Shown here piece by piece: positions 1 through 64,000 of a stretch of 64,000 nucleotides of DNA. The notes beneath the pieces are model-generated. The model did no database searches and had not been told where the DNA came from. It saw only the letters and a program-made list of their open reading frames with translations. Origin of the DNA: Chiloscyllium plagiosum (taxonomy: Eukaryota); NCBI RefSeq assembly GCF_004010195.1, contig NC_057725.1, forward strand, positions 50,236,143 to 50,300,142. Direction: 5' to 3'. Both the position numbers and the translations under genes were made by a program. Numbering within the stretch: the first letter of the stretch is position 1; the number at the start of each line of letters is the position of its first letter.

Positions 1-550
1 ACACACATACACACACACTTTCTCACACTCACAACCCCACAACCCAGACAGACAGACACAGACAGACAGACAAAGACCCACATGCACACATATATTTTGT
101 GTGGTGAATTTGTACTTGCAGAGTTACATTGTACTTTGCTCAAAAACTGCATGAATTTATGTAAAACTCTGTTATTTCACTTTTTAGATTAGAATCAATC
201 TAAACATCGGGTCATAGACAGAGAACACAGGGGGCTAACACCTTCAACATATTGTCTGGCTATCACCATTGTTAACAGCTAACCCGAGAATGCAACTTTT
301 AAAAAAAAGATTTTGTGATTTACACATGAAAGAAGTGAAACTATCACTGTATTCTAACAGATGAAAGGCTTAACAGACAATCAATTTTTCAATGTATAAT
401 TTCAGTTACATCACACTGCAAATTTTTGCTATAAATTCTGTGCTAGGATTGAGCCCTCCACAATCACCTGATGAAGGAGCGTCGCTCCAAAAGCTAGTGT
501 GCTTCTAATTAAACCTGTTGGACTATAACCTGGTGTTGTGTGATTTTTAA
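1..550 (+). mobile_element. PLE-type 3' terminal repeat (family B) with (CA)n/(CAGA)n and a decayed hammerhead at 465-499
   Basis: Near-identical to 5690-6260 and 26650-26813. Motif CTGATGA-A-GGAGC-gtc-GCTCC-aAAA-GCTA, with G12>A. Confidence 0.7.
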
Positions 551-620
551 AAATAATTGTTAAATATCTTAGTAATCTATTAGACTCAATATAAATATAT
601 TCTCATATAGACATACTCAC

Positions 621-748
621 ATGAACATTATCAGTGGGATGACTGGCTCTGTGAATATAAGCTCAGAAAAGGAATTGGACATCAAGTCGTAGAGCATGAG
701 TGTGAACTGTATTGTCAGCACAAGGCTGTAGTTTGACGTCTGCAGCAT
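621..748 (-). CDS. TMEM138: TMEM138 first coding exon (ciliary membrane protein; gene continues left of the window)
   Basis: Manual translation gives [42 protein letters not shown](I), matching the recalled N-terminus of vertebrate TMEM138 ([11 protein letters not shown]...). There are 128 coding nt, then a GTGAGT donor at 620-615. The acceptor ttccag gives a full exon of 621-809. Not in the ORF track. Confidence 0.95.
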
Positions 749-1769
749 TCCCCAGAGAAGTCAGTTAATCAGTGTTACAGCAATGTGAGGACATGGTCTG
801 TTCAATTATCTGGAATACAAAGATACATTTCAACATCAGAATTTAAGACAGCACACATAAAATAGCACTATGAGAATCTATGCATCATAACGATTCCCAT
901 CCTCTTCCACACATTATAATGGAAGATTACTGAGGATTGCATCTGGAAAGATAGATATATTGTGCCTCAATCATCACAGCCCAAATGTTATCCTATTACA
1001 GGTCAGCTAACTTAATATACGTGCAAGTCTTTAGTTTGTATCTTGTGATGTCTTTATCCACTAAGACATTATGCAGTCTACATGATCCAATTCCACACTG
1101 AACTGTAAAGATATCTAATAAGGATGTGTATTCAAGTCAAACTCAAGAAGAGGTCAACTTAGTTCACTGGTTATGATTATAATTTCAACCTTGCTACATC
1201 AATCAATCACCTATCTAATTAGAATCCCTATTCCTGGATCCTAACAAAGTACTATATAAAATCCACACCCTCAAAGCAGCTGTTGCTTTTTGGTTCTTTC
1301 TTTCAAAAACTGTATACAGAAGTTATACCACTATTAAGGCTTGACAGGGAGTTCAGAAGGTAACACTAGAATGGCTCCAGGGATATAGAATACAGCAGTT
1401 ACATGCCCAGTATGTGGAAGCTGAAGTTACCCTTCCTGGAGGAAAGAAGGCTAAAAAAAATTTTGATGTATGAAGATGAATCTTGAAACATTTTGATCAA
1501 GCAGTGTGCTGTTGCTTGGCCACGACCCCCCCATGTCGCATCTGAGTGACATGCATCAAGTGGGTGTTGACTTGGGGCATTCACAGAGAAACCCCAGGCC
1601 TGTCGGTGCTTGGCCACACCTCCCACCCCCCACATCCATTTGAATGATACGCATCAAGTGGGTGTCAACTTTGGTTAACTGTTTGCTCACCAAACAACCT
1701 TGTTAATGAGAAAAAAAACTTTGGAGCTTTGCGGTTTTTGGATGTTCGGATAAAGGATCTTCTACCTGA

Positions 1770-3230
1770 TTTGATTTATTGTCATGTTTACCTAAATATC
1801 GTGAAAAGCTTTGTTTGCGAGCAGTACAGGCAGATCATAGTTAGCAAGGAGATACATATCATAGGGTGCTTGATAAGAAACTATACAGGATACACTGCAC
1901 AGGAGGTGTGCAAAGCAAGATCAACATTAACAAGATCAGCATTATTTGAAGTTAAAGAGTCCATTCATCAGTCTAATAATGGCAGGAAAAAGCTTTTCTT
2001 GAAACTGTTGGTGTGTGTTCAAGCTTCTGTATGTTCTACCTGATGGAAGTGATTGTAGGAGAGCATTACCAGGGTAGGAGGGGTCTTTGCTGAAACTGGC
2101 AACTTTTCCATGACAATGAGAAGTGTAAATGGAGTACATGGATGGAAGGTTGGCTTCCATGATAGTCTCGGCTGTGTACGCAACCTTCCGTAGTTTCTTA
2201 CGGCCCCAGGCGAAACAGTTGCCATATCAGGGCGTTATGCTTTCGGACAGTGAGGATCCTTATCGACATGCTGAATTTCCTGAGCCGTCTGAAGAAGAAC
2301 AGGCATTGCTGTACTTCTTGACCATCGCATCTACATGGGAAGTCCAGGACTATTTGTCAGTTATCATCACTCCGGGGAACTTGACGCTCTCAACTCTTTC
2401 AACATTAGCTCCACTGATGTAAAGAGGGGCATGTTCTCCTCTTTTCTTTCTGAAGTCAATGATCAGTTCTTTTACTTTGCTGATATTGAGAGAGAAGTTG
2501 TTATCACTGCATCATGCCACCAAGTTCCTTTCTATATTCTGACTCATTGTTGTTCGCTATCCATCCTACCACTGTGGTGCCATCAGCGAACTTGTAGATG
2601 GCGTTCGTTCGGAATTTGGCTATACAGTTGTGGGTGTACAGGGAGTACTGTAGGAAGCAGAAAACACATCTTTGTGGGGCTCCAGTGTTGAGTGTTATTG
2701 TAGAGGATGTGCAGTTGTCTAATTGCGGTGGATAAGGAATCTGAGAATCCAGTTGCAGAGGGTAGAGCCGAGACCTGGTTCTCAGAGATTTCAGATCAGT
2801 CTGGAGGAGCTAACGGTGTTGAAGGCGGAGCTGTAGTCAATGAGCAGGAGTCTGACGTAGGTGTCTTTATTGTCCAGATGTTCCAGGGATGAGTGCAGGG
2901 TGAAGGAAATGGCATCTGCTGGCAGGCAAATTGCAAGGGATTGAAGCAGCCTGGGAGCTACAGTTGATGTGGGCCATGACCAGCATCTCAAAGCGCTACA
3001 TTACCATGGAGGTCAGAGCAACTGGGTAGTGTAGCACATTGCATGTGCTTTCTTAGGTACTGGGATGGTTGTGGTCTTCTTGAAGCAGGTGGGGGCTTTG
3101 GCTTGTAGGAAGAGAGGGTGAAGTTGTCAGTGACTACCTGCACCAGTTGGTCTGCACAGGATCTAAGTGCACAACTGGGAATTCTGTCCGGGCCTGTTGC
3201 TTTCAATGGGTTGACTCTCAGGAATACCAA
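1770..3230 (-). mobile_element. Rex1/Babar-type LINE, 5'-truncated and decayed
   Basis: RT fragments [37 protein letters not shown]; 3' tail aataaatcaaatc. Confidence 0.85.
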
Positions 3231-4945
3231 TCTGATGTGTGCAGCTTAACGTGGATAAATGAGGTTAGTCATTTTGGTCAGGATAATGGAAAGGCAAATT
3301 ATCTAAATGGAGAGAAATTCCAGTATGCTTCAGTGCATAGGGATCTGGATGTCCTCGCGCATGAATTGCAGACTACTCGTTTTTATTGTAGGAGCATAAC
3401 CTCCATTATTTCTGATGCTTCTGCTAATTAAAGGCAAGTATCCCAGTAGCTTTGTTATCCACCTTAACTACCCATCCAACTACCTTCAGGAATCTTAGAC
3501 AAGCACTCCCAAGGCCCACTGTTCTTCCACATTTCTCACTAACTAACCATTTATTGTGCATTATCTTGCCTTGTTCGCCTTCCCTGAATACATCACCTCA
3601 TACTTCACCAAGGAGAACTCAATTTTCCATTGTTGTGACCACCTAAATAGTCTATTGATATCTTCTTACAGTATACAGCTTCATCACCATTTACACACCC
3701 AAATTTTGTATCTTTGCAAACTTAACTATACACCCCCCATTTAAATTCTAGTTATTCCCATATGCCATAAAAATCAAGGGAGCTAGTACTGAGCCCTGTG
3801 GAACTCAACTGGAAAGGTCCTTACAGCTATTAAGACACAGAAACGTTACCATTTGCTTCCATCCTCCCTGAATGCAACTTGGCCTTGGATCCAGTTGATG
3901 TTGACTGGTGATCATTCTGCATGCAAGATCTTTTCAAAGCTTTGCCAAAATCCATAAAGACTACATTAATTGCATAATTCCATCAAACTTAGTTATCTCT
4001 TCAGAAAAATTCAATATCAAGCTTTCAACAAATCTGTAACTATCTTTGATTAACAGATGTATTTTTAAATGAAGATTAATTTTGTCCCTCAGAATATTTC
4101 CTCAATAATTTTCCTACCAGTATGGTTAACCCGACTGTAATTACTCAGTTCACTTCATCCCTATGGTTCTCCTAAAAATGGTGCATTAGCTGTTTTCTGA
4201 TCATCTGGAATCACACCTACAATTGGAACATTACGGTCAGTGCCTCTGTTTTTTTACCCCTTCATCAGGCTTCACGTAGGCCTGGGGATTTAGGTGCAAC
4301 TCCAGGCTAACAATAATGTGCGTATCTCTTAAATGCTTTCAAAAGATGCGCAATAAACCTTCATGCCATTGTACAATACCCACATCCAGTACATACTAAA
4401 AGCTTGTCATGTGCACTGGTCAAGGAAAGACTTGTGAACAATAGCTAATTATGAAGTTGAAAAAGTTAGAAGAATCTTAATAATCTCAAATTAAATATTC
4501 TTAAAGCAAAACAATGATCAAATCAAGCAGGCCATTGAAAAATATTTTTAAAGGTAGAATACCAGTCAGAGAGGGACTTGTGACATAGTTGATACAAACT
4601 GGCTTTTATTTCAGGCCTTTGGCCTGAAAGTTCAGGTTCAAATCTCACTTGCCCTGGAGATGTGTTTAACAGATTGATTAAAATATTTCCAATTCAGAGA
4701 GGGTAACAACCAATAATAATTAATGCTCTAGTTAGCCAACACCTAAAATGTTGATCACGAAGAGGGAAAAAGACCTTTGATTGGTGGTGAAGAGTCACAT
4801 AAGTGTTTAAACGTTAACTTTGCTTTTCTCTCCACAGAGAGACCTGCAAAGTTTCTTCAGCAGTTACTGGTTTGTTTTGATTTAAAATTTTCAGTTCCCT
4901 CGGTAACTTGATTAACGAAGTCGACGCAGGTGAGAGGATGTTTAC

Positions 4946-5035
4946 CGCCAGTGACGGAGGCGACAGGCTTTTGGTCAGCAAACATATTTGGGTCTTTCAA
5001 ACTGGCATACAGGCCATCAAAAAGCAATTCAAAAT
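4946..5035 (-). other. Candidate 90-nt phase-1/phase-1 internal exon of the TMEM138 leader
   Basis: Acceptor ...atttctattcccttaatgattcatag and donor GCG|gtaaac. The frame is open (DFELLFDGLYASLKDPNMFADQKPVASVTG) and continues the exon-1 upstream ORF. Confidence 0.4.
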
Positions 5036-5409
5036 CTATGAATCATTAAGGGAATAGAAATGATATTATTTGACATTACAAAATGAAGTTAAATGTCAGA
5101 ATTTTAAATTAGAGACAAACATTTTTAAGGCAGATGTCAGGAAATTCTTCATCAAATGATCGCTGTCCTGGGATAAATTAAGAAATAATTGGATCGAGGT
5201 CTCTGAATGGATCAATTAAAGTGGATTGAATTGTGTCGGTTGGATAAGTTAACATGAAATTTCCCACAAGAGACCCCAGACTTGTAGCAGGTATTCTCCC
5301 CCCCCCCCCAATGAACACAAATCTCCAAACTACCCTAATTTTCATTCACTCCCAATTCGATCCTCACTACCCCAACAGTAACTCAACGTGTTTAAAGTGA
5401 CTAGAATTT

Positions 5410-5690
5410 TCCAAAAGCCGGGAGCATGGGTAAAACGGAATGCGAAGAGGCTGCTCACCCTTTAAAACACCGACATACCGCCCAGGCCCCAGAACGGCTG
5501 GATCCTCGACAATTACCAAGGCCATGGCGGCGTTCATAGAAACCGAGACGCGAATCATCGAGCAGGCCCGAGCCTTCCGCAGCGACACCTGCCGGACTGG
5601 AGAAGTATCAGTGGTCGCTTCCCATCTTCGGTGAAACAGCGTCACCTGCCGAAGGTAAAAAACGGAGTTCTCTTACAGCGTAGGGCACAC
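5410..5690 (-). promoter_or_regulatory. TMEM138: CpG-rich promoter and probable exon 1 of TMEM138
   Basis: Local GC/CpG enrichment in an AT-rich background. Minus-strand donor AAGG|GTGAG (exon ends at 5459). YY1-like motifs (ATGGCGGC at 5524-5531, CCATCTT near 5622) and a CGTCA half-site near 5640. Confidence 0.7.
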
Positions 5691-6260
5691 TCACTCCCAT
5701 ATGCACCCTATTTACACTCACATATACGTTCTCTCTCTCTCTCTCTCACACAGACACTCACAACTCCCCACCCCAAACACACACATACGTTTGTGGGGTG
5801 AATTTGTACTGGCAGAGTTACATCGTACTTTGCTCAAAAACTGCATGAATCCAAGAAGACTCTGTTAACTCATTTTTTAGATTAGAATTAGTCTAAACAG
5901 TATGGCACAGACAACAGCACATAAGGGGCTAACACCAATTGTTAAAGTTAACCTGAGAATGTAACCTTTAAAAAACATTTTGTGATGTTATATATGAAAG
6001 AAGTGAAACTAACATGGTCATTCTAACTGATGAGAGACTTAAACAATCAAGGTATTTTTCAATGTATAATTTCAGTTACATCACACTGTAAACTTTTGCT
6101 ATAAATTCTGTGTCTTAAAATTGTGTACTCCACAACCACCTGACGGAGGAGCAGTGCTCTGAAAGCTCGTGCTTCCAATTAAACCTGTTGGACGATAACC
6201 TGGTGTTGTGTAATTTTTAACTTTGTACACCCCAGTTCAACACCGGCATCTCCAAATCAG
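5690..6260 (+). mobile_element. PLE-type 3' terminal repeat (family B) with hammerhead variant at 6137-6171
   Basis: Paralog of 1-550. Motif cac-CTGACGG-A-GGAGC-agt-GCTCT-GAAA-GCTC-gtg. Confidence 0.7.
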
Positions 6261-6529
6261 CGGTAAAGTCATGAGACTCACAAACAATGTCAGATGTTTA
6301 AAGCATCATTTGTCTCAATTTCTGGCCTTGCCTTCCGTGCTGAATGCATAGATTGGAATCTGAAGTAGCATTGTAAAAACTAATTACACGTATCCAGAAT
6401 GTTTTTGTGAAATTCAGTGCTTATTGTGCCCAGCGGAACGTTGTAATGAGTGTGAGAAAGACCTGAAACTTAAGAGTCTCGACCTAATTTGGGAAGTGGA
6501 ACAACTGACAAAGAAGCCAAGAAGTGACT

Positions 6530-6880
6530 GAGAATCATAGATTCCCCACAGTGTGGAAGCACGCCATCGACTCTCTGTATGGATCAATTAAAGTGGGTTG
6601 AATTGTACTTGTGTTGAATAAATTAACATGCAATTTCCCACGAGAGATCCCAAGTTTGTACCAGGCTTCCTTACCGACTCTGTAAAGTAGATCCCACCCA
6701 GACCTGACCCCCTCAACCCTATTTCTGTAACCCTCTATTCCCCACGGCTAATCCATTTAGCCTGCAAATCTCTGGAAGCTCTGGGCAATTTAGCATTGTC
6801 AATCAATGCTAATCTGCACATCTTTGGATTGTGGGAGGAAACCCAAGCAGACACAGGGAGAATGTGCAAACTCTGCACTT
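6530..6880 (-). mobile_element. V-SINE (HE1-like), partial
   Basis: V-domain-like tgtgggaggaaacc...ggagaatgtgcaaactc and CR1-like tail. Confidence 0.75.
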
Positions 6881-7254
6881 AAGTAGCCATCCTACAGAAG
6901 TTGTCACACAAATCAATGCAAATGTTATTTTAATTAAATTTTAACTTTCATAGTTTCTACATGCTGTGAAATTATTTGAAATTGAAATGACTCTGTTAAA
7001 AAGTTGGTTTGCTTACTTTACAACTTCCCCAACACTGATCAAGAAATTGTCTGCACAAATACAAAAATATAAAGTCCAGTGTTTGAAATATGAAACAAAA
7101 GCAGCAAGTGATGGAAATACTCAGTTGGACTGGCAGTATCTTGAAGTGAGAAACAGATTTCAGGGAAAAGTACTTATAAAAGGATACAACTGAAACATCT
7201 CTAACCTGTGTACATTTATATGTCAGGCATCAAATGTATGATTTTTAATTGCCA

Positions 7255-7822
7255 TTTTTAATATTCTGCATCCGTTGTACACAATGTGGTCTCCTCTACA
7301 GTGGGGAGACAGGATGCCAACTTGCAGATTGTTTCAGAGAACATTTCTGGAACACCTGCACTGACCAACTCCACTGCCTGTGGCTGAACACTTTAACACC
7401 CCTTCCCACTCTGCCAAGGACATGCAGGTCCTCCATTGCCAAACCCTAACCACCTGACGGCTGGAGGAAGAACGTCTCATCTTCCACCTTGGACCCTCCA
7501 GCCACATGGGATCAATGTGGATTTCACCAGTTTCTCTATTTCCCCTCTCCCCATCTTATCCCAGTCCCAACCTTCCAACTCGGCACCGCCCTCTTGAATA
7601 GTCCTACCTGTCCATTTTCCTTCCCACATATCTGCTCTAGCCTCCTCTCTGACTTATCATTTTCACCCCTACCTTCACGTACCTATCACATTCCTAGCTA
7701 TCTTCCCCCAGCCCCACTCCCTCCTATTTGTCTCTCAGCCCTGTTGGCCCACAAGCCTAATTTCAGATGAAGGGCTTATGCCTGAAACGTTGATTCTCCT
7801 GTTCCTCAGATACTGCCTGACC
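7255..7822 (+). mobile_element. Penelope-like element 3' fragment (GIY-YIG endonuclease plus family A terminal repeat)
   Basis: CIRCTQCGLLYSGETGCQLADCFREH (GIY-YIG-like), EEERLIFHLG; ends in a decayed hammerhead at about 7762-7795. Confidence 0.85.
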
Positions 7823-7994
7823 AATCCCACACACAGACATTAACAGAAAAAAATGTTGTGATAAACAGAGGGAAAGACTGGGAAGGTAGTTCAATGGTCC
7901 TTGTTCACAGGGTTCACTGAAATGTTGCTTTTGGCTGGTCAGGCTATGCTGTTCTTTGATTCTCCTTCACAAGCTAGTTTGAAAAATAATGTCA

Positions 7995-10900
7995 CAGAGT
8001 CATAGACATGTACAGTCAAAAACAGACCCTTCAGTCCAACTCATCTATGCCGACCAGATATCCTAACTTAATCTAGTCCCGTTTGCCAGAACTTGGCCTA
8101 TATCTCTCTTAAACCCTTCCAATTGATGTACCCATCCAGATGCCTTTTAAATGCTGTAATTGTACCAGCCTCCACCACTTCCTCTGGCAGCTCATTCCAT
8201 ACACGTACCATCCTCTGCATGAAAAGGTTGCCCCTTAGGTCTCTTTTATATCTTTCCCCTCACCTGAAACTTATGCCCTCTAGTTCTGGACTCCCCCACC
8301 CCATGGACTCCCTTGTCTGTTTCACCTATCCATGCCCCTGACGATTTTATAAATCGCTGTAACTCATCCCTCAGCCTCCGATGCTCCAGGGAAAACAGTC
8401 ACAGCCTATTCAGCCTCTCCCTTTCGCTCAAACCCTCCAACCATGGCAACATCCTCGTAAATCTTTTCTGAACCCTTTCAAGTTTCACAAAATCCCTCCA
8501 ATACGAAGGAGACAGAATTGCAAGCAATATTCCAACAGTGACCTAACCAATGTCCTGTACAACCACAACATAACCTCTCAACTCCTATACGCAATGCTCT
8601 GACCAATAAAGGAAAGCATACTAAATGCCTTCTTCACTATCCTATCTACCCGTGACTCTACTTCCAAGGAACTATGAACTTGCAGTCCAAGGTCTCTTTG
8701 TTAATGAACACTCCCCAGGACCTTACCACTAAGTGTATAAGTCCTGCTGTGATTTGCTTTTCCAAATTGCAGCACCTCACATTTATTGAAATTAAACTCC
8801 ATCTGCCACTCCTCAGCCCATTGGCCCATCTGATCAAGATCCCATTGTAATCTGAGGTAACCTTCTTTGCTGTCCACTACACCTCCAATTTTGGTGTCAT
8901 CTGAAAACTTACTAACTATACCTCCTATGTTCACATCCAAATAATTTATATAAATGATGAAAGGTAGTAGACCTAGCACTGATCCTTGTGGCACATCACT
9001 GGTGATAGGCCTCCAGTCTGAAAAGTAACCCTCCACCACCACCCTCTGTCTTCTACCTTTGGCTAGTTCTCCCAGTGTTCCATGTGATCTAACCTTGCTA
9101 ACCATGGAACCTTTTCGAACACCTAACTGGTCCATATTGATCACATCCACCATTCAGCCCTCATCAATCCTCTTCTTCAAAAAACTCAATCAAGTTTGTG
9201 AGACGTGATTTCCCATGCACAAAGCTATGCTGACTATTCCTAACCAGTCCTTGCCTTTCCAATATATGTAAATCCCACCCCACAGGATTCCCTCCAACAA
9301 CTTGCCCACCACCAATGTCAGGCTCACCAGTCTATAGTTCCCTGTCTTGTCCTTACCACCTTTCTTAAATAGTGGCACTACGTTAGCCAACTTCCAGTCT
9401 TCTGGCACCTCCTCTGTGAATATCAGTGGTACAATTATCTCAGCAAGGAGCCCAGCAATCACTTCCCTAGCTTCCCACAGAGGTCTACCTCTGATCAGCT
9501 TTTGGGGATTTATCCACTTTTATGCTTTTCAAGACATCCAGCACCACCACCTCTGTATTATGGACATTTTTCAAGATGTCACCATTTATTTCCCTACATT
9601 CTATATCTTTGATGTCCTTCTCCACAGTAAACACTGGTGCAAAATACTCATTTAGTATCTCCCCATCTCATGCAGCTTCACACATAGGCTGCCTTGCTGA
9701 TCTTTGAGGGGCCCTATTCTCTCCCTCGTTACCCTTTTGTCCTTAATGCATTTGTAAAAACCCTTTGGATTCTCCTTAACTCTATTTGCCAAAGCTATCT
9801 CATGTCCCCTTTTTGCCCTCCTGATTTCCCTCTTAAGTATACTCCTCCTGCCTTTACACTCTGAAGGAGTCATTTGATCTATCCTGTCTATACCTGACAT
9901 ATGCTTCCTTCTTTTTCTTCACCAAAACCTCAATTTCTCTTGTCATCCAGCATTTCCTACATCTATCAGGCTTTCCTTTCACCCTAACAGGAATATACTG
10001 TCTAGACTCTCATTATCTCATTTTTGAAGGATTCCCATTTTCCAGCCTTCCCTTTACCCGCAAATGTCTGCTCCCATCAGTTTTTGAAAGCTCTTGCCTA
10101 ATACTGTCAAAATTAGCCTTCTTCAATTTAGAACTTCAACTTTTAGATCCTGTCTATCCTTTTCCATCACTATTTTAAAACTAATAGAATTATGGTCACT
10201 GGCCTGAAAGTGCCCTCCCACTGACACGTCAATCACCTTATTTCCTTATTTCCCAAGAGGAGGTCAGGGTTTGCACCTTCTCTAGTAGGATCATCAACAT
10301 ACTGAATTAGAAAATTATCTTGTACGCTGATTTTTGAGGGGCCCTATTCTCTCCCTCGTTACCCTTTTGTCCTTAATGCATTTGCAAAAACTCTTTGGAT
10401 TCTCCCTAACTCTATTTGCCAAAGCTATCTCATGTCCCCTTCTTCTCCATCTAAACCCCTAACACTATGGCAATCCCAGTCTATTTTTGTAAAGTTGAAA
10501 TCCCTGACCATAACCACCCTAGTATTCTTACAAATAACTGAAATCTCCTTCAAATATGTTTCTCAATTTCCTGTTTTTAGGGGGTCTGTAATGCAATCCC
10601 AATAAGGTGATCATCCCTTTCTTATTTCTCAGTTCCACCCAAATAACTTCACTGGATGTATTCCCAGAATTATCCTCCCTAAGTACAGCAGTAGTACAAT
10701 CCCTGATTAAAAATACCACTCCCCCTCTCCTCTCACCTCCCTTTCAATCCTTCCTATTGCATTTGTATCCTGGAACATGAAGCTGCCAGTCCTGTGCATC
10801 CTTGAGCCACATTTCTGTAATTGCTATGATATCCCAGTCCCATGTTCCTAACCATGCCCTGAATTCATCTGCCTTCCCCATTCGGCCTCTTGCATTGAAG

Positions 10901-11110
10901 TAAATGCAATTTCAGTCCCACCTTGTTCTTTGCTTTGTTCCTTCCTACCCGGAATTTTTGATTCACTCCCTTTTTGCAACTGTACCAGTCTTAGATTGAT
11001 CTCTTTCCTCACTATTTCCCTGGGTCCCACCGCCACACCCCCACCCCTCTCCACCACCATCTTACTAGTTCAAATACTCCCAAGCAGCTCTAGCAAATCT
11101 CCCTGCCACT
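7995..11110 (-). mobile_element. CR1 LINE (HER1-like), long decayed copy
   Basis: VPEDWKLANVVPLFKKG, NYRLVSLT, VPQGSVLG, SKFSDDTKIGG, WQMEFN and endonuclease IWVELRNKKG; multiple frameshifts. Confidence 0.93.
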
Positions 11111-13489
11111 ACAAAAGACTTTTGCCCAGTCACTCATCTAAATCCTGCCAATCAGATAAAGATCCATTTATGCATAGCCTCAATTTTCTCCAGACCTGCT
11201 AATTTTGGAATGCATGTCCATGTGTTAGCACTATACTATGGGCTTTGATTTTCTTCATTAACCTTTTGACATGGAACCATATCAGATGCCTTCTGTCCAC
11301 AGGATTCCTTTTACTGACAGTATGTGTTACTCCTTCAAATAACTAACTTAAACTAGTTAAAAGACATTTGGATAGGTACATGGCAAAGATAGGTTTAGAT
11401 GGATATGGGTCAAACACAGGCAAATAAGACCATTTCAGTTTAGGATGCCTGGTCAGCATGGAAAGTTGGGCCAAAGGGCCTGCTTCCATGCCTTAAACCT
11501 CTATTAATGTAACATAATTTCCCTTTGAAACCATGGTGACTTTCTGGCAACCTTGAATTTTTCCTAAGTGTGCAGCAAGAATAATGATTTATTTTATGAC
11601 TGGGTCTGACGTCAAGCTAACTGGTCTATAGTTTGGTTTACCTCCCTTCTTCAGGAAAGAAATTATGTTGTTACTTTCAGTCTGTTGGAACCTTTCCAGA
11701 ATCGAAGGAATTTTAAAAAATTAACACCAACATACTAACGACATCTTTTGAAATCTTAGTGTCGAAGCAGAGTTTAATTAGCAGGGATCTGTGAGAGCAA
11801 AATAAATCAACAATACTCACATCAATTGAACTGATAATAATCAACCTTTATTGTAAATACTGCAACAGTTTGGCTGACACTTGGAAAGAGGAGGGATCAA
11901 GATATTCCCTGTTTCCCTTCCAAGTTTCACGCCTTCACAAAAGGAACACATTATATACTTTAAAATATGATGAGCAATTACAGATTATCATGAAATGTGT
12001 GTCACCTGTAACACTGAACCTTAGTCTAAAAACAATTAATCATTTGCATCATTCCATAACTGTTTCAATTTTGCGGACCTTTTGTGTAGATTAAGATCTA
12101 CAAGGAGCTGTTACAAGGTTAAGAATGCAGACTGTTTACTCTTTCTGACCTTTTATTTCAGTTTTTTAACTTACTGAATTATAAACTCTAATTGCCCAAC
12201 TCTTTTTCCCATCATGCAATGTTAAATGTTGCCCACAATACCACACTAGAATGAAATTTATTTTACCCAGTCTTGAAACTACAGCTGCTATACTGCTTCT
12301 CTGGTGGCTGTAATTTCATAAGTTTCTCCCTTCCATTTTTGATTTACCGGAATGGGTTTGTGTCCTTGAATTTGAAGACAGAAACAATATTTGTTTATTT
12401 CATTCATCATTTGCTTATTGTCGACTATTAACCCACAATTCTCATTCTCTAGAGGACCAACATGTACTTGTTATTTTCCTTTTCAAATACAGAGAGAAAC
12501 TCTGTACATTCTCAGCTTCCTTCCTCTGTCTAATTTCTTAGTCCTGAATAACCCTCGACATGTCTGCTGTTCTTTATCTCCTAATCAATCATCTGATCTG
12601 TGCAGACATGTAGCAGGTATGTGCTTATTCCTTAAGTTTGATGCTTTCCCTCACTTTTCTTTTAGTTAATTACAGATGGTCAGTCCTTCATTAAGAATCT
12701 TTTATAGTCGGAATATATTTATCATGAAATATCCCTTAAATGTCTATAATTTTGTCTTTATTAATCTATCCTCAAGCCTAATATGCCAGTTCATTTTAAC
12801 TAGCTCAGTTTTTATGCCCAAATAGTTGCCCTTATTTAGGTTTAATGTACTAATCTTAAGGCCAATCCTATCCCTTTCAACACTCTTTTATTGTCTTAGA
12901 GTAGTATTGGTACATGTTACCCAAGATCAATTTCAATGCTTATTTGAATGTTTTTAACTTGATCATGTGTTCTTTGGTAAAACCAGCATTCCAAAGCTCA
13001 ACAATGAGCTTACGTACTATTAAACATCCTAAGTAGGCCACCTGTGATGCTGGAGAACATGTACCATGTGAATACTTCTTTTTGATATCTTAAAACATTT
13101 TACACTTGTATTAATCCTATTTAAAATCACCTTTGTAGATTCCTAATCACTGCACAATTGTTGTGCAATGTCAGCATCATCTAAACTGTTTGGGGAAGCA
13201 AGGGGAATCAGAAATGTACACAAAGCACAATTCCACGATGTTGTACTTGATGGTTTATTTAAGTTTTTTTCAAGCATTCCAACTCAAACTTTTAATATAT
13301 AACATTTATTGAAAAGTTTACAAATATATTCAATATATAACACATGCAAAAAAGTTAATTGGGAGTTCAATTCTAAGGACACTAAGTGGTGAATAAAGAC
13401 AACAATTGTTACAATATCAAGTTTTGCCAAGTTTAAACAACAAAATTTCTGAACAAAACAACCAGTAATCAGTCCATAGTTTAAAAAGT

Positions 13490-13627
13490 ATCATTCTTGA
13501 TGAAGGGCTTTTGCCCGGAACATCGATTTTCCTGCTCCTTGAATGCTGCCTGAACTGCTGTGCTTTTTCCAGCACCACTCTAATCTAGACTCTGATTTCC
13601 AGCATCTGCAGTCCTCACTTTTGCCTA
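13490..13627 (+). mobile_element. PLE family A solo terminal unit (decayed hammerhead)
   Basis: ttgatgaagggcttttgcccggaacatcg...ccagcatctgcagtcctcacttt. Confidence 0.75.
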
Positions 13628-13849
13628 TGAAATTAATTAAGATCGTTCCTAACATGAGGGACACAGAATTCTCAGGTAAGGACAGGATCAAGCTCAGATT
13701 CACAATTACTGTATACAGGTACTTGGTTCAAACTCACATGCATTTGCATGATGTTAGGACTGGAGGGGACACTGGCACCAATAAAACTCCACTTCAGTAA
13801 AAGTTAATGTCATTAGTCAACCAAAGCAAACCAACACAGTCTAAAGATT

Positions 13850-14039
13850 GATTTGGAGATGCCGGTGTTGGACTAGGATGTTCAAAGTTCAAAATCACAC
13901 AATACCAGGCTATAGTCCAACAGGTTTAATTAGAAGCACACTAGCTTTTGGAGCCTGATGAAGGAGCAGTGCTCCGAAAGCTAGCGTGCTTCCAATTGAA
14001 CCTGTTGGACTATAACCTGATGTTGTGTGATTTTTAACT
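13850..14039. mobile_element. Palindromic family B unit with hammerhead and 13-bp TSD
   Basis: Inverted arms at 13891-13954 and 13971-14035; TSD cagtctaaagatt at 13837-13849 and 14040-14052. Confidence 0.85.
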
Positions 14040-14644
14040 CAGTCTAAAGATTTTGAGCATCAAAGGGTACTACTGATTAGAGAACAGAGAGATTTGGTTT
14101 AATGTACAAGTGTTACTTACAAAGCGTAAATTAGGTAAATTAACACAATGAATAAAAAGACATCAAAAGTTCCAACTTCAATTAGGTTTTCATTGAATGG
14201 GGAAAAAAGTCACTGTCTAATTCCCTATCTACAAAACAAACATAATCTTCTCATTCCTCAGTTTGAAGATGCAATTGGTTCCAAAATAAGCATTTTTAGT
14301 GAAACAAAAGAAATTATTTTTAAAAATTGAATTTGTGGTATTATTAACTTCAGAACTTGAATAACTGTTCATGAATTGATTAATTCAATCACCCAAAGAT
14401 AAACTTACACATGGAAAGCAGCAGCAATAACTGTATCTGAAGAAAAAAAAACTATTAAAGACAAGGACAAATGTATACAGGAATTGAAAGCAATTAGCTA
14501 TGCCTGGCAAAAGGAGGAGTGGAGTCTAAAACCAACAAAACTGCTTTGACATCTGCTTGATAAACTGAATGCTTTATGTCTGATTGCCCTGCAGAAGAAT
14601 TTAATCACAGGAAAGTTTTCTTTAAACAGACAGTTAAGGTCAAA

Positions 14645-14960
14645 TTTAGATTAGATTAGATTCCCTACGGTATGGAGACAGGCCCTTCGGCCCAACAAGT
14701 CCACACCGACCCTCCGAAGAGTAACCCACTCAGACCCATTCCCCTACCCTGTATTTACCCCTGACTAATGCACCTAACACTATGGGCAATTTAGCATGGC
14801 CAATTCACCTAACCTGCACATCTTTGGAGCACCCGGAGGAAACCCACGCAGACACAGGGAGAATGGGCAAACTCCACACAGAGTCACCCGAGGTGGGACT
14901 CGAACCCAGGCCCCTGGCGCTGTGAGAAGCAGTGCAAACCACTGAGTCACCGTGCCGCCC
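14645..14960 (-). mobile_element. tRNA-derived V-SINE (HE1-like), near full length
   Basis: Head ggcggcacggtgactcagtggtt...ggttcgagtccc (A/B boxes), V domain, (TCTAA)n tail. Confidence 0.9.
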
Positions 14961-15975
14961 CTTGTAACAAAGAAGCTACTTCTGAGAAGGCGGCAGGCTG
15001 CAGACTTGCAGTAATTTAGATAAAAGGGCTTTAAAAGAATCATCAATATATCTCATCACAGATCTTAAAGACAAAAATCTGGATAAGAATCAAACACCAG
15101 AACCCCCCACTTAGCAGAACAACACTGGACTAAGATTGAATCGTGGGCACTTCCAGAGATAAGATACTGTTGAAAGAAAAATGGCCAAGTCCCACCAAGC
15201 CAAACTGGGTTTTGAGGCTTACTTGAGGGGTATTATTTTAGTTGCTATATGCAATAAAATTTAAATTATTGTTTCAGTATTTGACTGTCTATAAGATTTA
15301 AGTAGCCGAATTAAAGGTAACTTGTGGTGATTCACTCGCAACATTATGTAACACTAAAAAATGGAAATTGCTAAAGAAAAAGAGGAGGTCTGGCAACATC
15401 TGTGGAGAGTGGAGTCCAGTGACCATTCTTTAGAACCATTTAAAAGGTGAACTGATGCTGCCAGGCCTGTTGAGTTTCTCCAGCAATTTCTGCTTTTGTG
15501 TATTTCAGATCTCCAGCATCTGCAATATTTTGTTTTATAATACTATATTTGTAATATTGTAAATATATATGAAATACCTGTGAAATGTAACAAGTTATGT
15601 AGGAAATGCACAGCCATCTGTACAACAAATGTAAGAGATATGAATGACCAACTAATTTTTGAGTCTCTTTCTTGAAGCAGGAAGGTTCACAAACTCCAGA
15701 AATAGGCTCAATTTTGAACAAAATTGTGCAATGTTTAATATCCTCCTGAACAAGATTTTGCTTTGTGTAACATGTAGCACACTTCCATCAATGCAGAGTT
15801 CCTCAGCGTCACATGCTTTCATATACATGAAAGACAACAGTGCTATTGACTCAACCAAACTGGCAATTGGACAGTGTTATAAATTGATAATAATTACGTA
15901 TATGCCCATATGTTATACGTAGTGGAGCTTATTCAGAAATTGTTCCAACGCTACAGATATTAAGAATTCTCTGAG

Positions 15976-16313
15976 CTATTCTTTTGGAAGTGGTATTCCC
16001 AGGGCTGTGTGATTATGCAAGTTACGAGCTTTTTCTACCTCTTCAGATGAGCAAAGATCTTCCAGAAACACTGTTGCTAAATTACTTAGACGCTTATTTT
16101 TAGACATGGAGAACCGGAGCATGCACTCAATAACTGGCATTGCTGTGATTTCCTTCTGGGACAAAGGAGTCATCAAGTACATTAATGTGGTAATTGCAGA
16201 CAGTACTGTGTCCTCATTCGGATTGGATAAACAGTTCAGCACTGCCTGAACCCCATTGTTTTGTAAAATGTATTCCTTGTTCTCTTTGTCTAAACAGAGG
16301 TTACAGAGACCAC
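15976..16313 (-). CDS. ARMC7: ARMC7 coding exon 3 (last)
   Basis: Acceptor tccacag, then GGLCNLCLDKENKEYILQNNGVQAVLNCLSNPNEDTVLSAITTLMYL...HTALGIPLPKE*, matching the ARMC7 C-terminal half. Confidence 0.96.
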
Positions 16314-16999
16314 CTGTGGAAATAAAAGCATTGTCAACCCTTGGGTCAATGAAAACTTAGAGAAGGAAATCATGAACAAAAATTACAATGATCACCCTCA
16401 TTAAGTATTAATTTTATTGTTAATGACCTGCCAATTTTCTTCCCATTTAAGACAAACAAGATCATTTATTTACAATTGCTGCAGAAGAAATCATCTTAAC
16501 CTGAGAATACTAACACTCCCATAATATTCTGAAACAAAAAAATTCTATTCTATAGGCACATTATATATAACTTGTTCCCAACATCTCATGAAAAAGATTG
16601 TCAGAAGATTGACTAAATATGAGTAAATGTGAAGGGCATCACAGAAAGCAAGTACTTCATTTCACATGCAAGTTGATTACAGATTTAAAAATTCATTCAT
16701 GAGATATTAGTGTCACTGGTCTGACCAAATTGCCCAGAAAGCAGTTAAGAGTCAACCACATTGCTGTGGGCCTGAAGTTTCATGTATGCCAAACAAGGTA
16801 AGGATGGCGGTAAGGTAAGGATTTTCTTCCTGAAAGGATATTAGTGCAGCAGGATTTTTACAACAATTGACAGCAGTTACATGGTTACCATAAAACTAGC
16901 TTCAATTTTGTTTTCTGAATTCAAATTTGACCATCTGTCATGGTGGGTTTCAAACTCACATCCCAAGAACATTAGCTTGGGGTTCTGAATTACTAAGAG

Positions 17000-17230
17000 A
17001 AAGACAGGACTGCAGATGCTCGAGATCAGAGTCAAAAAGTATGGTGCTGAAAAAGCACAGCCGGTCAGGCAGCATCTGAGGAACAGGAGAGTCTACGTTT
17101 CGAGCATAAGTTCTTCATCAGGATTGTTTTGAAGAAGGGTCACTGGACCTGAAATGTTAACTCTGATTTTTGCTGCCAGACGTGTTGAGATTTTCCAGCA
17201 ATTTCTATTTTTGTTTCAGATTTCCAGTAT
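17000..17230. mobile_element. Back-to-back PLE terminal units (family A minus, family D plus), each with a hammerhead motif
   Basis: Minus strand 17092-17125: CTGATGA-A-GAAC-ttat-GCTC-GAAA-CGTA. Plus strand 17126-17162: tTGAAGA-A-GGGTC-actg-GACCT-GAAA-TGTT-aac. Confidence 0.7.
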
Positions 17231-17231
17231 T

Positions 17232-17560
17232 GGGCGGCACAGTGGCTCAGTGGTTAGCACTGCTGCCTCACAGCACCATGGACCCGGGTTCAATTCCAGC
17301 CTCGGGCAACTGTCTGTAGGGAGTTTGCACATTCTCCCCGTGTCTGCGTGGGTTTCCTCTGGGTGCTCTGGTTTCTTCTCACAATCGAGAGACGTGCAGG
17401 TCAGGTGAATTGGCCGTGCTAAATTGCCCATAGTGTTATGTGCATTAATTAGGGATAGGGCTAGGGTTTAGGTCTGGAAGGATTACTCTTCAGAGAGTTG
17501 GTGTGGACTTGTTGAGCTGAATGGCCTGTTTCCATACTGTACGGAATCTAATCTAATCTG
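17232..17560 (+). mobile_element. tRNA-derived V-SINE (HE1-like), full length
   Basis: A box tggctcagtgg, B box ggttcaattcc, V domain, (TCTAA)n tail. Confidence 0.9.
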
Positions 17561-17885
17561 CAGTTCTTTGAGTTATTTCACCCCCCCTCAGGGATCTACC
17601 TAAACCGTGATCTTAAAGGGAAAGGTCAGGTTAGCAATTAAATATAGCAATCATGTTCCAGAATCCATCACAGAAAATAAGTACTTAAATATAAAAAACC
17701 TTTAAAGTTTACCTCCAACATTTCTGAAGTTGCACTTGTTCAATGTTTACGTTTATCATATTTCCTTAAAATACTTAATTATTAAATGATTATGTCAAAA
17801 GGGTCAGAATTGAGCAAAGTTTGGATAATCTATATTACCCAACTAAAGAAATTGACAAAATACATATACAAAACTTAGATTTTAC

Positions 17886-18029
17886 CTATTCCAAATTCTA
17901 CAAATCGTTCATTATCTTCTGTAAGCATATCCAGGAATAGGTCAATGACCTGCAGCTGTCGAAGATACTGATAGTTACTGGGGTCATATGCAAAATTAGC
18001 TAGGTTTGCCAGGACTTGTTCCTTTGCCT
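17886..18029 (-). CDS. ARMC7: ARMC7 coding exon 2 (144 nt)
   Basis: Acceptor ttctcag, then [48 protein letters not shown], then donor gtaaa. Contains the ARMC7 hallmark [15 protein letters not shown]. Confidence 0.97.
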
Positions 18030-18415
18030 CTGAGAAGTAAATAGAAGTTAGATTTTAATCATAGAAGACCAACACTGGCAGTCATTGTCATTGGGAGTAA
18101 TGGACACAATCACACTTATGGCAGAACGAAGACAATGCAAAGTATTTTTTGGTAATATTTGTAGAAAATCCTACCCTGTGAAGTGTCCTGTAAAATGCCC
18201 TAGAATATGACTAATTAAAAAATAACTATAGCATTCAAGACTCTTGGAATCCTTTGTGGTAACAAACATGAGCACAACGAAAAATATTTGCACCTGTGGT
18301 TCAATTCCAAATGTCCTTGTCCTTTCTGAATAGTTATTGGTAAGAATATGATAGCTCCAACTCCAGACTGCAATAAATAGTCATGGATCACCATTCTACA
18401 CTTTTATTATCTTAC

Positions 18416-18512
18416 CTTGACTATCGGTATCCTGAAATTCAGTAACAAGGGCCTGTAGGTAATCAAACCGATCTTGGGATTTACTTTCTCTCAGCTGACC
18501 TGAACTGGCCAT
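18416..18512 (-). CDS. ARMC7: ARMC7 coding exon 1
   Basis: MASSGQLRESKSQDRFDYLQALVTEFQDTDSQ then G|gtaag. An acceptor ctgtgcag at 18533 implies upstream non-coding exon(s). The three exons join in frame: 97+144+338 = 579 nt, 192 aa. Confidence 0.95.
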
Positions 18513-19014
18513 TTCATCCGAAATCCAATTAGCTGCACAGAAAAAAGAGAAAACTGATTAGAAACATGGCATGACTACAGTAAGGAAATTATGCTTGACA
18601 TAACCTAATATCAGCTGATGTAAGGAGAGAAAAATTACATTAAAAATAAAAAATTACTCAGTCTTCATCAGAAACTTGAGTCTACTCATATTTATATGTT
18701 CTACTGTTAACAAAATTACAGTACAATGGATCAACTGGCGCATTCATGTTTCTATATACTAAAAGAAAAAGTCAGTCCAGCTGCAGCCATTTGAAAATGA
18801 CAGTCCCACATGGCTATACAGTTCACTATTCCACTGATTAAATACTTCCATATCTCAATCAAGGCTGTTCCCAGAGATAAACAGCAATAAATATCGACTT
18901 CGACTAGAGGACCAACTTGATGAAAGATGCAGTTTGGCCTTTCCTGAAACTTGGCTGGAAGTTGGAGTCCTCTTTAAAACTGAAATTCTTTGAGTACTTC
19001 AGATTAATTTTGTG

Positions 19015-19450
19015 TAGCCATATATGAACAAATCAACGGCACACCCATGGGCTCACCCATCTCTAGACTCATAGCAGAAGCGGTAATGCAAAGATTAGAA
19101 CAAACAGTCTTACCGCAAATTCACCCAAACTCTGGGTCAGATATGTGGATGACATCTTTGTAATCATTAGAAACACAGAAATAGAGAACACACACCAGAT
19201 CATCAACGCCACACTCACAGGAATCCGATTCACTAGAGAGGAAGAAAAGGACAACCAACTCCCATTCCTCGACGTGATGGTACAGAGAACACCGAACGGA
19301 GAATTCACTACAAAGATATACAGGAAAGCCACACCCACAGACCAAGTCCTGAACTACGAAAACAACCATCCCAACACACACAAAAGAAGTTGCATCAAAA
19401 CACTGTTCAAAAGGGCCACAACACACTGCAGTACACCAGAACTGCAAAAA
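19015..19450 (+). mobile_element. Penelope-like element reverse transcriptase fragment (runs into gap)
   Basis: GTPMGSPIS, WVRYVDDIFVI, FTREEEKDNQLPFLDV, YRKAT; the frame looks largely intact. Confidence 0.92.
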
Positions 19451-20001
19451 NNNNNNNNNNNNNNNNNNNNNNNNNNNNNNNNNNNNNNNNNNNNNNNNNN
19501 NNNNNNNNNNNNNNNNNNNNNNNNNNNNNNNNNNNNNNNNNNNNNNNNNNNNNNNNNNNNNNNNNNNNNNNNNNNNNNNNNNNNNNNNNNNNNNNNNNNN
19601 NNNNNNNNNNNNNNNNNNNNNNNNNNNNNNNNNNNNNNNNNNNNNNNNNNNNNNNNNNNNNNNNNNNNNNNNNNNNNNNNNNNNNNNNNNNNNNNNNNNN
19701 NNNNNNNNNNNNNNNNNNNNNNNNNNNNNNNNNNNNNNNNNNNNNNNNNNNNNNNNNNNNNNNNNNNNNNNNNNNNNNNNNNNNNNNNNNNNNNNNNNNN
19801 NNNNNNNNNNNNNNNNNNNNNNNNNNNNNNNNNNNNNNNNNNNNNNNNNNNNNNNNNNNNNNNNNNNNNNNNNNNNNNNNNNNNNNNNNNNNNNNNNNNN
19901 NNNNNNNNNNNNNNNNNNNNNNNNNNNNNNNNNNNNNNNNNNNNNNNNNNNNNNNNNNNNNNNNNNNNNNNNNNNNNNNNNNNNNNNNNNNNNNNNNNNN
20001 N
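19451..20001. other. Assembly gap
   Basis: Run of N. Confidence 1.
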
Positions 20002-20004
20002 ACC

Positions 20005-20135
20005 CGAGCCTGAAGAAGGGCCTGTGCCCGAAACGTCGAATCTCCTGTTCCCTGGATGCTGCCTGACCTGCTGTGCTGTTCCAGCAATAAAGTTTCAACT
20101 TTGATCTCCAGCATCTGCAGACCTCAGTTTCTACC
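20005..20135 (+). mobile_element. PLE family A terminal unit with intact hammerhead core (20010-20041)
   Basis: CTGAAGA-A-GGGC-ctgt-GCCC-GAAA-CGTC-gaat. Confidence 0.8.
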
Positions 20136-21174
20136 CGAGCTACAAACAGAACATAGATAAATACAGCACAGAACAGGCCCTTCGGCCCACGATGTTGTGC
20201 CTAACATTTGTCCTAGCTTAAGCACCCATCCATGTACCTATCCAATTGCCGCTTATAGGTCACCAGTGATTCTGACTCTGCCACTCCCACAGGCAGCGTA
20301 TTCCATGCCCCACCACTCTCTGGGTAAAGAACCCACCCCTGACATCTCCCCTATACCTTTCACAAATCCTGGAAATTCATTTTTGTGATACTGGGAGATC
20401 AATTTTCTTTCAAAAATTGATAAATACCACTGTGTCGTCAGCATCTATGAACTGAATTTTACCACAATTCATTTAACTGTTAATATTGCCAAGTTTCATG
20501 GAAGATCTTTCTCCTTGAACCCTAATGAATCTTTTCACGTTATTTTTCCAAACTTGCCACATTACCCATGCATCCATCATATTCTCCTGCTTGTCACAGA
20601 CCAAAATACTTGCCATTGCCAGGATATCCCAGGATTCCTGGCATTGGTGCCATCTTTAAAGCCCAGCTTTGCACCTGGTCAAGCACTGGCAGGCTGCATC
20701 TGCCCTAAACTATTCGTTTCATGTGCCCCAGACATGTTGGACGAGGGTAATGGGCATCCTGCTTTGTCAGTGTGGACTGCACGTGAATGCTACCCGTGGA
20801 GTATGTTGAGATGTTGATAACTGATGAAGTTCTGGAGGAGCAAATGGCAAGATGGACTCAAACAGTTTACTACTTTGATTTTCATGTCCAGAACTCTCAC
20901 TGTCTAGTTTCAATGTGGCAGGTAGGATAATGGGAAACTGCATATCATATCAGGTGGGTTAGGTAATAATGAGGATGTTAATGCTAGGTAACGCATACAA
21001 ATATGCTCTTGCTGTGAACCACCTAGAATCTCATGTTGCCAAACAACACTTCTTTGAAAAATGGATCTTTTTGCTCTTGATGACAAGAAGCTCCTTGTGC
21101 GATACTCCCAAATTTCTTACCAATGCCCACATTGTGTGAGCACAAGGGGGCACCAATACAGTCAACAGAGGAAA

Positions 21175-21790
21175 AGGTGGGGGATGGTGCCAGTCTAACT
21201 GTGGAAGATATACTGTATCACATATCCTACGAAGAGGCAGGTATAGCTGGGGCCCATGCAAGTTCCCATCGTTACCCCTTTGATCTGAAGGAAGTAGGAG
21301 AAGTTGAAGGATAAGTTGTTGAGGATGAGGACCAGTTCCGCCAATCGAATGAGTGGGTCGGTGAAGGGGTACTGGTTGGGTCAGAGGGAGAGGAAGAAAC
21401 AGAGGGCTTGGAGGCCTTCACCAAGTGGGCAGACATGTATAGGGACTGGATGTCCATGGTGAAGATAAAGCATTGAGAGCTGGGGTAATGAAAGTCATGG
21501 AGGAGGTGTAGATGGTGGCCCGAATGTACGTGGGGAGTTCTTGGACCAAGGGGGACAGTACAGTGTCAAGATAGGAGGAGATAAGTTCAGTGGGGCAGGA
21601 GCAAGTGGAGACAACAGGTAGACGATAGGAGACAATAGACTGGGACAGTCAGGTTTGTGGATTTTGGGTAAGAGGTAGAACCGGACGACCCAGAATTCAG
21701 GGACTATGAGATTGGAGGCAGTGATTGGGAGATCCCGTGAGATGATAGTCTGAGAGATGGTTTAGAGATAGGAGGCGAGGTCATGGTCGT
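21175..21790 (-). mobile_element. Decayed Penelope-like RT fragment
   Basis: FTMDIQSLY, RLAELVL and MGTCMGPSY-like motifs across frameshifts. Confidence 0.75.
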
Positions 21791-22305
21791 CTCCACTCAT
21801 ATTTTGGAATCTATTTCATTGTCTTCAGCATGGAAAAATCAGCCAGCTAAAACTGATCCACAAATCCAGTGCCAATAGCTTGTGTGTATTACATGTCCTC
21901 CACTATAGATCAATTTGTGGGGCAAGACAGTTTGAGTTTACCTGTCACTTGGTTAAAGTGCTTTAAGACAACAATCTGCAGAGTTTTACATTTTTCTCAG
22001 ATGTGTGTGACTTTTCAAGGAAATATATAAATAAATAAATCTATATACATATATTATATGCACAATCTAAATCTTATATTGTTAATAATCATTGCTTGAG
22101 AAAGTTTTGTTGGCAATAAATTAATTGTTAGTGAAAGAAACTTGGTTGACTTATTTCTGATACTGAACTAAATACAGTCTGACACCTATACAATCAGTAT
22201 TATCACTGTTCTCCTTAAAATTCAATTTTGTATTGGCCAGTGCAGAGTAGGATGAAAAAAAATGTTTCAGTTCATTCCTCCAACCTCCACTGTAACATTC
22301 CTTAC

Positions 22306-22410
22306 CTGCAAATTTCAAAAGAGCAGGTTAGGTGGATGATCGGACTGACTTTCTTCTTTGAATATGATCATCCTCAGCATATGGTTTTCTATTGCCATGA
22401 GCCGTACATT
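22306..22410 (-). other. Candidate 105-nt non-coding 5' UTR exon of ARMC7
   Basis: T-rich acceptor tttattgatttttattggttttcaacatag and consensus donor CAG|gtaagg. Stop codons in all three frames. Confidence 0.5.
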
Positions 22411-22619
22411 CTATGTTGAAAACCAATAAAAATCAATAAATCAAATTAACTGAAAAAAATGAAAGGACCAAACCATACATAGGCACGGCAACAAAACTCA
22501 ACTCATGAAAGGATATTTATATTAAAACGCAACCTTTTGTGTGTGCGCGCGTGCGCGCTTGGTGGTGGTGGTGGCAGAGATAGGTTAGACACCAGGCCCA
22601 GTGGTGCACAATGACCATT

Positions 22620-25498
22620 AAGTCCTTCAGCCTACCAGCACCACATGCTCCCTTGCCAGAAGCACATGAACGTGGATGTAACTACTGAAAATAAGCAGGC
22701 ATTTAGGTAAAACAACCCATTTCACAGTCAACCTCGTAAATGTACAATCTCTGGAAAACAAGATGGATGAAATCAGATCACGGCTCAGCTTCCAGCGTGA
22801 ACTGTGCGACTTCTGCACACTCTAATTCACAGAAACCTAGCTTAACCCATCCCATTCCCGACTGCACACTTCAGGCTGATGGTTTTTCTATCCATCGCAT
22901 GGACTGTACAGCGTCCTCGGGAAGACAAAAGGGTGGGGGTTTTGCTTTTTAATCAACAACTTATGGTGCACGGACATTGCAACCCTGGGCAGCCATTGCT
23001 CCCCAAATCTTGAATTCCTCATCGTCAAATGCCGCCCCTTCTATCTACCATGGGAATTTACTGCTGCTATACTAGCGGCTGTGTACATACTGTCACAAGC
23101 AAAGGTTGAGGAAGCTCTGGATGTGCTGTACTCCACCACTAACACCCTGGTTCTGGATTAGAGTGGTGCTGGAAAAGCACAGCAGTTCAGGCAGCATCCG
23201 ATGAGCAGGAAAATCGATGTTTCGGGCAAAAGCCCTTCATCAGGAATAGAATCACCCTGGAGATGGAACACCCCAAGGGCCTGTTTATTGTGACTGACGA
23301 CTTCAATTAGGCCAATCTAAGGAAGATGTTGCCCCAAGTATCACCAGAATATTAACTGCCCCACTAGGGGCCCAAACATTTTAGACCACTGCTCCATCCC
23401 CTGCCCTATCCCCCGCCCTCATTTAGGGAACTCCAACTACAACGCCGTGTTTCTTCTCCCGGCTTACAGGCAAAAACTCAAGCAGGAGACCCCCCCTCAC
23501 GGATACAGGTCCACTGCTGGTTGGTGGAGGCAGAGGATTGATTTCTGTGCTGTCTGGAATTGGCTGATTGGGCCATGTTCAAATAGTCCGCAGGTACCTT
23601 GGATGAATATACCACCACTATCACAGGCTTTATCAGCAAGTGTGTGGAGGACTGCATACCGAGGAAGTCAACCCGGGTGTTCCCCAACATGAAACCCTGG
23701 ATGAACCAGGACATACAGAACCTGCGAAAAACCAGACATGAGGCCTTCAGATCAGAAGCCCCACTCAAATATAAGGAATCTGAGTATGACCTTCGCAGAG
23801 CCAAAGACAGCCAAGGACCAATGCCGATCCAGTCTAGAGCCCCAGATAGACACCCGGCGACTATGGCAAGGTCTGAATGACATCACAGGTTCTAAAAAGA
23901 GACTGTGCAAGATAGCAGATGATGACACAGATCGTCTCAACGCCTTCTATGCTCACTTTGAGCAGAATTTCGGTGGAGAGGTTACACCTATTCCGACAAG
24001 TCCTGACGAACCTATCCCAACAGACACTACATTAGAGGTCAGATCAGTTTTCCTTCTTGTGAATCCAAGGAAAGCGATGGGACCAGACGAATGACCAGGC
24101 CGTGCACTCAGCATGCGCAGATCAACAGGCAGAGATCTTCTCAAACATCTTCAACCTCTCCATGCAGCAGGCCACTGTTTCAAGAGGGCCAACATCATCC
24201 CCGTGCCAAAGAAGACTCATGCAGCATGTCTCAATGACTACCGCCCAGAGGCCCTAACTCCGGTGGTCATGAAGTGCTTTGAAAGGCTGGTCGTGGTCTC
24301 CCCACTACACTTGACCCACTCCAATTTGCCCATTGGACCAAGAGATCCATGTCAGATGCCATATCACTTGCCCTTCGCTCCTCCCGAGAACATCTTGACA
24401 CCAAGAACAGCTACGTAAGAATCCTACTCATTGACTATAGTTCAGCCTTCGACAGTATTATCACCTTGAGACCGATTACTAAACTTGGTGATCTCAGATT
24501 AAGCCCCACTCTCTGCAACTCAGTTTCCCGACCCACAGGCCAAAATCAGTGAAGACTGGGGACAATATTTCATCCTCACTAACACAACACGAGCCCACCA
24601 GGGATGCGTACTCAGCCCCCTCCTGTACTCACTGTATACCCACGACTGCTTTGTCAAATACCAGACTAATGCCATTTTCAAATTCACTGATGACACCGCC
24701 ATAATCAGTTGAATCTCAGATGGCGACAAAACAGACTACAGTGGGGAGATGAAAGACCTGGAAAAATGGTGCACTGAGAACCTAGCTCTCATGCTGACAA
24801 AACCAAGGAACTCATTATTGACTTTCGGTGAGATGTTACTCATGCCCCCTACACATTAACAGCAGAGAGGTGGAACAAGTGGAGTGTGTCAAGCTCCTGG
24901 GAGTGGTCATCAACAACAAGCTTTCTTGCTCTCTTCATCTGGATGCACTGGTAAAGGCCCAACAACATCTCTTCTTCCTCAGGCAGCTGAGAAAATTTGG
25001 CATTGCGAATACCCTTGCCAACTTTTATAGGTGCGCCATAGACAGTACTCTGTCTGGATGTATCAATACCTAGAACCCTAACTGTACCATTCAAGATCAG
25101 TGACGGTTATAGAAAGTGATGAACTTGGCCTGGACAATCACAAAGGCCAACCTCCCATCTGTAGAATCCATCTAACAGGCCTACTGTCCAAGAAAGGCTG
25201 CCAGCATTCTCAAAGATCCATCCCACCCTGGCAATGCTTTTCTACAACCTCTGGCATCGAGGAGAAAGTACAGAAGCCTGAACACACGCACCAGCCGGTT
25301 TTGAAACAGTTTCTACCCTACTGTTGTTAGAATACTGAATGGACTCTCAAACTCACAGCATTTGCCTGTACCTGTGTTTTTTTTTTGTTTTTGACGCTGT
25401 TTACCTATTATTTACTTATCTATGCTACTTAACTATGTGATCTGCTTATACGGCTTGCAAGACAAAGCTTTGGTACATGTGACAATAAATTCAATTCA
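22620..25498 (+). mobile_element. Rex1/Babar-type LINE ORF (endonuclease plus RT), decayed
   Basis: [85 protein letters not shown]; tail aataaattcaattcaa. Confidence 0.92.
23151..23252 (-). mobile_element. About 100-bp family A hammerhead unit inserted into the Rex1 element
   Basis: TSD caccctgg at 23143-23150 and 23253-23260; motif CTGATGA-A-GGGC-tttt-GCCC-GAAA-CATC. Confidence 0.85.
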
Positions 25499-26536
25499 AC
25501 TGATAGACTTCGCCAAGCCCAAGAACACAGACAAGTCATCTGACATGGCTGCTAATACTCCCCTGCCCCACCTCATCCCACCAGCTGACCAAATAACAGG
25601 GCAAAAGTGCAGACAAAAATTGAGAAGCAACCCCATCAAAAATACAGTTGGGGCTGTAACATGCACACTACAACAGATTCAAGGCAACAAAACCCAGAAG
25701 CTCTCTGGGAGGCCATGAAACACCTTAACCAACACTCTGCATGTCAAATCCCTGATGGTGAAGCAGAAGACTCTAAGCCTCCCACAGAGGGGTCTGTTAC
25801 CTCTGAATGGCATGACTGAATCCCTTTAAGGACTCAAAAGTTACACCCGAAATGTCAACTTTTCCACCTCCTGATGCTGCCTGGCTTGCTGTGTTATTCC
25901 TGATGCTGCCTGTCTATTTTGGATTCCAACATCTGCAGGTTTTTTGTTTCTTAGGACAGAGTGTCCTGGCATGTCAAATAATTCATGAGAGCAAGGAGGT
26001 AAAAGGCATGCAGCAGAATCCTATACTCTAAGTCTATCTATGTAGAATGGAATGGCAAGATGACAAATTGTGGACTAGGTTAAAACATTTTACTTGCACT
26101 TCAAAAGAAACAAAAAAGGACCTTTGACATAATAACACATACATTAACTCATAGCAGTTTCAGAAAGCAAAATACTATGCTGAGCCACATATGCATTATT
26201 AAATATAAAATAATTACCATTATTAATAGAGATCAAATGCAGACTTTGTTGAACACCTTTGCTCTGATAGTAAGAATAACCCCAATCTGTCAGTTGCTTG
26301 CTATTTCAACACATCATTTTGCTCTCATATTAACATTTCTGGCTTTGGCCTGTTGCAATGGTCCAGCCAAGTCCAGAGCAAACTAGAGGAACAGCACCTC
26401 ATTTTTCACTTAGGCACTTTACAGCCTTTAGAACACAACATTGAGATAAACAGCTTCAGACCACAAACACTGCCTCCACCTCGTTCTCCACTCTGGCCAC
26501 CATTACCCCCACCCCCACCAAGCTCTCAGGAGAGCT

Positions 26537-26813
26537 AAAAATCACGAAACCAGATTATAGCCCAACAGGATTAATTGGAAGCACTAGCTTTTAGAGCATT
26601 GCTCCTTCATCAGGTGGTTGTGAAGTACACAATTGTAAGATACAGAATTTGTTTTGCTATAAATTCTGTATCTTACAATTGTGTACTCCACAACCACCTG
26701 ATGAAGGAGCAATGCTCTGAAAGCTAGTGCTTCCAATTAAACCTGTTGGACTATAACCTGGTGTCGTGTGATTTTTAACTTTGTACACCCCAGTCCAACA
26801 CCGGCACCTCCAA
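26537..26813. mobile_element. Palindromic family B unit with two opposed hammerheads and 12-bp TSD
   Basis: TSD ctcaggagagct at 26525-26536 and 26814-26825. The plus copy at 26695-26729 has an intact core; the minus copy at about 26582-26616 has G12>A. Confidence 0.85.
26695..26729 (+). ncRNA. Minimal type-I hammerhead ribozyme motif (best-preserved family B copy)
   Basis: cac-CTGATGA-A-GGAGC-aat-GCTCT-GAAA-GCTA-gtg: stem I cac/gtg, 5-bp stem II, palindromic AGCT, CUA cleavage triplet. Confidence 0.7.
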
Positions 26814-27352
26814 CTCAGGAGAGCTGACCTATTTTTTGCTGTAAACACCTACCACCGTCTATACGTACGTTTTACTTCCAAAGCGGTCCCTTTATTTTTT
26901 GCCTGGGCACTCCCACCACCTGCCCCACTTGCTCCTTCTCCCCATTATCAACAGCACAAAGGTCGCATATTCCAGCGCTTATCGGTTCCAAAAAGGACTT
27001 GGAGTCAAAACGTTAACTTTGTTTCTCGGTCGACAGATGCTTCCAGGGTTGCTGTTTCCCCAAAACTTTCTTGTTTGTTTCTGATTTAAAATACGCCAAT
27101 GCTTTGCTTTCATTTGTACAAGGTGCCTGTGGGACAAATTGGGGCAGATTGAATTTGAAACATCTGCGTTGGCACAGCAACTGCCATTGAGGACATTTCC
27201 AGATATTACATATTTCATGAGTAAATCCGGTTTGATTGAAATCTTGTTACCAGATATCTAAGTAATTACTTGAAGGAACTTTCTTCTCTGGAACATTAGC
27301 AAATCACAGTAGAATTGTAAACCAGCTGCTCCATAATATAAAATACACTGAC

Positions 27353-27670
27353 CGGATCCAGTATAATGAAAGAACTGCAGCAAGACACAGAAGCCTGGCT
27401 TAATCTGCTTAACTCAAAACACAATCCACACACCAATTTGACCCCAAGTCGGAAGTTGTACAAAAACATTGACGTTATTTCCTGGGAAACGAGAATCGTT
27501 GCAGAGCGTGCGCATAGGACACAGAACACCACTCAGTCTCCCAAACAGCGCCAACTGGCGGCCAGGATGAGTTTCTATTTGAAAGGCCATTTCGTTTTAT
27601 TCAGTGTCTTTTATCACACAGGAGTTCTGACATGATTTTAAAGTGTTCGCACCGCGATCAATTTGAGCAC
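27353..27670 (-). promoter_or_regulatory. Candidate ARMC7 promoter/exon 1
   Basis: CpG cluster, NRF1-like GCGTGCGCAT (27506-27515) and a CTCF-like motif (27546-27563). Minus-strand donor CCG|GTCAGT at 27352; alternative donor GTG|GTAGGT at 26852. Confidence 0.45.
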
Positions 27671-28129
27671 AACACTCTCCAAAAACAATAACGCGATAAC
27701 GAACAATCAATTTCTCTCAGGATTGGTGGGCACCTGTTTGAAATGGGGAAGTGAGATCTTTTCGAGGCACCTGAGAGAGCAGACAGGATCTTGGTTTTAA
27801 GATCAGAACGGTGCCCCTGACAGGACAGCAACCCTCAGTACTGTACTGGAGGTTCGGTGTATTGACCTCAATCCTGGAATGGGGTCCCTGTGATACAGAG
27901 GAGAATGAGTGTCAGTCAAACCACGGCTGACAACTGCACAATACTTTCAAAAAGTATGGTGGTATATTGCAAAGTAACAGAAGCCAGGATAGACCAATGT
28001 ATGGAACATCTATTATGTAACACATTATTTCTGTGCTTTGCAAGTCAATCTGAGTCAAATGTTTCAGTGTACCCCATAACTACGTGCGTGGAAAGTTTTA
28101 ATGTGTACGAGGTCACGAGGAGATAAATT

Positions 28130-31100
28130 CAGCATTTCTTCTTGCTGGCTACTTCCTAATTTCCTGTTCTCTTGAAAAATGTTCACTATTGTTTGTGTTT
28201 GAGTACCAAAATTCATCCATGAGTAAGATATCAAAATAGAATAAAATGTTTAGGTTGGCTGTTTAATTCGTCTGTAACATAAGAATTAATGTTTGGACCT
28301 CCACGATCTGTAATCCGTAGAATTGATTCAGCATGTGTGGGCTCCCTGTAGTCGATCCAAGTTTGCTGACAAGCTAAGTAGGAAACAAAGTTGTCATGAA
28401 GATGACATTAAAAATCACCACAATCATCATCACTGGAGTGATCTTCTTCATTTTCTTCATACACAATAGATGTGCCATGTATTGGTCTAGAGTGTGTTAT
28501 CTACCACCATGATCAGGAATGCTGTTGAACTGGTATTTAGGCAAGACCATTCATTCTTGCCTTTCAAACATAAATTGTGTCAGGGATGGTAATCCCTTCT
28601 TCATTGATGTTGTGTGAAAATGCAGTAATGCAATGTAAAAATCGTGCCTGAAATGGGGTAATGAAATTAAATGGGTCACTTTCCATTGAACACACATTTT
28701 GAAATGGTTTGTTGGTGTATTGCAGTGGTTTGACAGACCTATCAGATACAAGATATTATCAACTGAAAGTATCAGAAAATAACAGCATGTCAGCAATGGT
28801 CACACTTATTGTGTTGCTAAATCATTGAACAGTGGGAGATTTGGAGAGATAATCCGTCACAACGATGCAAATTTCCCCATGGACTATGAATAAGTCTCTT
28901 GCTACTTTCGAACAAAGCTGGGATGGAATATTGTGTGGTTATGGAGGTCCTTCCACTACTAGGGTTGATATGTTTGGCATGCCTCCCATCTATTCACAAG
29001 TAATTTAATATTCAGATTAACCCCCGGCAAGTACACAGAATTGCATACTTACAATCTTGTGTGTTCATTGCCCATGTGTCCTTGGTGTAATGAGGCTTCA
29101 TATTTTGGTGTAATGCTTTTGCTATTAGAACAAGTTGGCTCTTGATAATTTATGATATACCAAGTCAGTCTCTATTTGGCCAAAATGAACAAGTCTTCTC
29201 AGGCATTTCTTTAATAATGTTAGACCATCCCTGGATAATTTTTTTACAACTCTCATAAATGATCAACTTTGCCAGTTATCCACTGCAATTGTTCACACTG
29301 ATGTTCAACGAAGTGTAACAGATCAATCTTGAGAAGATCATCAACTTCATTGTTTAGAGCATCAATCCATAGATCAGTTAGAATATCTTGGTCTTTGTAT
29401 GGGTTGGCTAATCTTCTCAATGTGACAGTTTTAATCAGCTTGATATCTGGCTTATATCTCAATGCCAAATCCTTGAAGATAGTTGACTAATTTGATTGCA
29501 CCATGTGTGGTTTGGTCTGCTACAATGGATGTGGTTTGAATCTCAAAGTATCATCCAGAGATATGTCCTTACTCATAGTCCTGCCATTGACATTTACCAG
29601 ATAGAAGATTCTGGGAAGCCAGATGAGCTTGCATATTAGCACTGCACTGTGATTCCTTCAATGTATGGAACAGGTGATCTCTTTCATGCTGTTGTCAGTC
29701 TCTTGTAGTCTGTACCATGGAATTACGTATGTTGTGGTTTATTTATCAGGATGTGTCATGGTTGTATGTTGGCACTGGTTCCCATATCAATTTAGTCTTT
29801 ATTGTGTGCTGTCCTACCTTTTCAGGCCATATAATATGAATGGTTCTAAAAGTTTCTGATCACCTAAGATCATTGACATGATGTATGACGTTAACAACAT
29901 GGAAAGCTTAGGCATTTTCTGAAATTTGCCTTTTGTGCAGTTGACTCTGAACCTCATCAATGTGTTCACATTTGTGTACATTAACACTTTCCTTGCTGCC
30001 AATGTAATGGTATTGCATCATCTTGTTAGTCATCTATACTTTGTTCTGGGATATGTCTTGTCCTTTCAGCACGTATATATCCAGTGACCTTTGATACCTC
30101 CACAAAGTCTGCCATCCCTCAGAGACAGCTCTCAGAGTAAATAGAACGTCTAACCCTGCTATTTATAGAATCCCACAGTGTGGAAACCGGCCATTCAGCC
30201 CAACAAGTCCACACCAACCCTCCGAAAAGCATCCCACCAAGACCTATCCCCCTACCCCTGAAACCCTGCATTTTCCATAGCTAACTCACCTAGCCTCCAT
30301 ATCCCTGAACACTATGGATAATTTAGCATTGCCAATCCACCTATCCTGCAAATCTTTGGAACGTGGGAGGAAAGTGGAGCACGTAGACGCAGAACTCCAC
30401 ACAGACAGTCAACTGAGGCTGGCATCGAACCCTGGTCCCTGGCGCTGTGGGGCAACAGTGCTAACCACTGAGCCACCATATCATTGAGAGCTCCCTGATT
30501 GGATCTGATGAACAGCCCCAGTTAGGAACTCATATTCTATAAGGTCTCGCTGACCTTGTGACAATCTCTACAGAACCAAATGTTTTACAGATATCAAAAG
30601 TTGGACAGTTTTTAGATTTATATGCAAAAACCTCCATCTGTTTCATGATTAGGTGTGAGTTACTGACTATGGCGATAGTGCTAAGTGCACCATTGCATGT
30701 AATTGTTGTTGGCATGTCACATTCTTAGATCCATCCTCAAGTAATGCATTAATGCATGGCTCTTTTTGTTGCCCAAAAGATACTTTCTAAAGATTTTAAA
30801 TGGTGTAGAGGTGATGACAAATTCAATGTGCCTGTCAGTTTTTCTTCAGAAAGTCACAATCATGCCCTTTGCTGCAGCATTTCCGTCCAACTGGTCAATA
30901 CACTCTTGGGTTGCCTTCTGTGTGACATACATTGGAGTTGTAATAATTCTTAAGTCAGTTCTTACTTTGAGTTAGTCTTTGGAAATTTTCCAGATTTTTT
31001 CTGGATCTTTCTCACTGTCCATTGAATGATTGACTGTGTTAATCCTGCAAAGCCCATAATTGTCAATGGCAAACAAGATTTCTTGAGCTCTTTTCTTAGG

Positions 31101-31170
31101 ATAATATATTGTTTTGTCTGTAAAATAGAATTTCAAATGTTGTTTGAACAGTTTTCATTTAGCAAGGGTG
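28130..31170 (-). mobile_element. Old, highly decayed LINE (RTE-like), interrupted by a SINE
   Basis: Only scattered remnants (for example ALRYKP..RRL..P at the 3' end); the clade assignment is tentative. Confidence 0.4.
30165..30480 (-). mobile_element. V-SINE (HE1-like)
   Basis: Head ggtggctcagtggttagcac...gggttcgatgcc, V domain. Confidence 0.85.
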
Positions 31171-31679
31171 TCACTGGATGCCCAGTTGGTTCCCACCTTC
31201 TCAATCTTGCCCTTCCCCTGACCCTCAGGTTAAAGCATCACCAGTCATCTCTCTCCAACAAGCGAGCAGCCCTGGTTACAATAAAATGTTACTTATGTAT
31301 CAAGCACAGAGCATTGTAGCTGTCAAGCTTTTTGTGCTGGACTGCACTGGCTTTGTATTCCAACTCAAGAGTGCACTTCAGCCTTTTTATTGTCATTTAG
31401 AAAATTCCTCGAAACAACTACTTTCTCATCAAAAATAAATTAGTTTTATTTCTTGGTGTTTAATGCCAGATCTGTACAACTGTCTGTACCCACAGGTGCC
31501 AATGCTGCTCAAAGATGATGAACTGTCCCTTTTGTCTGAACTCTGCATTGTCCGGTTGGTCTTTGATTAGTTTTCCAAATATCTATTAGCAAATATTGGA
31601 GTCCTATTCAGACTGTCACCACTACCTCCAACAGGGTGTTTTACCTGATGGGGCAGTGCTTATGTTATCTCATGTGACA

Positions 31680-32200
31680 TTAGAAACTGAGCATGGATAC
31701 TATGGAGAATTCAACAGACATTTATTACAAATAATTATTACATGCAAACATCACATTCCTCTGGCTACCACTTACGGCTGGTATGGAAGATTAAACTCTT
31801 CCAGACTTCTGTATTCAGTGTACTTTAAGCATTCAGAGGAAAAAAAGTTTCCTGACACTAAAATACTCAAGAAAACGAATTTGTTAAGATGAGTATATTC
31901 TAAAGGATCTCTTGAATAGAGAATTATTCAGATGATTCAAGATTTCAAGGATGATCTTGACAAAAGTTGAAAACAGACTGAATAAAAAGGACTTGAAAAA
32001 GTTTAACATCAATACAGCAAACAGGGAGAAATGGCTAACAATAGGTCTTAATGGAGGCTTTGCCGAATGAAAGAACCAAAAGATACAGATTCAGAGGTGG
32101 TTGAAGGAGAAAGAGGGCAAAAAAAGGAAGGCACAATAAATATCAAGGGTCACGACCACACACGATCTTATGACAGTGCCAGCACCAGCTGTAGCATGGA
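31680..32200 (+). mobile_element. Decayed RTE-like LINE 3' end
   Basis: Resembles the RTE ORF C-terminus (RFKD.L...WE.MA.NR..WR pattern across frameshifts). Confidence 0.4.
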
Positions 32201-32939
32201 CTGCTATTCAAAAATTGAACTCCAATTACTTATTTTACTAAAGTTTGATAATATATTTTTTCTACTTTACAGTAAAACAATTTTAAAAGAATGCATCAAA
32301 ACTCCAGATGTCACATTGGAGACGCCATACAGTCTAACTCAAATTTATGTGTCTCATTTAATTCTGGAGCCAAAATGTCTGCTGTTTCCAACAAACAATA
32401 TAAAACTTCATCAATGTGACTTGTAAACAAGCTAAAGATTGATTTAAACAATAAAACAGCATGGTCTAATTTTCAGACATGTAACTTTACTTCAGTAGCG
32501 TAAAGATATTTAACATATTTCCAATATGAGATGTCAATGATTCCTCTCATTTGTTTACTGCACATGACATGCTTTTCACACTGCACAATTCCTTTTTAAA
32601 GGTAACCTTGTTTAGGCGAGGTCTGTTCCCTATATTATGATCCTAGCTGATATTACTACTGTCCAAGTTATATGCTGAAATTAAATTTGGCTTGATAGAT
32701 TTTCTTTTAATTTAATGTGGCATACATTCACTGAAACATAGCACACAGAGCTCTGCAAGTTTGGTTTTAACAGTGGGACATAAGTTAATTCACAAAATAA
32801 ATAAAAAGCTAACAAATCAAGCTTTCTAAATCTAACACAGTTTTAAAAATTTCAAAACACAGCAAAACAAACTTCTATCTATTCCCAACACTGTCACTTT
32901 AATTAATCACAATCCAAAGAAATTTAAAAGCCAATTATT

Positions 32940-33165
32940 GTTAATGCTGGAGATCTGAAGTAAAAACAGAAGAGTTGGAGAAACTCAGCATGTCTGGCAG
33001 CATCTATGGAGGCAGAAAAACCATTTATGTTTTGAGTCTGATTTAACTCTTTTTCAGAACTGAGTACTGAAGGAATCATATCAGACTTGAAACATTAAGT
33101 TTGTTTCTCTCTCCATAGGTGCTGGCAGACTTGCTCAGTTTCTCCACTTCTTTCTATTTTTATCC
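32940..33165. repeat. Imperfect palindromic family D unit
   Basis: Arms ggagaaactcagcatgtctggcagcatctatggag and ctccataggtgctggcagacttgctcagtttctcc; related to 15355-15535 and 55830-56060. Confidence 0.7.
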
Positions 33166-34761
33166 CAGAGAAATTTTCCCCTCCTGGTCTGTAGGGATGG
33201 AAAAACTACTTTTTCCCAGTGACTGTTCTGTAGGTCTATGGGCCTTTTGCCTTGATTACTTACATAATTGACATCTTAGACTTCCTCAGATTTCAATAAC
33301 CATTCCAGGTTTCTAAGTAAATATATTTGGTGTGGAAGTTCCATGAACTAAACTCTTTCAGCAAGATAACTTACTCTGTTGACTGGTCTGAACAATCCCC
33401 TTTTCTAGGACGGATGATACTTGCTTCTGGAGATGAAACAGATTGAACAGTAAAAGAAGCTCCATACCAACAGGAAGCACACACCAAAAATCAACTCAGG
33501 ATTGCCTGGTTTGTAAAATATCTATAGAAAAATGTTCACTGGAACTTCATTTTTGAATTCAAGAGACACTGTGAGGAAGGTAATCTAGATGGGACAGATG
33601 CATGTGCTCAATCATCTAAGGCAGATACACAATTTCCTACACTGATGATTAAAGTTAGTTATTGTGCACAGTGGTTGTAAGTCATTTTAATTAGGTCTGA
33701 TGACCATGTGAACTGCTCACTGTCCTGCAGCATTCACAACAAAAATGCAACAATTATTCTCTTGTGGAGAGAAAAACTGCATCACCAGCCTCATCACTTT
33801 CTAATCATATTTAAAAGAGACAAGTTAATGCAACAGTCAACCAAACTGGATGGATCACAATATTATTCCATTTAAATTACAACATACAAGCAAATGTAGC
33901 CACTTCCATATATCAACATGCTATCATTAATTGGGCCACATTGCTACCTCGTGAAATGTAGCAAACAACTTCAGGTGCTTGTTTTTCTCCATTCCTACAA
34001 GGGCAGTCATCCCACTGGAGGCAAACATAATTAGCAGCTGCCAACCTTGCTTATATTCAGCTTTGTTCTGATTACAGGCAGTTTTGCACCACTAAGCTAC
34101 CTTGATCTTCATCAGCGTGAAGGGAGGTCTGTGTTAATATACCAAATATTATGTTAATTTAGTATGTCTACATGCATGCTCGAGCTGTGATTAAGAGAAG
34201 CTTAGATTAATTACAGAAGGGTTAGGACACGTATATGAATTCCAAGAGTCAGGGACTCTTGTGTGCAATGTTAGTATCCCTGTCTCTGAGTTCCATCTGC
34301 TCCACATTTGTGTAATAACATCACTCAGCAGTTTGATTAGAAAATATCTAAAATCCAAAAGATATCTTTGGGCTGAAGCGTCCTTATGGTGTAGGAATAA
34401 TGTTTTGAACAATGTGCTAGGTTAAAATATCCCCTGCTTCAGAGGTGTCACAACATACCTAAATAAGTTGATTTTTATTTTAAAATATGTACCTCTGGGA
34501 TGACCAGAAGTTCTAATTTCAATTCCCAGCTGCCCCAGACATTTGACACATCATGTAATTAAAATCCATAAGGTGAATGGGTCTTACCATATAATGGTAG
34601 TTTCCTGATTTCTTTTTGGCCAAAAGACCTGGGTTCAAGTCCCACCTGTCATAAAGTTGTGTCATGACAAGTTGACTTAAAAGTATTTTGAGGGGTCTCC
34701 AGCCTCTGAGACAGAAGGCTCATCTTCAAATTCAACTTACATGGAGGTCTATTGTAATATT

Positions 34762-34891
34762 GGAGAAAGTGAGGACTGCAGATGCCGGAGATCAGAGTTG
34801 AGAGTGTGCTGCTGGAAAAGCACAGCAGGTCAGGCCGCATCCAAGGAGCAGGAGAATCAATGTTTAGGGCAAGAGCCCTTCATCAGGAATC
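34762..34891 (-). mobile_element. Family A solo terminal unit with TSD
   Basis: Flanked by ctattg(t/a)aatat at 34750-34761 and 34892-34903; hammerhead G12 is mutated. Confidence 0.8.
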
Positions 34892-35549
34892 CTATTGAAA
34901 TATGTCCAAACAAACATATTAAAAATAATTTATAAGAAATACCTTATATAGGTTTTGTGGAACAGTGGTCATTTCCGTTCAGTGTCAGAATTGGGAGAGA
35001 CACCAACCTCGGAAAGAAATAACTGGCAAGGAAGATGTAGGAGCTGTAAATGCTAACAGAGTGATGAAATGTCTCAAGAATGGCCCCATGTCTGTGCTGG
35101 GAATGGCGATCAGAGCATAAAAGCAAGGTACAAAAGTGAACAATTTCAAACAACAAGTTCAACAATTAAGGATGGCACTGGTGCAATAGAAGGGGCTAAC
35201 TTTATTCCTGAGATTAGAATGGAGGATGGGGGTACAGCGGAGAAATAGCAAAGGTTTGTAAGCCCCCAAAAGAACAACCATCCAGTAGGATTGGGTGTAC
35301 AGGAAGAAATAATGGGGGTTGTGAAAAAGGTATGGCATTAAAAACTTGTGACTTAATCTGCATATAGTTTGGATGAAATAGATTAGCAAGTAAAACTCAG
35401 ATGACAAGTCCATACAGTTCTTGTGACTAGCATGTTCTGTAGCCAATCAGATGATACTAGATCTGACAACGTGCAATGAAACATGGTTAATTAGTGACCT
35501 TATACTAAGGCACCCCTAGACAGCAATGATAATTCATAATTCAATTCAA

Positions 35550-35890
35550 TGATTCTCTACAGTGTGGAAACAGGCCCTTCGGCCCAACAGGTCCACACCG
35601 ACCCTCTGAAGAGTAACCCACCCATATCCCTACCTTATTACTCTATATTTACCCCTGTCTAATGCTCCTCTCCTACACATCCCTGTATACTATGGGTAAT
35701 TTAGCATGGCCAATTCACCTAATCTGCACATCTTTGAATTGTGGGAGGAAACTGTGCACCCAGAGGAAACCCACACAGACACGGGGAGAATGTGCAAACT
35801 CCACACAGAAGTTTGCCTGAGGCTAGAATCAAACCCGGATCTCTGACACTGTGATGCAGCAGTGCTAACCACTAAGTACCATGCCGCCCA
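35550..35890 (-). mobile_element. V-SINE (HE1-like)
   Basis: tRNA-like head and V domain. Confidence 0.88.
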
Positions 35891-36338
35891 TAATATGATT
35901 CAAGTTTCCTGATGAAAGGCTTACACCAGAAAGGTCGATTCTCGTGCTCCTCGGATGCTGCAAGACCAATTGTACACTCACGAAAGTGATCTCCAGCATC
36001 TGCAGTCTCACTTTCTCCTCGATATTTAAAAAAGGAACAAAGCAATTGCTGGTCTCCGAGACAAAGTGTGTGTGGAATGTGCAGAAAATTAGCTTTCTTA
36101 AAAGTACCTTTATCAATCAGTGATTGGGAAACAGAAATCCCTAAGAAGATAATCTACGGAGAAAAATACCAAGAGAAGACACTGGCTGGTTTTGAAATTT
36201 GAATTTTGGTAAATCTTAATTGGGGTTTTTAATCACACTAGTAATATAGAAGGGAAAGTAAAGATAGGAGTTGTGAATAGCTATTAGTAAATTATTCTCT
36301 TGTTATACTTTAACAAATAAAGTTGTTACTTTTTACTG

Positions 36339-36985
36339 AGTCAAGAAGGTGTTTAATGTGCTTTCCTTTATTGGTCAGACTTTTGAGTACAGGAGTTGGG
36401 AGGTCATGTTGCAGCTATACAGGATATTGGTTAGGCCACTTTTGGAATATAGCGTGCAATTCTGGTTTCCTTCCTATCAGACATACATGAAACTTGAAAG
36501 AGTTCAGTAAAGATTTACAAGGATGTTGCTAGGGTTGGAGGATTTGAGCTATATGGAGAGGTTGAATAGGCTGGGGCTGTTTTGCCTGGAGCATCAGAGT
36601 CTGAGGGGTGACTTTACAGAGGTTTACAAAATAATGAGGAGCATGGATAGGATAAATAGACAAAGTCTTTTTCCTGGGGTGGGGGAGTCCAGAACTAGAG
36701 GGCATAGGTTTAGGGTGAGAGGGGAAAGATATAAAAGGGACCTAAGGGGCAACTTTTTCATGCAGACGGTGGTACTGGATGGAATGAATTGCCAGAGGAA
36801 GTGGTGGAGGCTAGTATAATTGCAACATTTAAGAGACATCTGGATGGGTGTATGAATAGGAAATTTTTAGAGAGACATGGGCTGGGTGGTGGCAAGTAGG
36901 ACTAGATTAGGTTGGGATATCTGGTCACCATGGATTGTTGGGCCGAAGGGTCTGTTTCCATACTGTATATCTCTATGACTTGGTG
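36339..36985 (+). mobile_element. CR1 LINE 3' fragment inserted in the LTR
   Basis: LSYMERLNRLGLF..LRGDFTEVYKIM..SRTRGH; tail ctctatgact. Confidence 0.92.
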
Positions 36986-37548
36986 ACTAGTTCTTGGCCT
37001 CTCAAATTTTCACAGATTACTGCATGGGATAAATCTTTTCTGTATTGCTGGTTTAAATTGAGCAGGGGGGTTTAGCCTCCAGGATTTGAAAGGTTTCAGG
37101 GCTTTTGTCTGCGATTTGAACAGTTTAGGTCTGGGATTTGTGATTTGAACTGGTTTAGACAGATCTGAATTGAATTGGGGGTACGAAAATCCCAGCAGAT
37201 CTAAACACTTGCAGGTTAGTGTCCTTGATCTTTTAATAAAATGTAGGCAAGACAATTTGTTTAATTTCGGTGACTTGTGTTTGATTAAATTAAAAGTGAA
37301 AGAAATGGCTCTTAAAATTGCTAAAGAGACTCTAGGATTTTAAGATGATTCTCAAATTTGTCAAGAAAGTTTCGAAGGAAAGAAAAAGGCCATACTTTAG
37401 AATTAGCAAATAAGTCAGATTTGGGTTTAACCAAGGACAAACGTAAAGCTGAAATTGTAAGAGAATTACTCAAACACTTGTGTATCAGAGAAACAGACAA
37501 GTGCAGTCGAGGTAAAAAAACTTAAATTACAACTGAGGAAAATGGAGT

Positions 37549-37695
37549 NNNNNNNNNNNNNNNNNNNNNNNNNNNNNNNNNNNNNNNNNNNNNNNNNNNN
37601 NNNNNNNNNNNNNNNNNNNNNNNNNNNNNNNNNNNNNNNNNNNNNNNNNNNNNNNNNNNNNNNNNNNNNNNNNNNNNNNNNNNNNNNNNNNNNNN
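37549..37695. other. Assembly gap
   Basis: Run of N. Confidence 1.
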
Positions 37696-39200
37696 AAAGG
37701 GAGAGACAAAAAGAGAGAGAATTTGAACTTGAGAAGCTGCAAATTAGTCAGCAAAGTCAAGTTAACAGTATGGAGATTAAAAGAGAAGGTAGTGTTATAT
37801 ACAAATATGTCAAAACTACTACATTTTGATGAGAAAGATGTTGATGTCTTCTTTATTTCATTTGAAAAATTGGCTAGGCAGATGGAGTGGTCCAAGGATT
37901 TATGGATCATGCTAGTTCAGGCGAAACTGATAGGCAGAGCGAGTGAGGTATTTGCCGTGTTGTCAGATGAGGGGTCAAGAGATTATGAAGAGGTTAAACA
38001 GGCTATTTTAGGTGCTTATGAATTGGTACCAGAAGCATATAGGCAGTGGTTCAGAAACACAAAGAAGGAACCAGGTTAGACTTGTGCTGAAGTTGAAAGA
38101 ATTCAATATAGTCATTTTGATAGATGGGTGCGTGCTTTAAAGATAGATAGGACATTTGAGGCTCTCAGAAAGATTATTCTGCTGGAGGAGTTTAAAAACT
38201 CATTTCCAGAGATGGTAAGAATTCAAGTGAAGGAACAGAAATTTCAGAAAGTGAGAAGGGCAGCAGAATTAGCAGATGAATACATGTTGGTGCATAAGAC
38301 AAGCTTTCAGCCAGAACTTCGTCCTGTGAGGGATAGAAGTTGGGAGAAGGGAAGATGATACACAACTAAACCAAGAGTAGAGAACACTGGTAAGAATTTA
38401 TCACACGTTAAAGAAGTCCAAGAGGGTGGAAAGGAGGTGAAAGGTCTCAGGTGTTTTCACTGTAATGCAGTGGGACACAGAAAATTATAGTGCCGGTGGT
38501 TTCAGAAGGGCACTTGGAAAAGGTGTTTTCACCGCCAGAAGGCAGGACACATAAAGTCACAGTGCTGGTCATAAAAGAAAGGTGCTGTGGGAAAAGACAT
38601 GGTAAAAGAAGCTCAGCCAATGGCATTCGTGAAGTTAGTAAAGGAGACCCCAAGAAGAGCCGAGGAGCTTCAGGAGAATGCACAGCCTAGACAGGGGCTG
38701 GGTATGGAATTAGTACCTCATCTCTACAAAGAATTTGTCTCTGTGGGTAAAGTTTACTTAAAAAGAACAGGGGAAGAAGGTCAAGAAGTTATAATTTTGA
38801 GAAATACAGGATCTAACGAGTCGCTGATGGTAACCAGCACCTTTGTTGCTAATTCCCGAATGTGTAGAACCTTTCACGCAGGTTATAATTGATTGTGTAG
38901 GTCCCCTCCCAAGAACTAACAGTGGGAACCAGTACTTGTTAACCATATTGAATGCATCTACCAGATTTCTGGAGGCAATTTCATTATGGAATATCAAGGC
39001 AAAAAGGATGATAGAGGAGTTAGTAGCTTTCTTCACATGGTTTGGGCTACCCAGAGAGGTTCAGTTGGACCAAGAGTCTAATTTTACTGCTTGGGCTGTT
39101 TAAGGAGGTTATGGATATCTTAGGTATACAGCACTTTAAATCCAGTGTGTATCATCCTGAATCCCAGGGAGCTTTAGAAAGGTGGCATCAGACCTTGAAG

Positions 39201-39595
39201 CTGAAAATGTGTTGCTGGAAAAGCGCAGCAGGTCAGGCAGCATCCAAGGAGCAGAAGAATTGATGTTTCGGGCATGAGCCCTTCTTCAGGAATGAGGAAA
39301 GTGTGTCCAGCAGGCTAAGATAAAAGGTGGGGAGGAGGGACTTGGGGGAGGGGCGTTGGAAATGTAATAGGTGGAAGGAGGTAAAGGTGAAGGTGATAGG
39401 CCGGAGTGGGGGTGGGGGCGGAGAGGTCAGGAAGAAGATTGCAGATTAGGAAGGCGGTGCTGAGTTCGATGGATTTGACTGAGACAAGGTGGGGGGAGGG
39501 GAAATGAGGAAACTGGAGAAATCTGAGTTCATCCCTTGTAGTTGGAGGGTTCCGAGGCGGAAGATGAGGCGCTCTTCTTCCAACCGTCCAGGATT
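39201..39595 (-). mobile_element. Penelope 3' fragment inserted in the Gypsy integrase
   Basis: TSD agaccttgaag at 39190-39200 and 39596-39606; RLEEERLIFRLGTLQ; hammerhead CTGAAGA-A-GGGC-tcat-GCCC-GAAA-CATC at about 39259-39293. Confidence 0.88.
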
Positions 39596-41017
39596 AGACC
39601 TTGAAGACCATGTTGAGAGTGTACTGTCAGGATTATCCAAATGATTGGGATACAGGTATCCCATTTGTATTGCTTGCTAGTAGAAATGCTCCAAATGAAT
39701 CTACTCAGTAACTCCCTTTGAGTTAATATTCAGGCATGAAGTGAGAGGTCCTTTGAAATTAATTAAACAAAAATTGACAGGACCAAGGTCTGAGATCTCA
39801 CACTTAAATTATATATTGGAGGTGAGGGAGAGACTAAACCGAGAAGGTGAGTTAGCTAAACAGCACCTAAAAAGAGCACAGTATTGAATGAAGCAGGTGG
39901 CAGATAAAAGCTCTGAGACTCAGACGTTTTCCTGAGGGGATGATGTGTTAGCACTGTTACCAGTGAACCAGTGAAAGGAGATCCCTTCAAAGCCAGATTT
40001 AGTGGTCCCTATCAAATTGAGAAAACGCTGAGTCAAGTGAACTATCTAGTAAAAATGCCAAATATAGAAAAAAGGGTATTGTGTATGTCATGCGAACATG
40101 TTGAAACCACATTATACTAGAGAAAGAACTGGAGAAACAGGTATTATTACTGCCCCACAGAGTGAGGAATCAAATCCAGGTGATGTGGATTTTGCTGTGC
40201 CTCAAAATAGATGAAAAAAGTAAGAAGTCCTTGTGGAGTGGGATAGATATTGTGTTTAAAGAACAGGAAAAAAATGAAACCATCTTTTCATTACGATGGA
40301 TCTTTTTTTCTGGGGGGGGGGGGGGGGGGGGGGAAGGTGGAATGAAGGTGTAGAAGCGTACTGTACCTTCAAGAAATTTAAAAGCTGGCAGAGCTATCTG
40401 AAAGCACCAAGTGTTCCGAACAAGATAGAATGTAAGCTTTTGATCCAGCAGCTAGTGTAGCTGGTTGCCTGGGGATAAAAACAAGTTTGAATTAGGCCAA
40501 ACAGTTTAAATTATACCTTCAATCATTTGAATTTAGTATATTGACAATATTAAAAACCAATGACACAATCCAATTCTTTGAGGAGATAAGACTGAGAAAA
40601 CGTGAACAGTTGGGAGGGAACTGCCAAGCCTCCAACATCTGCAGACTGCCCGGAAAATTAGCTTTCTTCAAAGGTACCTTTATCAATCAGTGACCTGTGA
40701 AACAGAAATCCGTAAGAAGAAAATCTACAGAGAATGATACCAAGACAAGATTTGACAGCTGGCTGGTTTTGAAATTTGAATTTTGGTAAATTTTAATCGG
40801 GGATTTTATCATACTAGTATTATAGAAGGGAAAGTAAAGATAGGCATTGTAAATAGTTATTAGTTAATTATTCTCTGTTATACTTTAAGAAATAAAGTTG
40901 TTCCTTTTTATTTTAACTAGTTCTTGGCCTCTTGAATTTTAACAGATTACTACACGGGATAAATATTTTCCGTGTTGCTGGTTTAAATTAAGCAGAGGGG
41001 TTACCCCGTGTCATAAT

Positions 41018-44000
41018 GGTCTGGCATTGGCATTCCTGAAGCTGTTTCACCTCTGTCTCCAGGTCTGGGAAGATTTGATTTAATCTGGTATAGAGTCTTC
41101 TCCCCATTAGCAACTCTGCTAGAGCTATCTCTGTAGTTGTTTGAGGGGTGGTCCTGTAATCAAATAGGAACTGGGACAGTTTGATATCTAGTGATGCTAT
41201 CATTTAAAGTCTACCTTCAAAGTTTGGACTGCTCTCTCTGCCAGATGGATGATATGGAGCTGTCCTTATATTTCGAATACCATTCAACTTTAGGAAATAC
41301 TCAAATTCTCTGCTGATAAAGGATGGCCTGTTATCTGTGTCCAACACTTCCAGGAGTCTGTGCATTGCAAAAGATGCAGTTTTTCTATTGTCATCTCTGT
41401 GTTTGACAAATGAACTCTATGCATGTCCAACCACTTTGAGTGGGCATCCACAATAACTAAGAACATTAAGCCCATGAAAGGACCTACATTATTGACATGT
41501 AACTGAGATAAGCGTTTACCCAGGCATTCCCATGAATGTGGTACCTGCTGGTGGTAATTTTTATCTTTGTTGACACTCTGGGCACTGCCACACCAATGCG
41601 GCTATATCGTCATCCAATCCTAGCCAACAGACATGACATCTTGCCAACATCTTCATTTTTGAAATCCTGGAGTTCAGCCAGTATCTGGCGGTGACCTTTG
41701 CTTGGGACAATCACTTTTGCTCCCCATAATAACATGCCATCCTCTACTGTAATCTGGTCTCTCTGGATCCAAAAGCCTTTCACTTCAGTGTGTGACAGCT
41801 TCATTACCACTGTTTCAGTTTTGCCAGAGCTAGATCTTTCTGCATCCAAAGTCTGATATTGTCAGCTGTGACTGGACGTGTGTCCAGAAAATTTAAAACC
41901 ATGACAGACTTTGCCAGTGGTGATACAACAGTAGTGTATCTGCCAATGGGAGATGGCTCAATGCTTTCAAGTTTACTACTTGGCCTCCCAGACAGTATTC
42001 CACCTTGTAATTATACACACCTAAAATTAGAGCCCACTGCTGAATTTGGTCTGAAGCTAAGAGTGACACCCACCTTGTCCTTTTTAAGTACTGTACTCCC
42101 AGAAGGAATATGTGGTCCATTATTATTACAAATCTACATCCATAAAGGAATTGGTGGAACTTCCTACTCCAAATACAACCACCAAACTTTCCTTTTCTAT
42201 CTGGGCATATTTACGCTCTGCAGTAGCCAAAGTTCTGGATGCATACACTATTGGATGATCCTGTCCATTGAGTCATGTATGAGCTATTACAGGGAGGCAT
42301 CGCATGTAAATACCACATCTAATTGGGATCACAGTATGCCAACATCTTAGAGGATGATCATTTCCAAGGCTGACCCTTTTTAAAGAGTTGATGCAAAGGT
42401 GCCAGGATGGATGCCAGGTTATGTATGAACTTTCTGTAATAGTTCATCAGCCCAAAGAAGGAGCCAAGCTCTGGTACAAACGTGGAAGTTGGGGCATCTT
42501 TGATCACCCTCACTTTATCTTCCAATGGTGTGACCTGGTCCTGTCAACTCTGTAACCCAAGTAGGTCACCTGGGGAGCCCGGATCACATGTTTTTCCCTT
42601 CTAAGGAATATACCCAGATGGGCAAAACATCTAAGGACTATGTTCAAATTCTCTAAATGTTCCTTCTTGATCTTCCTTGTTATTAGCATGTCATCTAATA
42701 GTGACCTAGGTAAACCTTGTAAAATGTTTTTCATTGTCCACCGAAAAATTGCAGAGGCTGATAGTACCCCAAATGGTGGTCTTGTATTTTGATACAAACC
42801 CTTATGGCTATTAATTGTAGCATACTTCAGGGAATCCTCATCTAACTGCAAATGCAAGTATGTATGGCTCATAGTTGAAAAGTGTAGTGCTGGAAAAGCA
42901 AAGCAGGTCAGGCAACATCCAAGGAGCAGGAGAATTTCAGGCATAAGGGTTTTATCAGGAATGTTGGGGGGAAAAGGTGCTGAAAGTTAAATAGGAAGGT
43001 AGGGTTGGGGTTGGGGGAAGGTAGCTGGGAAGGTGATAGGTGGATGCAGGCGGGGGGGTGATTATGATAGGTCAATGGGGGAGGGTGGAGCAGATAGGTG
43101 GCAAGGAAGATGGACAGATGGGACAGGTCAAGAGGACGGGCCAAGTTGGAGGATTGGATCTGGGATGAGGTGCAGGGAAGGGAGATTTGGAAACGAGTGA
43201 AGTTGATGTTGATGCCATGTGGTTGAAGGTTCCCAAGGCAGAAGATGAGGCAATCTTCCTCCAGTCATTGGATGGCTTCGATTTGGTGGTGGAGGAAGCC
43301 CAGGACTTGCATGTCCTTGATGGAGCGGTAGGGGAAATTGAAGTGTCAGCCACAGGGCAGGGGGTTCTTTGGTAAATCTGTCCCAAAGATTTTCCCTGAA
43401 ACCTTCTGCAGGTTGTCATTCTGTCTTCCCAGTGTGGAGGAGACCACATCAAGAGCAACGGACACAGTAGATAAGCTGTTTGGACATGCAGGAAAATCTC
43501 TGCCGGATGTGAAAGGATCCTTTGGGGCCTTGGACATAGGTGAGGGGGAAGGTGTGTGCATGGTTTTAAACCTCTTGTGGTTGTAAGGGAAGGTGAGTTG
43601 ATGGTGGGTGTGGACCTAACAAGGGAGTTCCAGAGGGAATGGTCTGTGGAATGCAAATATGTCCTGCTTCATGAAGGACATCCCCAATGCCAGCTTTGCA
43701 TATAAATCCTCTATGCAAGGGAGTGGGTATTTGTCGAGCTGTGAAAAGTAGTTTGTTTGTTTACAATCCCCACAAAGGTGACCTGATCCATTGGTTAATC
43801 AATCAGTGCTGCCCATTCTGCAAACTGAACTGGTTTGAAGATTCTGTCACTTTCCAGACTTCTGATTTCTGCCTCTATTTGTGCCAGTAAGGGTTGGTCT
43901 TACAGAATTTTGGAATGGCTTCTTGGTCAATATGCATGATGGCCTTGGCTCCTTCGATAATCCCTAGACCTTTCCAACAAGATTCCATATATTTAATTAA

Positions 44001-45036
44001 GACTTCACTCAGGCAGCCATTTTCTAATCCAGAAATGTTGAACCAATCTAGATGAATCTTTCTCAAACAATTTCACCTCATTGAGCATTAGCTTGTGCCT
44101 TTTACTACAATCAATGGTAACTTAACCAGCTGCTTCTCATAAGAGACCAGAACTAAAGTTGCACCTGTAATCTGTCAGGATTTCCTGGACTAGGTTCTCA
44201 GTCTCGCCAAGGTCTTGTGCAAACTGAAGGATTAAAGTCCAGAGCAAATTTCATTAAAGACTGGGTCTGCAATCACTGAAATGTCTCCCTCAGTATCAAC
44301 CTCCATTATAATTAGGTGACCATTTATTTTGATTGATTTAGATTTGTTTTTTGTAAAACCAGATACAGATGAACTTTCCAGGGTGAGCACTCACTTGGAT
44401 ACTGGCCTATGAGTTATTTTACTCAACTTAGGTCCGGTGGAACTCTTTTGCTGCCTTGAGTCCTCACACTAGCAGCAAGTACAACTGGATCCAGTCCGGA
44501 TCCTGAAGACAATTTTCACCATTTGACCGAGGCTTGGCTTTGTTTTGGGGTTTTGCTGTGGGCTGACCGAGTGTCACTCTGTTCAGGATGTGTTCTGAGT
44601 GAGGCTGTGCAATTGCTTTCACTCAAGTAGTGTTCCCAAGCTCAGTCGGATGGGAGAGGGTGTCCGCTTTGGAATGCCCTACAACTCATATACTCCACTT
44701 GCCACATTTTCCAATGATAAAGCCAGTTGTAGTGCCTGTTTGAAGTCCAGTTTGGCTTCAACTAGTAGGCACTTTTGCATGGTTACATCATTAATCCTAT
44801 TTTTGTCGCCAGTGAAATAACTCCACAGAAGCTTGTATTCCATCAGAAAATCACCTTTTATTTCCATGTACAGAGTCCTTGATACTGATCCAGCTCTCTC
44901 AGAGTAAACAGAATGTCTGATGCTCCTGGGAGAAAGTGAGGACTGCAGATGTCTGATGCTCCTGACCTAATCGGTAAGCCAGGACTCCAATCTGGGAACT
45001 CACATTCTATGCGGTTCACCTGCTGACCTTGTTACA
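41018..45036 (-). mobile_element. Second Ty3/Gypsy element (Mag-like), decayed; 5' LTR at 44813-45036
   Basis: TG...CA LTR, PBS-like TGGCGAC (44805-44811), gag LL.EAKLDFKQALQLA, RT TINSHKGLYQ..PFGV.SA..LDDML..YLGY, integrase FLVIVDAHSKW and FLFDYRTTP. Confidence 0.88.
42872..43655 (-). mobile_element. Penelope 3' fragment nested in the Gypsy RT
   Basis: Homologous to 7255-7822 and 39201-39595 (GIY-YIG region plus family A terminus). Confidence 0.85.
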
Positions 45037-45334
45037 ATCACTGCAAGCATCATATGATGATTTAATTTGGGACCCTTGGTTAACATATGAAAATTGAGTA
45101 GAACATACTTTCTCCTCCTTCAAGATGACAACAAAATACTGCAAAGCTTTTTTTGCACAGAAATATAAATACATTAAGATAAGTTAGATTTTTATAGCTG
45201 CGTTTGATGGCTGACGAAGGCTGAAAACCTTTTTATATCATCCTCATTATCACAAATACCGAAATACCAAGAAACAAGGTCATAAATTCTAAACTTTCAC
45301 TTTCAGGAGCTGTCCTCCATAGAAAGACAGTGTA

Positions 45335-45510
45335 CGGAACTAGTTGTAGTCCAGTTAGTTACCAAAGACTATAATACCCATATCGCAACATACTTAGTAC
45401 GCACGCGCGTCCAATGCGGAACTTCAGACGATTGGAGGATGTGCAAGCAGGTCCTAACTAAAAGGGCTGTAAGGATGACCTATAGTTGTAAACAGTGAAG
45501 GTGTACGGTA
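45335..45510 (+). promoter_or_regulatory. Probable CYB561A3 promoter and non-coding exon 1
   Basis: CpG cluster GCACGCGCGT. CCAAT at 45411 and ATTGG at 45431. Two oppositely oriented ACTA(C/T)A motifs (45345-45352 minus, 45367-45380 plus). Donor ACG|gtaaga at 45508. Confidence 0.55.
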
Positions 45511-48236
45511 AGAAATTGTAACTTTGAGGAGCATTAATTTTATTAGGTAAAGCTGGCTCTATCCTTTTGTGTCTGGGAATTTTGCAGATCTTTGTCGTTG
45601 GTGAAGTTTGTCTGTGTCTTTCAAGATTGTGGTTTCTGTTTAAATTCCGCAAGTATCGTTGGTCCAAATCGATCTGATGAGCAAGTTGAACATTTTAACA
45701 ATCCATTTCACTGTTTAAATGAAGCTAAATGTGCTACTTTATGTACTGTTAGGGAAAGGTCTCAAGAGTCGTCTTAACTATTTATTTCCGCAACAAAACA
45801 TTTAATTACCTTTTAAACGGTAACAACATCATAGTTGGCATCAACACTTAACTCATAAATGCATGTTAATTGTAAAATGTTAATTAAATTGAATGAATGC
45901 GATTCATACGTTTCTTTTTAAAGTTATACTATACAAATCCCATGATTAATGCTTATAACTTACGTTACACGGGAAACTGTAAAATGCCAATTAGTGATTC
46001 GCTTCGAGAATTGTAAGTATTATCTCTACTTCACAATTCAGATGTTCACCTTTTTGGGTTTGAAACAAGCGGTGATACTTCTGCCTATGCAACTTTCAAG
46101 AGTTAAAAGCTATACAGTTGTTCCAGCACCAGAACTTAACACTTGTCAGACAAGAAAGCCTTTGAGCTAAGTTCAAGACTACATCAAAAGATGTAACTTT
46201 CCCCGCAATTCTGGGCAACTATTGAACTTTTTTTACTATTTTGGTTTATAAATCGTGTTTTGTTCTTTCCTAACTTTAGTTTTTTTTAAAAAACAAATCT
46301 AATTGTGTATTTTTTGTCTTTGGGGCAAGTGAAGCGTTTTTGCGTATTTAAATTTCATCAAAAATGATTCTGCCTAAATGACTGGCTGCTGTAAAGGCTA
46401 TAGAGTTGGTCAATTGGATCAAAAAGTTAGCGTTGTTATATTCCTTTCCAGATTTATGTTGTGGTCCGGGACTAATAACTTCTCGTTTTGTTTGGAGACC
46501 AAGATTTATATTATTCATAGTGGCAACATTGAAGCCATAAGTTTACACGTTTTAAAAAAAAACCTGAGCTTTATAATATGAAGTTTGAAGAGCAAAATAA
46601 TCTCTTACGTTTTGTAACAGTTTTGTATTCTTAAACTCTAGGATTAAAAATGGAAAACCCACGAACTTGAACATTCTGCAGAATGCATGGGATAGTAAAT
46701 GTGACCAAAACACCCCTTGGATTTCTCAGGAACTCCACTCAAAATTAGTTTCACCTGGTCTAGGACATTAATTTTTTTTTGTCACCTTTTTCAAGGATTC
46801 CATTTTGTTTTGGAAGATCTGGTTTCAGCACTCTCTTCAAGTCTCTCTGACTTGACCTACCTTATCAACTACTCAAAGTTTTAGTAGTTCAATCTCCTCC
46901 CTGGAGTCGAGGTTCCAGAGACTGCACTCCAGCATATACACATAAGCACCATTTTAGCTCTTTTGCCGACAAACCACTTTCCCAATGTGATACTTCCTTT
47001 GGTGTTCTGAGCTCCACCAAGCAAATACGACGTTGGGTTTATTTCACCTGTTCTCAGCTGTGCTGAATTATCTCTGGCTCCCAAAAACAGACACCCTGCA
47101 ATTAGGGCAGGAGAAGTTAACAGCAACACTAGTGCTGTCAAAAGCCACTAATTTGCCTTAACAATTTTCATTCCAAACTGCAACTAATTTCTCTCAGCAA
47201 GCACCCCTTGTGTAGAAAAGCATTCCTGAGTTCCACACAACTTGATCACAAACTGTACTGAGTTAATGAATTTAATAGCCTTTCAGAGTTCACAGCATGC
47301 TTTTAAATTTTTTTTTAAAACTCTCCCAGGTCTCTAACTATTTAAACCATTTACTGTTTCCATGACCTGGTTTTTCTATTCTGACCTAATTAAACAAATA
47401 TAATTAACCTCTGAAAGCAAGATGATTCATAATCAAAAATCCACGAAACTTCAGTTGCAATTATGCTTTTTTGTTGTTTCACTGGTTTGGGAATAGTTTT
47501 GTACTAAATCGCATCTACCGCAAAACACATTTGTAACAATGTCTAATTGTTCAGTTGCTTATAGTTGGGTACTATTTTTTTTTAAAATATTATTGACCCA
47601 TGTTTCAGATTAGTGAAATTTATGAACAAATGTCATTCAACTCATTTAGTCTGTCTTACCATTGATCTATATTTTACTGACCTGCTTTTTGTCCTGTAGC
47701 ATTTAATACTCTGTATTTACAAATTAAGATTTTGCTACTCCTTTAGGAAGCCCTGATCCTAGAATAACCCTCTCCCATCTGGTTTTTGACTCCTCCAACT
47801 AGAAAAGTAAATGTGCATATTAATTCTACCATCAGTCTTTTCACTTGTGGTGGTCTGCATATGGATATTAGGCATTTTCCTTCTCCCACAACACTCCTAC
47901 TCAATATCAACACCTGTTGACTCGGTTTACGCACTCACTCGCTGGACATTTTGGGGCTACCATATTTTAGCTATCCTTATTGCAGTAAGGGTTAATATGC
48001 TTGGCAAATGGAAGAACCTTCTGCATGTTAAATTTTAATATGAATGGGATTGAAAAAATCAAGTCACACTGGAAAGCAATATTTGGATTATTATTGTTCT
48101 GTAAAATTGATTTAAATTATGTCTGCAAATTTCATGTCTTCTCTCTTTTTCCCCCCCCCCAACATTACCTTGGCATGAAGTATAATGTTCAATTTTCCAC
48201 CTTCTCTCAATCTCTTTTTTGCTGTGCAGGACAAAA

Positions 48237-48423
48237 ATGAAGAGCTGCCATGTGTTCTATCTTATCTACACCTTGTCTCTCCTCTTGGGTCTAATTTGTA
48301 TTATAATTGTGACTACTTGGAGTAAGGTCTACAGAGGAGGCTTTGCCTGGGATGGCTCGGCGAAGATGTTTAATTGGCATCCTGTCTGCATGGTGACTGG
48401 GCTTGTTGTCCTTTATGGGAATG
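48237..48423 (+). CDS. CYB561A3: CYB561A3 coding exon 1 (lysosomal cytochrome b561 ferrireductase)
   Basis: Acceptor tgtgcag at 48229, then MKSCHVFYL...GGFAWDGSAKMFNWHPVCMVTGLVVLYGN, then G|gtaag. Contains the cytochrome b561 FNWHP heme-His motif. The paralog assignment is supported by linkage to TMEM138 and the C-terminal PLL. Confidence 0.92.
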
Positions 48424-49634
48424 GTAAGCTTGGAATGTGGCTTTTTAAAATTGGCTTGCTGGTTGATCATATTTGCCCCAAAGCCCCAATTTCCTCTTGA
48501 AAATTTAGGTGCTGCACTGCACTAGTGACATTTGGCAATCTTTTCAAACAATACTTCTAATGAGTGTAATTTTTTGATCATGCTTGTATCATACTTAGCA
48601 TCTGAAAATTGCTTTAGTCTACACTTTCCATGCAGCTTCACTATACATTGTCACACTGAAGTTCTGCAGCAAAGCTAAATTGAGATCAATCCAATGCCAT
48701 CAATGAGGCAGCAGATATCAAGGCAAACTTTGCCAGGTCACCTGCAAAATCACCTTCACCAATGTGGAAACTTGTGCCAGTATTGGGAGAGCTGTACTGT
48801 GGATCAGTCAAGTAATAGGAAATAATTATGCCTTTCAGTAAATGTCTGAGATTACTCCATTTCACCAGTGTTGGTACCCAGTGATATGCAATCAAGAGGG
48901 TGCAGTCCTGTGAGTCAATTGATTCTGGACCCAAAGAAGTCTGTGTCAAATTAAACACAGACTAGGAAACCTCTTGCTGAGCAGACCAAATGGCGTCCCT
49001 CAACTGATGGTTTGAAGATGTTCTATGTTGAGCTCAACTTGGAAGAAGCAGTGGATAGAAAATGCATTCAATGTACTTTGATGGACCTTGAAGACCCTAG
49101 ATAACGTAGCGTCTATCTAGATAGCTGCTAGAATTTACAAAACTACTTGACATCATCCTTGCCAATCTAGCAATTGTCGATTGCATTTTTCCTTGGCAGT
49201 ATTGATCATAATGGCCACCACATTCTTGACTGGTATGGACTGATCAGAGTTGGACGATGTGGTTTGTGTGAACATTGACACCTGGATTTTATCCAGAAAC
49301 AGTAGAAAGTACAAATCCTCTGTTTAAACTTGTCCCTGCATTCTTTCAAAACTGAATTTATCCATGTGTATGTTGTGACATTAGGCAGTCTTGGACACCA
49401 AGAACACATTCAACTTGAAGGAAGCTGATCTTTTTTTTAGTTGACTACAGTGGGGGAAAAAAGCATTTTGTGAAAATTGCCTAAGTTTCATTTACTTGCA
49501 CAGCACTGAACTCTGCTTCCAGATTTCAAACTTGAAACAAAATATGAGACACACATGACTTTAATGTACCAGTGAAGAGATGACAGAAGCTGTTGTCTAT
49601 TGAGATTTACATTATTTGTTTTAACTGTCAAACT

Positions 49635-51500
49635 CTCTGGACAAAATAAGCAGGAGAAAGCAACACAGCCTCTTGAGCCTGGTCCAGCATTCAGGACAAT
49701 CATGACTAACTTCCTCCTTGGTCTTTACTCCATAACCCTACCCACTCTTCAAAACCCTTCATCCCATTACAAATTAAAAATCTATCTATTTTCTTAAACT
49801 GACTCTGTCTCAGCATCCGCTATATCCTGGGGTAATGAATTCCACAGATTCTCAACCCTTTTGAAAGCAGTAATTCCTCTTCAAATCAGTTTTAGGAGAA
49901 AGTGTCATTGTTTTTAAAAACTATGACTTCTCATTCTAGATCACCCTACATGTAGAAACAACCTTTCTATGTTGACTGTTAAATCTTTTTAATTTCTCCA
50001 TACATTTCAATTATCTCCTTTTTAAACACCCGAGTGTAGGCCTACACTTTCCAAACACTCTTAAAAGAAACCCCTCCTATTTCTGGAATTAATCTAGTGA
50101 ACATCCTGATTTGCCTCCAGTGCAAGTACTCAAGGGGACCAAATCTGTCAGTAATATGCTGGGTATGGTCTCATGAATGCCTTGTGGAGTTGCAGCACTA
50201 TTGCTAAAGGAATAAACAAAGTTGAACAGTGTTGCTGCAACTGTAAAATGCACTTGTGAGAACACACTCATACATTTGAGGTCATATCTCATTTTAGTTT
50301 CAAGTTTAAATTCCATTTGCCACCTCTTATTACTTGCATAGTATTTTGTGATTCATGCACAAGGACACCCAGATCCCTCTGCATTGGACACACACTAAAG
50401 TTTCTCTCCATTCAGATAATTCTGCCTTTTCTTATATTTTTCTGACAAAAATGGATAATGTTACTTAGCCACATTAAATGCCCATCTGACAAATTTTGGT
50501 CCATTCCCCTAAGCTATCCATATCCACTTTTGGATTTTTATGTTGCTTTCTCTTCTATTTTTAGTATTACTTGTCAAATTTGGCTGTAGTACATTCTCTT
50601 CTTGTGTCCAAGTCACTAATGTATTATAAATAATTGGTGCCTGAACACTGATCCCTGTGGCATCCTATTAGTTGTCTTCCCAATCAGAAAAAGGCTCACT
50701 TTATCCAGACTCTGGCTAACCACCAGAAAGCAATCTTCAATCTAAGCTTTAAAAAAAATCCCTAACTTCATTTGATATTACTTTTTGTGTATTAACCTTT
50801 TGTGTGTAACCTCTTATCAAATGTCTTCTGGAAAGTCAGATATAGTACATTGACATGATCCCCATTATCCACTTTGCTAGTTTTGTTTTTGAAAAACTGT
50901 AGCAAATTGGTCAATGTAATTTACCCTTCATAAAACCATGCTGACTCTGAATTATGTTTTGACTTTTCAAATAACCTGCTTTTGCTGCTTTAATTTCCTA
51001 ATGATACCAATTTAACTAATTGATCCATAATTTCCTACCTTCTGATGCCCCCTCTTTTTTTTTTAAAATAAGTGTTTTATGTCAACCTTTTTTTTTCTCT
51101 TACTAATCCATGGAACCTTTCCAGCAATGAAGTTTAGAATATTCTAAACTATCAATGGATCCACTGTCTACCACTTCAAGACCCTGGGTAAATTTATATG
51201 CCTTCAATCTGAAAACTGAGGCTCTTGCTCACTCCACTCCTTCTCCCCCCCCCCCCCCCCAATCCCTGCCCATCCCAATGATGACAGTTGTTTAAGTTCT
51301 TTCTCTTAGGATTACCTCTGCATTACATGTCAATATTGGGATGATACTTCAGTCTTCCACTGAACTGAGGTAAAGTAATGATTTTAATGTCTCTACCACT
51401 CGCCGAACTATTAATTTCCAGTCTCTCCCTCCAAGATACAAACATTCACCTTAACTTTAAGGGAACAGAGTTTATAGTTATAAAATAGATAACAAGAGCT
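49635..51500 (-). mobile_element. Old decayed CR1-like LINE
   Basis: Remnants such as ggatgccacagggatcagtg (VPQGSV) and CR1-like 3' end; heavily mutated. Confidence 0.6.
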
Positions 51501-52230
51501 TCAGTATTATGCTAGCACTTTTCATAAGTTACCTTTTTTTATTTTAAATGAAATAACAAAGCAAGTTTCACAACTTTTTGTTTTAGGCTGCTGCTGACTT
51601 TTTTTAATGTGACCTTTTTTAAGTAGTTTTTTGTTTTATTCTTGTTTAGTCATGGATGCTACCCCCTTCGTCAGGACTGAACGGTTAAGCTTGAAATATT
51701 GGCTCTTGGACATGCTGCCTGACTGGCTGTGATTCTTCTGGTCCCCATGTACTGTTTCAAGTGTGAAACATAAAACATCATAAATTTTTTGTACTGATGA
51801 ACCAGAAGCTCCTCTGTGACGACACTTTGGAAGATATTAAGTGTATTGACATCCCAGATTAAGGGATTGTTGCAAGCTGATAGAAGCTGCAATCCTAAAA
51901 CAGGAGGGGTTTTGAGTGATTGCTCTCTCGCTCTCCCTAAGCTACCAGCTGTATTGTAAAACTGAGATGCATGGAGGTGATCCGTGACCATTTTGGCTGC
52001 CCAGACAGGTTCAGGTTAGACTTCTAAAGAGAATAAGCGTTCACCTACCAACTGCAACAATAGTTCAAGTTTTCAACTGTGTTCACCAACTCTTTACTAA
52101 ATTGCAAGCTACTGATCTCCAAGTCAAAATACAGGCTGGGGTTTTGTACACTTGGGTAAATGATTTGAATTTACAAATTTGTTTCCTGATGGATTTTTGC
52201 ATGTATTTAAACAATTACATTTTATTTCAG

Positions 52231-52439
52231 CCATTCTTGTATACAGATTGCCCTTCACCCAGTCGAGGAGCAAGTTGCTCGTAAAGCTAGTTCATGCTAC
52301 ATTGAACCTTGGTGCATTTTCTCTTGCCATTATTGGGTTGGTGGCAGCATTTGGGTTCCACAATAAGATGCACATCCCCAACTTGTATTCCATACACAGC
52401 TGGGTGGGATTTGCAGCCATTATTCTCTTTGGCTTTCAG
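52231..52439 (+). CDS. CYB561A3: CYB561A3 coding exon 2 (209 nt)
   Basis: Acceptor tttcag, then AILVYRLPFTQSRSKLLVKLVHATL...FHNKMHIPNLYSIHSWVG...FQ, then donor gtaag. Contains the VYR and SxHSW motifs. Confidence 0.95.
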
Positions 52440-52829
52440 GTAAGAAGTGTTTTTTTTCTTTAATTTTAGACCTTTCTTATAAATCTGACTGCTCATAATT
52501 GTGAAAGGAAGAAATAACAAAGCTTCCACTTCTATGACAAAGTTAACTTGTGTAATGCCTGAACAATGTATTTTTTTTTTTTAAATTGTCTTGATTTTCT
52601 GAATATATGCAACTGGCTATATAGACCAGAATTTCATTGAATGTATTGGTGTTAGAGCCCAAGTGAGTCAGAACTCTGACATAGCTGCTACACTTAGTGT
52701 GGTGCCCTTGAAGGGGAAAAAATCTTGCCAATTTTTATTATTAATAATAGTTTCTGAAATCTACATCTGTCAATATATTGACAAAATTAGGGTTGTAGGA
52801 GTACTTTGTAAAACATTTACTTCTTGGAA

Positions 52830-53640
52830 TCTTGATGAGCCAATGGGCTGATGAGTGGCAGGTGGAGTTTAATTTCGATTTAAATGTGAAGTGCTGCATT
52901 TAGGGAAAGCAATCTTAGCAGGACTTGTACACTTAATGGTAAGGTCCTAGGGAGTGTTGCTGAACAAAAACCTTGGAGTCCAAGTTCATAGCTCCTTGAA
53001 AGTACAGTCACCGGTAGATAGGACAGTGAAGAATATATTTGGTATGCTTTCCTTTATTGGTTTGAGTACAGGAGTTGGGAGGTCATGTTGCAGCTGTACA
53101 GGATGTTGGTTAGGCCACTGTTGGAATATTGTGTGCAATTCTGGTCTCCTTCCTAACAGAAAGATGTTGTGAAACTTGAAAGGGTTCAGAAAAGATTTAC
53201 AAGGATGTTGCCAGGGTTGGAGGATCTGAGCTACAGGGAGACGCTGAACAGGCTGGGGCTGTTTTCTCTGGAGTGTCGGAGGCTGAGGGGTGACCTTTTA
53301 GAGGTTTACAAAATTATGATGGACATGGATAGTGTAAATAGATGAAGTCTTTTCCCTGGGGTGGGGAGGAAGTCCAGAACTAGAGGGCATAGGTTAAAGG
53401 TGAGCAGGGAAAGATCTAACAGATCTAAGGGGCAACGTTTTCACGCAGATGGAATGAGCTGTCAAAGGAAGTGGTGGAAGCTGGTACATTTGCAACATTT
53501 TAAAAGGCATCTGGATGGATATATGAATAGGAAGGATATGGGCCGGGTGCTGACAGGTGGGACAAGATTGGGTTAGAATATCTGATCAGTATGGATGATT
53601 TGGACTGAAGGGTCTGTTTCCGTGCTATACATCTGACTCC
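52830..53640 (+). mobile_element. CR1 LINE 3' fragment
   Basis: WQVEFN, LERVQKRFTRMLPGL, SRTRGHRL; similar to 36339-36985. Confidence 0.92.
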
Positions 53641-53839
53641 ACGTGATTGAAATAGCCTAACACCTAAACCATGGCAACCATGAAGGGTTATTTTGCTGAG
53701 CTACTGGATTTTTACAGAAACCATTTCTAATTGTGTAACAACTTCTGAACCTTGAGAAAGATAGTGTTCCCAATTTTTTGGCTTCCTATTAAATGGAATA
53801 GAGAGGAGACCATTGGGAGATCTGGTGCAAGGAGTGATA

Positions 53840-54335
53840 TTGAACTCTAACATGATCCATGTTAGACCTCAGTTGGAGTATTATGTCTAGCTGTGGTCAT
53901 CACACTATTGGAAAGGTGTGGTTGCATTGGTGAGATCGCAGAAGAGTCATAGAATAGTTCCAAGAATGAGCAGTTTCAGGTATGAGGATACATTTAAGAA
54001 GTTGGGACTGCTGTTCTTTGTGAGAAGGAAGATAAGAGGAGATTGATCGCAAGTTTCAAAGTCATGAGCGGGTTGGATAGAATAGGTAAGAGAAACTCTG
54101 CCCCCTCATCAAATCAATGTCCTCTTATTCTTCAATAATGCTCAAATGTAGGAAGGGTGACTCATTATCACTGTCTGGAAATATGGTGGAAACATTGGAT
54201 TTCAGGAGGTCGTTGGATGACTATAGAGATATTCCTGCATGACATTTATATGGAGAGAAGGCAGGAGATTGTACCTTCACAAGTTCTATTACCTCGTGCC
54301 AATAGGCTGAATGGCCTCCTGTACACTAACAGTTG
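53840..54335 (+). mobile_element. Older CR1-like 3' fragment
   Basis: gttagacctcagttggagtat...ataggctgaatggcctcct. Confidence 0.6.
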
Positions 54336-57300
54336 TCATTCTCTCTTAATGTCAGCCATGCGTCTTTTTAATTTTGTTCATTCACATTCAGTTATATTGC
54401 TAGTGTCACTCTGGATACCAACTGTACATACTTCTGTTTTCTGTGTCTCTTATTCACAGTTCTTTAATATGCCATGGCCACTTTTACTTCCATCGTAGTT
54501 ATTGTAATCAACCTGGTCAGACATATGTGACCCCTCTGGAACAGACTGAAACTGAAATCAGACTTGGGAATGCTGCTGCTGTGGCTCTCTTGCCCTCTTT
54601 GGAATTAACTGATGACCAGTCCTCTCTTAGCTCCTCTTCATGGGATATAATGGGGATAACCTAAACAACCACCAAAGGAGAATTATTGTTTCATGTAACA
54701 TTTGGAAAGGAATGATGGTAAAACAATGGTGATTAAAGGGTGCTAGCGAGATGTAACTAGCAATGAGATATAGAATCAATCTGGATTATATCAAAAGATG
54801 GAGTCTACTGAAATGGGTATACTGTAGACCACCAAATAGTCGCAATTTCAGCAAATCTACAAGGTGAGTTATGAGACCTTAATTTAGACATGGAATTTGT
54901 ATGTACAGCACGGCAACAGACCATTTGGTCCAACTCGTCCATGCCGACTAGAAATCCTAATCTAGTCCCATTTGCCAGTACTTGGCCCATATCCATCTTT
55001 AAACCCTTCCTGTAGGTTCTGTTTGTGAAGGAATTTAGTCAGACCATACTGCAGTTGAGGTCTCCATAATCCTCTTATAATAAAGAACTGAGACACCAGA
55101 ATATTAGACCTTGACTGAATTATGAACAGCTTATTCCCCACTTATCAGACTTTGAATGGACCTCTAATATTGATCTCTGCAACTTTTTTTTGGCAGCTGT
55201 AACATTGAATCTTGCATTCTGCTCTGATGCACTTGTACAATCTGCCTGTAAAGCATGTATGACAACCCTTTCCACCATACCTTGGCACACAGGTTCACAT
55301 GACAGTAAAATTTAGAATTGTTATTTTTCTTCTATCTTTTAATATTGAGTTAACTGGTTATGGAAAACCTTTTCACTTGTGGATTGGTCTTAAAACTGAG
55401 CTGTGTAATAAGTTACTAATAAATCTGCAGTGGGACATGAAAAGAAGTTCCTTTACTCGAGACCACTTAGAATGCAGAATCACAGGAAGTGATTATGTTA
55501 CACCTCCATGAGATAGCACACTGGAAATCTGGTTCTGCAATTCTGGAGTCATTACAAAAAGGTTAGAGTGCCTATAAGTACACAATTCCCCAGTTTACTG
55601 TCCTTTTTTTTTCTGGCACATGTTGATTTAAACATACAGACCTGGTTTCTGTATTTAACTAGTGACTTTGTTTGTCTATTACAGAAATGGATGTGAGGTA
55701 CAGGTAAAGATTGTCAATCTTTGACATATGACTTTGTTTTAAAACTCTCACCCCCTCAAAACTCTAATCCCACATACTTATTTTGTCTGTGTGTAAGGGT
55801 ATGGGTGGATGGAAAGATTTGGGGAAGGCATCTGAATCTAAAATTAAAAACCAGAAATAACTAAGTTCAGTAGGTGTGCCAGCATGAGTGGAGAGAAAGC
55901 AGAGTTGATATTACAAGTCCAGTAATGTTCCAGTTCTGAATAAGGGTTGTAGGACTTGTTGCCTCTGATTTCTGTCTCCAGATGCTGTCAGATCTATTCA
56001 GTTTCTCCAGCAATTTGTTTTTAAGTTCAGATATCTAGCATCAGTAGCTTTTTATTTTTGTCTGGACACTCTGCCTGACTTTCCATTTCAAACCTACAGC
56101 CTCCAACAACTGTGGGGGAAATAAACTGGCTTTGTTTTAATTTGGTTAAAACTATAGGGTGAAGGACAGTACCTTCCTATCGATTTGGCTTCTAACGAAA
56201 GTAGCTGTTTGGTTACTCGAAGTCCAATCAGATAGTTGCTTGTAAGCAAAACGTCTTTGTCATTTGAGCTGAGGAATGGTGACCAGTTGGCTACTTTTCG
56301 CCACTTAAATCTAGTTGTATAGCCTGTTGGCAGTCCTTTTCCATATCAATGTTGCTTGTTCCAGTAACACTTGCAATGAATATCAGGTAACTACTTTTGA
56401 TTTTTAAGAAAAATGGAGCACTCCTTTTCACAATCCTGAGTTTCTTTTTAAACCGTTCTTATCCCATTTCAGTCCACAATTAACAATCCAGAAAATAAAA
56501 CAGTCTTTACAATTTAAGACCAATAGTTTGGATTATGCATATTCAGTTTGTATATAGTGTAGCATTCTTTTAATTAGGACAACTTCCGTTCCAATGGTTC
56601 ATGTAGTATAATCACCAATAGTCATGAATCTTATCTTGTCATTTCTCTTGGCTTCTCTATTCTTTATCCTTGAACTGTTACCTTTTTCATCCATCTATGC
56701 TTGCAAGATGTAACTGCAGAGAACCTTAATTTTCATACATCTCCATCTGCCCTTTCTTCCGGGGGGGGCTTCAAAAAGCCTGAAACTTTGTCAACTAGCT
56801 TGGAATTTTACAGTTGTAATGATGATTCTGAAAAACAACTTGACTTCCCTTCCAACTTCCTTGATACAAGTTTTATGCTTTCATAATGAACATCAACCAC
56901 AACAAGGCTTCTGTTCAAATGTGTCATGCACTATCTTGGTGGTGATGTTTTGGTGGCTTCCTCAAGGTGCGTGTGAATGATTAACACAGTTAAGTGAGGA
57001 ATCACTCATGAGGTGAACCTATTCCAGAGAAGATGGCAAAGAACTTTGTCTTCAAGTTTTTTTGAAAATCATTTCAGTAATAAGTGACTAGGGAACAGTG
57101 AAGGAAGCATTTTGGATAAGACTTTCAAATTAAATTGTCTTTTGTGTTGCTGCTTTTTTTTATCAGCATGTGATGAGCAGACCAGTTGGAGTTTTGCTGC
57201 TTCTGTACAAATGTTGCCTCCACTTGGAATGCAGGCTTCAAATAGAACCTGATAAGACTTGGTCTCGATTTTATGTATTGTTTGAAGTGCTCAAATGAGA

Positions 57301-57503
57301 TTTTACTGTAAGATTTTGTTGGCAGTTGCAGAATGATGTTTTGTCTTGCCAGCATGATTCTTCAACTGTATCACCTCATGAAGTTCATTTATGTCCTACT
57401 TGACCCTCTGAGAGGCTTGTCAAACATCCATGTATGTAGGACTGTTCCTGCTAGTATAAGTCTAATTTTGTAACATTCTAATTTGTTCTTCTTCGATCTA
57501 CAG

Positions 57504-57658
57504 TGGCTGCTGGGATTCCTGGCCTTCTTACTGCCCTGCACACCCCTCTGGCTTCGAGCTGCTTACAAAGATCTGCATGCCTTCTTTGGACTCTGCATCT
57601 TAGTAATGGCCATTGCTGCTTCTCTGTCCGGAATTAATGAAAAGTTAATATTTGTGCT
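57504..57658 (+). CDS. CYB561A3: CYB561A3 coding exon 3 (155 nt)
   Basis: Acceptor ctacag, then WLLGFLAFLLPCTPLWLRAAYKDLHAFFGLCILVMAIAASLSGINEKLIFV, then donor gtaag. Contains the fourth heme His. Not in the ORF track. Confidence 0.95.
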
Positions 57659-58697
57659 GTAAGTTTTGGTTTGAAAGGACAAAAGTCCTTCTCCAGTTTT
57701 TGAAACTCTCAATTAATAATTGCTTTAAAACTTTTTTCTTTTTATGGTCATCTTCTGGAAACTGACATTTTTCAGGATCTGAAAAGAGATGAAAAATGTA
57801 TTAAGTTAGTGATTCACAAAACAGATTAGTGAAACTAAATTACATTAATTTAGGACTGTCCAGAAGATTGAGGTGAAGTCCTCCAAGTTTCCAAATTTTG
57901 ATCTCCATCAGAGGTATCTGCAACTTTACTGCGTTCTGGCTTTGATATCCTGCACAGTCAAAGCTTCACCAGAATTCTAAGCAGGCTTTTCATCCAGGTG
58001 GCTACTGTTCAGACAACTAAAATGCTAATGTAAGATTCCCTAGGGAAAAGTGATGGTTTTTAGGGAAAAAAGACTGGGTTCCAACCAAGGATGTGTAAGT
58101 GGAATGTGAGGGACTATGAACTTGTACCTCCCTGATAGTGTTTTTTTTTCCCCAAAATACTGTATAAAATTACAGTTTTGGATATGATTGGAATTTAATT
58201 GCTCTGTTAGTGGTAATTATAGCTTCAGTTGCCTTGATTGTAAGCCTTTCTTCAGGGCCCACATTTAAGATCTACTTCTGACCAAATTTAAGGTCTGCTA
58301 TCCTCAGCTCTGGCTTTATGCTCAAATTATAAAGCACTTATTACATTAGGCACAAAAATTAAATACATGTTTTGACATTACTTCATAGCATAAACACTCA
58401 GTAAGAAGTCTGCAAAGGTTTTATAGAATATAACAAAGCATTTAATCTAACTGAATCTCATTGTAAATAGTGCAATCCTTGAGCCACAGACTGGCATATC
58501 AAATACCTCAAACTTTTTTCTTATCATTTCAGTCTCTTGTTTATTCACTTCTCTGCTCTAAATTACACATGGGTTGAGGACCATTTCCTCTTGTGATAGG
58601 GGAGAATTTGATTTGCTGTTTGAACTGTTCAAAAACTAATTACTGGTTTTATAGTATATACTGGTAAATATTTAATGCTACTGTTTTTCCCCTTCAG

Positions 58698-58869
58698 TAA
58701 TGCTCCAAATTCAACTAGTTCCTACAAGAATCTGCCACCTGAAGCATGTCTGGCCAATGTTTTGGGAGTGATTCTGTTGTGTTTCTCCATGACTGTTGCC
58801 TGGATGCTCCTTAAGCGTGATTGGCAGCGTCCAAATGCACGTGAATCTGTACTTGGTGATGCCACAGAG
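58698..58869 (+). CDS. CYB561A3: CYB561A3 coding exon 4 (172 nt)
   Basis: Acceptor cttcag, then NAPNSTSSYKNLPPEACLANVLG...WQRPNARESVLGDATE, then donor gtatg. Confidence 0.93.
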
Positions 58870-59838
58870 GTATGTTGTGATGCTAAATTTGTAGCTGCCT
58901 CATCTTTTTGTTTGAGGTTCACACACAATGTGTCAACAGACACAACTAAATGTGAAATAAATGATTTCACATCCTTTTTAAGCCAAAGGAAATGAACACT
59001 TGTACATTGTTCATTTTGAATTTGGTACATTGTTATTTGGCCCTTTTTTTTAATAATATCATCTACCTGATTGTCTAATGGGGAACATACCTGCCACCAT
59101 CCCACAGGACTAGTGACCAGAAGGTGCCAAGTTTGATGAATTTTTGCTTTGTTGTCAATCTGAGTAATTGCCATCAAATGGCATGTTTTACATGTATTTC
59201 ACGAAAAAGGATTGTATTTAGATAAGGATATCCAGCCAGTATTCATCTGTAGTCCCGAAGGACTAATCAGGTGAATTTAATAGGCTGTCTTCTTCTGTGG
59301 AACTATATTCCAGTACAAGCTGACATCCAAAACACCGATGAAGGGTACATTCTTGTCATTGTGACTTGAATCATTTTGGCTATTCTCCACCTTGAGGATG
59401 AAGAGTACTGAAAAAAACCATGAAAGCAAAATTTGTGTGAATGCTGGAGATTTCTGATTTTTGGAAAAATCCAGCAAGTTTGGCAGCAACTGTGGTGTGA
59501 GACTTTGACTTTGACCCAATAAGGGTTTGTTGAATAGACTAGTATTAGACTGAATGTGAAACATCAATTCTTACAGCCAAGTTTGTCAAGTTACTCCAAT
59601 CTCTAGTTCTGCTTTTGCTTTGATGTTAAGATATTATTTGGGTTTAGGAAGATGAAGAACATGTTTGATTTTGGGTTGAACACTGTCTTTTACACGTACG
59701 TACTTCCCATGCGGCAGCCAGGTTAATAAAGCACGACCTTGTTATCTGCAATAACTACAGTCAATGGCAAATGCATCTCTACATAAAGCTACCATATACT
59801 TTCTAACTGGTTGTTTTTTCTTTTTTTTTCTTTTTAAG

Positions 59839-59859
59839 CCACTTCTGACTGAAGACTAA
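59839..59859 (+). CDS. CYB561A3: CYB561A3 terminal coding exon (PLLTED*)
   Basis: Long polypyrimidine tract plus taag, then CCA CTT CTG ACT GAA GAC TAA. Total CDS 744 nt, 247 aa. Confidence 0.85.
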   Translation, partial: PLLTED

Positions 59860-62800
59860 ATGATGAATAGCTGAAGCTTTTCGGATGCAGTTGGAGAAGC
59901 AGTTGAGATTTGTATAGTGTTGCTGTTATGCTGCATGGAATTGACTCCTCAACTATGGTCTTTCCCTAGAGCAATGATTTGAAGGAACTTTAGTATTAGT
60001 TTGTGAAGTCTAAAAGTAGACAGGATCTAAATTGAATAAGAGGGTGGAATAGACCTTCTCCTGTATCTGCTTTACACTTCTGATTTTAGCCAGTCTGTTC
60101 CAAGGAAGGACTGTAAGTAGACCACTTAAATTAAACGTTGTATAATACTACTTTCATTTGAAGCCAGAAACTCCATTAGCATGATTAATGCAATTAGGAA
60201 ACTGTTGACCCATTTTTAATATTGGGGGAAGAGGGAGAAAGAGTTATAGGCTTAAAATGTTGACCTGTTGTCATTTGAAACCTTTCTGTTGTTTTCCAAA
60301 TTTGAGACTATTTTGTTTTTTTACTTTTGTGGAACACTTGCTTGCACTTACTCCAGAGTAACCCCTCTTAAGGAAAAGAACTGATCATGTAGAATCTAAC
60401 TTGTGGAAAGAACTGCATTTTGTCACATGCTAGGACACATGTAACCTTTTTGGCTTTTAAATTTTTGCACCACAAAGCTGAGCATTTTACTTTCATTTTG
60501 AGATTAGGCTTGAATCCAGCTTCAATTATTGGAGGCTTCTCATGATGCTTATGTCTTTTGATTTGAAATTTGAGGAATCTCATATGTCCAAAACTGGCAT
60601 ATGATTACAGTTCAAAAAAAGTTTGCACAAGATTGGTACTTGAGACTTAATGATGAATGATATTCTGCCAGAATTTAAGTTTTTACTCCTTCCAGCAAAA
60701 GCTTTCTTGTATATTTGCACTTTTTCAGATTTATTTTCTTGTTTGTTGATCGTTGGCCTGTTCTTTTTTAAAAATGTACTCTTTCTGAAGTGTAGAATCT
60801 TTTGTGAGAAGGAAAAAGAAAATTGATAAATTTATTTGCTGTTTTTTAAATGTAATCACCTAAGATTCTAAGATGAAAAATTCTTAAATGTATTTAACAC
60901 TTGTAGATACTGTCAACCTTTAAATATATGACTTGGATTTGGTTGATTTTTTTTTGCTCGCCTGAAGTGTAATTTTTAAGTGGACTAGGACACTACAATT
61001 CAGCTAGTTTAAAGGTTACCAGTTCCAAATTTAGAAGTACAATTGTACTGTTTTGAATATTCAGCATTTCAAATTGTAATTTCATTTTCCATTCTGGGAA
61101 AGGGAATTTGTGCAGATATTTAAATTGGCTTAAATTGAAACTGCAGGGGCTAATCCATATTGCTATTGTTTCCTCTGAAGAAAATTGGTCTTGCATCCTG
61201 ACTCTGCAGGACTTTTTTTTTTGAAAAAAAAGTTTTATTACCAGTTAAATGATTGTGTGCATATTATACAGCAGTCAATCAAGTCCAACAATAACTCTGA
61301 AGTCAGAACTCTTTTTATCTAAGCTATGTGGATAACAGGAAAACTATTGACCAGTACATCATAGGAAAATCCCTGGTTTTAAAAATACTGCTAGGGTGTC
61401 TTACAGACATGATTTCAGTTAAATATGCCTTCTGTAAGACTGCACCTCATAATGGGTGCAGAATTGAGGAAGATAAAAGTCACCAAGGAGCAAAGCTCAA
61501 CTCATTAGCTGCTTCTACAGAGATTAATTAGTAATGCTGTCCAGTAATAGCATGAACATCAACTTAATTGAAGAGGTAATGAGAAAGTTAATAGCCTTAA
61601 ATGTTGTCCTTTTAAAAAATTTAAACTAAAATGTAATTTTGAATTATAGAACACATTTGCTGCACACTAAAAATAGTATGGCAAGAGAAGATAAGAATCT
61701 GTATAAACCAACGCCAAGTGATAACATTCACAGCTAATTAATTTCACAACGTTTAACTCTGACCTTGGAACAAAACTCTGTCAAACTAAATTCTTTCCTG
61801 AATTATTGTCCTTCGCTATTATCTGTCTAGTTCAGAACATGCAGTGCTTTCATTAACTTTTGTGTTTGTGACAGTAATGCCTTTGTAAGCCTGTGTATAA
61901 AAATAGTCTGTTTTTGATAGCTACTCTGTCGTACTGGCTAGGGCTCTTGAAAGAAGTGATTTCCTACTCTGGGGTTTAATAGAATCCAATTAGCTTGATT
62001 TATAGGTATCCGTGTTATGTTGTAACAGTGATGCTATTAGTAAATGAAGGGAATGATTTAAAATTGAACTAATCTGTCTGTAAGACTTGGTTTTTTTTTT
62101 CAAAAAATTCCAAACCACCAAAGAGTATGATTTCTGGAACGAACCATGAGAGAGGCTTACAGATTGAGTTTATAAGGGATTTCCTGGGCCATCTCAAATC
62201 TGTACTTTAACAGTAGGTTGCATAACTTTTTTTCCTTTAAACTGTAGTGGGGTGTTAGTTTTTACTTGTAAACTTTTAAACCTGTTCCCAATTTTAGAAA
62301 CTGCAATCTGTTGCGTTTTTTTTTTTGTTAAAGCTTTCCTTGGCCTCCACTGCATTCAAGTTTCTTCCTGTTACTGCATGCATACTTATCAAGTCTTCAA
62401 ATTATTTTACTTCATCTCTAAACCCCTCGTTGCTGATCTGACTATGCATAAACTCCAACTATGAACATAAGTGAAGCATTTGCTTTTCCTAGAGAATGTT
62501 TGTTTGATCGTGGTTTTTTTTATATAACTACCTGTATTTTTCTTTTGGAGTTGCACTTTTTTTTCAAAAACAAATTCTGTTTAACGCTCTGTGGGGTATT
62601 TTGTTGTCACATTACTGTTCATGCTATTGAGTGAAAGAATGTAGCTGTCTTCCAACAGAAGATAAAGATTTGGAAGTAGGAAAACTTTGAATTTGGTGGA
62701 AAGAGGTAACCATTTGTGCAAGGAAGTGGAAGACTTGATTTGTTCCTCTAAATACATTTCTGTGCTAAGTCTTTAATAAATATAAGCTTGAATATAAACT
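59860..62800 (+). other. CYB561A3: Probable CYB561A3 3' UTR (about 2.9 kb)
   Basis: U-rich and free of recognisable repeats, with AATAAA at 62775-62780. Confidence 0.5.
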
Positions 62801-63299
62801 TCACTAGCACAAAGTTAAGTAACTTAAAGCTTTTCAACTGAAAACATTGCAATCATAGTTTAAAGTAGGCACAAATTATGTCAAATCTGAGGTGCAGGAT
62901 TTCAGCTTTGGTTGTAAATGCTGAGACACTATTAGTAAAATAGCAAGAGGTTTTGTAATCCCTGTCCTAAACTGACTCTATCAATCGTTTCAACTTCACC
63001 AGATGCGTATCTCTTACATCTCTTTAATATTTAAATTTTCTCACCTAAACCACCAGGAATACAGAACAGGTATGTTGTGAAGTGTACTAAAATTGAATAT
63101 AACTAGGGATCATGTCAAACTTGTTTACCATTGTTTGCTGAAACAAATGACCACAAACATGTCAGAATTTCACTGTTTAATATATGCACTCATGTAAATA
63201 TTTTCTTTGTGCTGTTGATGCAGTTGCATGTGACAATGTGGATCTTGGTAGATGTTACAAAGCAAACCAGTAAGTCACTGTCAACTACATTTTAAAGCT

Positions 63300-63935
63300 C
63301 AAAGTTTGTGCGAAGATTTGTAGCTCGGGTGCTCGTTGTTGTGGTTCTGTTCGCCGAGCTGGAAGTTTTTGTTGCAAACGTTTCGTCCCCTGGCTAGGCG
63401 ACATCAGTGCTTGGGAGCCTCCTACGAAGCGCTTCTTTGATGTTTCCTCCGGTGTTTATAGTGGTCTGTCCCTGCCGCTTCCGGTTGTCAGTTTCAGCTG
63501 TGACTGCACAAAACACTATATAGGACAAACAGGAAGACCGCTAACTATCCGCATACATGAACATCAACTAGCCACGAAACGACACGACCAGCTATCCTTA
63601 GTAGCCACACATGCAGACAACAAGCAACATGAATTCGACTGGGACAACACTACTATCATAGGGCAAGCCAGACAGAGAACAGCCAGGGAATTCCTAGAGG
63701 CATGGCATTCATCCACAAACTCCATCAACAAACACATCGACCTGGACCCAATATACCAACCACTACAGCGGACAGCTGAAACTGACAACCGGAAGCGGCA
63801 GGGACAGAACCACTATAAATACCGGAGGAAACATCAAAGAAGCGCTTGGCAGGAGGCTCCCAAGCACTGATGTCGCCTAGCAAGGGGACGAAACGTTTGC
63901 AACAAAGTTCCAGCTCGGCGAACAGAACCACATCA
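63300..63935 (+). mobile_element. 5'-truncated Penelope element with inverted terminal repeat and 13-bp TSD (family C)
   Basis: GIY-YIG HYIGQTGRPLTIRIHEH...REFLEAWHS..SINKH. Inverted copy at about 63335-63501 of 63774-63935. TSD acattttaaagct at 63287-63299 and 63936-63948. Confidence 0.92.
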
Positions 63936-64000
63936 ACATTTTAAAGCTTTGATTGTCACAATTACTAATGTAATCCTAATTAATCAACAACAGATTAAGA

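Follow-up and report, generated by a model that had tools for sequence, protein, structure and literature searches.

Minimal hammerhead motifs in the pseudo-LTR ends of Penelope-like element families in the genome of Chiloscyllium plagiosum

The 64-kb stretch of Chiloscyllium plagiosum DNA analysed here (the window) raises the question of what the many hammerhead-like motifs scattered through it are, and whether they cut RNA. An earlier note on this DNA had reported more than 10 dispersed copies; the motif is present, intact or decayed, at 17 of the 17 positions cited there, and family HMMs detected about 28 pseudo-LTR (pLTR) ends in the window (family A about 10, B 6, C 2 and D about 10; Table 1). 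A strict descriptor found 3 motifs versus 0.1 on average across 20 dinucleotide-shuffled controls, and a one-mismatch descriptor 10 versus 0.45. Rfam hammerhead families gave no match at the gathering threshold across the entire window and none up to E = 10 within 13000-28000, as expected for motifs without helix III; miRNA-like Rfam matches proved to be merely fold-back arms. Judged by core, palindrome and a stem I of at least 2 bp, the copies at 13955 and 26698 are the only fully intact ones in the window. We conclude with high confidence that these are minimal type-I hammerhead sequences belonging to the pLTR ends of four families of Penelope-like elements (PLEs), remains of 5'-truncated insertions, often in fold-back arrangement, that are likely eroding without selection and for the most part not expected to cleave. 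Copies absent from the earlier list comprise two of family A (42958 minus and 25856 plus), a partial one of family B (13942 minus) and several of family D (4815, 7079-7155, 15352-15541, 26988, 33057 minus and 55838-56063).

Table 1. pLTR ends and other PLE remnants in the window (TSDs and a flanking repeat as given).
Feature	Position	Strand	Details
Family B pLTR end, no tail	424..550	+	C3 468, N17 496; G12 -> A; 3' end of an insertion starting left of the window (inverted B pLTR + RT-thumb remnant)
Family D pLTR end	4786..4890	+	Hammerhead heavily decayed
Family B pLTR end with tail	6094..6260	+	C3 6140; A9 -> G
Family D pLTR fragment	7079..7155	-	Without hammerhead
Family A GIY-YIG remnant (7215-7594), then pLTR	7215..7822	+	C3 7764; U4 -> A
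Family A pLTR end with tail	13493..13621	+	C3 position 13497; C3, A13 mutated
Family B fold-back insertion	13837..14052	both	13-bp TSD 13837-13849 / 14040-14052
Arm of 13837..14052, partial, with tail	13849-13954	-	
Arm of 13837..14052	13954-14039	+	Core intact, C3 13955
Family D fold-back pair	15352..15541	both	Decayed
Family A pLTR end with tail	16997..17126	-	C3 17121; stem II mismatch
Family D pLTR end	17124..17232	+	C3 position 17129 -> T; palindrome decayed
Family C (Poseidon-type) RT remnant	18990..19450	+	YVDD; 91% aa identity to C ORF over 19124-19450
Family A pLTR end with tail	20009..20132	+	C3 20010; core, stem II, palindrome intact; stem I 5' arm missing
Family A micro-insertion	23143..23260	-	C3 23243; CpG decay broke palindrome; flanked by 8-bp repeat 23143-23150 / 23253-23260
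Partial A- or D-type pLTR end	25841..25940	+	
Family D element	26245..27113	+	GIY-YIG C-terminal remnant 26245-26457; decayed pLTR, C3 near 26988
Family B fold-back insertion	26525..26825	both	12-bp TSD 26525-26536 / 26814-26825
Arm of 26525..26825		-	C3 26613; G12 -> A
Arm of 26525..26825, with tail		+	C3 26698, N17 26726; fully intact
Family D fold-back pair	32925..33172	both	C3 33057 minus, 33067 plus; decayed
Family A pLTR end with tail	34762..34890	-	C3 34886; G12 -> T
Family A pLTR end	35896..36020	+	C3 35909; stem II broken
Family A endonuclease C-terminus (39467-39586), then pLTR	39199..39586	-	C3 39289; palindrome, stem I broken
Family A GIY-YIG remnant (43133-43594), then decayed pLTR	42881..43594	-	C3 42958
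Family D fold-back pair	55838..56063	both	Decayed
Family C insertion	63287..63948	both	13-bp TSD 63287-63299 / 63936-63948; open GIY-YIG C-terminal frame between arms
Inverted pLTR of 63287..63948, with tail	63299-63501		C3 63407
Direct pLTR of 63287..63948, without tail	63772-63937		C3 63867

The core, CUGANGA ... GAAA ... UH, is identical across all five family consensuses (the fifth being family E), and both an additional base between positions 9 and 10.1 and the G10.1-C11.1 pair recur in 5/5. A palindromic 15.2-16.2 replaces helix III in 4/5; the D consensus reads CA there because of CpG decay, and the D copies at 4815 and 26988 retain CG. In a core-anchored pair count over the five consensuses (helices I and II), 37 of 40 cells pair compared with a shuffle mean of 21.4; no column shuffle out of 200,000 and one family permutation out of 120 scored as high, and the independent lineages behind the count number only about three (A/D, B and C/E). 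The stems covary between families, as the earlier note had claimed, and the core is constant. When family B was left out of a covariance model, the model recovered 11 copies from families A, C and D (E below 0.003) but zero B copies, and thus adds no support for a shared structure. Some particulars held only in part: the 4-bp stem I given for family A is a subfamily form, the consensus having 2 bp and then a U-U mismatch; the motif at 20010 is real, but with its stem I 5' arm gone and 1 bp remaining it is a poor candidate for the proposed assay; and the copy at 33065/33067 is decayed and D-like, but the GGGTC/GACCT stem ascribed to it is absent.

The PLE origin, previously inferred, is now established by the position of the motifs at roughly set distances 3' of GIY-YIG ORFs. 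In a pattern search the A motif lay 158 nt past the ORF at 14 of 20 young loci and, with one core change, at the same place in 2 further loci among the 20, and the B motif lay 487-692 nt past its ORF at 12 of 20 loci. The family C insertion at 63287..63948 has the inverted-pLTR, endonuclease and pLTR layout between copies of a 13-bp TSD. Pfam RVT_1 matched the RTs of families C (E 1.3e-9), B (E 1.3e-8) and A (E 3.3e-8), and the Pfam GIY-YIG match on A (E 2e-4, 22.0 bits) fell slightly below the 22.6 cut-off. Families A and B encode an RT plus a GIY-YIG domain at the C-terminus, with a CX2-5CxxC linker; family C has a 490-aa natural frame with an RT plus a GIY-YIG domain at the C-terminus, the latter read from its motif since Pfam made no GIY-YIG call on this family, and no linker zinc finger; and for family D the endonuclease C-terminus alone was seen. 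Five remnants in the window returned no informative Pfam family, and no intact full-length element was recovered, the longest open frames fetched being mostly runs of N. By these motifs, which supply the clade names in place of an RT tree, A and B are classed as Neptune-type and C as Poseidon-type, and D is probably Neptune-type. The endonuclease-bearing Neptune and Penelope/Poseidon PLEs described by Craig et al. 2021 (PMC8557442) likewise carry an RT followed by a C-terminal GIY-YIG domain, with the CX2-5CxxC linker present as in A and B but absent in C, and have pLTRs, an inverted 5'-truncated copy and a tail.

A hammerhead in a PLE pLTR is a known arrangement, and the class was described in 2014. 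Minimal hammerheads were reported in metazoan PLE pLTRs, fish Xena, Poseidon and Neptune PLEs among them (Cervera and de la Pena 2014, PMC4209133), and share with the motifs here the core, the extra 9/10.1 base, G10.1-C11.1 and the palindromic 15.2-16.2, as well as the occurrence of several covarying families per genome, mostly as solo or inverted copies 100-700 bp apart. Compared with the examples given there, stem I is shorter here (2-4 bp), and stem II has 4-5 bp in A, B and D. No shark was found named in the sections of that report consulted, nor in two of its supplements.

The insertions display 5' truncation, inverted pLTRs, TSDs and an optional tail of about 35-40 nt, and their 3' ends are bimodal, with two preferred sites. 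The 5' ends reach upstream of the cut site in 167/180 copies and lie within 3 nt of it in 6/180; since they almost never fall at the cut site, the inserted templates were likely uncleaved. These ends bear on the proposal that the short units represent independently spreading, non-autonomous retrozymes or SINE-like units, with self-cleaved monomer or circular RNA as the vehicle. Many insertions of just about 100-300 nt with their own TSD, a modest clustering of 5' ends just upstream of the core (A 16/100, D 13/35) and the retrozymes reported in one chondrichthyan genome (10.64898/2026.07.22.740005) would fit it, but the 5' ends are otherwise widely scattered and not at the cut site, the copies form a continuous series with endonuclease and RT remnants, and the window contains no tandem arrays of head-to-tail hammerhead repeats, so that we hold it to be extremely improbable. 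Animal non-LTR retrozymes (PMC7229834; 10.64898/2026.07.22.740005) likewise have type-I hammerheads working as dimers at very high copy number, with 126,247 motifs in the axolotl, but are described as tandem non-coding repeats yielding circular RNA, whereas the copies here are dispersed ends of coding PLEs. Among 113 sampled copies, a family partner within 1 kb lay on the same strand in 11 and in divergent orientation in 32. Inverted arms had 9 shared versus 171 private rare variants in 43 pairs (control pairs, 165 versus 34,103), and the idea that arms share mutations as a general rule was mostly rejected on these counts.

The high density of motifs claimed earlier was confirmed genome-wide, where exact counts of 92,148 A and 23,571 B motifs give a total of at least 115,719 intact ones; forward and reverse counts were equal, which is not an orientation test. 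These counts are 13-29 times the 4,000 and 9,000 given for coelacanth and Xenopus tropicalis, respectively, in PMC4209133, which used a different search method, and approach the 126,247 motifs of the axolotl, the shark genome being about eight times smaller. The description of the copies as ribozyme-bearing repeats stands for their density but not for their state, as most are decayed, solo or inverted, and neutrally evolving. In 70 unbiased A copies, non-CpG core positions mismatched in 24/696 cases (3.4%), and the least variable half of the other columns also mismatched in 3.4%, while G12 mismatched in 20%, inside the 11-31% range of other CpG sites, pointing to likely neutral decay of inserted copies. 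Most copies in the window are broken and likely never cut RNA.

In families A, B, C and E, the double-hammerhead fold lay 9.7-15.9 kcal/mol above the dimer minimum. Sequence of families A and C was found on both strands in the RNA reads of a single-cell library, with no pile-up of ends at the motifs in this fragmented library, which does not keep RNA ends; a second RNA run gave 0 reads. It is very unlikely that many dispersed copies act as ribozymes that cut the host's pre-mRNA, whether in cis or as dimers in trans, and so form a host-relevant load or have been co-opted: core decay equals neutral decay, inactive folds are favoured energetically, and minimal hammerheads are described as lacking monomer activity and having low dimer activity (PMC4209133), even though the intact A and B motifs number at least 115,719, A and C are read on both strands and a near same-strand partner occurs in 11/113 copies. 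The energetics would also suit a pLTR protein-binding or promoter signal that is hammerhead-like and non-catalytic, as would a stem I of merely 2-4 bp and the insertion that did not need cleavage in a lizard element (PMC11167929). We nevertheless consider such a signal highly improbable, because no core position differs among five families otherwise different in sequence and because cleavage by the lizard Poseidon hammerhead, together with its rescue in C3/G8 mutants, is described in the same report.

Loss of the core in family C, put forward before as a family trait, was refuted by the count of 34 deleted versus 5,211 intact copies, and is a rare slip. The same 3 core bases are missing from both C arms in the window (63407 and 63867), which therefore probably derive from one template. 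An intact-core partner arm was present at 3/10 core-deleted loci examined. A core-less C lineage was rejected on these counts and because the 12 deleted copies examined showed no common diagnostic variants.

What the sequences appear to add to the known class is a helix that is formed downstream of the hammerhead and involves the tail. This helix of 7-9 bp starts 17-18 nt past the cut site in four of five families, its partner strand falling inside the optional tail, between the two preferred 3' ends; whole-fold z-scores of the downstream region were weak (-0.4 to -1.7). It resembles the stem-loop depicted at the RT start of a single lizard PLE, the Anolis carolinensis element Poseidon PAc (Frangieh et al. 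2024, PMC11167929), which likewise has two RT starts with an optional 30-40 bp tail between them, an AC-rich stem-loop 3' of the hammerhead and uncleaved RNA as insertion substrate. By eye, the PAc RNA in Fig. S1B of that report shows 7-nt complementary arms enclosing an inner helix, similar to the helix described here, the arms beginning at 21 nt counted from the start of the listing rather than from the cut site. PAc is one Poseidon element in vitro, whereas the helix here recurs, with unrelated sequence and at constant spacing, in Neptune-type families.

In tandem transcripts of the master elements, two hammerheads would join by base pairing of the ACGU or AGCU palindrome and by exchange of stem I strands, probably assisted by the element's protein, with cutting predicted after NUH (GUC, CUA, GUU). 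The RT-endonuclease likely binds the stem-loop beginning 17-18 nt 3' of the cut site, and cDNA synthesis would begin just inside it or about 20 nt beyond, two start points that we propose give rise to the two 3' ends. We further propose that the RT copies mostly uncleaved RNA, so that the hammerhead is carried to almost every new copy, in agreement with the PAc experiments, in which hammerhead mutants left in vitro insertion unaffected and cleavage required protein (PMC11167929). After insertion, CpG decay would eliminate G12 and the palindrome, with selection acting on master elements only.

More tentatively, and to our mind as a possibility rather than a probability, Neptune and Poseidon PLEs may share one 3' RNA module that sets both RT starts and maybe gates ribozyme folding, composed of the hammerhead, a spacer of 16-17 nt and a long-range helix that covaries fully and has its 3' strand in the tail. 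On this reading the genome, its intact motifs exceeding 115,000 and perhaps amounting to about 157,000, would have the highest ribozyme density reported so far and would allow a population-scale test of the host cost of ribozyme insertions. The downstream helix offers a concrete, mutable candidate RT start signal in Neptune-type elements, relevant to the PLE mechanism. Why PLEs keep a hammerhead is described as an open question (PMC8557442), and this genome, with several co-resident families, one of them very young, and more than 100,000 intact copies, provides a resource large enough to test in vivo cleavage and selection against intact copies in genes.

Within the window, the A copy at 16997..17126 lies in sense orientation in an intron of an armadillo-repeat gene and stands back to back with the D copy at 17124..17232, and the D element at 26245..27113 is split by the family B insertion at 26525..26825.

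Each of the 17 positions cited in the earlier note, which had read dispersed minimal hammerhead ribozymes of four families (A-D) from the window, proved to be a motif or a decayed form of one. With a descriptor of CTGANGA, an optional extra base, a stem II of ≥3 bp, GAAA, two bases, TH and a stem I of ≥2 bp, 3 exact matches were found where 20 dinucleotide shuffles averaged 0.1; allowing one mismatch raised these figures to 10 and 0.45. An Rfam search of the window gave no hammerhead match. Family HMMs located about 28 pseudo-LTR (pLTR) ends in the window, and only two copies, both of family B and both within fold-back insertions (inverted pLTR pairs), keep core, palindrome and stem I (core residue C3 at 13955 and 26698). 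The genome also holds a fifth family, E, a relative of C with a 6-7 bp stem II (11 matches in 590 kb sampled), of which the family HMMs found no copy in the window.

The stem covariation proposed from the window held across the five consensuses. With columns anchored on core letters only, 37 of 40 stem cells pair, column shuffles average 21.4 (0 of 200,000 reached 37) and the true family matching ranks first of 120 family permutations, in a test that holds about three independent lineages because A and D, and C and E, are related. Of the three non-pairing cells, one is the D palindrome, lost to CpG decay; the others are mismatches, U-U in stem I of A and G-G in stem II of C. Counting against a shared structure, a covariance model trained without family B missed the B copies. 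The arms of stem I mostly fit only their own family, pairing over 0-2 bp between families except for 4 bp of D with A. The triplet at the cut site is GUC in A and E, CUA in B and GUU in C.

Linkage to Penelope-like elements (PLEs) was confirmed, the hammerheads of A, B and C sitting behind GIY-YIG endonuclease ORFs. Among 20 loci retrieved by the A endonuclease (98-100% identical to the query), the A hammerhead follows the ORF by 158 nt in 14; two more have it there with a single core change, and one has it at 145 nt. A B motif comes first in one, and truncation or N intervenes in two. The B motif follows its ORF by 487-692 nt across a CA-rich spacer in 12 of 20 B loci, the other eight having no motif in the 900 nt past the ORF. 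From the CX4CxxC linker, GIY-YIG and RVT_1 of the A protein and the 479-aa RT-linker-endonuclease frame of B, both families are, by motif, Neptune-type. A natural 490-aa family C frame (locus L129) combines RVT_1 (E 1.3e-9) with a GIY-YIG motif but has no zinc finger in the linker, the Poseidon layout by the clade criteria of PMC8557442; identity between the RTs of B and C is only 27%. One RT remnant in the window was assigned to C because a C pLTR match occurs in 18 of the 19 other loci recovered with it. Family D is preceded by an A-like endonuclease C-terminus in the window and in another locus (L086), and endonuclease remnants lie directly upstream of window copies at 7764, 39289 and 42958. 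Separately, no hammerhead was found beside a Neptune-type RT remnant, and two family A loci repeat about 21 GIY-YIG motif residues three times in frame, which may reflect template slippage or an assembly effect.

The core deletion ascribed to family C is real in the window, where one of the two GAT units in the GATGAT core is missing from both arms of the insertion, and does not extend to the family at large: it occurs in 0 of 37 motifs in the 29 closest loci, and genome-wide in 34 copies against 5,211 intact. No shared lineage variants were seen among 12 deleted copies examined, and the deletion is a recurrent slip.

The very high density claimed for the 3.56-Gb genome, in which the window spans 50236143-50300142 of contig C16, was also borne out, exact patterns numbering 92,148 for A and 23,571 for B, with 0 in reversed-pattern controls. 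In 60 fixed-position 10-kb pieces of contigs C1-C39 (590,342 non-N bases; unplaced contigs left out), 45 motifs passed the strict descriptor, 26 also with palindrome, and 113 of 172 pLTR matches spanned a hammerhead. Extrapolation from this sample gives ~271,000 strict motifs (95% Poisson 198,000-363,000), ~157,000 fully intact motifs (102,000-230,000) and ~681,000 hammerhead-spanning copies. For comparison, PMC4209133 counted 4,000 in coelacanth and 9,000 in X. tropicalis, and PMC7229834 gave 126,247 canonical motifs for axolotl, whose genome is 28.21 Gb (2026 bioRxiv preprint, 10.64898/2026.07.22.740005); a record is not established, since search methods differ between studies. In the accessible parts of the literature on shark hammerheads and on bamboo shark and whale shark Penelope elements, no published description of these motifs in sharks was found; the same preprint reports retrozymes in one chondrichthyan genome, and the families may already be catalogued, e.g. 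in Repbase or Dfam. What chiefly sets the motifs apart is their number; they are new members of the known class of PLE minimal hammerheads.

The dispersed copies probably do not work as ribozymes. Outside CpG sites, core mismatch in 70 unbiased A copies (24/696) is the same as in the least variable half of other columns, a rough comparison because subfamily differences inflate those columns; 20% of A copies have lost the general base G12, which is part of a CpG, in line with 11-31% at other CpG sites. For family B the values are 5/229 and 21%. A same-strand family partner lies within 1 kb of 11 of 113 sampled copies and a divergent partner of 32, and the latter would give a long duplex, not a dimer. 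Dimer minima (A -26.7, B -33.6, C -32.7, E -27.8 kcal/mol) fall below the double-hammerhead fold in each family (-13.3, -17.7, -21.1 and -18.1 kcal/mol, core tertiary contacts lying outside the model), and core and palindrome pair with each other in the predicted monomer minima of A, C and E. The 5′ end was mappable in 180 of 196 pLTR matches: 167 reach past the cut site on its upstream side, 6 begin no more than 3 nt from it and 7 begin further down; clustering at the motif's upstream edge is only partial (A 16/100, D 13/35, B 2/29). Inserted templates were therefore likely uncleaved for the most part, a conclusion drawn here from 5′ ends and reached in vitro for a lizard element (PMC11167929). 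Both strands are represented in single-cell RNA reads (A 1,516, 93% running on into unlike sequence; C 360, 69%), with no end pile-up in a library type unable to show ends. In the B consensus, the tail (80-84 nt after the cut) can pair with the stem I 3′ arm (1-5) with probability ~0.5, which might let the RNA switch between a tail fold and a ribozyme fold.

The most useful new lead is a shared downstream helix. In samples that include targeted loci (A 123, B 79, C 76 copies), 3′ ends are bimodal: in A they lie ~50-69 and 95-101 nt beyond the cut, in B 50-64 and 90-99, and in C 40-44 and 75-85. A helix predicted in A, B, C and E (pair probabilities 0.86-1.0) starts 17-18 nt after the cut, its 3′ strand between the two 3′ ends, with arms GATGCTG/CAGCATC (A), TGTTGGACT/AGTCCAACA (B), AGCTCGG/CCGAGCT (C) and AGCTCAG/CTGAGCT (E), the last two one compensatory pair apart. 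Shuffle p for a helix this long from positions 15-22 into the tail, a start window picked after the data were seen, is 0.011, 0.002, 0.003 and 0.007, respectively; the 6-bp D helix (p 0.044) is absent from its own minimum fold with the post-cut part folded alone, and whole-fold z-scores of the downstream region are weak (-0.4 to -1.7). By eye, the same layout appears in the RNA given in Fig. S1B of PMC11167929, where 7-nt arms surround an AC-rich loop and an inner helix; one Poseidon element is thus already known to have such a structure. Recurrence of the helix at fixed spacing in Neptune-type families was not found in the accessible parts of PMC3846280, PMC8557442 or a Penelope/Neptune pLTR literature search. 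We infer that the helix may direct RT initiation here.

Among neighbouring features, copies of A and D lie in the last intron of an armadillo-repeat gene, and a D fold-back would be intronic if two cytochrome b561-family exons belong to one gene.

Coordinates of features in the window and in other loci of the same genome (L numbers)
Feature	Position	Strand	Remark
Family C insertion	63287-63948		Inverted pLTR, open GIY-YIG C-terminal frame, direct pLTR; 13-bp target site duplications
Family C RT remnant	18990-19450
A-like endonuclease C-terminus before D	26245-26457
Neptune-type RT remnant	21123-21428	-	60% identical to family A RT
Triple GIY-YIG repeat, family A	L173:4089-4754; L174:1187-1894
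Family E examples	L042:517-634; L049:9440-9773; L118:4650-4763
Armadillo-repeat gene	15976-18500	-	Exons near 18461, 18000 and 15976-16356; Pfam Arm E 1.4e-5; presumably ARMC7-like
A copy in its last intron	17121	sense
D copy in its last intron	17129	antisense
b561-family exon	48186-48437	+	Pfam E 6e-4, below cut-off
b561-family exon	58624-58995	+	No Pfam match
D fold-back	55838-56063
Decayed frames	37537-38892; 41290-42986		Presumed LTR-retrotransposon gag and pol remnants
LINE-type RT remnants, repeated in window	8020-9519, 36170-36972, 52970-53634; 2293-2809, 23321-24418		Taken to be CR1/L2-like
Dispersed SINE-like repeat family (D8, D9, D11, D14, D19)	14659-14924, 30167-30476, 35551-35876, 6717-6881, 17242-17559
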